DNA of 64,000 nt from Carpediemonas membranifera BICM (taxonomy: Eukaryota; Protista; Fornicata). Shown in pieces: positions 1-64,000 of this stretch. The notes below the pieces were generated by a model. The model was not told the origin of the DNA. It ran no database searches and was given only the letters and a program-made list of their open reading frames with translations. Position 1 is the stretch's first letter, and every line of letters starts with the position of its first letter. Made by a program: the position numbers and the translations under genes. The stretch is from assembly GCA_019828565.1 (NCBI GenBank), contig JAHDYR010000036.1, forward strand, positions 1 through 64,000, given 5' to 3'.

Positions 1-444
1 ACCTTACCTTTTACCTTTACATTTTACCTTTACCTCCTTTACCCTTACTCTTTACCTCACCTTTACTCACTACCTCCTTACCTTACCCTACCTACTCTTT
101 ACCTTACCTTTTCCACCTTTACCTTACCCACCTTACCCTATACCCTACCTTTTACCTTTACCCATCTTTTACCTTACCTTACCTTACCTTACCTTACCTT
201 ACCTTACCTTACCTTACCTTACCTTACCTTACCTTACCTTACCTTACCTTACCTTACCTTACCTTTTTACCTTTACTCTTTACCATCTTTTACCTCTTTA
301 CCTTTACCTCTACCTTTTACCTACCTTTACCTTTACTCCTACCCATCTTTACCTTACCTTACCTTACCTTACCTTACCTTACCTTACCTTACCTTACCTT
401 ACCTTACCTTACCTTACCTTACCTTACCTTACCTTACCTTACCT
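1..444. repeat. Telomeric repeat tract (CCTTA)n; G-rich strand (TAAGG)n runs 5'->3' toward the end
   Basis: Window starts with CCTTA arrays, perfect at about 171-263 and 351-444 and irregular elsewhere; C-rich strand on top, as expected at a left chromosome end. Confidence 0.95.
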
Positions 445-485
445 CGGTAGGGTCTGTCCCCGTACGACCCCCAAAACCCGCAATA
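445..485 (+). mobile_element. 41-bp stub of a variant right end of the Helitron-like element, embedded in telomeric repeats
   Basis: GACCCCCAAAACCCGCAATACCTTA matches the element terminus GACCCCCCAAAATCCGCAATACCTTA; it keeps a GGGTC/GACCC stem. Confidence 0.7.
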
Positions 486-526
486 CCTTACCTTACCTTA
501 CCTTACCTTACCTTACCTTACCTTAC
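486..526. repeat. Interstitial telomeric repeats (8 x CCTTA)
   Basis: Perfect CCTTA units directly before the TC start of copy 1. Confidence 0.95.
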
Positions 527-647
527 TCATCTGATGACCCCTGACCCTCAAGTCGAGGTGCCCCCGGGGGTTTTTCGGGGCGCTGAACACGCTGGTGCTA
601 TCAGATTTGGACGATATCCACTCAATCTCTGAGATCGCCTGAGCACA

Positions 648-3600
648 TCATCTGATGACCCCTGACCCTCAAGTCGAGGTGCCCCCGGGGGTTTTTCGGG
701 GCGCTGAACACGCTGGTGAAGTCCCCTATGCTCCATCTCTGCTCAATCACCGCCAAATCCCGGGGATCGAATTCCGCGACTCAAACCCAGAGTTGCAGAC
801 CTCAGCGTTCACAACCACCCCCGGCTAGACACGTTCTAGGCCCCATAGAGCACATTTCACTCTTCACCTCGCTGAAACCATGGTCAAGTTGATCCAGCCA
901 CGTCGCTCAGCTTCAATCACGCAAGGCGAGCGGACAACGAGTAGACCACACCCAGATGGAGGCTGAATCGCGACATGTGCGCTCTACAGCTGTCTATAGG
1001 CCCGCACGCATACATGGGTGCGAAGTCCCAGCCCTCCAATGTCACGTATTGACGAGGTCGTCAAAGCATATCTTTACTCAATCTTTTTGACCTCAAGTCG
1101 TGGACTGCCCGGGGGTTTCGGGGCGCTGAACACGCTGGTGAAGTCCCCTATGCTCCATCTCCGCCCCATCACCGCCAAATTCCGAGGATCGAATTCCGCG
1201 ACTCAAACCCAGAGTTGCAGACCTCAGCGTTCACAACCACCCCCGGCTAGACACGTTCTAGGCCCCATAGAGCACATTTCACTCTTCACCTCGCTGAAAC
1301 CATGGTCAAGTTGATCCAGCCACGTCGCTCAGCTTCAATCACGCAAGGCGAGCGGACAACGAGTAGACCACACCCAGATGAAGGCTGAATCGCGACATGT
1401 GCGCTCTACAGCTGTCTATAGGCCCGCACGCATACATGGGTGCGAAGTCCCAGCCCTCCAATGTCACGTATTGACGAGGTCGTCAAAGCATATCTTTACG
1501 CAATCTTTTTGACCTCAAGTCGTGGACTGCCCGGGGGTAGTTCGGGGCGCTGAACACGCTGGTGAAGTCCCCTATGCTCCATCTCCGCCCCATCACCGCC
1601 AAATTCCGAGGATCGAATTCCGCGACTCAAACCCAGAGTTGCAGACCTCAGCGTTCACAACCACCCCCGGCTAGACACGTTCTAGGCCCCATAGAGCACA
1701 TTTCACTCTTCATCTCGCTGAAACCATGGTCAAGTTGATCCAGCCACGTCGCTCAGCTTCAATCACGCAAGGCGAGCGGACAACGAGTAGACCACACCCA
1801 GATGGAGGCTGAATCGCGACATGTGCGCTCTACAGCTGTCTATAAGCCCGCACGCATACATGGGTGCGAAGTCCCAGCCCTCCAATGTCACGTATTGACG
1901 AGGTCGTCAAAGCATATCTTTACGCAATCTTTTTGACCTCAAGTCGTGGACTGCCCGGGGGTAGTTCGGGGCGCTGAACACGCTGGTGAAGTCCCCTATG
2001 CTCCATCTCCGCCCCATCACCGCCAAATTCCGAGGATCGAATTCCGCGACTCAAACCCAGAGTTGCAGACCTCAGCGTTCACAACCACCCCCGGCTAGAC
2101 ACGTTCTAGGCCCCATAGAGCACATTTCACTCTTCACCTCGCTGAAACCATGGTCAAGTTGATCCAGCCACGTCGCTCAGCTTCAATCACGCAAGGCGAG
2201 CGGACAACGAGTAGACCACACCCAGATGAAGGCTGAATCGCGACATGTGCGCTCTACAGCTGTCTATAGGCCCGCACGCATACATGGGTGCGAAGTCCCA
2301 GCCCTCCAATGTCACGTATTGACGAGGTCGTCAAAGCATATCTTTACTCAATCTTTTGACCTCAAGTCGTGGACTGCCCGGGGGTAGTTCGGGGCGCTGA
2401 ACACGCTGGTGAAGTCCCCTATGCTCCATCTCCGCCCCATCACCGCCAAATTCCGAGGATCGAATTCCGCGACTCAAACCCAGAGTTGCAGACCTCAGCG
2501 TTCACAACCACCCCCCGGCTAGACACGTTCTAGGCCCCATAGAGCACATTTCACTCTTCATCTCGCTGAAACCATGGTCAAGTTGATCCAGCCACGTCGC
2601 TCAGCTTCAATCACGCAAGGCGAGCGGACAACGAGTAGACCACACCCAGATGGAGGCTGAATCGCGACATGTGCGCTCTACAGCTGTCTATAGGCCCGCA
2701 CGCATACATGGGTGCGAAGTCCCAGCCCCTCAAATGTCACGTATTGACGAGGTCGTAAAAGCATATCTTTACTCAATCTTTTGACCTCAAGTCGTGGACT
2801 GCCCGGGGTAGTTCGGGGCGCTGAACACGCTGGTGAAGTCCCCTATGCTCCATCTCCGCCCCATCACCGCCAAATTCCGAGGATCGAATTCCGCGACTCA
2901 AACCCAGAGTTGCAGACCTCAGCGTTCACAACCACCCCCGGCTAGACACGTTCTAGGCCCCATAGAGCACATTTCACTCTTCACCTCGCTGAAACCATGG
3001 TCAAGTTGATCCAGCCACGTCGCTCAGCTTCAATCACGCAAGGCGAGCGGACAACGAGTAGACCACACCCAGATGAAGGCTGAATCGCGACATGTGCGCT
3101 CTACAGCTGTCTATAGGCCCGCACGCATACATGGGTGCGAAGTCCCAGCCCTCCAATGTCACGTATTGACGAGGTCGTCAAAAGCATATCTTTACGCAAT
3201 CTTTTGACCTCAAGTCGTGGACTGCCCGGGGGTAGTTCGGGGCGCTGAACACGCTGGTGAAGTCCCCTATGCTCCATCTCCGCCCCATCACCGCCAAATC
3301 CCGGGGATCGAATTCCGCGACTCAAACCCAGAGTTGCAGACCTCAGCGTTCACAACCACCCCCGGCTAGACACGTTCTAGGCCCCATAGAGCACATTTCA
3401 CTCTTCACCTCGCTGAAACCATGGTCAAGTTGATCCAGTCACGTCGCTCAGCTTCAATCACGCAAGGCGAGCGGACAACGAGTAGACCACACCCAGATGA
3501 AGGCTGAATCGCGACATGTGCGCTCTACAGCTGTCTATAGGCCCGCACGCATACATGGGTGCGAAGTCCCAGCCCTCCAATGTCACGTATTGACGAGGTC

Positions 3601-3719
3601 GTCAAAGCATATCTTTACTCAATCTTTTTGACCTCAAGTCGTGGACTGCCCGGGGGTAGTTCGGGGCGCTGAACACGCTGGTGAAGTCCCCTATGCTCCA
3701 TCTCCGCCCCATCTCCGCC
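648..3719 (+). repeat. ~422-bp tandem repeat, 7 full units + partial
   Basis: Anchor CTCAAGTCG recurs at about 668, 1092, 1514, 1938, 2361, 2786, 3209 and 3633. Confidence 0.95.
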
Positions 3720-3785
3720 TGGCCAGATCATGATGCGTCAATTGTCACATATCTGGAAGTCAAGTCTGTTGTAACGCGTCAGGTT

Positions 3786-3867
3786 TGAGCCATGGTGTAG
3801 ATGGTATAGCAGATGTTGGTGAATACAAGAGGTGGTAGGTTCGAATCCCTCCTGGCACATCCTTTTT
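3786..3867 (+). ncRNA. Degenerate tRNA-like Pol III cassette (copy 1)
   Basis: A-box TGGTGTAGATGGT, B-box GGTTCGAATCC, 6/7 acceptor-like stem TGAGCCA/TGGCACA, then T5; D, anticodon and T stems pair poorly. Confidence 0.7.
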
Positions 3868-3961
3868 GGACCTCGGCCATATCTCAGTCAATATTGGTCG
3901 TCATGCCTTGCAACTGCCCAGATTAGCTTGACTAGCCCTAAAGAACACATGGCAGTCAGAT

Positions 3962-4124
3962 TTATTCAAGTTGTTTGGACATGACGAACGCTAAGCCGTT
4001 CAGGACTGAGCCACTGGCGCCGAGCGCAAACAGCGCATCCACGACCGCCCAATAGCGGTCCGGGTTCTTGGACAGCACCTTGGCGCGCTGGAGTGCCTTG
4101 TGCATGACCTGGGACGGTACAGCA
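3962..4124 (-). pseudogene. Probable captured 3' fragment of an unidentified gene (also at about 8499-8661 and 11887-12049)
   Basis: Open frame ...VPSQVMHKALQRAKVLSKNPDRYWAVVDALFALGASGSVLNGLAFVMSKQLE* ending in TAA within AATAAA; absent from the autonomous copy and fused to the RepHel 3' remnant. Confidence 0.45.
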
Positions 4125-4526
4125 GCCGCAGCGCCCCCTGCACCCCACCAACGCATAGCCATGAGATGTCCACCCCAGGCCAAGCCAGTGCCCGCCCCTC
4201 AGCCCGCGTCTCCTATTGTGCACGACATCGAGAGCATATCGATCAGCTCGCCCTCTGCCTCGCCGTCCTCGCAAGGATACGTGCCCCCAAAGCGTTTGCG
4301 GACTACACCACCGCGCCGTATCCTCCCCAAGCGCTCGACTAGGGCCGCACCATCTCCCCTGAGAGAGTCAGCCCCCGCACCTGCCCGCAAGCTCGGCCGC
4401 CCTCGCTCTACCAAGTTCATCATCTACTCGGACAGCGAGGACGACGACGAACATCCCAAGAAGCCGAAGGGGTGCATCACACCGAAGAAGGAAGGACGGA
4501 CTTGCTTCAATCGTAAGAACTATTAG
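4125..4526 (+). pseudogene. 3' remnant of the RepHel ORF (also at about 8662-9064 and 12050-12451)
   Basis: Translates to QRIAMR.PPQAKPVPAPQPASP...KFIIYSDS, nearly identical to the C-terminus of 13532-18622 but with a different last ~25 aa. Confidence 0.9.
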
Positions 4527-5583
4527 TATCGAAGTGGCAGTGGCCACATGTAAATGATTAACGAACGTAGAATGGGTAGAGCGGGGGCTACGGTCGGCTG
4601 CGCCTCCCTCTGCCCCCCTGCACCCCCCGGAATTGAAGACGGGGGCTCCGTCGTTCCTCCGGCTTCGTTCGGCTTCGCTCCGCTCGGGCGCTCGTCGCTA
4701 CGCTCCTCCCGCCCTCCGCTACGCTACGCCTCTCTACGCCTCCGTCACTCTCTCTGCCCCCCTGCGACCCCCCGCGGACTCCGCCCATGGCCTGTAACTA
4801 CGTCAGATCACCCCACAAATTTTTGAATCTCGGGCTGTGATTTACATATGAAAAAAATAAATACCCCCATCCTCCTCAGAGCATGTAATTATGTATTGTA
4901 GTGCGCACCCGTGTTCTCTTCCATTCCATACGCGTCACTCTAGACGTATTCACTCACCATGGACACAAAAAGGCTCTATAAAAATTTGTTGAGGGCCTAA
5001 ATCAAAAATCGGGGAAAATAACGTTCCTACACGTACGCAACATGATACAGCAGTATACTCTGTTTAGCTCCAGCATCAATCCTTGAGGCCAGTAAAAACC
5101 GGTCTTTGAACGCGGTTCGCCAGATTCGGATGGATATCGTGACTCAATCACACTGCGAGAGACTTTCAAAAATTCCAAATCCAGCAGCCCGGAAGCCTCA
5201 GGCCTCGTGCTGTACTGCACAAGAAGTTAGCGATCGCGACTTTTGTCCTATAACTATTTATGCATAATTCAATGTAAAGACGACGGAGTTGAATAGAGCT
5301 TAGGGCGGCGCCTCCGAGCTGACACGCACAGCTATCCAGAGAAGCAATCCGCAGCCCTGAACGCCGTCTGTAAGCATGTGCTCTGACCTCAAAGTCCAAT
5401 TTTGAGGTCCCGTTTTTGAGCGGGAAAATTTAGTATAAAATATTTGCGTTGTCCCAGATTTCAATGCATGTTCGAAGGACCCCTGGGGTAGGCTACACGC
5501 TGCATGTGTCGCCTTCCCTGGCAGGGGCCCAGGGGTCCCGTACCGGGACCCCCCAAAATCCGCAATACCTTACCATAACTTAC

Positions 5584-5608
5584 CTTACCTTACCTTACCT
5601 TACCTTAC
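5584..5608. repeat. Interstitial telomeric spacer (5 x CTTAC)
   Basis: Lies between the right end of copy 1 and the TC start of copy 2. Confidence 0.95.
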
Positions 5609-8256
5609 TCATCTGATGACCCCTGACCCTCAAGTCGAGGTGCCCCCGGGGGTTTTTCGGGGCGCTGAACACGCTGGTGAAGTCCCCTATGCTCCATCTC
5701 TGCTCAATCACCGCCAAATCCCGGGGATCGAATTCCGCGACTCAAACCCAGAGTTGCAGACCTCAGCGTTCACAACCACCCCCGGCTAGACACGTTCTAG
5801 GCCCCATAGAGCACATTTCACTCTTCACCTCGCTGAAACCATGGTCAAGTTGATCCAGCCACGTCGCTCAGCTTCAATCACGCAAGGCGAGCGGACAACG
5901 AGTAGACCACACCCAGATGGAGGCTGAATCGCGACATGTGCGCTCTACAGCTGTCTATAGGCCCGCACGCATACATGGGTGCGAAGTCCCAGCCCTCCAA
6001 TGTCACGTATTGACGAGGTCGTCAAAGCATATCTTTACGCAATCTTTTTGACCTCAAGTCGTGGACTGCCCGGGGGTAGTTCGGGGCGCTGAACACGCTG
6101 GTGAAGTCCCCTATGCTCCATCTCCGCCCCATCACCGCCAAATTCCGAGGATCGAATTCCGCGACTCAAACCCAGAGTTGCAGACCTCAGCGTTCACAAC
6201 CACCCCCGGCTAGACACGTTCTAGGCCCCATAGAGCACATTTCACTCTTCACCTCGCTGAAACCATGGTCAAGTTGATCCAGCCACGTCGCTCAGCTTCA
6301 ATCACGCAAGGCGAGCGGACAACGAGTAGACCACACCCAGATGGAGGCTGAATCGCGACATGTGCGCTCTACAGCTGTCTATAAGCCCGCACGCATACAT
6401 GGGTGCGAAGTCCCAGCCCTCCAATGTCACGTATTGACGAGGTCGTCAAAGCATATCTTTACGCAATCTTTTGACCTCAAGTCGTGGACTGCCCGGGGGT
6501 AGTTCGGGGCGCTGAACACGCTGGTGAAGTCCCCTATGCTCCATCTCCGCCCCATCACCGCCAAATTCCGAGGATCGAATTCCGCGACTCAAACCCAGAG
6601 TTGCAGACCTCAGCGTTCACAACCACCCCCGGCTAGACACGTTCTAGGCCCCATAGAGCACATTTCACTCTTCATCTCGCTGAAACCATGGTCAAGTTGA
6701 TCCAGCCACGTCGCTCAGCTTCAATCACGCAAGGCGAGCGGACAACGAGTAGACCACACCCAGATGGAGGCTGAATCGCGACATGTGCGCTCTACAGCTG
6801 TCTATAGGCCCGCACGCATACATGGGTGCGAAGTCCCAGCCCTCAAATGTCACGTATTGACGAGGTCGTAAAAGCATATCTTTACTCAATCTTTTTGACC
6901 TCAAGTCGTGGACTGCCCGGGGGTAGTTCGGGGCGCTGAACACGCTGGTGAAGTCCCCTATGCTCCATCTCCGCCCCATCACCGCCAAATTCCGAGGATC
7001 GAATTCCGCGACTCAAACCCAGAGTTGCAGACCTCAGCGTTCACAACCACCCCCGGCTAGACACGTTCTAGGCCCCATAGAGCACATTTCACTCTTCACC
7101 TCGCTGAAACCATGGTCAAGTTGATCCAGCCACGTCGCTCAGCTTCAATCACGCAAGGCGAGCGGACAACGAGTAGACCACACCCAGATGAAGGCTGAAT
7201 CGCGACATGTGCGCTCTACAGCTGTCTATAGGCCCGCACGCATACATGGGTGCGAAGTCCCAGCCCTCCAATGTCACGTATTGACGAGGTCGTCAAAGCA
7301 TATCTTTACGCAATCTTTTGACCTCAAGTCGTGGACTGCCCGGGGGTAGTTCGGGGCGCTGAACACGCTGGTGAAGTCCCCTATGCTCCATCTCCGCCCC
7401 ATCACCGCCAAATCCCGGGGATCGAATTCCGCGACTCAAACCCAGAGTTGCAGACCTCAGCGTTCACAACCACCCCCGGCTAGACACGTTCTAGGCCCCA
7501 TAGAGCACATTTCACTCTTCACCTCGCTGAAACCATGGTCAAGTTGATCCAGCCACGTCGCTCAGCTTCAATCACGCAAGGCGAGCGGACAACGAGTAGA
7601 CCACACCCAGATGAAGGCTGAATCGCGACATGTGCGCTCTACAGCTGTCTATAGGCCCGCACGCATACATGGGTGCGAAGTCCCAGCCCTCCAATGTCAC
7701 GTATTGACGAGGTCGTCAAAGCATATCTTTACGCAATCTTTTGACCTCAAGTCGTGGACTGCCCGGGGGTAGTTCGGGGCGCTGAACACGCTGGTGAAGT
7801 CCCCTATGCTCCATCTCCGCCCCATCACCGCCAAATCCCGGGGATCGAATTCCGCGACTCAAACCCAGAGTTGCAGACCTCAGCGTTCACAACCACCCCC
7901 GGCTAGACACGTTCTAGGCCCCATAGAGCACATTTCACTCTTCACCTCGCTGAAACCATGGTCAAGTTGATCCAGTCACGTCGCTCAGCTTCAATCACGC
8001 AAGGCGAGCGGACAACGAGTAGACCACACCCAGATGAAGGCTGAATCGCGACATGTGCGCTCTACAGCTGTCTATAGGCCCGCACGCATACATGGGTGCG
8101 AAGTCCCAGCCCTCCAATGTCACGTATTGACGAGGTCGTCAAAGCATATCTTTACTCAATCTTTTTGACCTCAAGTCGTGGACTGCCCGGGGGTAGTTCG
8201 GGGCGCTGAACACGCTGGTGAAGTCCCCTATGCTCCATCTCCGCCCCATCTCCGCC
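5609..8256 (+). repeat. ~422-bp tandem repeat, 6 full units + partial
   Basis: Anchors at about 5629, 6053, 6476, 6900, 7323, 7746 and 8170. Confidence 0.95.
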
Positions 8257-8322
8257 TGGCCAGATCATGATGCGTCAATTGTCACATATCTGGAAGTCAA
8301 GTCTGTTGTAACGCGTCAGGTT

Positions 8323-8404
8323 TGAGCCATGGTGTAGATGGTATAGCAGATGTTGGTGAATACAAGAGGTGGTAGGTTCGAATCCCTCCTGGCACATCCT
8401 TTTT
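8323..8404 (+). ncRNA. Degenerate tRNA-like Pol III cassette (copy 2)
   Basis: Identical to 3786-3867. Confidence 0.7.
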
Positions 8405-10119
8405 GGACCTCGGCCATATCTCAGTCAATATTGGTCGTCATGCCTTGCAACTGCCCAGATTAGCTTGACTAGCCCTAAAGAACACATGGCAGTCAGATTT
8501 ATTCAAGTTGTTTGGACATGACGAACGCTAAGCCGTTCAGGACTGAGCCACTGGCGCCGAGCGCAAACAGCGCATCCACGACCGCCCAATAGCGGTCCGG
8601 GTTCTTGGACAGCACCTTGGCGCGCTGGAGTGCCTTGTGCATGACCTGGGACGGTACAGCAGCCGCAGCGCCCCCCTGCACCCCACCAACGCATAGCCAT
8701 GAGATGTCCACCCCAGGCCAAGCCAGTGCCCGCCCCTCAGCCCGCGTCTCCTATTGTGCACGACATCGAGAGCATATCGATCAGCTCGCCCTCTGCCTCG
8801 CCGTCCTCGCAAGGATACGTGCCCCCAAAGCGTTTGCGGACTACACCACCGCGCCGTATCCTCCCCAAGCGCTCGACTAGGGCCGCACCATCTCCCCTGA
8901 GAGAGTCAGCCCCCGCACCTGCCCGCAAGCTCGGCCGCCCTCGCTCTACCAAGTTCATCATCTACTCGGACAGCGAGGACGACGACGAACATCCCAAGAA
9001 GCCGAAGGGGTGCATCACACCGAAGAAGGAAGGACGGACTTGCTTCAATCGTAAGAACTATTAGTATCGAAGTGGCAGTGGCCACATGTAAATGATTAAC
9101 GAACGTAGAATGGGTAGAGCGGGGGCTACGGTCGGCTGCGCCTCCCTCTGCCCCCTGCACCCCCGGAATTGAGACGGGGGGCTCCGTTCGTTCCTCCGGC
9201 TTCGTTCGGCTTCGCTCCGCTCCGGGCGCTCGTCGCTACGCTCCTCCCGCCCTCCGCTACGCTACGCCTCTCTACGCCTCCGTCACTCTCTCTGCCCCCC
9301 TGCGACCCCCCGCGGACTCCGCCCATGGCCTGTAACTACGTCAGATCACCCCACAAATTTTTGAATCTCGGGCTGTGATTTACATATGAAAAAATAAATA
9401 CCCCCATCCTCCTCAGAGCATGTAATTATGTATTGTAGTGCGCACCCGTGTTCTCTTCCATTCCATACGCGTCACTCTAGACGTATTCACTCACCATGGA
9501 CACAAAAAGGCTCTATAAAAATTTGTTGAGGGCCTAAATCAAAAATCGGGGAAAATAACGTTCCTACACGTACGCAACATGATACAGCAGTATACTCTGT
9601 TTAGCTCCAGCATCAATCCTTGAGGCCAGTAAAACCGGTCTTTGAACGCGGTTCGCCAGATTCGGATGGATATCGTGACTCAATCACACTGCGAGAGACT
9701 TTCAAAAATTCCAAATCCAGCAGCCCGGAAGCCTCAGGCCTCGTGCTGTACTGCACAAGAAGTTAGCGATCGCGACTTTTGTCCTATAACTATTTATGCA
9801 TAATTCAATGTAAAGACGACGGAGTTGAATAGAGCTTAGGGCGGCGCCTCCGAGCTGACACGCACAGCTATCCAGAGAAGCAATCCGCAGCCCTGAACGC
9901 CGTCTGTAAGCATGTGCTCTGACCTCAAAGTCCAATTTTGAGGTCCCGTTTTTGAGCGGGAAAATTTAGTATAAAATATTTGCGTTGTCCCAGATTTCAA
10001 TGCATGTTCGAAGGACCCCTGGGGTAGGCTACACGCTGCATGTGTCGCCTTCCCTGGCAGGGGCCCAGGGGTCCCGTACCGGGACCCCCCAAAATCCGCA
10101 ATACCTTACCATAACTTAC

Positions 10120-10144
10120 CTTACCTTACCTTACCTTACCTTAC
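10120..10144. repeat. Interstitial telomeric spacer (5 x CTTAC)
   Basis: Lies between copies 2 and 3. Confidence 0.95.
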
Positions 10145-10265
10145 TCATCTGATGACCCCTGACCCTCAAGTCGAGGTGCCCCCGGGGGTTTTTCGGGGCG
10201 CTGAACACGCTGGTGCTATCAGATTTGGACGATATCCACTCAATCTCTGAGATCGCCTGAGCACA

Positions 10266-11643
10266 TCATCTGATGACCCCTGACCCTCAAGTCGAGGTGC
10301 CCCCGGGGGTTTTTCGGGGCGCTGAACACGCTGGTGAAGTCCCCTATGCTCCATCTCTGCTCAATCACCGCCAAATCCCGGGGATCGAATTCCGCGACTC
10401 AAACCCAGAGTTGCAGACCTCAGCGTTCACAACCACCCCCGGCTAGACACGTTCTAGGCCCCATAGAGCACATTTCACTCTTCACCTCGCTGAAACCATG
10501 GTCAAGTTGATCCAGCCACGTCGCTCAGCTTCAATCACGCAAGGCGAGCGGACAACGAGTAGACCACACCCAGATGGAGGCTGAATCGCGACATGTGCGC
10601 TCTACAGCTGTCTATAGGCCCGCACGCATACATGGGTGCGAAGTCCCAGCCCTCAAATGTCACGTATTGACGAGGTCGTAAAAGCATATCTTTACTCAAT
10701 CTTTTTGACCTCAAGTCGTGGACTGCCCGGGGGTAGTTCGGGGCGCTGAACACGCTGGTGAAGTCCCCTATGCTCCATCTCCGCCCCATCACCGCCAAAT
10801 TCCGAGGATCGAATTCCGCGACTCAAACCCAGAGTTGCAGACCTCAGCGTTCACAACCACCCCCGGCTAGACACGTTCTAGGCCCCATAGAGCACATTTC
10901 ACTCTTCACCTCGCTGAAACCATGGTCAAGTTGATCCAGCCACGTCGCTCAGCTTCAATCACGCAAGGCGAGCGGACAACGAGTAGACCACACCCAGATG
11001 AAGGCTGAATCGCGACATGTGCGCTCTACAGCTGTCTATAGGCCCGCACGCATACATGGGTGCGAAGTCCCAGCCCTCCAATGTCACGTATTGACGAGGT
11101 CGTCAAAGCATATCTTTACGCAATCTTTTGACCTCAAGTCGTGGACTGCCCGGGGGTAGTTCGGGGCGCTGAACACGCTGGTGAAGTCCCCTATGCTCCA
11201 TCTCTGCTCAATCACCGCCAAATCCCGGGGATCGAATTCCGCGACTCAAACCCAGAGTTGCAGACCTCAGCGTTCACAACCACCCCCGGCTAGACACGTT
11301 CTAGGCCCCCATAGAGCACATTTCACTCTTCACCTCGCTGAAACCATGGTCAAGTTGATCCAGTCACGTCGCTCAGCTTCAATCACGCAAGGCGAGCGGA
11401 CAACGAGTAGACCACACCCAGATGAAGGCTGAATCGCGACATGTGCGCTCTACAGCTGTCTATAGGCCCGCACGCATACATGGGTGCGAAGTCCCAGCCC
11501 TCCAATGTCACGTATTGACGAGGTCGTCAAAGCATATCTTTACTCAATCTTTTGACCTCAAGTCGTGGACTGCCCGGGGGTAGTTCGGGGCGCTGAACAC
11601 GCTGGTGAAGTCCCCTATGCTCCATCTCCGCCCCATCTCCGCC
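10266..11643 (+). repeat. ~422-bp tandem repeat, 3 full units + partial
   Basis: Anchors at about 10286, 10710, 11133 and 11557. Confidence 0.95.
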
Positions 11644-11709
11644 TGGCCAGATCATGATGCGTCAATTGTCACATATCTGGAAGTCAAGTCTGTTGTAACG
11701 CGTCAGGTT

Positions 11710-11792
11710 TGAGCCATGGTGTAGATGGTATAGCAGATGTTGGTGAATACAAGAGGTGGTAGGTTCGAATCCCTCCTGGCACATCCTTTTTT
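11710..11792 (+). ncRNA. Degenerate tRNA-like Pol III cassette (copy 3)
   Basis: Same as copies 1-2, with a T6 tail. Confidence 0.7.
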
Positions 11793-13531
11793 GGACCTCG
11801 GCCATATCTCAGTCAATATTGGTCGTCATGCCTTGCAACTGCCCAGATTAGCTTGACTAGCCCTAAAGAACACATGGCAGTCAGATTTATTCAAGTTGTT
11901 TGGACATGACGAACGCTAAGCCGTTCAGGACTGAGCCACTGGCGCCGAGCGCAAACAGCGCATCCACGACCGCCCAATAGCGGTCCGGGTTCTTGGACAG
12001 CACCTTGGCGCGCTGGAGTGCCTTGTGCATGACCTGGGACGGTACAGCAGCCGCAGCGCCCCCTGCACCCCACCAACGCATAGCCATGAGATGTCCACCC
12101 CAGGCCAAGCCAGTGCCCGCCCCTCAGCCCGCGTCTCCTCTTGTGCACGACATCGAGAGCATATCGATCAGCTCGCCCTCTGCCTCGCCGTCCTCGCAAG
12201 GATACGTGCCCCCAAAGCGTTTGCGGACTACACCACCGCGCCGTATCCTCCCCAAGCGCTCGACTAGGGCCGCACCATCTCCCCTGAGAGAGTCAGCCCC
12301 CGCACCTGCCCGCAAGCTCGGCCGCCCTCGCTCTACCAAGTTCATCATCTACTCGGACAGCGAGGACGACGACGAACATCCCAAGAAGCCGAAGGGGTGC
12401 ATCACACCGAAGAAGGAAGGACGGACTTGCTTCAATCGTAAGAACTATTAGTATCGAAGTGGCAGTGGCCACATGTAAATGATTAACGAACGTAGAATGG
12501 GTAGGCAGGGCTACGGTCGGCTGCGCCTCCCTCTGCCCCCTGCACCCCCGGAATTGAAGACGGGGGGCTCCGTCATTCCTCCGGCTTCGTTCGGCTTCGC
12601 TCCGCTCCGGGCGCTCGTCGCTACGCTCCTCCCGCCCTCCGCTACGCTACACCTCTCTAAGCCTCCGTCACTCTCTCTGCCCCCTGCGACCCCCCGCGGA
12701 CTCCGCCCATGGCCTGTAACTACGTCAGATCACCCCACAAATTTTTGAATCTCGGGCTGTGATTTACATATGAAAAAATAAATACCCCCATCCTCCTCAG
12801 AGCATGTAATTATGTATTGTAGTGCGCACCCGTGTTCTCTTCCATTCCATACGCGTCACTCTAGACGTATTCACTCACCATGGACACAAAAAGGCTCTAT
12901 AAAAATTTGTTGAGGGCCTAAATCAAAAATCGGGGAAAATAACGTTCCTACACGTACGCAACATGATACAGCAGTATACTCTGTTTAGCTCCAGCATCAA
13001 TCCTTGAGGCCAGTAAAACCGGTCTTTGAACGCGGTTCGCCAGATTCGGATGGATATCGTGACTCAATCACACTGCGAGAGACTTTCAAAAATTCCAAAT
13101 CCAGCAGCCCGGAAGCCTCAGGCCTCGTGCTGTACTGCACAAGAAGTTAGCGATCGCGACTTTTGTCCTATAACTATTTATGCATAATTCAATGTAAAGA
13201 CGACGGAGTTGAATAGAGCTTAGGGCGGCGCCTCCGAGCTGACACGCACAGCTATCCAGAGAAGCAATCCGCAGCCCTGAACGCCGTCTGTAAGCATGTG
13301 CTCTGACCTCAAAGTCCAATTTTGAGGTCCCGTTTTTGAGCGGGAAAATTTAGTATAAAATATTTGCGTTGTCCCAGATTTCAATGCATGTTCGAAGGAC
13401 CCCTGGGGTAGGCTACACGCTGCATGTGTCGCCTTCCCTGGCAGGGGCCCAGGGGTCCCGTACCGGGACCCCCCAAAATCCGCAATACCTTACCATAACT
13501 TACCCAGTGGATTAACGAGGACTCGCCCCAC

Positions 13532-16500
13532 ATGCAGCTCGTCACTGCACCCGGTCAGGTCGGAACCCCATCGTACTGGCACAACGTCAAGCGTCACCTC
13601 CACGCTATTGTCATGACGATAGGAGCTCCACACCTCTTCTTCACATTCACTGTCGACCCGGCGTACATCACCAGCGAGATCCGCCGCCTGTATCGTGAGC
13701 TGAACGTCGACACCGGCCACTACAGCTTTGGAGACAACCCCGTGGACGAAACGCGCATTGCTCACGCATACTTCGAGCACATCACGCTTCTGCTCATGGC
13801 CGCCATCCCCTCTGCTCGACACATATTCAAGCGCATGGAGGAGCAAGAGCAGCTCGGCCTCCCCCACTACCACGTGGCTCTCTGGTGCGAGACTGAAGGC
13901 GTGCCCGATATTGGCGATGAGCTTGACCGCAGAGAGTTCTCCCCAGCGTTCGCAGAGCTAATCAACACATTTATCGGCGTCCAGCTCACCGAAGACGCTG
14001 CCCGGTATCAACTGCACACCCACAACTCATCATGCGAGGCCGCAGACGGCACATGCACAGAGGGCTACCCAAAGCCGGTCAACGATACTGCCCGCTACTC
14101 ATCCAAAGAGCGCCAGTGGCTCTACCGCCGAGAGGAGGCTGACCGCAACGTCGTGGAGTACTGCCCGCAGCTTCTGAAGTTCACCCACGGCCAGATGCAC
14201 GTCCGACCCATCTTCAACGCAGAGGGCATCGACTACATCGTCAAGTACATGCTGAAAACTGACGCCGAGACCGAGATCGACGTCACCGACAACAAGGCTG
14301 ACAAGGCCTACAGCACGTTCGCAACCATGCGTGTCATCTCCGTCTACACCATGGCATGGAGACTGCTTGGATACCGCACTTACTCATCCAGCATGGGCTA
14401 CAAGCACGTCCCAATCGACCAGCTGCCGCAACAGCGACTGTACTCTCCTTTCCATGGCTTCTGGGCAGCCCGGCTCGGCCCGATCGAGATGTACTTCCTG
14501 CGCCCAGAGAGTCTGGACAAACTCACGATCGTCCAGTTCTACCAGTGGTACGAACTCAAGCGCATCACTGTCGAGCAGTACGACGAGCTGGCAGCAGAGG
14601 ACGAGCCCATGCTTGTCAACGCAGACCACGCGGACCACGACCCCACCCTGTACAAGCAATACTTCTTCCGCTATCTCGTCAAGCGCAGACTCAAGATCAA
14701 GGCCGTGTCCTTCAACATGACCAGCCCAGAGGATGGCGAGAGGCACTACCAGGCGCTGCTGTTCCTGTCCAAGCCCTGGCGTTCTGACAAGGAGATTCGG
14801 TGCGGCAAGGGCGAGAACCCCGGCCCCTTCACGTCTTACTACAACGCATGCCGGCGCGAAGGCCTAGTGCACTCCACACCCCGCAACATGGTCGCCGACC
14901 TTGCCGAGTGCATCAAGACGAACGCCGACGCCGGAACCCTCGACCTCCAGGGCGCGATCGCGATGCTCAGAGCTGCTCTCCGCCGCAGGTTCTCACAGGA
15001 CGAGATCATGGCAGCGCTCACCGGCATCTCCACGCACGCGTTCTTTACAACAATGCAGCGCTACACCCTCAACTCCTTTAACGAGGCGTTCGTGAAGACT
15101 ACCACGGTCCTGCAGCTGTTCGACAAGCCCCTTCGCGTCTATACGCCCCAACCGGATATCACACTCAACGAGCAGCAGGCAGAAATCAAGTCGTTCGTCA
15201 GGCAGCGTATGCGGACCAGCTGTCACTTCATTGCCGTCGTCATGGGCAAGGCTGGCTCGGGCAAGTCACTCCTGATCAGAGAGATCGCCCACATGATTGC
15301 AGCAGACTTTGGACGCCTCGTGCTGGTCACAGGCTCCACTGGTGTGTCCGCTGCCCTCCTTGACGGCGCCACGATCCACTCGTTCTTCAAGTACAACGTC
15401 AGCGAGAAGTTCGAGGCACCCTCGCCTGGGTCCACCGAGCGCCTCATCCTCTCAAAGGTGTCGACCATCATCATCGACGAGGCTATGATGCTGAGCAGAG
15501 CTGATATCGCTGACATCAGCGACACACTGCGCCAGATCAGAGGTGGCGAGCTCCCCTTCGGCGGAGTCAACATGATCTTCGTGGGTGACCCGAACCAGCT
15601 TCCGCCCGTGCCAAAGAAGCACGCGGCTGTCCTATCCGCACTGCACTATCACTGGGAGCAGCACAACACGGCCAAGCTATTCGAGCTCCAGAGCTCATTC
15701 CGTCAGCAGGCCGACCCGGCGTTCACGGCCATCCTCGACGGCATCGCGTCTACGAAGATTGACAGCAGAAGACTCACGCCACTCTACAAGCGCGCAGTAC
15801 CAGACACGCCCGAGTCACTCAAGCTGATGATCAAGCTCATGCTTGAGGGGCACACCATGATCACAGCCCGCCGAGACAGAGCCCACAGCCTCAACCGCAT
15901 TGTCGTGAACACACTCGCAAAGTTAGACGGCTGCCCAGTCACTCAACTCGTGTCATATGTCGCCTGGGCGAAGGTTATCGATGGCGTTCCCGGGTTCTCG
16001 CGTTTCTCGTGCGGCACTGCCAACGTCCACTCGGAGCTAGAAGACACGTCGGCCAAAAGAGACTACCACGACCGCCTCGAGCGCATCGACTTCTGTGTCG
16101 GCTGCCGCGTCATCCTCACGTGGAACGTCATCACCGAGCTCGGCCTAGTCAACGGTGCGAAGGCAACCATCCTCTCGATCAACCAGTCCGACCCGTCAGT
16201 AGAGGTGCAGATGGCCGACTCAGGCCAGGTCCACATCATCCGCGAGATGTCCGTGAAACAGGGCATCTTCACACACACGTTCATCCCACTCATGCCGGCG
16301 TACGTCCTGACAATTCACAAGGCTCAGGGGCAGACGATCCCCCGTCTCATCGTCGACCTGCGGGAGAACATGAACTACAAGCAGGACCGCCGCTCTAACG
16401 ACTTCTGGGAGGTTGGACAGCTGTACACCGCCCTCTCTCGCGCCCCAACTCTCGACGCGCTCACGATATTCGGCGGAGTTGACACGCACGACAAGATGAC

Positions 16501-18622
16501 CGTCAACGGATTCACATTCAACACTGTCAAGCCGGTCCCAGAGCTGTTTCGCCCAATCCATACGAAGGTCGTCACATCCCGTGTGGACTTCCTGCACAGG
16601 AAGATGCTTCCCCTGACCGACATGATCGTCAGGCACACCACTCGAGAGGCCTTCGTCGACAACTCAGGCGTCAGCGTCGACGACAACACCAACGAGGTCG
16701 TCCGCAAGATGCTCAAGGTCAAAGACTGGATCAGGTTCGCCAACGCAGCGACCATGTACGCCAAGCGCAGCACCACCCGCGGCCCAGCCCTGCCCCGCAA
16801 GCGCCTCATCCCCGTTGCTCCGAAGCTGAAGAAGACTAAGCGCAAGCAGACCAAGCGTAACCCCCGCAAGCCCGGCGCGAAGAGCAAGCCCAGAGTGAGA
16901 CACATAGACACGGCCTTCAGCGACGCAGAGCTCGAATCAGACGTCGAACTCGAGGCGCTGACCGACTATGAGTGCGAAGACAACGTCGCTGCCATTGGGT
17001 TCGAGCCTCTCAACGCCACGTACCGCTCACTACACGAGCTGAACCTCACCCGCGTCCAGCGGAGCCTCGTACAGCGCTTCCGTCGCGACAACTTCTACCG
17101 CATCGAGAAACAGAACGAGGTGCACGAGCTCGCCGCAGCAGGCATCATCAGCGCGGAGGAGACCACTGCCATTGACCAATGGGTGCAGGAGGCGTCAAGC
17201 AAAGACCCTGGCACAGTCATATCGATCATCAGCAACGACACCGACGCGGCGAAAGAACTCCTCGACACAGCAGAGGCCGAGGACGCCAACGAGGCAATCC
17301 AGACTATTCTCTCCCGCATCGAAGAAGCACGCCGCGCCCAAGAGCATCCTCCAGCCGCCCACAAGCCTGCCCAGCCCAAGACCACGACCAAGCGCAAGGA
17401 CAAGCGGAAGCACAAACGCAAGAACAAGCCCACCATCGTCTTCGACATGGGCTCTCCCGAGTCCCCGCCTACACCTGACTACAGCAAGGGAGACGCGACA
17501 TACGCGCTCACTGTCCAACACCGCCGCAAGTCCCGCGAGAGAACAGAGCCGCCCACGCCCACCATTCCGGTAGTCGAGCCTCCAACGCAGCCAGAGGACG
17601 AGATGGCCAGCAAGTGCCCGCTGCTCAACCCCAGAAAGATCACGACCCGGGACTACAGCAACGCTCGGCTCTACGACAACGACGGCGGTGGCGACTGCGC
17701 CATCTTTGCCCTCGCCATGCGCACCAAGGCGTTCTACGACTTCTTCATGTCGCTTGGCACCGGCGACGACGTGGATGGACGCGTCAAGGTCTTCCGGCAG
17801 CGGTTCAGGCAGTACTGCTGTGACTACAGAGACCCCCACTCCCTCATATTCCTCGGCTTTGCCCCCGAGAGAGCTCACACGATCACGCTCGAGGGAACGT
17901 TCTTGAATATTCCCACCGTGTGGGCTTTCTACTGTCACGAGTGCGGCATCAAGAACGACTCGCTGATTCTGTACAAGAATCAGAACACGATTGAGTACAC
18001 CATCAGGCCTGCAGACGATGACCCCGACCGCCGCGTGCCCAAGTGCCAAGACGTCATCAACCCAGACAAGGCCATTCTCGCGACCGGCATCCGCTACAAC
18101 GACGGCATTCACTTTATGTGTGTCTTCCCCGAAGACGGGATCGAACGCCAGCTCGAGTACGTGGACTACTCGGCTGCAACGAGAGAAAGCGCCCTGAATC
18201 CAATCGAGATCTCTGACGATGACGAGCCGCCGCAGCGCCCCCCTGCCCCCCGCCAACGCATAGCCATGAGACGTCCACCACAGGCCAAGCCAGTGCCCGC
18301 CCCTCAGCCCGCGTCTCCTATTGTGCACGACATCGAGAGCATATCGATCAGCTCGCCCTCTGCCTCGCCGTCCTCGCAAGGATACGTGCCCCCAAAGCGT
18401 TTGCGGACTACACCACCGCGCCGTATCCTCCCCAAGTGCTCGACTAGGGCCGCACCATCTCCCCTGAGAGAGTCAACCCCCGCACCTGCCCGCAAGCTCG
18501 GCCGTCCGCGCTCAACCAAGTTCATCATCTACTCGGACAGCGACGATGATCCTCAGAAGCGGAGAGGAAGCCACTTGGCCAAGAAGGGCAAGCGGAACAG
18601 CTTCCACAACAAGCATGATTAA
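13532..18622 (+). CDS. Rep (HUH endonuclease)-PIF1 helicase-OTU-like protease polyprotein, N-terminally truncated, 1696 aa
   Basis: Rep: GTPSYW, GAPHLFFTFT, EQLGLPHYHVALW (HUH), QLHTHNSSC, YIVKYMLK. PIF1: GKAGSGKS, IIIDEAMM, FGGVNMIFVGDPNQLPPV, GLVNG, AYVLTIHKAQGQT, GQLYTALSR. OTU-like: DGGGDCAIFALA ... YNDGIHF. Confidence 0.95.
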   Translation: MQLVTAPGQVGTPSYWHNVKRHLHAIVMTIGAPHLFFTFTVDPAYITSEIRRLYRELNVDTGHYSFGDNPVDETRIAHAYFEHITLLLMAAIPSARHIFKRMEEQEQLGLPHYHVALWCETEGVPDIGDELDRREFSPAFAELINTFIGVQLTEDAARYQLHTHNSSCEAADGTCTEGYPKPVNDTARYSSKERQWLYRREEADRNVVEYCPQLLKFTHGQMHVRPIFNAEGIDYIVKYMLKTDAETEIDVTDNKADKAYSTFATMRVISVYTMAWRLLGYRTYSSSMGYKHVPIDQLPQQRLYSPFHGFWAARLGPIEMYFLRPESLDKLTIVQFYQWYELKRITVEQYDELAAEDEPMLVNADHADHDPTLYKQYFFRYLVKRRLKIKAVSFNMTSPEDGERHYQALLFLSKPWRSDKEIRCGKGENPGPFTSYYNACRREGLVHSTPRNMVADLAECIKTNADAGTLDLQGAIAMLRAALRRRFSQDEIMAALTGISTHAFFTTMQRYTLNSFNEAFVKTTTVLQLFDKPLRVYTPQPDITLNEQQAEIKSFVRQRMRTSCHFIAVVMGKAGSGKSLLIREIAHMIAADFGRLVLVTGSTGVSAALLDGATIHSFFKYNVSEKFEAPSPGSTERLILSKVSTIIIDEAMMLSRADIADISDTLRQIRGGELPFGGVNMIFVGDPNQLPPVPKKHAAVLSALHYHWEQHNTAKLFELQSSFRQQADPAFTAILDGIASTKIDSRRLTPLYKRAVPDTPESLKLMIKLMLEGHTMITARRDRAHSLNRIVVNTLAKLDGCPVTQLVSYVAWAKVIDGVPGFSRFSCGTANVHSELEDTSAKRDYHDRLERIDFCVGCRVILTWNVITELGLVNGAKATILSINQSDPSVEVQMADSGQVHIIREMSVKQGIFTHTFIPLMPAYVLTIHKAQGQTIPRLIVDLRENMNYKQDRRSNDFWEVGQLYTALSRAPTLDALTIFGGVDTHDKMTVNGFTFNTVKPVPELFRPIHTKVVTSRVDFLHRKMLPLTDMIVRHTTREAFVDNSGVSVDDNTNEVVRKMLKVKDWIRFANAATMYAKRSTTRGPALPRKRLIPVAPKLKKTKRKQTKRNPRKPGAKSKPRVRHIDTAFSDAELESDVELEALTDYECEDNVAAIGFEPLNATYRSLHELNLTRVQRSLVQRFRRDNFYRIEKQNEVHELAAAGIISAEETTAIDQWVQEASSKDPGTVISIISNDTDAAKELLDTAEAEDANEAIQTILSRIEEARRAQEHPPAAHKPAQPKTTTKRKDKRKHKRKNKPTIVFDMGSPESPPTPDYSKGDATYALTVQHRRKSRERTEPPTPTIPVVEPPTQPEDEMASKCPLLNPRKITTRDYSNARLYDNDGGGDCAIFALAMRTKAFYDFFMSLGTGDDVDGRVKVFRQRFRQYCCDYRDPHSLIFLGFAPERAHTITLEGTFLNIPTVWAFYCHECGIKNDSLILYKNQNTIEYTIRPADDDPDRRVPKCQDVINPDKAILATGIRYNDGIHFMCVFPEDGIERQLEYVDYSAATRESALNPIEISDDDEPPQRPPAPRQRIAMRRPPQAKPVPAPQPASPIVHDIESISISSPSASPSSQGYVPPKRLRTTPPRRILPKCSTRAAPSPLRESTPAPARKLGRPRSTKFIIYSDSDDDPQKRRGSHLAKKGKRNSFHNKHD

Positions 18623-18662
18623 ATCGGTAATTGTACAGACGTGATTACTGTAACAGCGGGTG

Positions 18663-18881
18663 CTACGGTCGGCTGCGCCTCCCTCTGCCCCCCTGCACCC
18701 CCCGGAATTGAAGACGGGGGGGCTCCGTTCGTTCCTCCGGCTTCGTTCGGCTTCGCTTCGCTCCGGGCGCTCGTCGCTACGCTCCTCCCGCCCTCCGCTA
18801 CGCTACACCTCTCTAAGCCTCCGTCACTCTCTCTGCCCCCCTGCGACCCCCCGCGGACTCCGCCCATGGCCTGTAACTACG
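18663..18881 (-). other. Cluster of C-GNA-G ssDNA mini-hairpin motifs downstream of the ORF (also at about 4587-4802, 9126-9340 and 12511-12724)
   Basis: 15 CTNCG pentamers counted on the + strand in ~220 bp (CGNAG on the - strand), including GCGAAGC, GCGTAGC and GGCGCAGCC. Confidence 0.7.
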
Positions 18882-19551
18882 TCAGATCACCCCACAAATT
18901 TTTGAATCTCGGGCTGTGATTTACATATGAAAAAATAAATACCCCCATCCTCCTCAGAGCATGTAATTATGTATTTTAGTGCGCACCCGTGTTCTCTTCC
19001 ATTCCATACGCGTCACTCTAGACGTATTCACTCACCATGGACACAAAAAGGCTCTATAAAAATTTGTTGAGGGCCTAAATCAAAAATCGGGGAAAATAAC
19101 GTTCCTACACGTACGCAACATAATACAGCAGTATACTCTGTTTAGCTCCAGCATCAATCCTTGAGGCCAGTAAAACCGGTCTTTGAACGCGGTTCGCCAG
19201 ATTCGGATGGATATCGTGACTCAATCACACTGCGAGAGACTTTCAAAAATTCCAAATCCAGCAGCCCGGAAGCCTCAGGCCTCGTGCTGTACTGCACAAG
19301 AAGTTAGCGATCGCGACTTTTGTCCTATAACTATTTATGCATAATTCAATGTAAAGGCGACGGAGTTGAACAGCGAATTTTTTGTGCCCCCTAGGAAACC
19401 CATAGCACTGTACAATGCAGTAATCCGCAGCCCTGAACACCGTCTGTAGCGTGTGCTCTGACCTCAAAGTCCAATTTTGAGGTCCCGTTTTTGAGCGTGA
19501 AAATTTAGTATAAAATATTTGCGTTGTCCCAGATTTCAATGCATGTTCGAA

Positions 19552-19658
19552 GGACCCCTGGGGTAGGCTACACGCTGCATGTGTCGCCTTCCCTGGCAGG
19601 GGCCCAGGGGTCCCGTACCGGGACCCCCCAAAATCCGCAATACCTTACCATAACTTAC
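19552..19658 (+). other. Element right terminus: nested inverted repeats, perfect 9-bp hairpin and telomere-like tail
   Basis: GGACCCCTGGG (19552-62) / CCCAGGGGTCC (19603-13); GGGGTCCCG-TAC-CGGGACCCC (19607-27); ends AATACCTTACCATAACTTAC. Identical in all four long copies. Confidence 0.9.
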
Positions 19659-21630
19659 ATATCCCACACCTCGCCCACGCATCAGCCGCGCTCAACGCCC
19701 TCCTAAAGGGATCGCCGCAGAAGTCGGCCCCCCTCGATTGGACTGCCACTGAGGACGAAGCATTCGCCCGTATGAAGACCCTAGTAGCCGAGCACACCGC
19801 CCTCGCGCTCCCAGACCTGAGTGCAAAGTGGACTCTCGAGACCGACGCATCGTCGACCGCCATCGGTGGTGTACTGTGGCAGGGCGAGGGTGACGAGAAG
19901 GTCCCACTCGCCTTCTACAGCAAGACCCTCGACGAGACCCAGCAACGGTGGTCCACGGTGGAACAGGAGCTTTTCGCCATTGTCTATTGTGTAACGCGAC
20001 CAGAGTTTTCCCCCCTCTTCAAGCTGAAGCCGTTCGAGCTTCGCACGGACCATCGTAATCTGATATGGCTACTCAGGAAGACAGACGAGGACGGCACTAA
20101 GAAACTGACACGATGGCGACTCACCATGACAGAGTATCCGTATAACGTCACACACATAGCTGGAGCGCAGAACCTCGTAGCCGACGCACTGTCGCGGCCA
20201 TCATCTCAGCGCAAGAACGAGGTGCGCCGCTCGATCGACCACGTCACCACGACGCGCCAAGAGCAGATCACCAGGGCGCACGCCGGTGCACAGGGCCACG
20301 TCGGCCCAGACCAGACCATCGCCAATCTGAAGCAGTCCGGTGTCACGTGGCCAGGCATGTCGGATGACGTCCGCGCGACCTTACGCCAGTGTCCAATCTG
20401 TCGCAAGACAAAGCCAGCCCGCAAGGAGCCGATCAAGTGGCACTCTGTGGCGTTGGCTTAAAGCAAAAGGGTGTTTATCAATTGATTACTCCACAACTCT
20501 ACTCAGCGCATCCGCCCATTCGAGACGGTGCAGGTGGACACCATTGGCCCTTTGCCCGAGAGAGACGGTCTCAAGTACGTCATCACGGTGGTGGACGTGT
20601 TCTCGAAGTTCACCATATTGAAGCCCACACGGTCAACGAGCGCAGCCGAGGCAGCAGCCGCATTGCTGGAGATCTGGGCGACTTTCGGCGTCCCGGCCGA
20701 GCTCCAGTCTGACCAAGGTACACAGTTCAGGAATGCCCTAGTCGAGGAGATGAACGAGCGACTGAGCCTCAAGCACCGGTTCAGTACGGCATATCATCCG
20801 GCCAGCAACGGCGTAGTCGAACGCCTGAATGGTACCGTCATGAGACGCTTAAGAGCGCTCCTGCTGGACGCCCGCGACGACAACTGGCCCGCATACCTGC
20901 CCATCGCCCAGCACGTTATCAACGCCACCCGCCACTCCACCACAGGCCTCAGCCCCTTCGAACTATTGTTCGGACGCAAGTCAACCATGCTGCGCGTCGC
21001 GCCCGACGCCCTGACCAACGCAACCCAGATGCTCGAGCCTGGCTCAGTCGAAGCCGACGACATCGTCCGCTTCCAGGCCCACGTCACGTCGCTCCAACAA
21101 CTTGCCGCGATCAAGGTCAAAGCCTACGAGGTAAACAAGGCTGCAGGCTCCCCGGACAGCACACGGGCCTGGGAGAACGAATCCTACGTCCTGCTGAGAT
21201 ACCCGGGCAAGCCGCCGACCAAGCTACTCCCGCCTCTGCGCGGACCGCTCCGCATGGAGGGGAAGGGCGATCACCCCAACACCTACAAGGTGATGGATCT
21301 CGTGTCGAAGTGCGTCGCCACAGTCCACGCAGACCGACTCGTCACATTCCACGCCGACGGCCTCACGGAGAAGGAGCTCGAGGAAATTGCCGCCACGAGC
21401 AAGATGAACAACCCGTGGAGGCAGTCGTAGGCCACCGTAAGAAGAAGAACGGCTCTCTGGAGCTACTGATCCGTTGGGAAGGCCTCACCCCCGACGAGGA
21501 CTCATACATCCCCTATAATCGCTACTACGACCAGCTCGAGGCTATCGACAGTTATCTCGAGCTCAATCCTGGTCTCAAGCCGATGTTTGAGAGTGCTAAG
21601 AAGAAGTTCCGCAGGAGCGGTCGCCGTTAG
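19659..21630 (+). mobile_element. 5'-truncated, disrupted Ty3/gypsy (chromovirus-type) pol: RT connection, RNase H, integrase, chromodomain
   Basis: LETDASSTAIGGVL, EQELFAIV, LRTDHRNL, NLVADALSR (RNase H); H..H..CPIC zinc site; VDTIGPLP, SDQGTQF, YHPASNGVVER (integrase); VEAVVGHR...LLIRWEG (chromodomain, frameshifted near 21400). Confidence 0.93.
20446..20495. mobile_element. 50-bp miniature insertion with TGTGG...CCACA ends and 4-bp target duplication ACTC
   Basis: ACTC at 20442-45 and 20496-99; removing the insert plus one copy restores KWHSTQRIRPFE in frame. Confidence 0.8.
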
Positions 21631-21655
21631 TCGTGCGACACGCACTGGGAGGAAG

Positions 21656-22138
21656 TGTGCCCTTAACCTGCGGAATTCGTAAACAGTCTTTATCATATTT
21701 CTGGGCCCTAGCACGGCACACGCCCGAGCCTGTCCCGGACCTAAACGACGAATCCCGTCGCAGGTCACGGTATCCCGCTCGCCGAGGCGTCGAGTATAAG
21801 GGTCAAACCCCATAACCAGTGTTGGAGTCGCTGGTGAGGGACCTCTTGACAAGCCAACCAAGCTGTCACGATCAGCAGCCGTAACTCTGGGACTGATCAC
21901 CTCGGACGCACGGTACCACGACGCCCCTCACGAGGAGGCTGCAAGGCCCTCGAGTCGCCTTTCCTTTCTTGTTGAGTTCGCGTCGCTGAGGCTCCACAAA
22001 CTCTTGGCTTTCTGCACCTGTTTCGCCGACCATCCACAGCAAGCTTCAGGGTGGGAAGTGAGATTTTAGAGTCAAGTCAAGTAAAGTCGCTCTTCGTCTC
22101 TTCGGCTTATAGGGTTCCCCTTCGGGTTTTTTCGCACA
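21656..22138 (+). repeat. Putative 3' LTR of the gypsy element
   Basis: Purine tract GGGAGGAAG (21647-55) then TGTGC; possible matching end GCACA at 22134-38; TATAA near 21795. No second LTR is present to confirm the right boundary. Confidence 0.45.
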
Positions 22139-22265
22139 AAACCTCATCGTTCTGTTCACGCCGGATATACACGGATACATGAGCCAGACTCGCATGTATA
22201 TACCATAAATCGCTTCATCACCTGATCCCACCCACACTCACTACACGGCCCCGAGTATTTATCTC

Positions 22266-22823
22266 CTACACCGCCTTGATGGGATGGGTCCCGAAGGCCT
22301 TGAAGTCCATGACGCCGTTGTTCCGGTCCTGCAGATTAAAGACACGCCCGAGCATCTCACGGAGCCGGGTGACCCGTGCGGTGTCGCTGCATTGTGTCCA
22401 GACGTATAAGATGTCGTCCGCGGGGCGGATGCTGATGATGGCGCCGGAGATCTGCCCATTCAGGCTCCCCTGCTCGTCCGTGAATTGGTTTCCGATGAAT
22501 GCAAGGATGAACTCCTCCCAGAACAGACTCGCGAACCCCTTCTTGAGGTGAATGTGAAACCTCCCACCGTTGGCGTTTGCTGGGTCTTCCCAAAGCGGCT
22601 TAATGTGAGAACGGAAAAGCATAAGCGATTGAGATGCCTTATCAGCAAAGTTGGGCTTGATAATGTGCTGGTACAGTGCCCAGAAGTCCTCCACTGTGTC
22701 GAATGAGCACATCTCAATAATGTTCTTCGCCCAGTCTACGAAATTGGTAGCCTTCTTTCCCTTTGCTTTTTGCTGTTGCAATTGTTGGAAGTGGAACGTG
22801 AACGAATCCGGGAGGTTGTGCAT
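22266..22823 (-). CDS. eIF4E: Translation initiation factor 4E family protein
   Basis: FDTVEDFWALY, LFRSHIKPLWEDPANANGG, WEEFILAFIG, ISGAIISIR; ATG at 22823. Confidence 0.95.
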   Translation of the reverse strand: MHNLPDSFTFHFQQLQQQKAKGKKATNFVDWAKNIIEMCSFDTVEDFWALYQHIIKPNFADKASQSLMLFRSHIKPLWEDPANANGGRFHIHLKKGFASLFWEEFILAFIGNQFTDEQGSLNGQISGAIISIRPADDILYVWTQCSDTARVTRLREMLGRVFNLQDRNNGVMDFKAFGTHPIKAV

Positions 22824-22935
22824 TTCTCCTCGCGGTTTTCTCACCACACGAATTACGTAAATTCCGAGAATTACATTGATGATATGTGAATTACACCATG
22901 GCGCTGTTACACTATATTTACTACCACGCTTCGCC

Positions 22936-25239
22936 TTACGAGCTCTTGAGCTTCCTCATCAGCTCATGGACGACCTTCTTCTTTGGCCCAGCGCTCGTGC
23001 CACCCTTGTAGTTCGAAAGCACCGCGTACAACAGACCTGGGTCGAGGCCGTTGTACTTGCTCTTCCGGATGGCGGCGTTGAGGTATACCGTCATGTCCGG
23101 CTCGTCTGTGAACAGGCTACACAGCTGGGTGAGCTTGGTCCACGGCGACACCAGTTCGACGTGCTCCTCGAGCAGCTGTTCCAGTACCAACTCCTTGGCG
23201 ATGCCCCGGGCCCGCCCCATGTACTCTATGTGCTTCTGCATGGCCCAGCGGTACTTCTCCAGGGCTTTCTTGATGAGTGTGACGGTGTGGATGTTGAATG
23301 ACACGAAGACGTTTGTCCACAGGCTTGTCATCTCGTCGCTGAGGGCACTAAAGATGGCGTTAAACAGCTTGGCCTGCATGCTGAGGTCGAAGTCTGTGAA
23401 CTGGCTCACGCCGCTCAGCACGGACGTCGTCACGTCCACGGCCCAGTCAGGCGCCTCTGTCGGTTCCGTGGCCGGTGCGTACTGGGCCTTGTCGCTCTGG
23501 ACCATCGCGTTGAGGTGTCTGCGGTACTGCCCGGCCACTGCCACGAAGGACCGGCCGATGATCATGTCGCAGTCCCGCCCAATGTCTGTCGCCAGGGTCG
23601 ACCGGGTCATACCCTGGTCCCGCAGCACCGCGACGATGTGGGGCAGCGTGTTCTTCAGGGCGACGGCGTCCAGGATCATCTGTGTCAGGGAGCCCGCGCT
23701 GTTGTGCTCGCTGGCCTCGTCGATCAGCCGGTCCCACCGCTGAATGCACGTCGCGTGGGTGAACTTGCCGACGTCCCCAAGGATGTCCTGGTCGGGCAGG
23801 TGACGCCCCCACTGACCGTAGTCCGCGATGTAGTCCTCGATGCACTCCGTCACGTGCCACAGACGGTGGGAGCACTTTAAGGCCATGGGGAGCTTGACGT
23901 CGCCCTTCTCGACGAGACCCCACGTCTGGGCCCTGGCGAGGATGTTCGTTTGTTGGGGCCCGATCCCGAACGGCATGGTGGCGCTCGGCTTACCGGCCTC
24001 GAGGTGGTTCTGTGCGGCGCTGAGCATCCGGTCGGCGAGGACGAGGCCGACCTGTCCCAGGGCGTCGTATATCGGGGTGATGTTGGCCTCGATCGGCTCG
24101 ATGACGCGGCAGAAGGCGAGGATCTCGTCCTTGATACGGCACAACTGCTCGGGTGCCACCTCGAAGGCGATCCGTTCGGCTTCGGCGGCGATGGTGTTCA
24201 CGGCATCCCTGGTCCAGGCCTGGAGGTCGGCCCGCGGCATGGCCCTTGTCTCGAGCTCGACCGCGACAAAACCCAGTAGCCGCTTGAGGGGGTTTCCCGA
24301 GGCGAGGGAGAAGGACTCGAGGTCTGACGTGCCGTGGTGCATCCGGCTCTGCTGGTACAGGGCGACGAAGTCCGCGCCCATGTCGAGGGTGTCGATCGAG
24401 TCGCTGATCTGGGTGAGCCAATGGGTGTCGACGCTGGCAGTGGAGGCCGCACCCGCCTCGTCCGCTGTGAACAGCGACGACAGGAACTCAGTCTCCATGC
24501 CAGTCGAGGCCTCTCCGCCCAGCATGCGGCGCCGGGCCCGCCGTGCGCTCGTGCTCTCCATTCTCCGCAGGGTCTCTTCGAGGATGGCGGACCCGAGCTC
24601 CTCTGCCTGCCCGCGGACGGTGGACAGCCACCGCTTCTCCTCCTCGATGCAGGACAGCGCCATCCGCTCCCGGAGGTCGGCGATGACGTCCTTGACCTGG
24701 CGGCCGGCAGCATAGCCCTGCAGCTCCGGAGCATCGACGGGGACGCGGTTGATGAGAGACACCGCGCGCTGGATGCGGGCGGCGTCGAACTTGATGGCGC
24801 CCGTGGACTGTGCCGAGGTCCCAAGTCTCCTCTCGTCAGCGAGAGTCGCCCGGGCGCGGGACACCGTCTCCAGGGCCGCGGACAGCACCGTCATGTTACG
24901 GATGGACGTGTGGAGGTCCCGCATCTTCTCACGGGTCTGGATGAGCGTCTCGGCCTTGGACACAACGCTGTGCCCGGTGAGCTGGAGCCCGCTCTGCATG
25001 GCTGTAAGATTGGACCGAAGACGGCGTACACGCTTCTGGATGTCATGTATCCTGTCTCCTGCGTTCACAAGATCATCGTATTTGTCTCTAATAAGGGTGT
25101 GAACGTCATTTTGCCCCATTTCGATCAAAGATTGCAGTTCCTTTGATGCCTGAGCGACATCACCGCGTTCTATTAGGGCACGAACACCACTCTCGGGCTG
25201 CTCACTGTCTAATATGCTGACACGGAGGAATCCTTCCAT
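22936..25239 (-). CDS. Exocyst subunit Sec15/EXOC6-like
   Basis: ~767 aa helical protein; N-terminus (GVRALIE...DVHTLIRDKYDDLV) and length resemble Sec15; divergent. Confidence 0.6.
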   Translation of the reverse strand: MEGFLRVSILDSEQPESGVRALIERGDVAQASKELQSLIEMGQNDVHTLIRDKYDDLVNAGDRIHDIQKRVRRLRSNLTAMQSGLQLTGHSVVSKAETLIQTREKMRDLHTSIRNMTVLSAALETVSRARATLADERRLGTSAQSTGAIKFDAARIQRAVSLINRVPVDAPELQGYAAGRQVKDVIADLRERMALSCIEEEKRWLSTVRGQAEELGSAILEETLRRMESTSARRARRRMLGGEASTGMETEFLSSLFTADEAGAASTASVDTHWLTQISDSIDTLDMGADFVALYQQSRMHHGTSDLESFSLASGNPLKRLLGFVAVELETRAMPRADLQAWTRDAVNTIAAEAERIAFEVAPEQLCRIKDEILAFCRVIEPIEANITPIYDALGQVGLVLADRMLSAAQNHLEAGKPSATMPFGIGPQQTNILARAQTWGLVEKGDVKLPMALKCSHRLWHVTECIEDYIADYGQWGRHLPDQDILGDVGKFTHATCIQRWDRLIDEASEHNSAGSLTQMILDAVALKNTLPHIVAVLRDQGMTRSTLATDIGRDCDMIIGRSFVAVAGQYRRHLNAMVQSDKAQYAPATEPTEAPDWAVDVTTSVLSGVSQFTDFDLSMQAKLFNAIFSALSDEMTSLWTNVFVSFNIHTVTLIKKALEKYRWAMQKHIEYMGRARGIAKELVLEQLLEEHVELVSPWTKLTQLCSLFTDEPDMTVYLNAAIRKSKYNGLDPGLLYAVLSNYKGGTSAGPKKKVVHELMRKLKSS

Positions 25240-25332
25240 GTATGCGTCGGATTGTGATGTCTTGGCAAAATACACGTACAAACATGAGAATCAATGGGCA
25301 ATAAAAATCAACGTCCTGGCTCAGTTTAAACC

Positions 25333-26478
25333 CTACAGCCCCTCCTCGTCGCTGTCCATGAGGTCATGGCTCCCCAGCGGGATCGCGGTCACCGGCGCTG
25401 ACCCGGTATAGTCTAAATCGTCGACGGTGCGGACGGGCTCGCCCATGCTGGGCTCTACATCGAGGGTCGTCGTGACCCTCCAGCCCCGCACCACCTTGTC
25501 CTGACCGAATGTCAGCAAGATGTGTGTCTCTGGGTAGTAGCGGCACCCGACCACCGGGGCAGAGGCGACCTTCCATGTCTTGGCGCACTCCCCTGTCGAG
25601 GCTACGAATGCCCGGGCGAACCCGTCGTCCCCCGTGGTGAAGAGGAGGTCCGTCTCGAGATCCGTGTACGCCACGCCCTTGACCTTTCCCAGGTGGCCCG
25701 CGAACGAACGTATGAACACGGCAGCCCCGACCTGCGAGACGTCCCACATGGCCGCCGTCCGGTCGAAGCTGCCCGTGAATAGGATCTGGGACTCGGCGTT
25801 GTAGTCGACAGCCCGCACAGAGCCCTTGTGGCCCTTCATCGCCTCGAGCTCAACAACCTGTGCCGTGCGCTCCGCGTAACGGCCGATGCGGACAACCTTG
25901 TCGTAACTGGCGCAAAAGACACGGTCGTAGCGGGGATCGTAGGCGCAGTCGAGGAGGACGGACTTCTTGAACCGGCCGCCGACGATGGTCTTCTTGGCGG
26001 GGTTGTAGAGGCGGACCATCTTGTCCTTGCCGACAGAGATGATGAGGTCCTTCTCCGCGTTGTATGTGATGTAATTGATGCGGTCCTTGTGGATGTCCAG
26101 CTGGTGTGCGAGCTTGGCGGACTTCGTCTCGAGGTCTATGGTGACAATGAGCATAAGGCCGTTGTCCAGCCCAATCAGGAGGTTAGAGCGCTTGTTGTCG
26201 AACGAAAGCGCGGTAGCTTTGCTTGCGGTGTTAATTGCAGCATGGCGTGTGTATCTGCCGTCCTGCTGCCTGAAGAATATGGCGACAGTGGCGTCCTCGG
26301 AGGCGGTGACGTAGCACTCGTACTCGGAGATGTACAGCGCATCGCAGACAGTTTCAGTGTGCTCAATAAGTTCAATCGCAAGTCCTGTTGTGAGCTTCAT
26401 ATGGGATTGAGAGATGTTGGGTTCAGGAGCGTGCTCAATGCTCGTCTTGCAAGAAAAAAGATTTGGACTCTCTTCCAT
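25333..26478 (-). CDS. WD40-repeat protein, WDFY1/2-like but without a FYVE finger
   Basis: GH...WD repeats; VTASEDATVAIFFRQQDGRY resembles the first WDFY blade. Confidence 0.85.
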   Translation of the reverse strand: MEESPNLFSCKTSIEHAPEPNISQSHMKLTTGLAIELIEHTETVCDALYISEYECYVTASEDATVAIFFRQQDGRYTRHAAINTASKATALSFDNKRSNLLIGLDNGLMLIVTIDLETKSAKLAHQLDIHKDRINYITYNAEKDLIISVGKDKMVRLYNPAKKTIVGGRFKKSVLLDCAYDPRYDRVFCASYDKVVRIGRYAERTAQVVELEAMKGHKGSVRAVDYNAESQILFTGSFDRTAAMWDVSQVGAAVFIRSFAGHLGKVKGVAYTDLETDLLFTTGDDGFARAFVASTGECAKTWKVASAPVVGCRYYPETHILLTFGQDKVVRGWRVTTTLDVEPSMGEPVRTVDDLDYTGSAPVTAIPLGSHDLMDSDEEGL

Positions 26479-26677
26479 GGGGTTCGGGCACAGCTACGGT
26501 CGCTCCCGCCACTCAGTTCGGTGTTAGATCGCTATAGTAAGCCGTTTCTTTCAACTCGACCCAAGCTACATGATTGATCGTGACCAAAGAGACAGCATAT
26601 CATTTACGTAAAACCGTTTATATATAATTCCCAGGAGCCCAGTTGCTCAGAAATTAAGTATCATTTACGTATTTACC

Positions 26678-26985
26678 TCAGTTGTAGAAGTCGTCACCGT
26701 CGTCGTCAAGTGCAGCCGCCCGCTGGCCCGTCATGGGGTTGTCCTCGGCAAACCTGAAGGCGTCCCCGCCTGCGACGGCAGTGTCGATCGACAGGCTCTG
26801 ACGGAACATCTCGTACTTCTGGAGCTCGGCGTCGGACTTGCGGGCATAGCCCATGCCTCCTCGAAGTGGCGCCGCTCGATGCGGTTGGTGGGGGCCTGGG
26901 CGTCGTACGCCTCCTCGTTGAAGACCTCACCATTGGCCTCGATCTCCTGCTTGATGAGCTCCTTCTCCTTCTCCCGCCGGATGTC
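26678..26985 (-). pseudogene. CDC48: CDC48/p97 C-terminal fragment, frameshifted
   Basis: IERRHFEEA.., ARKS.DAELQKYEMFRQSL, terminal DDDGDDFYN* (HbYX tail) in shifting frames; no AAA domains upstream. Confidence 0.85.
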
Positions 26986-27160
26986 ACATGGGCCGGACGC
27001 CAGCTGACTCGGGCAAGCTCGAGGGCAGCCTCCCGAAGCCCACACTCAACCTGGGCTATGAGAAGCGATAGACGCGTGGCGTTGGTGATGATCATGCTCC
27101 CAGGCATGTGAAGATGTGCAAAAAAAATTGGACAAAGGGAAATTGAACCTGGGTCTTAGC

Positions 27161-27930
27161 TCAGGACCTGCCAACTGGCCTATGGCCGAGTCCCCGTGCC
27201 GTAGCTCGAGTCTGACCATATGAGGGGAGACCACTGCGATGAGGGCTGAGTTCTCGGGGAGCACTGAGAGATGGTCGGACAGAGTCGAGGGTCACTCGCC
27301 GCACCAGTGTAGTGTTTGCTGCACGGGCGATGTCACGCATCGTCCCGGTCCATCTGGACAGCGTCTGGGTGATGTCGGCTGGAGCTATGGGGCTCTGGGG
27401 CAGGGCGAGCTCGGGCAGCATGGGCGGGACTCCGGCGCCGTGGGCAGTGTCTGCTGGGTTTGAGACGGAGACGGAGCCACTGGATGAGAGACGAGATGAC
27501 GCAGAGGAGGATGAAGAGACATCCGAGCAAGAGCCCAGTCCCGACCCCACACCCACCCCAGAAACTGTAACCAATGGATCGGCCTCAGCTTGCTCGGATG
27601 CCGCTTCCGTCTTTTTATCATCCTCGTCCCCCCTAGTGCCCCACTCCTGGTTTGCTCCGGCTCGGTCTCAACTGTGACAAATGGCTCGGCCTCAGCGGAC
27701 TCCACTTGTACTTCCTCCTCGATCTCGCTCTCACTGTCGCTTTCATCCGGCAGCCCTCCCGGGACCATGCCCAGCCGCATCGTCTACCGTTGGAGCCTGT
27801 GCCGCCGCCACCGCAGCCTCCTCCTGCTCATCTTCTCCCTCTCCCTGCTGAGACAGCGCTGCAACCTTGGCCCTGCGTCCTGACAGTCGAGTCGCATGAT
27901 GCTGTCCACTTCGACTTTGGCGAAGCTGAT
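27161..27930 (-). pseudogene. Broken acidic/low-complexity coding fragment
   Basis: Overlapping short ORFs with E/D-rich segments and an internal duplication (AEAEPFVTV / AEADPLVTV); no family recognised. Confidence 0.3.
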
Positions 27931-28163
27931 TCATAGAGACGAGACCAAGGGTCGGGGTGATAGTTATAAAGAAGGAATTACTTTTAGACTGGCAGAGGGT
28001 GGCTCGGCAGACCCCAGCAGCTGGTACGCAGCCTCCGGGCACACGCAGCCCCATGGTTGGCAGCAGGGTGGATGAATAATGTCGAAAATGTGGTTTCGAC
28101 ATTATTCCCACATAATCCACAACACAAAGCAGCACAAATGAGCTGCTCAAACGATAGAGGCAT

Positions 28164-28757
28164 TTACATGCTGGGGGTGGCGTTGGTGGAGTGCTTGGAG
28201 TGCTTCCGCTTCTTGTTCTTGGACTTGGGAGTGTCCCTGTCGCGATGCTTCTTGGCCTTCGGTGTCTCGGAAGGAATTGGCTGTGACTCGGCGAACTCGA
28301 CAGCCTTTTTAGCGGGCTCAGTGTCCTTCTGAGACAGCTGAGACGGCTGAGAGTCCTTCTTCTCCTTGGGCTCGTCCTTCTTCTCCTTGGGCTCGTCCTT
28401 CTTCTTGAGCTGCATCAGGATGGACTTGCTGTTGCGGTTCAACGCCTGGATCTCCTCGTGCTCCATAAACTCGTCGTACTTGTCCTTGGGGACCTGGTGG
28501 TAGTCATCGAAGCCAAGGTCCTTGGCAGCGTGCGTCAGCGCCTCGAATTCCGCTGTAGAGTAGCGGCCCTTACTTACCTTCTGTTGGGCGTCCTCCTCCA
28601 CGTTGGAAGCCTTCTCAGGGGCAGTCTTGGGCATCTTGCGCTTGTTTTCACTCGGCTTGTGGCGAGCGAGGAGAATTTGGTCGCAAATCTCGCCCATTGC
28701 CTTTCCAGCCTCCATAAGTTTGTAGAACAGTTCGTATTCTTCGTTTGAGGTGTCCAT
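28164..28757 (-). CDS. Hypothetical protein with possible Myb/SANT-like motif and Lys-rich tail
   Basis: ATG at 28757; KGRYSTAEFEALTHAAKDLG...LNRNSKSI; strong coding-like codon use. Confidence 0.65.
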   Translation of the reverse strand: MDTSNEEYELFYKLMEAGKAMGEICDQILLARHKPSENKRKMPKTAPEKASNVEEDAQQKVSKGRYSTAEFEALTHAAKDLGFDDYHQVPKDKYDEFMEHEEIQALNRNSKSILMQLKKKDEPKEKKDEPKEKKDSQPSQLSQKDTEPAKKAVEFAESQPIPSETPKAKKHRDRDTPKSKNKKRKHSKHSTNATPSM

Positions 28758-28953
28758 CGTATTAATAGTGTCGAAGAAAAATGGGCTGAGTGAGAAAAAT
28801 GCAAAAATTCTTTTTCGCAGTCTTTGGCCTTCGTTTATGAGTCCCCAGCCCCCATGCGGACCATAAACCCAGCCCGTCGCCACCCCGCCCAGTCCTCGGT
28901 CCCGCCCAGCCCACCCACCCGCCCCTCAAGCGGCTCGGCTCGACTCCCCTCCG

Positions 28954-30870
28954 ATGGCAGAGAAAGCCGACCTGTCCCCGGGGTCCCCAGGGCCCGAAAC
29001 CGGCCGCCCAAACGAGGGTGCATTCTGCTGGCGCTCCTGCAGCGCCGGCTCGCGCCATATCCGTGGTGCTCGCCCCGCCGTCAGGCCAACCCTCCGGTCA
29101 CAGCACGGCCCCGCCACGGACGGAAGCATGCAGCAACCGCCACCCGGCTCGCGTGCAAGCCTGCCTCGGGCAAAAACGCCCGCAAGGTCAAGCGAGCTGG
29201 CGCACGCCCGGCCAAGGACCCTGCCCGCCGGCCCCCGAGGTCCAGGGCGGCCATCTCGGAGCCCGAGTTCTCCCCCTCCGGCACCGCTGACAACCTGGTC
29301 GGCTCGTCGGACACGGCCATGGTCGCGGATGAATCCCCCGGCATGTGCGTGCCGCTGTTAGGCGGCGCCAGTCCCAGCGGCGACCGCATCGCGGGAGACC
29401 GAGATGAATGGAAGCGCCAACACCCGAGGTGACTGTGCCTTTGAGGCCGTGGGCAGGCTCATCGCAGGGGAAACCGTCGCACCCCACCCTGATGTGCTCG
29501 ATAACCTCTCCCGGGTCGAGGGTTTCAATGCGGTCACGTATATGTCGTGTGTATCCATGATGGACTCCGGCTCCATCAGGGACTGTGCCATCCACGGGCT
29601 GAAAGCCTACATACTTACTGCTGCCTCGCCCGACCCCCGCCCTTGCCGAACAGCTTGAGAAGTTCGAGAGCCAGGACGCAGCTTGCGACGCCAGGGCCGT
29701 CGTCTTTGTGCTTCGTGAAGCTGGCCTCATCACGCCCACTACGACCGTCATGATGAGAGCAGAAGCCGGCTGGAGACGTCTATCCGGCGACGGCTGGCTG
29801 GGGATGGCTACCGATTGCGACTGCTCAGACATCAGGATGTGCAACGCCCTGGGTCACCTGATTTGACTCTGGGGCCTGGTCGCGGCCCGCATGGTGGTGC
29901 AGGCCATCCTGGCTGACCACCGCCTTGGCAGCTGCATCGTCACCAAATGCTCACCGTGGTCGCCGACAGACTCCCGCAACCGCCCAGGCGTGGCTTGCGC
30001 GTGGGCGAAGTCCGTGGTCCATGACCTGACAGTCGCCCCCTGCGACATGCAGTCCGTCCATTACCACCGGGCCGTGGGCGGGGCTGAGGGGGAGGCCATC
30101 TTCAAGCTGGTTTTCATTGTTCCTCCGACCGGCACCGTAGCAGAGCGGCAGGAGAAGGCGAAGTGCTTAGCCAAGCGACTGTACGTCTTCCCATATGCCA
30201 CCGCAGAGGCAGTCAGGCGCGGTGACCCCGTATGGAGCGTCGACACGAGAATTCTCGCCCAGGCAGACGGAACGGACCGCAGGTGCCTGCCCCTGGCCGC
30301 CCGCATCGTCCCGTCCCTGGCCCCCTGATTCAGGATGCTCCAATCCCCGGAGGGTCCAAGTTCACGAGTGAGGGGGCAGGCCTCATCGGTGACTTGGCTC
30401 GAGCCGCCACCTTGGGAGACGCCCGCGTTGCCTTGACCAGGCTGGGGGAGCTGCCCCTCTCGCTCATCACTAAGCGCGGTGGGAAGAACGGGAGAGCCAG
30501 TCGCGAGGTTAACCACAACATTCAGGCTGGGCCCAATAGGTTGGCGCTCGGCGCCCTCAGACCGGCGCCCGCATATAGCAGGGCGAAGCGCGCTAGCCGG
30601 CACCTGATGATCACTGAGCCGGAAAGTTATTGAGGCGGCGGTGAGGCACTATATCCCCGAGCTGCTCCCGTACCTCAGGACGTGCTACTCTGGGGTGTCT
30701 AGGGTCTTCTTCAGTGACACGTTCGCGGTGGAGTGCAAGACAGGCGTCCACCAAGGCGACCCGCTCGGACCCGCCCCGTTCATGATCGGGATCCGTCCGA
30801 TTTTGCTGGCCGCTGCTCAACACTACCACCCCTGCAAACATGCTGGCATGCCCCCGGCCCCGCCCGCCAT
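28954..30870 (+). mobile_element. Degenerate non-LTR retrotransposon remnant (CRE/NeSL-like RT fragment, OTU-like motif)
   Basis: PELLPYLRTCY...GVHQGDPLGP..F at about 30655-30800; GDCAFEAV at about 29428; multiple stops and frameshifts. Boundaries approximate. Confidence 0.7.
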
Positions 30871-31752
30871 GGTCTGACGCGGGGAGAGGGAGCGAGACCG
30901 TGGACCTGGTCGGGGTGGGGCCCGGGATCGACTCGGACAGCGGGGCGGGCGTGGGGGCGACGGGGTCGGTCGGATCAGGGTCGACGGGGGTCGGCTTGAT
31001 CGCCGGCTCGGGCTCTGGGGCTGTACTGCCCGTTGTTGGGTCAACAGCAGGGTCGGCCTCTGAGTCTGGGGCCTCCTCAGCAGGCCTCGTCTGTCCCCTG
31101 GCGGGCCCGGGGAGGGACATGTCGTTCACCTCGGCCTTCATATTCGCATGATCGTCATCGATCTCAGTGTCCGATGATGACTCCTCGACCCCGACTCCAA
31201 CCTGAGTCTCGAACTCGGCCTCAGCCGATGTGGGCTTACTGAGGCCTTGCCGGAAATCATTGCTGCAATAGCGTCTGCCACAGCCTTGGGCCGACCCCTG
31301 TTCGCCCACTCGGCCTGCAGCTGGAGCATCAAGTCTGCCAGCGTCGTCTCGTGCCAGTCGACGGACTCAAGGTTCGTGTGAGTTACCGTAGCGTCCTGGG
31401 ACAGCGCCACACGTACTTGCTGGCTAGTCTGCACCTTGGCGTCATGCACGACGGGCGACATGGCGAACTCCTGCTGGTTGAAGATGTTGGTGGCAACGAA
31501 TGATGTTTGCTCTCTGAACGCCTCTTCAGATATGTGAGCGGATGGTTCGCTATGGGACTCCTCAGTGCCGTCTATGTGCACCCTCTCGATGTCGTCCATG
31601 CCATATACGACGAACAAGGGAGTAGGGCGAGTGAGGTTGGAATCAGGGGCTGTTTCTTCCGTCCAAGAGACGAAGTACCAGAGAATAGAAAATGAGCACC
31701 TTTCTATACCAGTGGGAAACATACTCCTCAATTTTGACATGGAATCGTCCAT
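30870..31752 (-). pseudogene. Frameshifted hypothetical gene with acidic and Pro-rich tail
   Basis: ORF 31752-31138 shifts into the frame of 31309-30611 near 31230 and runs into the RT remnant. Confidence 0.4.
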
Positions 31753-32345
31753 TAGTAAAGCTTTGAAGCGGGAATCGGTCCGATCTGTGATGTAGAGAGC
31801 ATTGCTACGCTGGTTATCTGGAACTCGACCAGCTTAGGTAATTCTACCAAGGCTTTCGCCCGACAAGCGTGCATTTTAAGCTGACAGAGTGAGACTGTCA
31901 TTGTGTCCGGATTGTGCAGCTTATGCGCAGGTCGGCTGGGTGCCGCACATAAAGCCTTGGACAACGCTCTGTTGCAGGGAGGCAAGAGTTTCAATCATTG
32001 AAGGAGCTGCGCGCTTTAGATCAGGGTACTGTCGAATTAAGCACAGCCACGGAAGCACAAATATATCAGCGGCGCGTCAGACTGACCGTGGTAACTCCTT
32101 GCCCTTGAGGCCAGGTCAACGCTTGGATAGTTGTGCGATGAATAATGTGCAGCTGTGCGCGGCAGGAGCGGGCGCATCACATGTGGGCAATTCTGGCAAA
32201 TGGAAATGAATGACGAAAATGACCCCCCATGGGTGTGACTCACAGATAGGGCTCCACGCCGCGGGCTGCCCTTCCGCATACATTCGCCGACCGCCAGCAG
32301 CTGCTGGGTCGTCCAAGTGTATCATCTAGGCTCACTGTCCTAGGT

Positions 32346-32529
32346 CCATCTGATGTCCCGCGGCAGTATCACACCACCCGCGCGCTCCTAGCTAGAGCCC
32401 GGGTTCCGCGCCGTGCAAGGTGGCGCGGATGTCCCGGCGCAGCAAGTGGTATTGGGCCAGAGGCCAATGCAATACCACGGGTCCGAAGACGCCGTGGCGC
32501 ACAGCTAGGATTTTGACATCATTAGATGG
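32346..32529. ncRNA. Candidate structured RNA or fold-back element
   Basis: Nested stems: CCATCTGATG/CATTAGATGG, TCCTAGCT/AGCTAGGA, TCCGCGCC/GGCGCGGA, GTGGTATTG/CAATACCAC, GTC-CGAA-GAC. Confidence 0.45.
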
Positions 32530-33175
32530 TGGCGGACTTATCTTGTGCCGCTCCAGGGTCCCGTCGGCGCACCTGATTGATGTTGTTTAGTTCGGCACAA
32601 AGAAGTGACCGAAACTGAGAGAGCGAGGAATCGTGATCTAGACGTGTTAGATGAGCAGCATACACAGATATAGCAGCAGAGGTGCTTGGAGCGACTATAT
32701 TCGTGTGCGCGAAGAAGCGGTGTGAAAAAAGTGGCGTATTCTGCGCGGCCATCTCGATGACGGCAGACGTTGCATTCAAGGCTGCGGGCAGGGTAGTGAC
32801 ACTCTATTTGTGCCTAGTAGCTGAGCTTACGCCAGTGGGTGCGGGCTGAGGGTGGATTGAGTCAAACTGAGTCGTCAATTTCGACGACTCCAGAAATTAA
32901 GGTTGGGAGTTTAAAGAATAAAGATGGGTCAGCCGTCCTGTATGAGCTTCTCTTACAGTGCAATTGTGTGAGTTTCAGCCCTCCTTAATCTCTATTCGCC
33001 ATGTTCGACACGCTACACCCTCCCGAGGGTCAGCGTGCGAAGCCGGTGTTCACCCAATGTCTAATCCAGCACTTGATTTACTGTATACAACACTGTAAAA
33101 GTATTGTGCCCCTGGCATCCAATGCCTGGGGGATTTGATTATCTCTCCCTCACTGCCACCAAATATCTAGATCAG

Positions 33176-34315
33176 TCAATAGGCATGGATGAAATCAATG
33201 CTCGGGGGGTCAACCTTAGAGACCCTGCTATAGCGACCGCGAGCATACTTCTTGCTGGCCGCCGCGCCCTCAGTGCCCTCGTCAGACATGGGGCAGCTGA
33301 CCCAGAGGCTGTGGATAGCGATTAGGCAGTCCTTCATGTCGCCCACACCGTACCCCGTGTAGTGCTGCATCGTGGCGTCCCAGAACTCACCCGTGGTGGC
33401 CATACGGGAGAGTGCGACCGAGGAGGCGGCGACCATGGAGGGGAGGAAGCGCATTAGCTCAGTGGAGCGCTGGCAGAGCTCGGTGAGGTAGGCCGAGAGC
33501 AGGGCCGTGTTGACGCTCGAGTCGGCGACGTGGCAGTAGCGCTTGAGGAACGTGCGGGCTGTGGGAGCAGTCAAGCCTTCCCAGTCGAGGGTGTTGAGGA
33601 TCTCGCGCTCCATCGCGCGGATCTGGTCGCACGTGTAAGTGTCGTCTGTGATGTAGGCGAAGTCATCGCATGGAGGCGCAATACACTCCTCGTACTTCGC
33701 CGCAATCCAGATGGCGCTGACACCAACGAGTTGGAGTCTATCGCGGGCGATCTCACGTCGGGTCAGGAATCTGTGCATGAGGTTGATGGCGAGGAAGTAC
33801 GTCTCCGTCTGGAGCTTGTACTCAACCGCGACGTCAAGGAGCCAATCGGCGACAATGGTGACCATTTTGGGCTGAAGGCAGCGCTGGAACGAAGTGGTGT
33901 AGTCCTCGATCTGGCCGAACTGGCGCTCCTGTTGCTGGAGGTAGGCCATGATACGGGGGGCGTACTCCGAGCAGAACAGGTCATTCTTGCAGTTGGCGCC
34001 GTCAACGTCGCGGATAGGCTCCTCTGTATCGAAGAATTGGTCGCCGAACGCCGAGGTTCGGAAAACATCCGAGGCCAAATGAGGGGGTTCCTGGCTAGCT
34101 TGGCTCATCTGGGTCTGAGTGAAGAGCTGATGGCGTTCAGGGGCCATCTGCTGACTTTCCTGGATCATAACCTGGGCCTTAGGCTTCGAAACGGGCATGT
34201 TCTTCTTGTTCTGCTCAATATAAGCGGACTTTTGCTAAGTAAGAACAGCAGTACTCTTATTATCACGTACCTGAACGAAGTGCTGAGGAATAGAGGAAAA
34301 AGAAGGGAAATTCAT
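33176..34315 (-). CDS. A/B-type mitotic cyclin; predicted 36-nt intron 34235-34270
   Basis: Cyclin box IVADWLLDVAVEYKLQTETYFLA, LQLVGVSAIWIAAKYEE, FAYITDDTY; a GTACGT...TAG intron joins ATG 34315 in frame. Confidence 0.95.
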
Positions 34316-34610
34316 CGCTAGCTCGCTTGTTGTCGCAGTGAAAAATTTGACAAATTTCTCGGCACCAGTTTTCCCGCAAAAATCTGATGTGGGTGTTGAT
34401 GAATGCCCATGCACGGGCTCAGGCAAGGCATTCATAACCACTTGAGCCGTCCCGATTCCGTTCCAGGCCCGTGTTGAGCCGTGGGCCGAATCTGCAATTC
34501 TCGTTGAAGATTGCCTAGAAGTTTTGACTTGCGGTAACTGGAGCCACCATCCTATCAGAAGCATTAAACGAGCTCAGATTATGGCGCTACATGATTTATA
34601 TAACTGTAGG

Positions 34611-35678
34611 TCACTCCAAGGCCCACAGAGCCCGACCCTGCCGCTGGGCTTGCATCCGCAATTCTTTCAAAAACACACTATTCGCCCTCATGCAAAGCCT
34701 CCTAGGTCCAGGAGCAGCTATTATATTAAACTGCAGTAAATCAACAGCCCGGGCAAGAGACATCGGCATGGTTGACCCCCCTGATGTGGGCGGGGCCACC
34801 TGCATGGGCGCAGGCTGGGCCTCGACCCCCACAGCCCGGTCCCGGAGCACCTTTCGCTCGCGCTGGGTCAGGCCTGGGAAATCTGTCCTCAGTTCTGAAA
34901 TGAAAGCATCAAATGACCTCTCCTTGGTGACGCCGACGGGGTCGGTCTGCATGCGGTGCTCGAGCTCAGCAAGCTCGGCCAGGAGCTTAGTAGCGACCAT
35001 TCCAGAGAGAATAGAATCATCCCTTTCCTTCGTTCTCACGCATGCCACGAAATCGAGTATGTCTCGTGGTAATGAGGCCCTGAGCTCATCCACGGCATAC
35101 CCAGGCAGGAGGGAGCGGTATGCAGCTACAGTCTCTATCAGCTCGGCCTGTGTATCCAAGACCTGCTGCCGTATAGCGGCCGATATGAGGTAGATCTCGC
35201 TGCCCTCCATGTTGTACCGCATGGCGTTGTCTGGCACGAGGAGCGCGTCAGAGATGAACTGCTCAACGGTGCTGTAGTGGTGGGAATCCACCTTATCAGT
35301 CATTGTCCCGAAGTCCATGGGGCGCTTGATGACTTGGAAGTACGCTGGCGCAATGTCTTCGGTGATCGGGCTCGAGAAGAGGCCGTACTGATCAGTCTCA
35401 CGGAGACGGTCGAGTACGTTGTGAAAAGCTGTGTGGAGAGCTTTGATGGCCTCAGCTTCATTCGTGGGAACTGCTGGAACTGCATCCTCTTTCATTTTTG
35501 GTGTATCGGGCGCCTTTTGTTCCTCTTTCTCGGCTTCAGTGGGACTTGCATCTAGCTTCATGTGTCCATCAGCCTGGCGTTTGATGGTTATCATCTGCTG
35601 CCAAAGCGCACATCCCCAGTGTCCAAAAATGCACGTCGCCTCGCCACAGTCATGGGTCGTCGCCCTCCACGACGCCAC
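34611..35678 (-). CDS. Bromodomain protein (ends uncertain)
   Basis: DQYGLFSSPI...APAYFQVIKRPMDFGTM...NAMRYN. Confidence 0.88.
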   Translation of the reverse strand: MASWRATTHDCGEATCIFGHWGCALWQQMITIKRQADGHMKLDASPTEAEKEEQKAPDTPKMKEDAVPAVPTNEAEAIKALHTAFHNVLDRLRETDQYGLFSSPITEDIAPAYFQVIKRPMDFGTMTDKVDSHHYSTVEQFISDALLVPDNAMRYNMEGSEIYLISAAIRQQVLDTQAELIETVAAYRSLLPGYAVDELRASLPRDILDFVACVRTKERDDSILSGMVATKLLAELAELEHRMQTDPVGVTKERSFDAFISELRTDFPGLTQRERKVLRDRAVGVEAQPAPMQVAPPTSGGSTMPMSLARAVDLLQFNIIAAPGPRRLCMRANSVFLKELRMQAQRQGRALWALE

Positions 35679-35791
35679 AAGAGAGGCGAAACATCCTTAT
35701 AAAACCGTCTGATCCTACCTGAGCAAACGTCGTTCCTCCAGGCGCCCGTCCGACTGTAGCGAGTGATTTACCATTGACACATATATACAGC

Positions 35792-37231
35792 TCAGAGGGT
35801 GAGGCCCTCCATAATCCTGGCTTCTAGCCGCTTCATCCTCCTCTGTACTTCGCCCTGGTCTGGCGCGGTGAGCCCCTCCGTCTGCATCGTGGCTGCGAGG
35901 ATGCCCATGTCCACGCTGGCATTAACAGGCACTGGTGACGGAGGCTGCGATGGGGTGGGTGTCGGGGTCGACGAGCGGTGGCCCTGAGGCGTCACGCGGC
36001 GCAGGGAGAGGCTGTAAACACGGTCCCGGTCGTGCGGAACGTCAGGCAGACACGATGCGCTGCGTCTGCCCGTCTGCTCACGGCATTGCAAGGCCGTGCG
36101 AATCCTGTCGGCAACGTCCTTGACAGTGAGGTGAGTGTCAGTCTCGTTCAACTCAAACTCGGCTAGAAGCTCCTGTGCCACAGACTCGGGCGTGTCGGTC
36201 GTCTCGTCGTACTGGAACTCAACCGAATGCGACTCTCCCGCGATGCTCAAGCTGATACATACCATCGTTGTCCCGTCCGGCAAATACTCCACATGGTCAT
36301 CTGATGTTGGGGACACATGGCCGCTCTCGATAGCGGCGGGGGAGACACGCCCACTCTCGGCGGCTGCTGGGGATCCAGCCGTTTGGACGCCCGAGATGAG
36401 GGGGTGGGTGGCGAGCTCTTCGACTGAGGGGCGGGTGTCGCGCGGGCGAAGGCAGCGCTGGATGAAGTCCCGGACAGTTTCGTCGGAAACGAGTGCCAGA
36501 GACGTGGGAGGAATGCCCTGGGAGACCTTCTTGTACACCTGAATCGCGTTCTCACACTCAACATAAGGATACTCGCCTGTGACCATCTCGAGGACGCACA
36601 TCCCGAACGAATAGATGTCTACGCCTTCATCGTATGCCTCCTCATACATCTCAGGGGCCATGAACTCCGGTGTACCGATCACAGACGCGGCATGGGATGT
36701 GCGTAGGTATGTGGAGAGCCCGAGGTCGCCGATCTTGACCTCGCCGTGGTTTCCGTTGATGAAAATGTTATCGCACTTCAAATCACGGTGAATGATGACG
36801 GGTTCGTGGCCATGGAGGTATCTGAGGCCCGAGATGATCTGACGGCAGTACTTGGAGATGACGTTGAGCCGCACACCCTTCACACGGGAGATATATTGGC
36901 GCAGGGTGCCGGAAGACATGAACTCGGTGATAAAAATGATGTAATTCTGGTCGTCAGTCGTCCAGGCGTCGTAGAAGTTGATGATGTTGGGATGCTTCAG
37001 GCTTCTCAGCAATTCTATCTCTCCAAGAAGCTTCAGCGTCTCAGACTCATTCAAATAGTTCACCCTGAATTGATTCCACGCAACTTCTATTCCTTCTTCG
37101 TGGTCAAAAGCTTTGTAAACGGCTTTGAACGCGCCGTGTCCGAGAAGCTGCTCCTCGTACTTCTCGAAACGCTCAGCATTTTCTGATCCTCCAAACCTGG
37201 GGGCAGAGGTTAACATTCCGCTTGCTAACAT
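35792..37231 (-). CDS. WNK: WNK family Ser/Thr kinase
   Basis: GHGAFKAVYKAFD...EVAWNQ, HRDLKCDNIFING, VKIGDLGL, GTPEFMAPE. Confidence 0.96.
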   Translation of the reverse strand: MLASGMLTSAPRFGGSENAERFEKYEEQLLGHGAFKAVYKAFDHEEGIEVAWNQFRVNYLNESETLKLLGEIELLRSLKHPNIINFYDAWTTDDQNYIIFITEFMSSGTLRQYISRVKGVRLNVISKYCRQIISGLRYLHGHEPVIIHRDLKCDNIFINGNHGEVKIGDLGLSTYLRTSHAASVIGTPEFMAPEMYEEAYDEGVDIYSFGMCVLEMVTGEYPYVECENAIQVYKKVSQGIPPTSLALVSDETVRDFIQRCLRPRDTRPSVEELATHPLISGVQTAGSPAAAESGRVSPAAIESGHVSPTSDDHVEYLPDGTTMVCISLSIAGESHSVEFQYDETTDTPESVAQELLAEFELNETDTHLTVKDVADRIRTALQCREQTGRRSASCLPDVPHDRDRVYSLSLRRVTPQGHRSSTPTPTPSQPPSPVPVNASVDMGILAATMQTEGLTAPDQGEVQRRMKRLEARIMEGLTL

Positions 37232-37641
37232 TGCCACGGGAACGTTGGAGCTCAGAGAAACGAACGTGCAGTTTAGACGCCATGCCATAAACTGCGCTTA
37301 TGTTTCCACAGAATTGGTCACGGCTTGAAGGCTGAATGCAACCATTCCAGGTCCCCTTCAGTTCATTCCCGGCATCACTTTTTAGACAGGCACTGGAGAC
37401 AAATCCCTCCGTCAATGCTGACCTATCATTCACTCAACCCACAGTGCATCCCGAGTCGCCTGACGACCACAGTCAACACGGACAAACGTCTGAGATATGA
37501 TGACCATATGATTCGAAATCGAGCATTTCTGCGCAAATCTGTCGAAACGTCAAACGGCTCATAGCGTATAAAGCAACGCCGGGAGACTCACATTGGGCAG
37601 TGGATACCATCATACAAGCTAATTATAATAAATTAAGTTTA

Positions 37642-40600
37642 TCAATGGTGGCCCTTCATGACCGGAATATTCTGGATTGTCCTGGCATTCGGCGCCTTAG
37701 AGACTTTCCTCCCGTTGAGCACCCCGCTCACCGCCCCGTCAGTGCCAATGGTGGGGCCGACAGCGAAGTCGCCGCCCAAGCTGAAGTGCGGCGCCGCGTC
37801 CATGGACGACCCAGCGACTGTCAGGCCAAGCTTGTTGTCGAACGCAAGTGCAGTCATTTTGACCACCCTCATCTCTCGGGTCGGCACCGCCTGGCCCGTC
37901 CGCTGGGCATTGGTCAACTGCCGTGCCTTGAGTCGATCTTCCGGACTCACAGGCTCCCCGTCAATGCGCGTTAGTCCCGGCATGGCACTGAGCAGGGCGG
38001 CAGTGCAGAGGTGCTTCCGAGTAACTGGGTTGTTGGCGACCTTGACTTCAGATACCATGGGGCAGATTGTCAGGCGGGAGAACTCATTGACGTCTCCGAT
38101 CCGGTTGTCTGCCAGCGACAGGGTCGTCAGCTTCCCGAAGGACGGGGCAGGCTCGGGGTTGGGTGGGCCCGACAGCGCCCTGAGGCCGTTGTGCTCCACG
38201 GTGAGGACGCTGAGGTTGCTCGTCTGGGCGATGGCTCTGAGATCCAGCGATCGGATCTGATTATGGTTCAGGTCAAGCACGTCCAAGGAGGTCAAATAGC
38301 CCAAGGCCGTCGGGTCCAGTGTCGCTATCTGGTTGTGGGCGAGGTAGAGCCGGTGTAGTCGGGGCAGCTGGTCCCACGGCCCCGCGATGGAGGAAAGCTT
38401 GTTCCCACTGGCGTTGAGGAACTTGAGGCGGGGGCAGCGCGCCAGTCCTGCGCCTGCGAGGGACTCGAGCTTGTTGCTACTGACGTCCAGTGTCTCCAGG
38501 TAGGGCATGGCGTCCATGTCGGCCAATGAAGTGATACTGTTCCCATGCAAGTCAAGTCTGACAAGCGCCGTGAGTGCCCCGATCCCGATGGGCTCCCTGA
38601 TGGCGCAATCAGTGAGACTGGCCTCGAGGACCTGATCAAACGGCCGTCGGCCAACCCTTGATTGGAGGAACTCTGCTGTGACCCTCCCTTCGAACGTCGC
38701 CCTCGCCCGCCTGAGCTCTGGACCATCAACACCCAGACCGTCCAGCACCTTGAGCTTGGCCCCGTAGTACAGTGCGAATAGTCGGTAGTCTGCTGACTTC
38801 ACGACAGGGTTGCCCGCGGCGTCAAGGATGATCAGCTGACGGAACCCGCGAAGGGTAGAGAAGGCCCCGAGCTCTCTGATCTCGTTGAAGCCGAGATACA
38901 GCTCCAGCAGGGTCTCGAGGGGTGGCACCTCATGGAATGACCGCAGACGGTTGAACCCCGCGGCCAGGAAGGTCAGCCTGAGCCCTAGTAGCGGTGCTAG
39001 GGTGGTCAGGTGGTTCTGCTCGACGTCCAGGCGTGTCAGATTGGGCATTGCGGCGAACCACTCGGACTTCAGCTCTGAAAGCCCGTTGCTCTTGACGACA
39101 ACCTCCTCGAGTGAAGTCAGACTCTCAATCGGGTCAAGATTGGTCAACGCGTTTCTACTAACAACGAGGCGCTTGAGACAACATGCCCGTTCGATCCCGG
39201 ACAATGCTGTCAGACCACAGCCGGAGAGATCGAGGTCCACGACACATCGAAGCGAGAGTGATGCTGAGGGAGAGGCCTGACAAAGGGGGCCCGTGAGGCC
39301 GGGTGGAAAGATGTTGGACGTCCGTTGTACGGGGGCGAGCATCTGACGGATGCTTCGCTTGTAAGAGTACGCCGAGCCTGAGACCATCCCGATGGTGGGG
39401 GGACGCTGAACAGGTGCGGTCTCGACCCCGTCGATGACGACGAGAGCCGGCACCAGCGCCTTGATGAGCACCGCCGCCGAGTCCAGTCGTGCAAGGAGGT
39501 TCCCAGCGATCGACAACTCGGTAAGGCGGGGCGTGTGGTCCGCCAGCCCGATGATGTCGCATGGAGCGGTGAGCAAGTTCCCCCTGGCATGCAGGGCAGC
39601 AAGCGTCGGGCTGACCACCGTGTTCAGCCGTGACAGGGCGTTGTAGGAGACGTCCAGCTCGACAAGCGTGTTGGCGAGCCGGCCGAGCACTATGTCGTGC
39701 AGGGCGTTCCACGAGACGTTAAGCCTCGTCAGCTTGGGGCAAAGCTCGTCGAGGCCGACCAGAGTTGTCAGTCCGACCCCTGATAGTGTCAGATCTGTCA
39801 GCACAGCGCCGGGTGAGGGGAGATCGTCGGCCAGTGGTGCACGCATCGTCGGTGGTTTGAGCTGGAACAGCCCTGCGGCTGTGGACAGCAGCGGCCTCAT
39901 TGGAGCGAGCTCGGGGGCCTCGGAAAGGGTGGCTAGCCTACCCATGGGCATTGTAGCAGGCGTCTGGCCGCACTCCTGGAATACGTACTCGACCTCCGCG
40001 ATGTACTCGGGCAGAATCACAGCTGTGTCGAAGAAGTAGTACGCCCGCTGCTTCGGGTCGTCGGGCTTGGTGATGTAGACGGCTGGCCGGTCCTTCTGTG
40101 GCGTCACATGGGGCGCGGACCAGCCCAGTGTGTTCGTGCACACCGGGGTGATATCGGGGTGGGGTTGGACGTCGCCAAGGTGGACCTTGCACACAAGCAC
40201 TGTCGAGCGGAACGGTTTTGTCTTATCGGGACAGCTGGCGATTGCATCGATGTCGCACGCGGCAGTCGAGTTCGACAACACCACTGCCGGGTCGAACCCG
40301 AGCTGTGTAAACGCCGTGACGTCCGGCATCCCGTGCTCACACAGTGACAAGAGGTCGGGTGTCGCCTCGTGGCGGCCCAAAAAGAGGTACTCGAGGCCTT
40401 TCTTCGCCTCTTTGGCATCCCCCGCGTATTTCTCGAGAGCTGCCTCGAAACCAAGCCTCATGAAGCGGTGCTGGAGCCGCATAACCGAGGTCACGCGGAC
40501 GCCTCTAAGACCAGCGCGGGCGGCGTCAGTGGCGGATATCCTAGACGTGACGAGGTCGACACAGCTCTGGAACCACGGAGTCCCGGCCTTACCCCGCTCG

Positions 40601-41846
40601 AGCCTCACGTTGCCGCCGGTGTCGAGCTCGACCAGATGCGCCTGTATCGCTGTCTTGACTGACTGCCGCAGGCCTGTTAGTGAGTGCGCAGCGGCGGCGT
40701 GTGCGGCGTTGATAGCGCTGTCTCGGGCTCTTAGATCCGTGCCCACGCCTACAACGGCGGCGGCCACGTCCATCGCGGCCCATTCCTTGATCTGGTTCGA
40801 TGCTGCGATGAACGTCCGGTCAAGGATCTTGGATCGCATGAGATAGTACATCCGCTTCTTGATATACGTTGCTTCGGCTGCCTGCCTTGTCTCGACGTCC
40901 ACGGGGCTGCCGTCAAGAACCTGTAGTGTTCGCAGGTTATACACTGTGTACACGGAGTAGTTGCACAGCCGGCTAATGGGGGATGGCTTCGCCATGGCGT
41001 CGTCTAAGGAGAGGGAGATGAGAGACGTCATTGCTCGTAGCTTTGGGATCTCACTAAACGAGCTCAACTGGTTGCCGGAAATATTGAGCTCGAGAACATG
41101 GCTATACGCCTCGAGAACATCCGCATCAAGTGTCGCGATGCGGTTGCTGGCGACGTTGAGACATCGCAGCGAGGGAAGCTTTCTCGACTCGATAGTCGTG
41201 AGTCGGTTGCATGCCATGGAGAGCACCTGGAGCGAGGTCAACCCGTCCACGCCCTCCATCGTCTCCAGCCTATTGTCGTTGAGATAGAGGCGCTTCAACT
41301 CTTTGAGTCCAGAGAGATGAGACGCCGACGTCAAGCGGTTGTCACTCAACCACAAGGCATGCAGGTTGACGCACTGCCCGATGGCTGCCGGGATCTCTGT
41401 TAGCTGGCACTTCATTACAGAAAGGCTGCGGAGTGTGGGGGCAAAGAGCTCAAGGCCGCCGCCCCGGAACTTGGAGACGAGGAAGAGAGAAATTGACCGA
41501 ATACGGGAGGGTAGCGTGTTCTCGTAGGGATCAGTGACCGCTTCCACGCGTGCAGGGGCGTTCGTTGCGTCGTTATGAACCCCGCTGGAACGAGTTGGGC
41601 GGCCTCGGAACGAAGACTTTGCAATGGTTGTCTTATTCACAGGGGATACAACTTGATTACACGGAGCATTCGATGCCTTATCTACTTCCCAGTCCTCCAT
41701 CGTTGGTTCGTCCACCTCAAATGCTTCGAGTGGAAACATCGTTGCGGGGTCCTCGGGAAAGCCGTTGTACTCACACTGTGTAAAAGCACTCTCTTGCCAC
41801 GTACTATTCGGCGGAAATCATCCCGAATGTCCTCCGGGATGTCCAT
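37642..41846 (-). CDS. Leucine-rich repeat protein, LRRC9-like; predicted 29-nt intron 41776-41804
   Basis: Three LRR blocks, LCNY..Y..YNL..L..LD, KKRMYY, ELDTGGNVRLE.G...WFQSC.DL, ILPEYI; a GTACGT...CAG intron links ATG 41846 in frame. Confidence 0.88.
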
Positions 41847-41951
41847 GATTTTGTCGGCGACGCAGTTCAGGCGAAGAACCCAAAACTGAACATCACCTCC
41901 GCAAGTTCAGACACGCACAGCTGCCTCTACATCCCGCTGTCCGCACGTTGT

Positions 41952-43088
41952 TTACTTGTAGAGTCTCTTGTATGTCTGGAGCTTATGGGCGCGCACCTCA
42001 AAGGCAAGCTGGGCCCGGTTCATGTGCTTCTGCCGCACAAGGTCGTCCATCGCATCCCGCTTCATCCTCGCGATGCCCGCCTCACGCTGCACAAGCGCGC
42101 TCTCCTGCCTGGCGGCCAACTCGTCCGCCCCGGGTGCAGTGATACGGAGCGCCTGCCTGTAGACGTTCCGGTACTCTCTGGTACCCACTGTACGGCCGTT
42201 GCCCAGCACCAGCTCTCCAGTGTGCTTGACGTGGAGCTGGGCCCTGTCCATCGCCTCGTTCTTCCGCTCGTAGTCGTAAAAGTGCTCATACTCTTCGTAG
42301 TCCAGGTCGTCGCGGTACCGCATGCGGCAGTGGTGCTTGCCGACCATGTGCTGTTGCACGTCCTTGAGCTGCTTAAAGACGCGGCCGCAGTAGACACAGA
42401 AGTGACCCTGGCCGACCTTCTTGCTAAGGAAGTCGAACAAGCCCTCCTTGTCGCTGCAGTACGGCTCGTCCGCGACATGGAAGCCGTGACAATGAGTCAT
42501 ATGGTGTCTAGCGGCATCCTTGGTCTCGAACTCCTCAGGGCAGAAGAGGCAGCGGGTCTCGGCGATGGGGTCGCGGGTCGCCATCAGCTCGAGGTACGCT
42601 TCCTCGTCGTACATGGCATCAACCCACTCGTCGTCACTCATGTCGAAGTCCTCGAGGCCCTCGAGATCCTTGTCGGTGTGTCTTGGGACGTCTGGGTGCT
42701 TCTCGCCCTCAATCACCTTGGCAGGCATCGGGGCATGGCCGCTCGCCTTGATATGCTGGTCATACGCCTTCTGGGATGAGAAGGACTTGCCGCAGGTGCC
42801 ACAACCGTACCTCTTCTTTTCCTTTCGGCCCTTTGTGCGAGCTCGCTGAGTGCTTGAGGCGGCACTAAGCTCCCTTTCGGCGAGCTGCTGCTCAGACAAG
42901 GGCTGGTAGTTCTCTGTACGTCTGAGGATGTTCTGCTTGTGCAAATCACTCTTGTAGTGCTCCTTCATCTCGGAAAGATCGACAAAACGAAGATGGCACG
43001 CAAGACAGGAGAAGCCTGAAGGTTTAGACTGCTGCTGCTGCGCGTTAGCAGCGTCAGGAACGCCAATTACCTCATACCCTGATAGCAT
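41952..43088 (-). CDS. REI1: Pre-60S factor REI1/ZNF622
   Basis: C..C...HYKSDLHKQNILRR, CLFC...HMTHCHGF, C.YC...HMVGKHHC, ELVL.NGRTVG.R. Confidence 0.93.
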   Translation of the reverse strand: MLSGYEVIGVPDAANAQQQQSKPSGFSCLACHLRFVDLSEMKEHYKSDLHKQNILRRTENYQPLSEQQLAERELSAASSTQRARTKGRKEKKRYGCGTCGKSFSSQKAYDQHIKASGHAPMPAKVIEGEKHPDVPRHTDKDLEGLEDFDMSDDEWVDAMYDEEAYLELMATRDPIAETRCLFCPEEFETKDAARHHMTHCHGFHVADEPYCSDKEGLFDFLSKKVGQGHFCVYCGRVFKQLKDVQQHMVGKHHCRMRYRDDLDYEEYEHFYDYERKNEAMDRAQLHVKHTGELVLGNGRTVGTREYRNVYRQALRITAPGADELAARQESALVQREAGIARMKRDAMDDLVRQKHMNRAQLAFEVRAHKLQTYKRLYK

Positions 43089-43158
43089 AAGAGTTTCGCT
43101 CAACTGACTGCGATCAAGTTAAAAGAGTTACGTGCCATGAGATGAAGGTTTAACCGAT

Positions 43159-43473
43159 TTAGCCGAAAAGATCGAAGCCCATGTCGGAGTCAGACTCGGA
43201 CTCCTCAGCGGGCTCCTCGGCGGCCTCCTCAGTAGCGGCGGCGGCGCCAGCGGCAGCGGGGGCAGCACCACCAGTGGGGACGGTGGCGAGCTTCTCAGCA
43301 CCAGCGGCGATAACCTCCTCGAGGTCCTTGCCAGCGAGCTCAGAAACGATCAGATCAGCCTGAGCAGCATCAGCATCGATGCCGACGGCGGAAAGAACAG
43401 CAGCCATGTCCTTAGCGGAGGGAGCGGCGTTGCCACCGAGGACGCAAAGCATATAAGCAGCAAGAGACTTCAT
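43159..43473 (-). CDS. RPLP2: 60S acidic ribosomal protein P2
   Basis: [15 protein letters not shown]...[13 protein letters not shown]...[12 protein letters not shown]. Confidence 0.97.
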
Positions 43474-44082
43474 ATCTGCATAAATAACCTCATAAGCGAC
43501 GTACCCAAGAACCTGTCGTGTCCTAAAGGGAGAAGCCAAAAAAACCTCACTCGAAGCAAAAATGGCTCAAACAATTTTATAACGATGGAGGGAACACTCT
43601 GGCTGTCGCGGAAGGATTGCATGCAGGCAGGATTAGTGATCGCTTTATTGAGAGGTCGGGAACGACTCAGGCGTGGTTACTGATGCCACAAGTTTTAGAA
43701 TTAAGACGTTGACATTGCTGAAACATGAGCGAGCGCAGTGGGTTAGATATTGTTACTGCAGTGCAAGGCCCACCCTGCCGTCCTTGTGTCTGCGTGGCTA
43801 ACAGACCACGGTTCCTGAGACCGGTCACTGAGGCGGCCGACCAATGAACTGCCCTGTGGGGGAACGGGAACAGGTTGGGGTGGCTATGAGTACAAGCAAT
43901 CGTGCCATTTATCGTCAGGGTATGTATTCGAGAGCATGAGGAAACGCGCAAGTGGCGGAGCGCGAGCTTGTGCGTTCTGACGTGGTGAATTTGTTTCATG
44001 GAGAGATTAGAAATGCTCGCGGGCTCTCTTGGCTGCAGTACCTTCACGGTCGGGTTGATAAGTCATAGGTCATGGCTCATAA

Positions 44083-44716
44083 AATGGCGATCAAGCATGA
44101 CCGGAAGATGATCAAGAAGGAAATGCGGTATCTAATCGCCTAGAAGCCCTTGAGAACAAGGAGAAGCACAGGGATATTGTCCACGGATGCAGAAAGCCCA
44201 CTCTCACCAAGCACGCCGACATTGCCTTCGAGGAGGACCAACTGCGCAAGGCCGGCATTAACCCAGCCATCGACGACCGTGTCAGCTTCGTCTTCGGCCA
44301 GACCATCGGGGAGGAAGACCGCCGCACTCTGATGACATCAGGGACGTCCAAGAATCTCTCCAGATTTCTATGCGTGATGAACGGCGTGTGCACGAAGCAT
44401 CTGCGAGTGACGGCCATGTCCGTGACGATACGGGTTGACAAGGAGGCCCATGCGACCAACCCTGAACTGCCGAAGCTTGTGTCAGTCTACACTATCAGAA
44501 TCGAGGACCACACATCCGATGACACGGCGATACAGTTCCTGACCGACGGCATGCTGATCCGTCAGATTCTGTCAGACCCCGAATCTCCTCCTGCTCTGTG
44601 CTCATGATTGACGAGGTCCACGAGAGCAGACATCATCCTCGCGATGGCCAAGCAGCTTTTACTCGCCCGTAACGACCGTGCCAGACACTGGTACGACCCG
44701 TTCGCCTGCTTCTGAA
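44083..44716 (+). pseudogene. DEAH-box RNA helicase fragment, decayed
   Basis: RVTAMSV..RV, YTIRIEDHTSDDTAIQFLTDGMLIRQILSDP, frameshifted MIDEVHE; no Walker A motif or C-terminal half. Confidence 0.8.
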
Positions 44717-45729
44717 AGTGGTGACCAGAGATCTCAGAGGCTGGCTCTGTGACGCTTTCATTTTTGGACAAAACAAAACAGTGTCCAAAGTCGTAGAACA
44801 TGGGAAACACCGAGGTAAGAGCTGCTGGGAACATCTCGTCTCAACAGGAACACGAGTATAACCGAGAGGAGCACGGTGGAAGGTACGCTGTGCGTTTCCC
44901 CGCTGGAAGTTTCTAAGCTCACGTCGAGACCAGCGAAAGTAAACCATCTGGATGCTTGGCGGTTACAGTAGCGTTAGTAGCGTTGAATTATCGCCAAACT
45001 CGTGAAGCTCGAACATCCTTTCTCAGATTCATTCACAAATTTGAAACTTTGCCTCCTTCCATCGATCCGAGGTGGCCAAGATGTTGCAGGGGAGCAAGCT
45101 TAGCACTACCGAGGCAGGATGATGTCAGCAGGCTGAACAATGTGACTCAAGAAACCAGGCCGAGTGATGCGACGTCTGGACGAGACCCACATCATGAAAG
45201 AATGAATGGAATGATAGCCGCAATTGCGCCAAAACCGACACCAGTGAAGCTCTGCACGACACTGCCCGCGCGGAGACTGACGCAGATATGTCCAAGACTT
45301 GGTGCAGAAGCGCGCCGATGCACGTCGTCGAACAAATGGAGGGTGATGCCACCCAAAAGATCCCCGACGGCGAGTTTATGCGTACCATCTCGCACCATAA
45401 TGGCACACTTTCCATTTCTAATAAACTTTCGAACCTGGCAATCATGCTCGCTCATCTCGACTACTGGATTTCCTGGATCTCGCTCTTCGGGCAGGATTAA
45501 TGGCGGTCTCCTTGGTATTGGGCTTGATCATCTCCTCCTCGAAGTCACCAGTGTCATGGGCATGGCTCTCCTCGCTGTCATTGTTGCTAACTACGCCCAG
45601 CCATGCCCGGGTTGGGTCAAAACTGGGTCATAATCACACCCCAAGCATCAGCGGGGCCAGCAAGCTTGGTGACACGGAGTTTACGGAGAATAGCAAGGTG
45701 CTGGCGCTCGAGTTTATCATTGACACCCC

Positions 45730-48700
45730 TCACCACAGCAGGCTGCATTGTGACATTGAGGCTGAGTTCATGAGGTTAGGGTTCATGTCCTCAACCCTGG
45801 TGTGAAGCCCGGCCACAATTGCAGCCGAAGGCACACGGCAAACACTGGCAAGCTGGTGTCGTACGGTGATTCGCACTCCACTAGCGGTCAGCAGATACGG
45901 AAGATCTCTCTTCATCTTGCCCTCAAGCTCGCCGATGAACTTGATGTCTTCAAGGTGCAGATGAGTGACGTTCTTGGGAATCCATAGCGATGAAAAGTCC
46001 ATGTTGGATTGAAGCGTCAGTGACCAAACACCTGCGGCCCCGTCAATGAGCGTCCACGGCCCCTTGTTGAAGACCTCCTTCGCCATCGTCCCGCCATCAC
46101 CGTCCCAGATCTCAAGATCACGCAGCTTTGGCATCTTCATTGCCTTGCGGCCATCAGGCCCGGGCTTGAAGACAACGCTGCTGAAGGACACGCGAACAAG
46201 GGCGGGGAAGGTGGTCTCGACCGTGCAGTGCAGAATCAGATTCGATAGATTCAGTGTGACAATCGTGCGAGGGAGCGAGTTCGGGTCGACCTCGACGTGC
46301 GAGAACTTGCTCCTGGAGCCCAGCGAGAGCTCGGTCAGCGGCCAGGCGGTGAGAGGGGACCGCTGCAAGCTTGGCATGGACCGGAAAGTGTTGCAAAAGT
46401 TGGACCCCTCGAAGTCTTGGGCGACGAGGCGGTTAAATTGCGGCGCGGCCATCACGAGAGAGCCATAGGCAAAGGAAAGGCCGCGCTTGGAGGCAAAGAC
46501 AGTGTCGACCGTCTGCCAGCGTGTCAGATTGGGTAGGTTGACCGTCTTGTCACTCGATAGAACGGTCGCGCCAATTGTTCGGAGAGTCGTGATGGTCGAG
46601 GGCAATCCTGCCAAGTCCAGAGTCGGCCGCAGTCTACGGCCGAGCAGGGCGCATGAGGAGCCGGCGTATACGGTGACATGCTTGAGCTTGGGCGCGGCCT
46701 TGACGAAGGGTGACTTAGGGAACAGAAGCCTGCATGCGTTTGAGGCGTAGTCAGCGATTGTCACGTCGCGGAGGCTGGGGCAGGCCAGGTCTAGCATGTG
46801 TTCGTCCGTGTTGAGCTGGCAATTCAAGAGGTTGAGCGTGGTGAGGTCCTTAAACTGCACACCCGCTACGAGTGTGATGTCTCTGCACAAGAGCCACTTG
46901 AGTGTGCGGGGGAGGTAGGTGAGGGGGAGCAGGGGCCACGACCCCTCCACGGCCCGGATGTCCAGGCAGGAGAGCGGGAGCCCACTGAAGGCCTCTGATA
47001 CGTCATGATAATTGCCGTTGTCCCTGCTGGTCCACTCAGGGAGAGAGATCGTCATGTTGCTCAGGGCTGGGAGGCATGGCACGACCGACGCCCAGTCAAC
47101 AAAGCACTCTGTCACCCTCGCGGCAAAGACGCGGGGCAGGGTCACTGTGCCGCCCGAGAGGTTGGCTGTCTCGACCTCCAGCCTGCTGAGGGACTGGGGC
47201 AGCGAGGAGACGTCGATCACGGAGTCCTGCATGGCACCGGTGCCCTCGACTTGGATGGAGTCAAGGATGGGCGCCTTGGCAGCAAAACGGCCGCCCTTGT
47301 CTGGCGGGAAGAACGAGCTGCAGGCCCTGGGCCCAACCACGAGCGAGGTGAGGCGCGGGAACACAGTCTGGGTGGTACCAGATGCCATTGGAAACTCGGC
47401 CATCATATTGAGGTGGGCAAGGTTCTCAAAGGCATGCGGCGTGTACTGCAGCTGTGGGCTCGAGCAGCGGACGACGGATGCAGAGAGCAGCGTGGTCCTG
47501 TCCTCGACCCTGGCCACAGTGGGGATGGCGCTGGGGTACCGCACGTGCTTGAGCGACGACGGGGGGATCTTCGAGAGCACCAGGGCGTTCGCACGGGGCA
47601 GCACGAGGCAGCCCGTGCTCTTCGGGCTGGACTTGTCCTTGATGAGGACGGCCTTGAGCCAGGCGGTGTGGATATTCGGGAGGACCGTCTCCTCCCTGAC
47701 GACGACGGAGCAGTACGTCACACTGAGCCTCGTCAGCGACCTGGGCAGTAGTCCCGCCTCGATGTCGGCGTCCTTCGAGCCCGACTGGAGCCGGTCCATG
47801 CAGACCGTCAGATGCTTCAGGGGGTGCTGGTAGATGAACTCTGAGCCCACCAAAGCGTTGATGGTCATGGCGCCGCCCTGGACGAGGGTCAGGCTCTCTA
47901 GGTGGGGCATCTGGAGGCTCGCCACGTTCTTGTCGTCGATCCAGCCTGTCCCGCGTGTGAGCTGGATAGGTCTTTCGGGGATAGCACACAACTCCACGCG
48001 GGTCAGCTTAAATTTCTTCAGGTTCTTAAATATCTTGGTTGCGGTGAGTGCGATGTTCAGGTCTGTGAGAGAGAGGCTCTCGACGCTGTCGGGGACCCTG
48101 TTGAGGTTGATGGTATAGCCCGTGTCCCGCATCCCGGCGAGCTCGAGGACCTTCAAGAGGGAATCCGGGGCGTAGTCGATGCAGTGGATGAAAAAGTCGA
48201 CCGCGGAGTGCATCGACTTGACGCTGAGAGTGTGCAGGGATGGTGCGATGAGAATGGGGGCCCTGGAGGCGTCGACCTTCTTATTGGGGCGGGAGGACGG
48301 GATGAACATGGTCTTCGTGCCGATGCTGAGGACACGGAGCGACGGACAGATGAACTCTGAGCTTACGGTGTACTCCAATCCATTCAACACGACCTCCTCG
48401 ATGTAGAAGGGGAGCTTGGACAGATCCAGCGGGGCGTGGGGCATGTCCGCAGGATCCCACATCGTCCAATCCACAGTCAATCGGGTCAGCCCGGTGTAGG
48501 GGGCGGCCACGGCTATGAACGGGTCCGGCATGGGCTGGCGGATGGTCACCTCGTTGACCCCCTTGGAGTCGAACTTCGGGTACGGCGTGCGGGTTGCCTT
48601 CGTGTGATTGTCGACGTGCGTGACGCGTAGAGGGCCGCCGTTTGACAGGAATACTCTCCAGTTTAGCTCCATGAGCTTCGTAATGGCCTCGCCGGGGACC

Positions 48701-48954
48701 GTATAGCCGCCCTTGCTGAGGAAGTATAGCATGTCCCGGTTGATGAAGAAGAAGGACAGGCGGAGCTCAAAATCAAACGATTGTTGCAGCTCACCGAACA
48801 AAAGGTCCGCGCGATCGATGTAGCGCTGGAATAACTTGTGCAACACCTTGTGTGGAAGGGAAAGAAGCAGTTCAATGCCGATAGGATGCGGAACGGCCAT
48901 ATCAAACTCCATGTTCGGCAGGAAGATCCTATCCACGTCTGTGGCGTAATCCAT
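45730..48954 (-). CDS. Large divergent leucine-rich repeat-like protein (start uncertain)
   Basis: >1000-codon ORF with recurring LP.SL..L.L and P.L..L.L units. Confidence 0.75.
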   Translation of the reverse strand: MDYATDVDRIFLPNMEFDMAVPHPIGIELLLSLPHKVLHKLFQRYIDRADLLFGELQQSFDFELRLSFFFINRDMLYFLSKGGYTVPGEAITKLMELNWRVFLSNGGPLRVTHVDNHTKATRTPYPKFDSKGVNEVTIRQPMPDPFIAVAAPYTGLTRLTVDWTMWDPADMPHAPLDLSKLPFYIEEVVLNGLEYTVSSEFICPSLRVLSIGTKTMFIPSSRPNKKVDASRAPILIAPSLHTLSVKSMHSAVDFFIHCIDYAPDSLLKVLELAGMRDTGYTINLNRVPDSVESLSLTDLNIALTATKIFKNLKKFKLTRVELCAIPERPIQLTRGTGWIDDKNVASLQMPHLESLTLVQGGAMTINALVGSEFIYQHPLKHLTVCMDRLQSGSKDADIEAGLLPRSLTRLSVTYCSVVVREETVLPNIHTAWLKAVLIKDKSSPKSTGCLVLPRANALVLSKIPPSSLKHVRYPSAIPTVARVEDRTTLLSASVVRCSSPQLQYTPHAFENLAHLNMMAEFPMASGTTQTVFPRLTSLVVGPRACSSFFPPDKGGRFAAKAPILDSIQVEGTGAMQDSVIDVSSLPQSLSRLEVETANLSGGTVTLPRVFAARVTECFVDWASVVPCLPALSNMTISLPEWTSRDNGNYHDVSEAFSGLPLSCLDIRAVEGSWPLLPLTYLPRTLKWLLCRDITLVAGVQFKDLTTLNLLNCQLNTDEHMLDLACPSLRDVTIADYASNACRLLFPKSPFVKAAPKLKHVTVYAGSSCALLGRRLRPTLDLAGLPSTITTLRTIGATVLSSDKTVNLPNLTRWQTVDTVFASKRGLSFAYGSLVMAAPQFNRLVAQDFEGSNFCNTFRSMPSLQRSPLTAWPLTELSLGSRSKFSHVEVDPNSLPRTIVTLNLSNLILHCTVETTFPALVRVSFSSVVFKPGPDGRKAMKMPKLRDLEIWDGDGGTMAKEVFNKGPWTLIDGAAGVWSLTLQSNMDFSSLWIPKNVTHLHLEDIKFIGELEGKMKRDLPYLLTASGVRITVRHQLASVCRVPSAAIVAGLHTRVEDMNPNLMNSASMSQCSLLW

Positions 48955-49049
48955 GACGTGGTTTCCGTCCGCAGGAGCAAGATGTACGTCGGGGACCAAA
49001 ACCACGTAAATCGTGTAAATCCAGTGGTTAAATCGCATGTTTACAGTGG

Positions 49050-50100
49050 TTACACCCACACCTTGACAGTGGTGTCCCAGCTAGCGGTGGCGAGACCGTT
49101 CCCGTCGGGGCTGACCTGCAGCTGGCTCACACGGGTGCCGGACTCGAACTCGGCCACGCGACGGGCCTTGAGAGTATCCCAGGCGATGCAGCGGAAGTCG
49201 TCATACGCGGCAAAGAGGACACGACCGGATCTGCTAAATGATAGGCTCGTGGCGGGTGCGTTGACTTTCCTGTCCGTAAATTTCACCAGCTCACGATCAG
49301 CGCGAATATCAAATATACGGCAGGTAGAGTCGTCGCTGGCGGTACCAAATGCGAGTCCACTGGGGAAGAACTGAACAGCGTTGATGTCGAGCTCGTGGCC
49401 GGGGAAATGCTGCACGGAGCGGCCAGTCCGGAGGTCCCAGATGCGCGCCACCTTATCGAGGCCGCCAGACACGAAAGTGGAGTTATCAGGGGCCATCGAC
49501 ACTGACATTATGTCTTCTGAATGCTCTGTAAAGCTTTGTACCTTCTTTCTGGTCTCGAGGTCCCAGAGAATGACGCTCTGATCGGCCGACGAGGACAGCA
49601 GCTGGCGATCACTAACAAATCTAATGCAGGAAATATAACCAGTGTGTGATGCAAGCTCACGGCATGGCAGGATCGGGCGATCGCGAGTCTTCACGGGAAA
49701 CACAGAAACAATGTTGTCGAGACCACCACTTGCCACAAGATTACCGTTCGGAGAGTACGCGCAAGTCATGACCCATGCACTCTTCAGGGGTATAATCGCC
49801 ACCTTGTTCCCAGAAACGGCGTGCCAAATGAGAAGCTTGCCATCCTGTGAGGCCGAGAGCAAGTGTCTACTATCTGCGGCCCAATGCAACGAAAGCACCT
49901 TAGAAAGATGGCCAGGCATCTTGCGAACACATTTCATCTGCAAACGAGCAAGTGGTGGGACGTGGGACGCAGCATCAATAACTTTGTAAAAAGAACGGAA
50001 AGAACGAACGTGTTGTATCATTCTTCTTCTCCCTAGTTACTTCTATTTGCCTCTTTAGCTCCAAGGCCTCGTTTCTAGCTGACGCGAGGCGATCAGTCAT
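49050..50100 (-). CDS. GNB: Heterotrimeric G protein beta subunit; predicted 28-nt intron 49982-50009
   Basis: GHLSKV, SASQDGKLLIW, WVMTCAYSP, TASWDTTVKVW; the N-terminal coiled-coil exon joins in frame through GTTCGT...AAG. Confidence 0.96.
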
Positions 50101-50343
50101 GCAACAGGCAAGATGTGGTGATGTTCCATCAATCCTTAAATACACGCTAAATAGAGATTTACTGCAGCACCCTACCGAAGGGGGTTGCAGCCCGCGGGCA
50201 TGCGGGGGGCCGTAGCTTAACCATTGTAACAACGCAAAACTCGATAACCAGCGTGGTCACAATCAACCCTTGAGTCGGACGTTGACATCAACCATTCTTG
50301 CTGTGATACGATAGTAGCTACTTCCACATTAAATAACATAGCT

Positions 50344-51480
50344 TTACTCCGTGTTCGAGGGGCTGAGGGCCTCTGAGCTGTCCCTCTGATCCCCTGACCC
50401 CTTGGGCCCAGCTGGGGTGTGCTCGTCCTTGGCGGCAACAACGGCTCCAAGACGAGCCACAAGATCCGCAGAATCTCTAAATTCAGCAAGATTCTGCATA
50501 GATTCAGACGTGACACGCCCCTTCATCATCCGCATCACATGCGCCCGAATAAGCTTCCGTTTTGACTTGTCATCCACATTATCGAGCGAATCTGTGATCG
50601 AAATGTATCTTCGGCACATATCCTTCAGATCCGCAAGATCCGGGTTCTGCATCTTTGGATTAAACACACCAGGGTTAGCCAAAATTGGGACACCAGCCAT
50701 GACCGCCACCGCGCCAATCTGCTCCATGACCAGCGCAGCCTTCTCCACGGAGTCCACAGCGCCGTTAACGACGAGCGGCACCTTTCCGTTGATTTCTTGA
50801 GCGATCTTGGCGACAACATCGTAGTAAGGGGCACCCTGACCCTTCATGGCCGTGGTTCGAGCATGCACTGTCAGCATCTGACAGCCTGCATCTAGGAGCA
50901 TGCGCACATACGCCAGGGTGCGTGGGACGTCTGGCTTCATCGGGTCCTCGTCGTCATGCTGGAGCCTGATCTTGCATGTGACAGGAATGCTCAGCTTGCG
51001 GTGCAGTGTGTTCACGACCTCGTATACCGCGGGCCAGTTAGTTGCTAGATAGGCGCCGTAGACCCCCTTCCGAGCTATCCCCTGGGGGCACCCGAGGTTG
51101 AGGTCAACGGCGGCACAGTCCTTCTCAACAAGCTGAGCGGCTTCAAGGACTACTTTGGGGTCGTGTCCAGCGAGCTGAACGATGAGCGGGGTGTCGTTGC
51201 CGTTGGTCTGATGCATGGAGTCCCGGCAGGCGGCGCTCTCAGTAAAGACGCGGGCATGGTACATGGGAGAGAAGCACAGCTGGCAACCGTGCTCACGGAC
51301 AAGCATACGGAAGGGAAGATCGCTGCCAGCAACCATAGGGGCCAGGCTATACCGTGGGGACCCGATAGCACGAAACATTGCCCATCCTGAGGGCTTGGAG
51401 GGGTAATCGAGGATGAAATCCTCGTCTTTGCGCTTGGGAACGTCAAAGCACGGCTTTCTGTCCACGGTGGGCTCTGGCAT
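50344..51480 (-). CDS. DUS1: tRNA-dihydrouridine synthase, DUS1-like
   Basis: LAPMVAGSDLPFR, DLNLGCPQGIARKG.YGAYL, PVTCKIR, LTVHAR. Confidence 0.92.
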   Translation of the reverse strand: MPEPTVDRKPCFDVPKRKDEDFILDYPSKPSGWAMFRAIGSPRYSLAPMVAGSDLPFRMLVREHGCQLCFSPMYHARVFTESAACRDSMHQTNGNDTPLIVQLAGHDPKVVLEAAQLVEKDCAAVDLNLGCPQGIARKGVYGAYLATNWPAVYEVVNTLHRKLSIPVTCKIRLQHDDEDPMKPDVPRTLAYVRMLLDAGCQMLTVHARTTAMKGQGAPYYDVVAKIAQEINGKVPLVVNGAVDSVEKAALVMEQIGAVAVMAGVPILANPGVFNPKMQNPDLADLKDMCRRYISITDSLDNVDDKSKRKLIRAHVMRMMKGRVTSESMQNLAEFRDSADLVARLGAVVAAKDEHTPAGPKGSGDQRDSSEALSPSNTE

Positions 51481-51669
51481 TTAGTTTTCTGTCCACAAGA
51501 CTCGTCAGGCACCCTTCGGTTTTGAATGAATCGAACGGGTCACCGGCTGAGTCAAAATACCGCGCATGCATCATATGTGGGTGAGAGAGTGGCGTCGGCA
51601 GGCTTTTTTGAGACTCGAGACGGTTCCGATCAAACGATGCCAAAATCAATCAGACGAGCAGGTTCTGTT

Positions 51670-52332
51670 ATGATGAGCTTTCTTCGCGGAATCGTCCTCC
51701 TTTCTCTTCTTTCGGCAGTCCTTTGTGTTAGCTTCGATATGAACATCAGCAAACCAGCCAGGACATGCGGCGTTACCCTCGTTGACGATGCAGGCACCCA
51801 GATCATTCCAGTAACGAGCACGGGACAAGTTCGCTTCCCGTCTCTGTCCGAGGGTCGTTCATACGTCTACATCTCCTGTGATACCGAGGTTTATCCCACC
51901 TATGTCCTCCTTGCGACAGGCGACGAGGTGTCGCTCTCCCGTATGCTCCCCTCAGGCAAGCTGAAGACTATCGCGAACCCCACAGGCCCCATCCGCCCCA
52001 GCAACCAGTTCCGCTTCCACAACTACACCCCTGAAGTGGGCCCCTCTCTTGTTGATAAGCTCAAGGGCAACAAAAAGATGCTCATCATGGCCGGCGTCTT
52101 CGGATTCATGTTTATTACCAGTCGGATGAGCAAGAACATCGCCCCCGCTGCCCCCACGACCGGCGAGGCCAAACCCACTGCTGATAGAACGAACCTCTCC
52201 CTCAAGGACGTCTTCGAGGCCCCTGCCGGACCCCAGGGCGGTGGGTTCATGGGGCAGATGAAGGCGATGGTGGAGGAGCAGAAGAAGATGATCGAGGCTC
52301 AGCAGGAGTCGGCTGCTAAGAAGTCGAATTAG
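51670..52332 (+). CDS. Single-pass membrane protein, EMC7-like
   Basis: Signal peptide, TGQVRFPSLSEGRSY beta motif, one C-terminal TM helix. Confidence 0.55.
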   Translation: MMSFLRGIVLLSLLSAVLCVSFDMNISKPARTCGVTLVDDAGTQIIPVTSTGQVRFPSLSEGRSYVYISCDTEVYPTYVLLATGDEVSLSRMLPSGKLKTIANPTGPIRPSNQFRFHNYTPEVGPSLVDKLKGNKKMLIMAGVFGFMFITSRMSKNIAPAAPTTGEAKPTADRTNLSLKDVFEAPAGPQGGGFMGQMKAMVEEQKKMIEAQQESAAKKSN

Positions 52333-52692
52333 GGTGCTGGTTGCGTGTCCACTAAACTTACAATATTCACCTTGACATGATACATGTTGTACGCCGGCAT
52401 TCTCTCATTATCAGTGCACGGAGACCTCTTCATGCCGTGTTTATGCATGTTGGGCGGCTCAGGCGGTGACCCAAACAGCAATAAAGGGATTGTTTGCCCT
52501 AGCTGTACCGCATGGCCGAAGCACATTCTGCCGGCGCTCAGTTAAGCTGTTTCATAAAGATTTTGTCATAAAGATGAAGCCCTATCCATCCACGGCATCG
52601 AGTGTCATTGACACCACAGGACTAGGAGGGAGTCGCCTCTGATCGTGGTGACCAGGAACTGGCCAGTCCTAATAAGAAAGGCCCCCTTTATC

Positions 52693-53306
52693 TTAACATC
52701 CGCACCCACCACTCTTGTCGTCATCTAGCAGCTTGGTCATCCCTCCGTCGGCGACAAGGGCGGAGGACTTCTTGGGGAGCTTGTCGGCGAGCTCTTTGAA
52801 CAGCTCGGTGATCCCATAGTTCGACAGCGCAGACGTCTCGTGGAAAATAAGGCCCTCTGCTACGGCATATTCTTGTGCTTCCTGGATGGTCACCTTGTGG
52901 TTGGGGAGGTCGCGCTTGTTGCCAGCAAGGGCGATGGTGGTGGTCTCACGCTGCTCCTCCTTCAGCTGCTGCACCCACTTCTTCGCCTTCTCGTATGAAT
53001 TGCGGTCAGTGACGTCGTAGACGACTACGGCGGCGGGAGCTCCACGGTAGTACATGGGGGCAAGGGAGTGGTAGCGCTCCTGGCCAGCAGTATCCCAAAT
53101 TTCAAATCTAACGGTATAATCCTGGCAGGAGATGTTACGAGCTAGGAACGCTGCTCCTACGTCAGTTATTGGAGCTAGGGTAACAAACCAATGGTGGGCT
53201 CCTGCGATTCTGTGAACTCATTGCGCACGAAGCGGAGCGTGATGGAAGATTTTCCAACCGCTGATTCTCCGAGGAGAACCAGCTTCATGGAATGAGTTTT
53301 CTGCAT
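52693..53306 (-). CDS. RAB5: Rab5 family GTPase; predicted 32-nt intron 53157-53188
   Basis: [23 protein letters not shown] across the intron, [21 protein letters not shown]-terminal CGC. Confidence 0.96.
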
Positions 53307-53454
53307 TGTCTCTAGTCTCGAATGTGCAGTTTATGACGCGGCCATCAAATCGCCGCGCAGGGCGCGCTTTGCCTCTCAGCAGCGTGGGCGAGTGCAAACA
53401 TAACGCCGCTGGAGGGATAGCACTCATAATTCGTGCAGTATAACGACGTGTACC

Positions 53455-54717
53455 CTACGCCATCAGCTCATTCAGCGCCTGTGCATGCTCATGCTTGAGA
53501 AGCTCGGGCACAACCGCCTCGTCCTCCAGGCTGACCTGGATATGTGGCTCTGCACCGTCCAGCCCCGCCTGGCGCTGCTCCAGTGCCACCGTTCTAGTCA
53601 AGAACGTGCACTCTTCCCGGCATATGGCCCATTCAGCGGGGGTCACGCGGTACTGCTTCAGCACTGCCATCATCTCCTTTCGTCCAGTGCCCATCAGACT
53701 GTTTCCAATGTTGATGGAAGTCGGCCGCCTCTCCTCCTCGTCATCGGAGTCGCCCCAGTCAAGACTCGACGCTGACTCTGACGCTGACTCAGTCATTTCC
53801 TGGGGTTGGATCTGTAGGGTGGGGCTCCCATTGACATCTGAGACAATGTCAACCTCCGCATCCATCTTGAGCCTGAGTTGCATCGGCTCGACGTCGTCTC
53901 CGAAATCTGTCTCTTCATCAGTCAGACCCCAGTCCTCCTCGCTCCCTTCCTTCTCGGGCAGGGTGTCGACCTGGGCCTTCGTCTTTCTACTTACCCACGA
54001 CTGCTTCTCCGCGTCGTACTGCGCCTCATGAGCGGGAGCTGGGGCTTTCCAGACGTTCGTATAGGACTTGGCCAAGGCATCGCCATCAACGTCGTCGAAG
54101 TCGTCCATGTCATCTGAGTTGGGTGATGAGATTGGCAATGGTCTTGGCTCCTTTGTCTTGGGCTCACGTGATAGTAACCTTGGCTCAATCCGCTGGGGCA
54201 TAGGCTTCGACTCCTTCTGGACCGGAACCCGCCTGGCACTAGTCAAGCCAGTGCTAGGCCTTCTGTACGGCACCGGAGTGGGGCCGCCTCGCGCAGCTTT
54301 CGTACTGGCGGCCAGCGGCGATTTCCTCGGACTCCGGATAGAGTGGCTCAGCCTGGGGATCGGGTGGGCCGGGATTGGGCGATCGGCAGCGATTGTTGCC
54401 CGAAGGGGGATTTCCTTTCGCTCGAACTGCGTAGTAAGCACGATAGCGGTGTCGATGATGCAGGGTTTTGGACAAGAGACTGACACGATGATTTTGAACA
54501 CAAGACCAGTAGATTCCATCTTTAGGAACACGTCTACAGGATCGCGGGTGCAAACCTCGAACTCCTTGGCGTAATTGGAGCCTCTCTTCATTGTGAGCCA
54601 CAGGTTTGACTGGTATGTGGAGTTTGGCCGCAATATCCCGAAATCTATGTAGGATGGATACACTACAAGGCCTCCTTGAAGTGATGACAGGTGTGTGGAT
54701 CGCGTATGAGCGGCCAT
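53455..54717 (-). CDS. Hypothetical protein, possible N-terminal Ig-like (ASH/PapD-type) domain
   Basis: 420-aa ORF; PSYIDFGIL...Y beta-rich start, then a disordered acidic region. Confidence 0.65.
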   Translation of the reverse strand: MAAHTRSTHLSSLQGGLVVYPSYIDFGILRPNSTYQSNLWLTMKRGSNYAKEFEVCTRDPVDVFLKMESTGLVFKIIVSVSCPKPCIIDTAIVLTTQFERKEIPLRATIAADRPIPAHPIPRLSHSIRSPRKSPLAASTKAARGGPTPVPYRRPSTGLTSARRVPVQKESKPMPQRIEPRLLSREPKTKEPRPLPISSPNSDDMDDFDDVDGDALAKSYTNVWKAPAPAHEAQYDAEKQSWVSRKTKAQVDTLPEKEGSEEDWGLTDEETDFGDDVEPMQLRLKMDAEVDIVSDVNGSPTLQIQPQEMTESASESASSLDWGDSDDEEERRPTSINIGNSLMGTGRKEMMAVLKQYRVTPAEWAICREECTFLTRTVALEQRQAGLDGAEPHIQVSLEDEAVVPELLKHEHAQALNELMA

Positions 54718-55156
54718 GAAATTTTGAAGAGTGCAGTTTTGCCCGGCTCTGAGTAGCGGTTGCCTTACACCTCGTTTGACTAGATCCGGGGTGTTGGCTC
54801 AGCATTGCACTCCGCCAAGATCCCTTCAAGGTCGCTGACCCATCGAATAACGACATACTCGACCAACAGCTTTCTCACTGAGACTTTATTGCAGGGGCAC
54901 GAATCACGATAACAGCCACAGATATCCTGGGCGGCTCGTCCAGATCAATCTTATACATGAGCAAAGTAAAATACCCGCCGACCACAGCAAGGGGGAAGCC
55001 ATCAGGACAGGCTCAAGGGCGACTGCTAGCGTCGGGCGAGAGTCCCCGCACCTGAATATTGTGTGGGAGATGTCCCGTATGGATGTCGCGTGTTTTAAAT
55101 ATGGCACGGTCGACTCGGACGGAGTCGAACAAGTCAGCGAGCGGCGTTTCCGGCGT

Positions 55157-55999
55157 CTACACCCGCTCATACAACTCCCGTCTAATCTGGTTCATGTAAC
55201 GGAGCTGCACAGCCATCTCGAACGCCTCCTTGTCCTGGTCGTTGTCAAGAAGCTCTCCTAGCCGCTCGACTCTTGTAGCAATGTCCTTGTCGACATCCGA
55301 GAGCATGCCAGCGATTGCCTCAGCTGGGGCTTCCTCAATAGTCTCACGGGTCTCCATGACCTCCATGAGGAACATCGGGTCGAGGGGCACTTGTTTGCTC
55401 ATGTGTTCTTCCGAGATATCAAAGCCGCGGCGGGAAAGCATGTAGAAAGCACGCTGTTCTGGGTCCCGGAGGGTCCAGTAGGCCGTGTTGAGGATAGACG
55501 AATGCTCCTCGGCCATCTCAAGCTGATCGCCGCCGTTGCTGTGGAACTTGTCGGGGTGGACATGCATCTGAAGCTTGCGGTATCTCTTCTCCAAGCTCTT
55601 GAGATCCATCTTGAACTTGTCAACGAGTCCAAAGAGCTGGAAGAATGAGGCATCCTTCTGAGGAGGCATGAGGTTGTGGCAGTTGACACAGAAGAAGTCG
55701 AACGGCTTGCGCTTGTTCGAAGAATGGGGGCAGCCGCACGAGCAGCACACGATGCTCCCGGCAGACAGATCGTCGATCTCATAGCTCTCTTCAGAGAACT
55801 GAGGGCATGTCATGCATGTATCAGAGCTTGGCGTCTTGCACTCGCTGCCAAGCTCTTGTGCAAGCGACGGGTTGGCGGAGGCAACGTTTGAAAACAGGCG
55901 TGTATTAAATGTGTTGCTCAGAGCAGGCGCGAATACTGAGCTAGAAAGGAATTGCCTGGTGACTGTTGAAAGCATGTTCTGTCGTCGTGGACCCGCCAT
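55157..55999 (-). CDS. HSC20: Fe-S cluster co-chaperone HSC20/HscB/Jac1
   Basis: Presequence-like N-terminus (alternative ATG 55975), CxxC...CxxC, J-domain LQMHVHPDKF, FLMEVMETRE. Confidence 0.94.
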   Translation of the reverse strand: MAGPRRQNMLSTVTRQFLSSSVFAPALSNTFNTRLFSNVASANPSLAQELGSECKTPSSDTCMTCPQFSEESYEIDDLSAGSIVCCSCGCPHSSNKRKPFDFFCVNCHNLMPPQKDASFFQLFGLVDKFKMDLKSLEKRYRKLQMHVHPDKFHSNGGDQLEMAEEHSSILNTAYWTLRDPEQRAFYMLSRRGFDISEEHMSKQVPLDPMFLMEVMETRETIEEAPAEAIAGMLSDVDKDIATRVERLGELLDNDQDKEAFEMAVQLRYMNQIRRELYERV

Positions 56000-56094
56000 T
56001 TATCGTATACATAACCCAATGTATCACACATCAACCGCGATAAAAATGTTTAACATAGCTATGCAGCGAGCCCATGGCTTCCCAGCCCCGTCAT

Positions 56095-56910
56095 TCAGAC
56101 CTTCCCCTTGTACTCGATCTTAACCTTGGCCACGACATCCTGCGCGGTCATGCAGTCCGGGTAGACCGACTGCCAGTCATTCATGTGCTTGTGGGAGGTC
56201 AGGATGTGGTTGTAAAGGTGCTCTTTTCGAACAAACGTCTCGCCACACTGCGGCATACGGCAGACGAACGGCCTGTCTCCTGTGTGCTTCCGTTTGTGGA
56301 AAATAAGCCTCTCCTTGCGACTAAAGGCCCTACCGCAGCCTTCCCACTCACATATCCACTGGTTCTCGCAGTGTACCTCCTTCATGTGGCGCTTAAGCTG
56401 CCCATTCGTCCCAAATGTTCGCTTACACTGGCTGCAAATGAACTTATCGAACGGGTGGTTCTCATTGACATGCTGCACTATCTGCAGCACGCTCTTGACT
56501 ACGACGTGGCAGTATGGGCATTGGATGTCCATTGCATGGTCGGGCATGTTCTCAAGCTGATCCATTGACGCTTTCATTTCGCTCATCGCAGCATGCATGT
56601 GCGCGTTCAATCGGCGGTCAGAGCCGTTGGGCCGGAGAACAGGCTTGAGCCTGAGGGCGGTTGGCATGGGGGCCTTTGGATGGCTGAGGGACGGCATTGA
56701 GTGGGTATCCGTGCTTATTGGGGGAATGGGCGCGGGCTGCGGGGGACCAAGATGCGCGTTCATCAGAATAGAGGGCTCGCGGAACGGTAGCGTGTCCAAA
56801 TCATGGTCAATTTGCAGTTTGTGGTGATAGCCGGTGGGATCGACGCTGAGATTCGGCGCATCCATCATATGATGACTCTTATCAATGATAAAGTCATCAT
56901 CTCCGAACAT
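56095..56910 (-). CDS. C2H2 zinc-finger transcription factor
   Basis: Four C2H2 fingers with a HTGDRPF linker. Confidence 0.93.
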   Translation of the reverse strand: MFGDDDFIIDKSHHMMDAPNLSVDPTGYHHKLQIDHDLDTLPFREPSILMNAHLGPPQPAPIPPISTDTHSMPSLSHPKAPMPTALRLKPVLRPNGSDRRLNAHMHAAMSEMKASMDQLENMPDHAMDIQCPYCHVVVKSVLQIVQHVNENHPFDKFICSQCKRTFGTNGQLKRHMKEVHCENQWICEWEGCGRAFSRKERLIFHKRKHTGDRPFVCRMPQCGETFVRKEHLYNHILTSHKHMNDWQSVYPDCMTAQDVVAKVKIEYKGKV

Positions 56911-57074
56911 TCGGCGCTGGATGTCTCAAACACAAGCCGTGGATTCCAGTCCAGAAGTCGGCAAAATGAAGTAATCAAATTGCCAAACTGATTGATCTGG
57001 CTGACTAAATGCACCAACAACTGTACTATGCACGATTTACATCCATATAATCATTCAAACCTCCATTCGACTCT

Positions 57075-57924
57075 TCAATAGACGAATACGAATGGATAAG
57101 TACACGGGTCGACCCCAAAGACGATCATGGACCCCGATCGGACACGGATCCTCTGCCCTACGTTCACCAGCTTGGAGTCGACAGTGAATGGGACCACGCC
57201 GACGTTGCATATGCGCCAGTAGCCCTTTCTATCATCGTCTCTTTTGAATGCCTCGTGGAGTTTCCTATCCAGGTACAGCACGGCTTGCTTGGGCGATACA
57301 TAGTCGGGGTTGACCACGTTGGTGAGGTTGATGTGGTTGCTCTTGTCACAACCGATGGTGACCTCCTCCGACGGCACCGGGAGAGATGTCTCGAGGCCCA
57401 TAAGATAAGGGCATGCCTTGCCGGGGTTGGCAGGGTCCGCGTAGTCATAAGTCAACTCCGCCTCGAGCTGTGAAACGAGAGCAAGCTCAGCCTCGAGCCG
57501 GGCGGGCTTGATGAGGTGCCCGCTGTCTGGGATCGTCGCGACGGCCTCGGGAATGCCCTCAGCAACTGCAAGAGTCTCCTTCAGGTCATCTATGGTCTTT
57601 GTGTCGGCGTGAATGGCCTCCTCTTCCTCCATATCCTCGTCTTCGTCGTCATCCTCAGGGAGGTCGGCGGGTTTCTGGTAGGTGGCTGTTGAAGCCACGA
57701 TTCTTCTGTGTTAAACATAATATTGGCATGGGAACGTACTCTGCGTACTCGGGTTCTTTGAGTAGACGCCACCATTGCAAAGCCACCTCGCTGTACGAAT
57801 AACGAGAGCTGAACTGGACTACTTCATGAACAATCTTCAAATCTCGGATGTCTTCAACAGACTGGATGAGAAGCATCACATCTTGTGGGCTCCACACGGC
57901 TCCGGACGCCAAAGCAGCTGACAT
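57075..57924 (-). CDS. MCRS1/microspherule protein-like FHA protein; predicted 34-nt intron 57706-57739
   Basis: WSPQDVMLLIQSV...VQFSSRYS.SEV..QW..LL N-terminal domain plus FHA-like C-terminus; GTACGT...CAG joins the two ORFs in frame. Confidence 0.8.
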
Positions 57925-58343
57925 GATCGAATGAGGAGGTGCAGGCTAAGGCAAGACCCGTTGTGCTCTTGAAGGGTCAAACAATGTGTTTATACTGCGC
58001 AACACTGCCCTGCCTCCCTCTGCTGTTCTCAAGCTGGCTGGGGTATCTTCATAGCCATCTTGAGATTCATGCTTGATTTACGACAACCCCACACTGCTTC
58101 GGCAACATGGGCCGACGCTGATCAGAGTCGACACACACACAGGGGATCGAATCCCACTGCTATTCGATTCTCCGCTCAACAAGGATTCGGCGACCAAATG
58201 TAAGTGGATGTCAGTAAACCGAGTGCTGCCTGACTTTGGAGTGGTAACAGTATTGGGGCTGGCATGGCCGGCCGCAGGGGATAAACACTAGAGTGAGATC
58301 GCCGAATCTTCAGGAAAATTTTGTGCGTTTTTGCAGGGTGACG

Positions 58344-60290
58344 ATGGATCTGTTTTCCTTAGACGACGCAACTACAGACTTCAGCAGCATTCGAGATAGT
58401 TCTGTATCGTCGTTTAGTACCGCAGGCTCGAACATATCATCTGTAATCAAGTCTAAGCCTGTCGCCGTAAGATCAGTTGCAAATGTCCGCCCAAAGGAGC
58501 TTCCAGCAAAGAATAAGCGGCAAATGAAGATCCCAAGAACCCAATTCCCCTGGGAAGCCAGAGGGTCTGGTCAGAACAACCGTCTCTCTCAGCACTCGAC
58601 GAAGCCATCATTCATAATGACCTCCAACCAACCATCAGAAGAGGCATCCACCACTCCCGTCCGAGACATCAGACACCGCGAGCTGAACTCCCGTATCATG
58701 GAAGAAGACAGGCCGCGTACTCACACGGGAGCCCACATCGAGGGCTGGATGGACAGCCCTGTGGTGCACACCCCCAGCCCGAGGAAAGAAGCGGTGGAGA
58801 TGTCGCCCTCGCTGACCAGTAGTACCTCTAGCAAGCGGTCGACTTCTTCTGATTCGAGTCCCGAGTCAAAATACAGCGTCGGGTCACCTGTGGGGCAGGA
58901 GATCTCAGCCTCGGAGAGCCCTGATCTGTTTGGCACTTCGTCTCCTTCTATTCAACTATCACCAACTCCCACCATTACAGTTGAGTCACCCCAGCTCAAC
59001 GCCGAGGGCGACAGCAACGTGACTGCTTACTCGGAGAAGTCATTAACCACCAGCCCTATACCCCCAGCCACGAAAGCCATACCTACCTCACCCACGCCTG
59101 GTAATACATCGCCGTCCGGCCCGCTCATGCCCAGCCCCTCCGCCTCCCCGCCCCCAACAACCAGCTCTGGGGGTCAACCCAACAACTCCGGGTCCTCGGC
59201 CTCGTCGCTTGACTCACCCCAGCCGTTGGGTACGTCAACACCCTTCACGCCAGTAGTGTCGTCACCACTGAAGACACAGGAGAACAGCCGCTCGCAGTCT
59301 CCGACGATGAGCCTGCCGGTTGAGTCCATGAAGGGATCGGGCGTCCCCGTGGTTTATGATTCGCAGGATAGGACCGGTTTCAACAATTTTAATAACTTTT
59401 ACATGAACGAGTCTGATAATGAGCCAATCAACCCGTCCAACATCGCCGGACAGGTTTCTGCCACCACACTCAAGCCAGGCAAGCCAGTCAGGATACCCGC
59501 CCCGCATGAACAAGAAGCAAGCCCGGCCCAACGCGAGCAGGCGCCACCCAATCCTCAGCATGCACCCAACCTTCCCGACGGAAATCACCACGCGAATGTT
59601 ATGGGCGCCTTCGCAACACTCAGCCAAGAGCTGCTCAACTCTGCTGGAGGCATGGGCGGGTCGACCCTTGGCCAGTTGCAAGCACACGGGTCGTACCTGG
59701 CTCTGCTCCAGCTCCAGCTCCAGACCCTGCTCGCCGCGAGCTACTCAGGATTCTCTTCGGCTCAGCAGATGCTTTCGGGGCAAGCCCCCCAGCCCCAGCC
59801 CCAGCCGAGCCATGCTGACTCGACCCAGCAGTGGAGGTACCAGCCCATGGCCGAGCAGAGCTTCGCCCCACCCCCGGTCATGGTCGGCAACCCGCAGTTT
59901 ATGCCTCCCAACATGGCCCCGCCGATGCCGCCTTCTGGGTACTCCTACTTCGGCTATGGCGGCCCTCAGTACAGCACGAGCTCCTACAAGATGCCTGCCA
60001 ACTCGCACCCCCCTGCGTCCATGCGAATGCCGCCGTATCAGATGCCAGGCGCTTACCCCACCCACCCTAGTATGAGCCCCCTGCCCCAGTATTCGCACTC
60101 ATCATACCATACTGCTCATGGCTCATCAAATGATGCGGCAGTCAAGGGCGGCTACCATTATATCACTCTCGAGGACGTGCAAGGGCGCATTGAGGCCATG
60201 CGCCCTCCTGTGCTGACTGAGGAGCAGGCCATGGACTATGTCTCTCGGTATGACGTGCCGCTGGAATATGGAATAGATTGGAACGCTTGA
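58344..60290 (+). CDS. Hypothetical Ser/Pro-rich low-complexity protein
   Basis: ~648-aa ORF from ATG 58344; no recognised domain. Confidence 0.75.
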   Translation: MDLFSLDDATTDFSSIRDSSVSSFSTAGSNISSVIKSKPVAVRSVANVRPKELPAKNKRQMKIPRTQFPWEARGSGQNNRLSQHSTKPSFIMTSNQPSEEASTTPVRDIRHRELNSRIMEEDRPRTHTGAHIEGWMDSPVVHTPSPRKEAVEMSPSLTSSTSSKRSTSSDSSPESKYSVGSPVGQEISASESPDLFGTSSPSIQLSPTPTITVESPQLNAEGDSNVTAYSEKSLTTSPIPPATKAIPTSPTPGNTSPSGPLMPSPSASPPPTTSSGGQPNNSGSSASSLDSPQPLGTSTPFTPVVSSPLKTQENSRSQSPTMSLPVESMKGSGVPVVYDSQDRTGFNNFNNFYMNESDNEPINPSNIAGQVSATTLKPGKPVRIPAPHEQEASPAQREQAPPNPQHAPNLPDGNHHANVMGAFATLSQELLNSAGGMGGSTLGQLQAHGSYLALLQLQLQTLLAASYSGFSSAQQMLSGQAPQPQPQPSHADSTQQWRYQPMAEQSFAPPPVMVGNPQFMPPNMAPPMPPSGYSYFGYGGPQYSTSSYKMPANSHPPASMRMPPYQMPGAYPTHPSMSPLPQYSHSSYHTAHGSSNDAAVKGGYHYITLEDVQGRIEAMRPPVLTEEQAMDYVSRYDVPLEYGIDWNA

Positions 60291-61026
60291 TTTATATGAT
60301 TTATATGTATATAGGCCAAATGGGCAATACAGACGAGACGACATCTTATTATGTGGCAGATAAATACAGCCATCACAGTTTCGGATCCTCCTGATTACCT
60401 TACAGTTTCCTCAAAGGTCACAATTCGGCCTTGACCACTGACTGTTTTGTCGATGACATCGAACCCCAGCTCACCCTGATGTTGGCAGGCTACATTAAGC
60501 CGAACCTCACAGAGGACACGACGGCAGAAGTACTCGCTGTGAGCATGGTGGGGCTGACCCTTCAACAGCGTGCATTATGTTCCTTTTGAATGGCTATGAG
60601 ACGATCCAATTCAGATGTGTTTGGCGATCTTGGCAAGGCATGACTCTCCACATAGTTACATTACAGTTATGACACATACCAACATTGGGCTCTGTTCATG
60701 CAACTCGTCGTCTCACAGCCTTCCCGCGGTGACCTGACTCTCGACCCCAGACCCTTTTGGCTCAGTGGTTTTACAGCACAACCCCCAGACTATCAATCAT
60801 TCTCATTAAGGAAGCACAAGTGGCCCGGAAGTCACGATAACTCGGATAGGAGAAAGCCTCCACCAGGCATGGGCAACCAACCACATGCGTTTGCTCAGGA
60901 ATGGTTGGTCTCGGCCAGCCCTATCTGGAATGGCATTCTTACACTACCATGCCTGCAAGTCAAAGCAATGTGCACAATTAAAATAAGAATTTAAGGGTCA
61001 AATACCTGAATTACACGTATATACAT

Positions 61027-63987
61027 TCAGCGGTGCTTAAGAATGTGCACCGCGTTGTTGACCTGAGCGCTACGAGTTTTCGCACACTTCACGATCTGCC
61101 TCCGCAAATCAGCCTGAGCGTCTTCATCGCTGAGGTCGAGCAGCAGTCGCTCCCTCATATACTCGATGTCCGACTTCACCTGAAGCTCTGGGATTCCTGT
61201 ACTAAGCATCAATAGGAATATGTGGATGAAAAGATCCTTGTTGTCCCTCAGGGTTTGATACGCCGCACAGCAGAGCTCCTCGAACTTCTTGTAATTCGAA
61301 CTGGACATGCCTTCGTCGCCATAAATGACGTACCCGAAGTCCGGGGTGAAAACAAAGGGAGCCCGCTCTCGTCTAAACCCAAACTTGGACTTGAAATTCC
61401 CTAGGAAATGTCCAAAGTCGATATGAAAGAGCTTCCCGTCCACCGTGACCATGATGTTGTCATTGTGACGGTCCCCGATGCCAAGAACATATGTCGCCAC
61501 ACAGTATCCGGCGCATGAGTGGGTGAAGTTCTGCACCGCCTTGGCATATAGCTGCTTGGTGGGATTCTGCCGCTTCAGCCAGTCGGCAATTGGCGTCTTG
61601 CTGAAAGCTGCACGGGCCCCGCCGGCTGCAGCCGTGATCTTGGCGCACGTCTCGGAAGATTTGACGAGTTCAAGCAGTCCCTGCATCCACCCAGTGCTGA
61701 TGGCGTGATACGGCGACAGTTGGAGGTTAAGACCGCGATCCTGCCACAGACGGTCCATCAGACGCAGGATTTGAAGCGTCAGTTGGTCCTGCCGGAGGTC
61801 ATCGCCCGCCTTGAAGAGCACTCCAACGGGGTCGGCGCCGAGTTCAGCATTCTGAAACCACAACATGAGCGGGGCCTTCTTGCTATCCATGACGCGACTC
61901 CGTTCGACGATGAGATCGCGGACCTCAAGTCGGTATGAAAGTGGTAGCCTTGACCGCTCAGGTAGCATCTGATTCAAAGCCCGCAGCTCATTCTGAAGCA
62001 CTAGTTTCCTGAAATCAGGGTCCTCGGACCTCTGCGAGTGGGCTGGCAGGCTGGCGACGTCCAGGGCGATGCGGTGGAGCTCCTTGACAAGCTTTGCCTG
62101 GTGCACGACGTCGTCACGGACAGCAGCGACGCCCGGGATCCCCCTGAGATACTCCTCGAGGATGACGCCGAACCTCTCTTCTGTGGCGGGGGCATGGAGT
62201 TCGGCTTTGACGTGCCAGAAGAACGAGTGCCCAATTGAAAGGGTGTTCCTCAGTGATCGGCAGAGCAGGAAGCGGGCCAGCGCAGAGTCGTGGTAGGGCT
62301 CGAACTTCAACGCCTGCGTCATCTGGAGCACAAAATGTACCAGCCACCGGTCGTCTAGCTCGCTGAGCCGCTCTAGAGCGAACTTGCGGACCTCTCTGTC
62401 GCTGTGTTCGACGTCTAGCAGCTCCAGTGCCCTCAGAGGGTCAAGCTTCCACGTCTTGGTCATCTTTCGGGCCTCAGCGACAGCATATCTGTTGCCCCAG
62501 TTGACTGAGCGAAGGAAGGCCGACAGCGCGCCATGCTCATGCCGGGCCAAGTAGTAGCGGCTACGCCACAATAGGGCGTTGTCATCACTTGAGTTGTCAT
62601 GCAGTGCGGTCCGTGATAAAATCTCACGGATACGGCGGCGGTCGGCCTCTGGAAGGGGGTCTGGGCTTCTTTCGTGTGTCTTGCGCTTGAGTGGGTCGCT
62701 CTTGGAGAGATCCGGGGCGGCATGGACGAACACGGGGCTCTGTCGGGCAGGGAAGAGAAGGGTTGCCACCTGCGGGGCTGGGCTCGTGCGGTTGGCGAGC
62801 GTGGTAGCCATGGGCGACCCCGCTTCGCCCAGCCACAGCGGCACGTGAACGGAGCCCTCCTGGAGCACGCCCTCGACTGTGGCCACTGTGACGGTGCAGT
62901 TTCCCAGGGGCAGCGGTCTCATGAGGCGTCTCCGAGCGAATGGAAGGGGGCCAGTAGCAGCCACCGGGGCAGGCTTGGAGGGGATGTCCGCGAGCGGTTG
63001 TACCCACACTGTGAAGACGAGCCTCGCGTCGGCCGGGATATGTGAGATGGGGAGCGACGGGCCAAAGAACTCGGGCCAGCCAACAGGGGCCAGCTCAATA
63101 CACGAGCCTTCCTTGCCGTAGGGGTCAGGTCTGGCAGGGGCGGGCAGTGGGACAAAGACGGGGACGGAGGAGGACGTGGCGACGGGGCAGAGGGCCTTGG
63201 AGCCGAAGACAAGCTGGACAGAGACGTGTGCCATACCCACCTGGTAGCGGCCGCACTGCTCTGCAGCTGTAACGAGCACCCGACTTGAGATGAGCTCGAC
63301 GATAGGGGCAAGGACGGCGTGGAGCTCGGGTTGGGCGGCCGGGGAGATGATGAGGGGTGCGATAGACGGCACCCGTAACCTTATTGCGTCCTCCACGGAC
63401 CTTGACACGATGGAGTTGCTCGGGCGATTGGGCATGATCGTAAAGAGCCTCGACACTTCCCGTTCGATGGCAAGCGCCTTGTTCTTGTCTGAATCCCCAA
63501 TAATAGCGTTGCTGAAGAGCCCTGACGCCTCCTCCCGCGGGATCAGTGTGAGACAGGGGTTCAAGTTGTCCCGGCGGGCCCTGGCGACGCACTCGTAAGA
63601 GCCAATGGCGTAGTTGCCGATGAGATACTCTGCATACCCCGTCTCCTTCAGTATGTAGTCGTCTGGATCAGTGGAGAGGCCGTCACGCGTCAACATATCG
63701 ACAAGCGTTGACTGGTGATCCCGGAAGAGCTGGGCGAGCGCCTCCTTGATCGTGTGGGACGGGTTGACTCGGGCTTTCTTTCTAAACCGGGCGGGGAGAC
63801 TGGGAGGCACCACGAAATCACAAAAGAATGGTGTAGTGTTGAGATCGGATTGATCGTCCAGCCAGAGCACGCGCTGGTACTTCGCCAGTCGCGTCCTCAG
63901 CGCTTCGAAAGCCCGTTTGGCTGACATAAACTCCTTGGTATCCCGTACAGCCGGCGAGATGCCCAGTAGCTGGTCGATCTCGTCCAT
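61027..63987 (-). CDS. Phosphoinositide 3-kinase, class I-like catalytic subunit
   Basis: RBD-like, C2 and helical regions; MDSKKAPL, FKAGDDLRQDQLTLQ, SCAGYCVATYVLGIGDRHNDN, HIDFGHFLGN, RERAPF. Confidence 0.95.
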   Translation of the reverse strand: MDEIDQLLGISPAVRDTKEFMSAKRAFEALRTRLAKYQRVLWLDDQSDLNTTPFFCDFVVPPSLPARFRKKARVNPSHTIKEALAQLFRDHQSTLVDMLTRDGLSTDPDDYILKETGYAEYLIGNYAIGSYECVARARRDNLNPCLTLIPREEASGLFSNAIIGDSDKNKALAIEREVSRLFTIMPNRPSNSIVSRSVEDAIRLRVPSIAPLIISPAAQPELHAVLAPIVELISSRVLVTAAEQCGRYQVGMAHVSVQLVFGSKALCPVATSSSVPVFVPLPAPARPDPYGKEGSCIELAPVGWPEFFGPSLPISHIPADARLVFTVWVQPLADIPSKPAPVAATGPLPFARRRLMRPLPLGNCTVTVATVEGVLQEGSVHVPLWLGEAGSPMATTLANRTSPAPQVATLLFPARQSPVFVHAAPDLSKSDPLKRKTHERSPDPLPEADRRRIREILSRTALHDNSSDDNALLWRSRYYLARHEHGALSAFLRSVNWGNRYAVAEARKMTKTWKLDPLRALELLDVEHSDREVRKFALERLSELDDRWLVHFVLQMTQALKFEPYHDSALARFLLCRSLRNTLSIGHSFFWHVKAELHAPATEERFGVILEEYLRGIPGVAAVRDDVVHQAKLVKELHRIALDVASLPAHSQRSEDPDFRKLVLQNELRALNQMLPERSRLPLSYRLEVRDLIVERSRVMDSKKAPLMLWFQNAELGADPVGVLFKAGDDLRQDQLTLQILRLMDRLWQDRGLNLQLSPYHAISTGWMQGLLELVKSSETCAKITAAAGGARAAFSKTPIADWLKRQNPTKQLYAKAVQNFTHSCAGYCVATYVLGIGDRHNDNIMVTVDGKLFHIDFGHFLGNFKSKFGFRRERAPFVFTPDFGYVIYGDEGMSSSNYKKFEELCCAAYQTLRDNKDLFIHIFLLMLSTGIPELQVKSDIEYMRERLLLDLSDEDAQADLRRQIVKCAKTRSAQVNNAVHILKHR

Positions 63988-64000
63988 GATGGCGGGATTC

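Follow-up and report, generated by a model that had tools for sequence, protein, structure and literature searches.

In Carpediemonas membranifera, the left end of contig 37 carries an array of units that most probably belong to a telomere-specialised Helitron family of this organism, stacked at its chromosome ends. The right end of each unit is joined to the terminus that the chromosome had at the time, either a short telomerase tract or an eroded end, which may lie within a gypsy element, within an older unit or in unique DNA. Such stacks, arranged like those of HeT-A/TART, are a DNA counterpart of the telomeric retrotransposons of flies.

Organization of the terminal array

The window, i.e., the whole stretch of 64,000 nucleotides that was analysed, is the left end of contig 37, and all array units within it have one orientation. 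The terminal telomere tract (1-444) reads (CCTTA)n on the plus strand and TAAGG on the G strand. It is noisy at approximately the first 170 nt and at 262-350, which is uncorrected long-read sequence. A divergent right-end stub of 41 nt (445-485, plus strand) is buried between this tract and a second one, and corresponds to a unit that was almost wholly eroded, then healed by telomerase. The second tract, of ~8 repeats (486-526), is in register with the stub tail and closes with ...CTTAC, immediately ahead of the 5' end of unit 1.

Units 1 to 3 are ORF-less and lie on the plus strand. Unit 1 (527-5583) starts with TCATCTGATG... and contains 1.8 copies of a 121-bp repeat (527-748), 7.2 copies of a 424-bp satellite (684-3719) and a 3' module (3720-5583), in which a remnant of the ORF C-terminus (~4121-4445) is accompanied by a 145-nt module (4641-4784) and the right-end module. 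Telomere tracts of 25 nt, both in register, separate unit 1 from unit 2 (5584-5608) and unit 2 from unit 3 (10120-10144). Unit 2 (5609-10119) has 6.2 copies of the 424-bp satellite, and unit 3 (10145-13503) has 3.2 copies, together with 1.8 copies of the 121-bp repeat. Unit 4 (13504-19658, plus strand) bears the ORF and is 5'-truncated. It is joined to the right end of unit 3 without a telomere tract, and its own right end abuts a Ty3/gypsy pol fragment (RNase H, integrase; 19659-21430, plus strand) that lies outside the element, lacks its 5' half and has an open reading frame directly from the junction. Every feature that an earlier note had placed in the window was recovered, as were the head-to-tail stacking, the interleaved telomere tracts and the constant right end that it described.

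The left end TCATCTGATG... and the 5' TC were found in contig 37 only, and because of this confinement TCATCTGATG... can be considered no more than a candidate left terminus of the family. ARAGORN and Rfam identified no tRNA or known RNA in the array, and a tRNA-like piece went unrecognised.

A constant right end shared by all units

The right-end (RTS) module of unit 4 (19440-19658, plus strand) contains two hairpins and is repeated at 5364-5583, 9900-10119 and 13284-13503. Its 3' part consists of a perfect 9-bp stem with a 3-nt loop (19607-19627), then 15 nt, and a telomere-like tail (19643-19658, plus strand). The same perfect 21-nt hairpin is present in 4/4 units, 31 nt from the end ...CCTTACCATAACTTAC, and the folding of the right end into hairpins has a z of -3.2. 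Over 34 genomic copies, the last 200 nt are 99-100% identical, and this identity holds between subfamilies that are unalignable 500 nt upstream. Even a 70%-diverged right end retains the tail, including its non-telomeric ATAA.

A second shared module, of ~145 nt, is located at 18712-18863 on the minus strand and elsewhere at 4641-4784, 9172-9322 and 12558-12706. It is 93-99% identical among three RepHel lineages and carries 4-6 GCGNAGC mini-hairpin motifs, which are confined to the minus strand. Between the 200-nt element ends, no inverted match exceeds 8 nt, which is the chance level; hence, there are no terminal inverted repeats.

The Rep-helicase ORF

Unit 4 encodes a 1,696-aa ORF (13532-18622, plus strand), matched in Pfam by Helitron_like_N (E 2e-7) and PIF1 (E 4.5e-26). 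The Rep motifs FTFT (13625-13651), HYH (13859-13885) and Y-x3-Y (14231-14257) are intact on the plus strand and invariant across a 5-lineage alignment, as in an HUH protein with two catalytic tyrosines. The Pif1-type helicase extends from Walker A (15245-15268) to ~16450 on the same strand. NCBI labels these ORFs "DNA helicase Pif1 like", and an exact-protein look-up of the window ORF returned no record. The open frame extends back to 13505 and the Pfam match starts from profile position 88, so that the ORF is 5'-truncated at the unit 3 junction. A full-length relative carries ~600 extra N-terminal residues, and the assembly contains no full-length copy of the window lineage. The earlier note had called unit 4 the autonomous member, but it lacks this N-terminal part. 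Compared with an older subfamily over 500-1,200 codons, dN/dS values of 0.18-0.25 indicate that the ORF has evolved under purifying selection.

The domain content proposed earlier holds for the HUH Rep, for PIF1 and for the lack of an RT domain, none being present in any ORF of the array. In contrast, the proposed OTU-like domain was undetected by Pfam even at E 1, by hhalign against a Helitron OTU domain (11 columns aligned, not significant) and by a PDB sequence search, which gave noise only; an AlphaFold model had a pLDDT of 36, too poor for use. A conserved Cys box (17675-17716) and His box (18104-18127), both on the plus strand and kept in three lineages, together with sub-threshold protein-language-model matches to OTU clusters, suggest a putative C-terminal cysteine-protease-like (OTU-like) domain. 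A domain of this type is common in the Helitron2/Helentron group. Pfam found no endonuclease domain in the ORF. An apparent intron difference between the window and contig 1 copies was rejected, the contig 1 copy holding a DNA-transposon insertion with the end ...ACAGTATG.

A metagenome scan for relatives returned two distant loci only (23% identity), and a second homologue search gave none closer. One metagenomic relative has a 2,191-aa ORF, a right-end-like sequence and CCTTA-type repeats upstream. The contigs of two further distant relatives contain a 5' satellite and no telomere repeats. Among large hits, no Paramecium or Oscheius tipulae names were found.

Confinement to chromosome ends

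Within the 24.2 Mb of the assembly, all 34 right-end copies are inside stacks, with no dispersed copies, and the five Helitron Rep loci are all inside stacks or a relic. The stacks occupy six contig ends, to which is added one old internal head-to-head relic. Polarity is the same in 6/6 terminal arrays: the right end, like the 3' side of the ORF, points inward, toward the centromere. Genome-wide mapping of the right end and of the RepHel ORF thus bears out the prediction of contig-end confinement with uniform polarity, and the 34 right-end copies checked do not show the mostly internal location and random orientation that would have contradicted it. Points that weigh against a telomere-specialised Helitron family are that the telomeres of contigs 14 and 24, out of four assembled, are without the element, that the assembly has no full-length copy of the window lineage and that, according to the genome paper, helitron-related genes show no RNA-seq expression (PMC8516963). 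A telomerase RBD-domain gene was found in the host genome, so a host telomerase is probably present beside the arrays.

The arrays are known from one long-read assembly, whose contig tips are visibly uncorrected, as could be expected if they were an assembly artefact of repetitive long reads. This explanation is nevertheless extremely improbable, since the same junction types recur in independent contigs and different contexts, and since the arrays give way to unique DNA at junctions that are defined.

Junctions and history of the arrays

The right end makes 21 distinct junction types, 20 of which are complete to the final base and one of which lacks it. Short telomere tracts are found at seven junctions, all in the correct register (p ~1e-5 under random register). 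The other 14 are tract-free, with no repeats beyond the element's own tail, and lead directly onto eroded elements, gypsy pol or unique DNA; 13 of these retain the last base. No target-site duplication was observed. Lineage 2A is attached without any telomere-like tail.

The distal (5') side is variably lost and nearly all units are 5'-truncated, the missing 5' halves being absent genome-wide. Telomerase repeatedly healed breaks within units, at matches of 2-3 nt, and stubs of 28 and 41 nt are present. In three of the four arrays tested, the innermost units are more diverged (3.5-7% versus <=1%), the exception being contig 15, whose innermost unit is young. Arrays would grow in cycles, in which units are attached to an end, eroded and then healed by telomerase.

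Contigs 31, 38, 15 and 37 have identical junction types and multi-unit blocks in common, with copies differing by 0.1-0.5%. Many junction types recur at several ends, therefore recombination clearly contributes, and arrays may be redistributed among ends when homologous recombination takes place within the shared 3' module. The same sharing, as well as the identical layout of yeast Y' elements, could be accounted for without any transposition, by a Y'-like subtelomeric duplicon with a dead Helitron, amplified by break-induced replication or unequal exchange through the internal telomere-like tract. We consider this unlikely. Homologous copying has no means of producing 14 different tract-free junctions that fall at nearly the same base, and a 5-nt seed is too short for recombination. 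In addition, a propagating element is indicated by an ORF under purifying selection and by a 200-nt end that stays invariant between otherwise unalignable subfamilies.

Relation to Helitrons and to other telomeric elements

The units have the features of the Helitron-like superfamily: a two-tyrosine HUH Rep and a C-terminal Pif1-family SF1B helicase in a single ORF, no TIR, no target-site duplication and a 9-bp hairpin 31 nt from the 3' end. Judged by termini, hairpins, flanks and domains, they match neither canonical Helitron1 (5'-TC, CTRR-3', hairpin ~10-12 nt from the end, A/T insertion) nor Helitron2/Helentron (asymmetric TIRs, hairpins at both ends, T-T/C target, AP endonuclease in Helentrons). 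Compared to the former, the element finishes with CTTAC at its 3' end, has its hairpin 31 nt away from that end and is flanked by telomere repeats or arbitrary DNA; compared to the latter, there is no significant 5'/3' complementarity, no endonuclease domain and no TT flank.

The earlier note knew of no telomere-targeting Helitron, but two reports had preceded it. On Paramecium aurelia germline chromosomes, Helitrons within the telomere repeats form caps, and their orientation bias is absolute, the left end pointing outward (bioRxiv 10.1101/2025.11.06.686955; PMC13085455). In Oscheius tipulae, telomere-associated helitron-like elements were described in 2020 on 11/12 subtelomeric extensions, in a report without a terminus, polarity rule or junction analysis (PMC8022731). 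Telomeric Helitron fragments of Drosophila biarmipes are degraded, randomly oriented and also present elsewhere in the genome (PMC6581046).

Like their Paramecium counterparts, the Carpediemonas elements are Rep-Pif1 Helitrons limited to chromosome ends, right end inward and left end outward, with large internal satellites and ORF-less derivatives spread to many ends. However, in Paramecium complete copies have repeats on either side and were interpreted as having inserted into the C-rich strand, whereas Carpediemonas units are mostly 5'-truncated and head-to-tail, with two thirds of the junction types on non-telomeric DNA. The ORFs also differ in size (~1,700-2,200 aa, versus 9-10 kb and ~3,000 aa or more in Paramecium), and the Carpediemonas host, a metamonad, has pentameric TAAGG repeats and lacks a germline/soma split. 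A Paramecium-type mechanism, with truncations and tract-free junctions arising later through erosion or deletion, would account for the common orientation and internal satellites, and also for the three units of this window with a 5' end, the only ones with telomere repeats on either side, in which ...CTTAC precedes the 5' TC. These three complete-looking units, with identical 25-nt linkers and in contig 37 only, may nevertheless represent one event followed by duplication. Given that 14/21 junction types are tract-free and that the 5' halves of interrupted elements are absent from the genome, such a mechanism appears improbable.

Close architectural parallels are Drosophila HeT-A/TART/TAHRE, Giardia GilM/GilT and Athena/Terminon, which also form polar head-to-tail terminal arrays, 3' end inward, with variable 5' loss and attachment to eroded ends. 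Athena further shares the short telomere tracts that separate units, and a 3' tail whose sequence complements the G overhang. Giardia, the host of GilM/GilT, is a relative of Carpediemonas. HeT-A/TART, GilM/GilT and Athena encode an RT and move via RNA, whereas the Carpediemonas element encodes an HUH nuclease-helicase, with no RT in the array ORFs and no poly(A), and thus falls outside telomeric retrotransposons as defined by an RT and an RNA intermediate. An architecture of inward 3' ends, truncated 5' ends and short telomere tracts, together with the telomerase RBD-domain gene, would also agree with RNA-mediated addition, in which telomerase, or a different RT acting in trans, would copy tail-ended transcripts into DNA on the G overhang. 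This is very unlikely, because the array lacks RT and poly(A), because there is no evidence of intron loss and because the genome paper reports helitron-related genes as without RNA-seq expression (PMC8516963).

Yeast Y' elements and fungal telomere-linked helicase genes are likewise subtelomeric, helicase-encoding, tandem and in one orientation, with short telomere tracts between copies and spread by recombination. However, their helicases are of the RecQ/Sgs1 type without HUH, and they have no precise terminus on unrelated sequences and no variable 5' truncation. Y'-type bounds are telomere tracts or homology only, in contrast to the 14 tract-free junctions to unrelated sequence found here. 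As for bacterial IS91/ISCR, they resemble the Carpediemonas element in having a two-tyrosine HUH transposase and a constant, essential end downstream of the gene, the other end being variable or dispensable. They differ in having no fused helicase and in using a tetranucleotide target inside replicons, not chromosome ends.

The joining step

For the joining step, we tentatively favour passage of a Rep-linked GTAAG... strand to a recipient 3' overhang. Rep would nick the right-end boundary and remain on the 5' end of the strand starting GTAAG..., which the Pif1 helicase would peel toward the donor chromosome tip. The single-stranded 3' overhang of the recipient end would then attack the phosphotyrosine, in an IS91-like one-ended rolling-circle transfer that would not need target cleavage and could carry the whole distal array and its telomere. 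The complementary strand would be filled in last. A minus-strand nick with phosphotyrosyl transfer, which the earlier note had proposed, fits the precise junctions without excess microhomology, and is backed by the minus-strand-only hairpin module in three lineages and by the tail-less attachment of 2A. On the other hand, in known Helitron biochemistry the plus strand is moved from the left end to the right end. Simple transesterification also predicts neither the missing last base of one junction nor the 1-nt filler of another, and ORF-less units keep a 5' module, which hints that the left end also matters. All three points count against the favoured step.

Joining by copying is a possible, though doubtful, alternative, in which plus-strand single-stranded DNA, cut after ...CTTAC, would be released by Rep, the chromosome 3' end would pair with or abut its tail, and a host polymerase would extend it. 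This would be a DNA-level equivalent of target-primed reverse transcription and would leave the element and its terminal targeting unchanged. The tail complements the G strand and is kept in the diverged right end and in the metagenomic relative, 7/7 tract junctions are in register, and the polarity agrees with the canonical Helitron strand choice. The junction without the last C has a 2-nt match, exactly as would result from pairing shifted by one position into the tail, and the model agrees with the 1-nt filler as well. However, microhomology at the seven informative junctions is 2, 0, 0, 2, 1, 0 and 0 nt; this sum of 5 nt is not above chance (p ~0.1) and was rejected as support for priming. 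Moreover, the conserved non-telomeric ATAA weakens pairing, lineage 2A was attached without a telomere-like tail, and copying leaves the minus-strand hairpin module without a role.

Discussion

Telomere-specialised transposons have long been held to be retroelements. The Carpediemonas arrays are the second clear telomeric Helitron case, after Paramecium (2025); what is new is the host lineage, and that stacks are 3'-anchored on non-telomeric ends directly. With this second case, from a distant supergroup, the telomere niche proves accessible to rolling-circle elements in general. Here, fly-like stacks built on eroded ends coexist with a probable telomerase.

The genome paper described a Pif1-like clade restricted to Carpediemonas, of four genes, two of them adjacent, and discussed it as a possible aid to origin-independent replication (PMC8516963). 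This clade probably corresponds to the subtelomeric Helitron ORFs described here, which bears on the published interpretation. The host is reported to be without ORC/Cdc6 and several canonical repair factors (PMC8516963).

It is conceivable, although rather unlikely, that the Rep-helicase uses the single-stranded 3' end of the chromosome as an acceptor and copies the distal array and telomere onto a broken or uncapped end, in a one-ended rolling-circle transfer started by nicking of an internal right end. If true, this would constitute a DNA-only pathway for chromosome healing and telomere lengthening beside telomerase. C. membranifera is a free-living, culturable protist with a compact 24-Mb genome, in which Helitron strand transfer at a natural 3' end is testable.

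Architecture of the terminal array

Contig 37 opens with a terminal telomere of (CCTTA)n repeats (window 1-444; TAAGG on the G strand), followed by a 41-nt stub of the element's constant 3' end, hereafter the right end (445-485), and a telomere tract of about eight repeats (486-526). Three ORF-less units (527-5583, 5609-10119 and 10145-13503), with 25-nt in-register tracts between them, and one ORF-bearing unit, unit 4 (13504-19658), complete the array. ORF-less units start with the 5' end TCATCTGATG... and a 121-bp repeat, continue through a 424-bp satellite in three to seven copies, and close with a 1.9-kb 3' module that contains the final ~325 nt of the ORF. A search of the genome (24.2 Mb, 69 contigs, the window being the first 64000 nt of contig 37) found this 5' end confined to contig 37. 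Every window unit shares the same terminus, made of a perfect hairpin (9 bp, 3-nt loop), 15 nt, and CCTTACCATAACTTAC, and the right-end region folds better than 200 of 200 shuffles (z = -3.2). At 3786-3867, and at the equivalent position in units 2 and 3, lies a tRNA-like stretch that has a GGTTCGAATCC box; neither ARAGORN nor Rfam recognised a tRNA at 3786-3867.

Inward of the array, a Ty3/gypsy pol without its 5' half (19659-21430; RNase H, integrase zinc finger and integrase core) adjoins unit 4 without any repeat, and its reading frame is open from the exact junction. The chromosome terminus was formerly inside this gypsy element.

The host telomere repeat is apparently undescribed in earlier work; Giardia, a relative of the host, has a TAGGG repeat, TAAGG being a documented variant (PMC10999387). 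On contig 39 (G000:C39:742208-742561, minus strand), an 834-aa open frame with a Telomerase_RBD match above the Pfam cut-off (31.5 bits) is likely TERT.

The ORF of unit 4

The 1,696-aa ORF of unit 4 carries Helitron_like_N and PIF1 domains (Pfam), with intact FTFT, HYH and Y-x3-Y motifs and a Walker A motif, and none of the ORFs of the window array has an RT domain. This bears out the earlier note, which had proposed from the sequence a Rep and PIF1 protein without RT. Its description of this unit as an autonomous member needs a correction, as unit 4 is itself 5'-truncated: the open frame reaches the junction at 13504/13505. The Pfam match begins at profile position 88, about 600 residues precede the aligned region in a full-length relative (2,191 aa), and the 27 nt 5' of the ATG have no second occurrence anywhere in the genome. 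NCBI lists, under C. membranifera, proteins with 97% identity to the window ORF and paralogues with 33% (contigs 38 and 26).

An OTU-like domain had also been proposed. In its favor, three lineages at 26-27% identity have kept both a Cys box (D-N-x-G-G-G-x-C-A) and a His box, and the three best named protein-language-model neighbours are OTU clusters (0.87-0.89, under the tool's trust line). On the other hand, Pfam, a PDB sequence search, hhalign and folding all failed to return an OTU domain in the window ORF. The OTU-like identity of the C-terminal region is thus only a lead.

Right ends face inward in all terminal arrays

Genome-wide, there are 34 copies of the 219-nt right end. Those at the starts of contigs 37, 31, 38 and 46 are all on the plus strand and those at the ends of contigs 15 and 3 all on the minus strand, so that the right end faces inward in six of six arrays. 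On contig 31, about 550 nt of telomere precede 17 right ends spread across 49 kb. Helitron Rep loci number only five (contig 37, contig 38, two on contig 26, and contig 1), all inside such stacks; the four that are terminal lie on the plus strand near contig starts. Dispersed copies of the right end or of the Helitron Rep were not found in the genome-wide search. The enrichment at contig ends and uniform polarity anticipated in the earlier note are therefore observed, and its counter-case, in which most copies would be internal and randomly oriented, does not hold genome-wide. Long telomeres are assembled at four contig ends, two of which (contigs 14 and 24) carry no element; hence, the element is not obligatory at a chromosome end.

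Four right-end copies lie in the middle of contig 1. The 63-kb internal cluster there (G000:C1:881168-943809; stretches L016-L022) belongs to an older subfamily and is stacked in the same way, with a truncated ORF next to a right end. Several of its units face leftward, followed by one rightward block, giving two arrays head-to-head; the cluster is full of other transposons and devoid of telomere repeats. It resembles the fossil of two chromosomes fused end to end, or is possibly a contig mis-join. Its ORF copy is broken by a DNA-transposon end ...ACAGTATG at G000:C1:930990 (L021, about 5990), which matches CATACTGT-ended giant transposons of the same genome.

Junctions record attachment, erosion and healing

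On its inward side, the right end forms 21 distinct types of junction. Fourteen of them are free of telomere tracts, with other DNA directly after the final base of ...CATAACTTAC (...CTTA in one case). The partners are element DNA, namely the 424-bp satellite (three points), the ORF (three points) and the 3' module (two points), as well as the ORF of a second Helitron lineage, gypsy pol and unique DNA. Microhomology at the seven informative tract-free junctions (2, 0, 0, 2, 1, 0 and 0 nt) is not above chance; one irregular junction lacks the final C and another carries a 1-nt filler. Recombination alone is an improbable source of the stacks, being unable to make tract-free junctions. Homologous exchange in the shared 3' module does also shuffle and spread units, since the same junction types recur in differing neighbour contexts on contigs 31, 38, 15 and 37.

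The other seven types carry 6-25 extra telomere letters, in register with the tail in every case (p about 1e-5 if register were free), and the phase at the far side of these tracts is variable. Where the intact sequence is known, the far sides show 2-3-nt matches to the telomere repeat, the mark that telomerase leaves when it heals an eroded end. Stubs of 41 nt (window) and 28 nt (contig 31) show that units can erode almost wholly before healing and the next attachment. The lost 5' portions of truncated units are absent from the whole genome, which excludes nested insertion as the origin of the stacks and implies growth at a free end.

The step from ...CTTAC to AGG marks three of three natural telomere-subtelomere boundaries (L001 on contig 14, 323/324; L002 on contig 24, reverse strand, 158/159; L003 on contig 31, 546/547). 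Half of the tract-free right-end junctions begin with A, often AG, and the process that forms or joins ends could have such a preference.

Signs of propagation in the right end and the ORF

All copies agree over the final 200 nt at 99-100% identity, including those of the subfamily of contigs 1 and 46, in which the sequence 500-1,000 nt upstream is essentially unalignable. A 70%-diverged right end on contig 15 differs in its hairpin and retains the C-run, the A-run and the tail CCTTAC-T-ATAACTTAC. Comparison of the ORF with that of the older subfamily gave dN/dS of 0.18-0.25 (500-1,200 codons) and zero stops. Such sequence features are signs of a propagating element, not a passive duplicon. 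On contigs 37, 31, 38 and 3, divergence of the innermost unit from the others is 3.5-7%, compared with at most 1% among those others; the innermost unit of contig 15 is young. This mostly fits outward growth.

Related lineages share end modules

Two more lineages of the Rep-helicase ORF, 2A and 2B, have about 33% protein identity to that of the window, each with its own right end. Their loci (C38:22084-30000, stretch L011, and C26:1-15886, L025-L026) have the same orientation as arrays of the window family and lie just inside or beside them. The 2A terminus, ...TATATATACTGTTTA, has no telomere-like tail and is joined to two different truncated satellites; the copy on contig 38 is 5'-truncated exactly at the start of the window-family array. 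The 2B terminus, ...GTTAATTA, is followed by three CCTTA repeats, and its ORF on contig 26 is an apparently complete 1,601-aa open frame. The 424-bp satellite is also found upstream of this ORF, and is thus a shared 5' module. In addition, a GC-rich 3' module of about 145 nt (window 4641-4784, 9172-9322, 12558-12706 and 18712-18863) has 93-99% identity among all three lineages. Its four to six GCGNAGC motifs (GNA-triloop mini-hairpins) are on the minus strand only, with zero on the plus strand, and the module is a candidate priming site for the complementary strand.

A marine metagenome relative (GCA_047518385.1; L028, 141-170) has an unbroken 2,191-aa ORF with 34% identity. About 320 nt upstream of it, a right-end-like C-run/A-run is followed by CCTTACCTTAC-TTACCTTAC (CCTTA-type repeats), so the telomere association probably extends to another organism with the same repeat.

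Discussion

Attachment of this Helitron family is restricted to termini, polar and 3'-anchored, with or without telomerase tracts; erosion, healing and recombination also act on the arrays. We infer that the constant end is made by the encoded Rep. We tentatively favor a one-ended rolling-circle transfer, the step proposed in the earlier note, in which the GTAAG-led strand would be joined to the terminal 3'-OH. Precise joins with microhomology not above chance, the lack of a conserved left end, the 2A joins made without a telomere-like tail, and the conserved minus-strand-specific hairpin module argue for it. That a 3' overhang naturally serves as an HUH acceptor would account for the total lack of internal copies. 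Primed copying on plus-strand DNA is possible and nearly as likely as this transfer; it better explains the conserved tail complementary to the G strand, the tract register and the two irregular junctions.

The earlier note knew of no telomere-targeting Helitron; there are precedents. In 2020, O. tipulae was reported to have telomere-associated helitron-like genes (PMC8022731), and telomere-inserting Helitrons were described in November 2025 as capping Paramecium aurelia germline chromosomes (bioRxiv 10.1101/2025.11.06.686955). Like the window family, the latter have the right end inward and the left end outward, C-strand-like letters at the right end, internal satellites and ORF-less derivatives. 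Insertion into the C strand, as in Paramecium, agrees with the three ORF-less units of the window and, its agreement being limited to these, is unlikely as a general route. Telomeric Helitrons of D. biarmipes are degraded and randomly oriented (PMC6581046), and subtelomeric Helitron-like repeats have been reported in cnidarians.

The C. membranifera genome paper lists 'helitron-related helicase endonucleases' without introns or expression and a species-specific 'Pif1-like' clade, leaving telomeres and arrays undescribed (PMC8516963). Its four 'Pif1-like' genes (J8273_5069, 5070, 6038 and 6100, two of them adjacent), regarded as Carpediemonas-specific with a possible replication role (PMC8516963), are probably the subtelomeric Helitron ORFs described here; the NCBI product name of those on contig 26 (KAG9392097.1, KAG9392098.1) and contig 38 (P0001) is 'DNA helicase Pif1 like'. 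New with respect to the known cases are the host lineage and the stacking of 5'-truncated units directly on non-telomeric ends, in the manner of the telomeric arrays of Drosophila.

Follow-up and report, generated by a model that had tools for sequence, protein, structure and literature searches.

Features of the chromosome end

The window, that is, the whole stretch of DNA analysed, comprises 64,000 nt (positions 1–64,000, forward strand) of contig JAHDYR010000036.1 in the Carpediemonas membranifera BICM assembly GCA_019828565.1. It contains the following features.

1–444, + strand: terminal telomere tract (CCTTA)n, C-rich strand, noisy in 1–170
445–485, + strand: diverged right-end stub of 41 nt inside the telomere tract, resembling the last 41 nt before the right-end tail
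527–5583, + strand: ORF-less copy 1, with left end TCATCTG..., a 121-bp terminal duplication and 7 units of a 424-bp satellite
5584–5608, + strand: (CTTAC)5 spacer, 25 nt, in phase with the right-end tail
5609–10119, + strand: ORF-less copy 2, with 6 satellite units and the 121-bp duplication absent
10120–10144, + strand: (CTTAC)5 spacer, 25 nt, between copies 2 and 3
10145–13503, + strand: ORF-less copy 3, with 3 satellite units and the 121-bp duplication
13504–19658, + strand: copy 4 of the element, which carries the RepHel ORF and is 5'-truncated in the Rep domain region
13505–18622, + strand: truncated RepHel ORF, 1705 aa, frame open from the joint
13859–13885, + strand: HUH motif LPHYHVALW of the RepHel ORF
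14231–14257, + strand: two-Tyr motif DYIVKYMLK of the RepHel ORF
15245–15268, + strand: Walker A of the RepHel ORF
17684–17710, + strand: C-terminal GGGDC cysteine motif of the RepHel ORF
19607–19627, + strand: sub-terminal hairpin, 9-bp stem and 3-nt loop, ending 31 nt before the terminus
19643–19658, + strand: telomere-like right-end tail CCTTACCATAACTTAC
19659–21720, + strand: 3' part of a gypsy-like LTR retroelement, ~2.06 kb of ~4.9 kb, amputated at the joint
20528–21430, + strand: rve integrase domain in the gypsy-like pol

C14 and C31 also begin with the (CCTTA)n repeat, and C24 ends in it, in each case with matching orientation. Terminal telomere tracts measure ~95–530 nt, and a TERT candidate is present in the genome. 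The literature on the 5-mer telomere motif (CCTTA/TAAGG) yielded nothing useful. Approximately 8 telomere repeats (486–526) follow the 41-nt stub, and right-end stubs lying between telomere repeats have sizes of 27 nt and 41 nt. The stub in the window speaks for addition of a copy, followed by truncation of its distal side and re-capping.

In copy 1, what remains of the RepHel C-terminus comes after the satellite, and the copy closes with the 3' region and the right end. The left end TCATCTG... starts at 5609 and 10145, straight after (CTTAC)5, whereas no spacer separates copy 4 from the right end of copy 3. A complete left end is present in one stack only (3 copies plus 2 internal duplicates), where it begins with TC after telomere repeats; therefore, two-ended integration may apply to the complete copies. 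Comparison of the left end with the right-end region for an asymmetric terminal inverted repeat gives only an unconvincing 8-nt match. As for the tRNA-like cassette at 3786–3867, it has no match with ARAGORN or with Rfam at the gathering threshold.

The RepHel ORF

According to Pfam, the ORF contains Helitron_like_N (profile positions 88–189 of 191) and PIF1, with E = 4.5e-26. Since Helitron_like_N covers only these profile positions, the ORF is N-terminally truncated. Pfam scans of the 1705-aa ORF and of its C-terminal 405 aa report no endonuclease family, and an RT domain is likewise missing from the scan of the ORF. The most similar non-self proteins share only 23–30% identity with it. The window copy is the longest of its family in the assembly, from which a full-length RepHel of this family is absent, its N-terminal part being found nowhere. 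Another copy, C1:929911–930990, is truncated ~30 bp further inward, where unrelated AT-rich DNA adjoins it.

The initial annotation correctly described the right end at 13503 as joined to the interior of a RepHel ORF whose frame is open to the junction. However, it took this RepHel for an unlike, foreign target, which is rejected: the ORF continues into the shared 3' region, and the last ~1.4 kb of copy 4 (~18239–19658) correspond to the region seen at ~4134–5583. Thus, it is the same element, 5'-truncated. A second RepHel family is found at C38:22084 and is 100% identical to C26:505 onward; the search for its right end on C38 and C26 gave only a loose resemblance near L043:9355–9395.

The right end and its distribution

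The sequence CATAACTTAC occurs exactly at 5574–5583, 10110–10119, 13494–13503, and 19649–19658 (4 matches in the window versus 0.04 expected by chance), and the final 211 bp ahead of each of these right ends are 99–100% identical. The end ...CCTTACCATAACTTAC has 4 occurrences in the window and ~34 in the genome. All copies examined finish in ...ATAACTTAC, with 2 joint types missing the final C. Even a diverged right end on C15, only 70% identical overall, keeps the tail with one change; a different hairpin, read by eye, lies nearby.

The genome-wide analysis is based on 3.2-kb loci around each right end. About 34 right ends form head-to-tail stacks at six contig ends, namely the starts of C31, C37, C38, and C46 (+) and the ends of C15 and C3 (−), all pointing inward. 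The sole other copies are four right ends in an array-like internal cluster on C1. Among the right-end copies of the genome, no interstitial insertion flanked by both target halves is found. The window is probably a left chromosome end, covered by copies of a telomere-specialised Helitron-like element that are stacked in one direction.

The possibility that telomerase added the final CTTAC, which would then not belong to the element, is rejected: all 14 direct joints end at one and the same base, whereas tracts of the telomerase type differ in register at their inner edges (CCTT/, CCT/, and TTAC/; here and below a slash marks the edge or joint).

Joints of the right end

In total, ~21 distinct right-end joints are found on seven contigs, and the right end is invariant at all of them, so the comparison of junctions at other chromosome ends that the initial annotation called for agrees with its view of a fixed end. 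All joints were read from a single long-read assembly. Seven of the ~21 are followed by 1–5 telomere repeats, always in phase (CTTAC/CTTAC). This includes the right ends at 5583 and 10119, where (CTTAC)5 was indeed reported before and measures exactly 25 nt in each case. The inner edges of these short tracts overlap the broken sequence by 2–3 nt, as in telomerase healing. The remaining 14 joints lead directly into non-telomeric DNA. Partners within the element are its own ORF (four points) and its satellite and 3' region (five points); other partners are the gypsy-like element, the second RepHel family, two RT elements, and two unique sequences.

Microhomology was scored at the nine direct joints for which a longer or intact copy shows what originally preceded the break, and equals 0, 0, 0, 0, 0, 0, 1, 2, and 2 nt, with one extra A. 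The bases before and after the break are T/A, A/C, A/A, T/C, C/G, A/G, G/C, T/A, and C/T; these nine joints have no CTTAC-like motif, AT or TT target, or common dinucleotide. The earlier suggestion that the bases 5' of each break would discriminate sequence targeting from blunt joining thus points to the latter. None of the joints shows a target duplication, which extends the same observation made previously in the window.

These joints bear on the possibility of chimeric repeat joins in the long-read assembly. The joint with the gypsy-like element is found on this contig alone, as expected of such an artefact. Chimeras, however, would not keep one exact base at ~21 different joints on seven contigs, and several joints are reproduced on different contigs, which makes this explanation extremely improbable.

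Identical joints are repeated on C31, C38, and C15. Since many joints recur on several contigs, independent events are fewer than copies. Such recurrence, the two identical (CTTAC)5 spacers in the window, and the 100% identity of the second RepHel family between C38 and C26 would also follow from recombination only, in which subtelomeres, as for yeast Y', interact without transposition through unequal exchange, break-induced replication, or the rolling-circle copying of extrachromosomal circles. Homology, however, cannot put 14 non-homologous sequences after one same last base with an overlap of 0–2 nt, and we regard recombination as the only process as very improbable. The initial annotation had named ordinary insertion followed by subtelomeric recombination or break-induced replication between copies as an alternative: recombination accounts for the spread of stacks between ends, but not, on its own, for precise joints to unrelated sequences.

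The gypsy-like element and the order of copies

At the innermost joint, 19658 is followed by the interior of a gypsy-like pol, as previously noted; it reads IPHLAHASAALNALLKG from 19661, with the rve domain downstream. In intact gypsy-like copies ...caaact stands directly before the break position, and the 1.5 kb preceding the break have no match anywhere in the window. Together with the absence of the RepHel N-terminus from the assembly, this bears out the claim that the missing 5' parts of both sequences do not lie distal to the joints.

The innermost copies of the C37, C31, C38, and C3 stacks differ by 4–11% from a young cluster of copies whose internal difference is ≤1%. Because the innermost copies of these four stacks are the most diverged, an order from proximal and old to distal and young is supported by sequence comparison, with one exception, a diverged-group copy in the middle of the C15 stack. 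The time series proposed in the initial annotation therefore holds as a relative order. Its oldest step, the gypsy break, is not old in absolute terms: the gypsy-like element is ~100% identical to 16 other copies.

Models of attachment

The reading we favour, and consider rather probable, is one-ended, right-end-first capture of copies by critically short or broken ends, combined with distal truncation, re-capping by telomerase, and recombination between ends. Each copy would be attached by its right end (RTS), with the sub-terminal hairpin and telomere-like tail, to the terminus of that time. Such a terminus could be a critically short telomere tract of 1–5 repeats, for which pairing with the G-strand overhang is expected to give an in-phase joint, or a non-telomeric broken or eroded end, for which the joint would be blunt. 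The distal (left) side of the copy would then be shortened through erosion or incomplete transfer, after which telomerase would re-cap the shortened side or the next copy would land there. Recombination would copy whole pieces of a stack from one chromosome end to another.

Joining may proceed in two ways. In the first version, RepHel would make a nick in the bottom strand, precisely where the right end terminates, and stay linked to the 5' end; the free 3'-OH of the chromosome would then resolve the RepHel–5' link. In the second, a canonical single-stranded top-strand intermediate would anneal via its 3' tail to a 3' overhang and then be copied, or, as a variant, would be captured by alternative end joining and then copied. 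We infer this molecular step, and both versions fit equally well; the same polarity would result from a canonical top-strand intermediate whose telomere-complementary 3' tail is free. A broader claim, that RepHel or a single-stranded intermediate heals chromosomes, with the right end joined to any free 3'-OH, telomeric or not, is put forward tentatively and may well prove wrong. We know of no demonstration of sequence-independent strand transfer by an HUH nuclease.

Capture is favoured by the host's lack of Ku70/80 and DNA-PKcs while alternative end joining is present (PMC8516963), and by the precise cleavage of both strands at the RTS that Helraiser performs in vitro (PMC4778049). Given the latter, the IS91-like reversed initiation considered in the initial annotation is not required. 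The matching polarity of the telomeric Helitrons of Paramecium, with short repeats behind the RTS (PMC13085455), also favours capture. Counted against the model are the lack of a full-length RepHel of this family in the assembly and the lack of RNA-seq expression of Helitron-related genes in the genome paper (PMC8516963), so that the element may not be active at present.

An alternative is two-ended insertion into C-strand telomere repeats followed by terminal erosion, with the direct joints representing insertions into older copies or Rep-made deletions beside the right end. It accounts for the orientation (PMC13085455), for the three complete copies with telomere repeats on both sides, and for the register CTTAC/TC... 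and ...CTTAC/CTTAC, which fits cleavage after CTTAC. However, tracts of 0–25 nt after the right end, compared with terminal ones of ~95–530 nt, would be rare under uniform site choice; the 14 distinct joints without any repeat have no shared target dinucleotide; and no distal target half is found upstream of any left end. We thus consider this insertion scenario unlikely.

In RNA-mediated addition, a transcript with the telomere-complementary tail at its end would anneal to the G-overhang and be copied by telomerase or a retroelement RT, as for Athena/HeT-A. Telomeric retroelements have the very same architecture (proximal 3' end, 5' truncation of variable extent, telomere-like 3' tail), and two stacks have RT-encoding elements at their base, which share the orientation of the stack and on C31 stand in tandem. 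Nevertheless, the element encodes RepHel and no RT, poly(A) is absent, the element apparently begins with 5'-TC, its exact terminus lies beside a hairpin as in Helitron RTSs, and the missing RNA-seq expression (PMC8516963) also speaks against a transcript. Addition through RNA therefore appears quite improbable, and right-end-first capture of DNA is retained as the favoured reading.

Comparison with known systems

Among mobile elements, retrotransposons are known to build telomeres, their RNA being copied onto the chromosome end. Telomeric retrotransposons can heal broken ends, and Athena and MoTeR bear telomere-like 3' tails. By analogy, the Helitron element described here would act like the telomere-building retrotransposons of flies. 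HeT-A/TART/TAHRE (Drosophila), GilM/GilT (Giardia), MoTeR (Magnaporthe), and the Athena Penelope-like elements, compared in part on the basis of PMC6581046, share with it head-to-tail terminal arrays, a proximal 3' end, and variable 5' truncation. Unlike them, it encodes no RT, has RepHel, an apparent 5'-TC start, and a sub-terminal hairpin, and telomerase repeats are still there.

IS91/ISCR likewise have an HUH transposase, and in them too the end downstream of the gene is constant while the far end varies, but they are bacterial elements with a tetranucleotide target. The variable far end is explained equally well by distal truncation, for which initiation at the right end is not needed. Yeast Y' are likewise helicase-encoding tandem elements at chromosome ends, with short telomere tracts between them and spread by recombination; their junctions, however, are defined by homology, and they lack both a Rep nuclease and a precise end that is joined to arbitrary DNA.

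With Helitron/Helraiser (PMC4778049, PMC5876387) the element shares an HUH and two-Tyr Rep fused to a Pif1-like helicase, the 3'-proximal hairpin, apparently the 5'-TC start (seen in one stack here), and the absence of target duplication. In contrast to the CTRR of canonical Helitrons, its 3' end is CTTAC. Neither the AT target of Helitron nor the TT/TC target of Helitron2 and Helentron is found, nor are dispersed insertions. It is the right end that stays constant, whereas variation in canonical Helitrons lies on the 3' side via read-through, and the AP endonuclease that Helentrons have C-terminal of the helicase is not found in the Carpediemonas RepHel by Pfam.

The closest published case is that of the telomere-capping Helitrons of Paramecium aurelia (BMC Biol 2026, PMC13085455), the one published precedent for a DNA-transposon equivalent, explained there as ordinary insertion into telomere repeats. 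Both systems have RepHel elements and ORF-less satellite-rich derivatives at chromosome ends (here save the C1 cluster), and in both the orientation is absolute: the right end faces the chromosome interior and the left end the terminus. The polarity, initially supposed to be unusual, is therefore not without precedent. In both, the right end finishes telomere-like and short C-strand repeats can follow. The Carpediemonas host, however, is a metamonad with a 5-mer telomere repeat (CCTTA/TAAGG), the ORF has ~5 kb versus 9–10 kb, and the copies, unlike those of Paramecium, are mostly 5'-truncated and stacked head-to-tail. Moreover, repeats always follow the right end in Paramecium and stand on both sides of the element, whereas Carpediemonas has 7 joints with 1–5 repeats and 14 with none. 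The C-strand insertion model of Paramecium does not explain these 14 direct non-telomeric joints.

The catalogued joints argue for a different step, direct right-end capture by deprotected or broken ends, and joining to an arbitrary 3'-OH is a testable biochemical prediction for HUH nucleases. If healing is true, a DNA transposon would be a working part of end maintenance beside telomerase in a host without Ku-dependent end joining and ORC. This adds to the unusual DNA metabolism of Carpediemonas (no ORC or Cdc6, no Ku), whose genome paper mentions Helitron-related genes just in passing (PMC8516963). Right-end-first capture, if true, would also explain the short repeats after Paramecium Helitron right ends, and Carpediemonas provides a second, phylogenetically distant system for studying such capture.

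Right end and element structure in the window

Re-checking the window reproduced the right ends and unlike-looking neighbours described in the initial annotation. The 10-mer CATAACTTAC has four exact matches, ending at 5583, 10119, 13503 and 19658 (chance expectation ~0.04), and the 211 bp preceding each site show 99-100% mutual identity. The right ends at 5583 and 10119 are followed by (CTTAC)5, exactly 25 nt, and then by the left end, TCATCTG... The one at 13503 opens into an ORF that continues from the joint to 18622 and carries only the second half of Helitron_like_N (Pfam profile positions 88-189 of 191), together with a PIF1 helicase domain, an HUH motif, a two-tyrosine motif and a Walker A box. 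The right end at 19658 runs into the interior of an LTR-retroelement pol, whose sequence there is IPHLAHASAALNALLKG.

Further features of the window
445-485: right-end stub, 41 nt
19659-21720: gypsy-like element, last 2.06 kb only
20528-21430: integrase domain, downstream of IPHLAHASAALNALLKG in the pol of the LTR retroelement

The RepHel ORF (Rep nuclease and helicase) after 13503 had been taken for an unlike neighbour, a reading that has to be withdrawn. As a foreign target it was rejected, since its C-terminal part and ~1 kb past the stop constitute the repeat in the distal copies (~18239-19658 corresponds to ~4134-5583, 8672-10119 and 12059-13503). Because 18239-19658 matches the 3' region of the three distal copies, 13504-19658 is another, longer copy of the element, which breaks off inside the Rep region. 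The assembly contains no full-length RepHel of this family; a second RepHel family extends ~400 residues upstream of the point equivalent to the cut. A third lineage (64% DNA identity) has a 1590-aa ORF at C26:8462-13234.

All three distal copies are derivatives without an ORF, each consisting of the left end, a satellite, the last 150 RepHel codons and the 3' region. Copies 1, 2 and 3 hold 7, 6 and 3 satellite units of 424 bp, so that the count climbs towards the telomere. A 121-bp terminal duplication at the left end is present in copies 1 (527-660) and 3 (10145-10278) and absent from copy 2 (5609). Genome-wide, the left end is found in one stack only. A GC-rich motif of ~150 nt lies just past the RepHel stop (18663-18881 in the window) and occurs twice in the 3' region of the second family (locus L043: 7050-7200 and 8445-8590); it is nearly unchanged between the two families, the proteins being just 33-34% identical.

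The gypsy-like element (~4.9 kb) is a truly different neighbour. Its 17 genome copies (the window and 16 other loci) have terminal repeats of just ~70 bp and ~99-100% identity, which implies very recent activity. Nothing in the window matches the 1.5 kb that lies upstream of the break, so the missing 5' part is indeed absent distal to the insertion. As for the host, ORFs in the window are typically long and intron-free, including a single 986-aa ORF for a class I-type PI3-kinase with a Ras-binding domain (61027-63987, minus strand). The closest database protein, at 97% identity, is assigned to Carpediemonas membranifera.

Joints across the genome

A genome-wide count gives ~34 occurrences of the element's last 240 bp. 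Head-to-tail stacks occupy six contig ends, namely the starts of C31, C37 (the window), C38 and C46 (plus strand) and the ends of C15 and C3 (minus strand), with all right ends pointing inward; 4 more copies form one internal cluster on C1. Reading the sequence after the last base in 31 copies gave ~21 distinct joints, and the right-end position is constant among them, as the initial annotation supposed. One exact-base terminus is joined to whatever sits at the chromosome end, in phase at telomeric ends and bluntly at others. Seven joints have 1-5 telomere repeats next, all in phase with the right-end tail, and two of these lead on to right-end stubs (27 nt and ~190 nt). The other 14 pass straight into non-telomeric DNA with no repeat between.

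Targets of the direct joints
Element's own ORF: four different points
Element's satellite and 3' region: five points
Gypsy-like element
Second RepHel family
Reverse-transcriptase ORFs: two
Unique sequences: two

Homology-driven repair cannot set such unrelated sequences behind one same base. Identical joints do recur on C31, C38 and C15, indicating that recombination also carries stack pieces between ends. In the second RepHel family, the copies at C38:22084 onward and C26:505 onward (L043, L044) match at 100% across 1.5 kb, which suggests very recent copying between two chromosome ends.

On C1:880000-944000 (L002-L005, L032-L034, L041) right-end groups face each other (minus strand at 881, 913 and 918 kb, plus strand at 943.5 kb), with RepHel fragments of ~92% identity to the window copy between them and no long telomere tract listed. 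This cluster looks like what remains of old stacks after an end-to-end fusion or an inversion; alternatively, it may be misassembled.

Bases at the breaks

Intact gypsy-like copies read ...caaact before ATATCC, and the second RepHel family, intact across the break at C26:504/505, reads ...aaccca before CTGATG; both overlap ...cttac by 0 nt. For seven breaks within the element, with pre-break bases taken from longer window copies, overlaps are 0, 0, 0 (plus one extra A), 2 (terminal C missing), 1, 0 and 2 nt. The check proposed in the initial annotation therefore reveals no CTTAC-like motif at the nine breaks, nor any shared dinucleotide or resemblance to AT or TT. Short telomere tracts, where they lie between right end and broken sequence, overlap the latter at their inner edge by 2-3 nt in varying register, and these edges look like products of de novo telomere addition.

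Telomeres

(CCTTA)n is found at contig ends only, in telomere-type orientation (starts of C14, C31 and C37, end of C24). The telomere 5-mer of the related Giardia, TAGGG, is one change away from this repeat. At C14:1-330 and C24:491500-491663 (L059, L060) repeats sit straight on unique DNA without a Helitron stack, both joints being CCTTA|CAGG. A candidate telomerase reverse transcriptase (Telomerase_RBD, 31.5 bits, above the Pfam cut-off) lies at C39:742208-742561 (L058) within an 834-aa open frame.

Probable order of addition

According to the last 1 kb, the distal copies, whichever the stack, group into a single cluster with ~1% internal difference, and the C37, C31, C38 and C3 stacks each have innermost copies that differ from it by 4-11%. 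This pattern fits inside-out addition, although part of the innermost divergence is sub-family difference rather than age in place. Two further points qualify the proposed series from proximal-old to distal-young, namely the very young age of the gypsy-like element and one diverged copy that lies mid-stack on C15.

Mechanism

Ordinary two-ended insertion into telomere repeats, the Paramecium model (PMC13085455), accounts for orientation and may be right for the three complete copies, but leaves unexplained why tracts after right ends are just 0-25 nt when terminal tracts reach ~95-530 nt, and why 14 joints lack both repeat and target motif.

The same final architecture would also result from an RNA route, and reverse-transcriptase elements do lie under two stacks: 5'-truncated ORFs with that domain, oriented the same way and with frames open up to the joint, at C31:49099-60240 (L056) and C3:488982-494981 (L057). 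Yet the element codes for a Rep nuclease-helicase, its exact right end adjoins a hairpin, poly(A) is absent, and Helitron-related genes are reported as not expressed (PMC8516963). The C31 ORFs form a tandem series with ~4.6 kb spacing, and between copies there is an antisense SSU rRNA fragment (Rfam RF01960, E=2e-42, L056:2982-3180); by analogy with Giardia, non-LTR elements associated with rDNA or with telomeres are a possible identity for the C31 and C3 ORFs.

Given these failings of two-ended insertion, homology repair and the RNA route, one-ended, right-end-first capture by deprotected ends is the favoured reading of the sequence. In a first version, RepHel would nick the bottom strand at the right end and a chromosome 3'-OH would then resolve the covalent link; Helraiser in vitro cuts both strands exactly at the right end (PMC4778049). 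In a second, the telomere-complementary 3' tail of the canonical top-strand intermediate would pair with the overhang and be copied, while at non-telomeric ends the intermediate would be captured by alternative end joining, the organism's sole end-joining route (PMC8516963). Both versions fit the sequence equally well. Frequent 5' truncation may reflect erosion or incomplete transfer.

Comparison with known systems

Telomeric Helitron fragments of Drosophila biarmipes have random orientation and were judged inactive (PMC6581046), and reports on cnidarian Helitrons go no further than subtelomeric accumulation (PMC11934779). Among published systems, the telomere-capping Helitrons of Paramecium (PMC13085455) come closest. 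They have the same polarity, so that of the present element, initially considered unusual, has a precedent. Also common to both are restriction to chromosome ends, a telomere-like right-end tip, short repeats past the right end, internal satellites and ORF-less derivatives. In comparison with the Paramecium Helitrons, the element has a distant host, a 5-mer telomere repeat and smaller ORFs, as well as pervasive truncation and stacking and direct joints to broken non-telomeric DNA.
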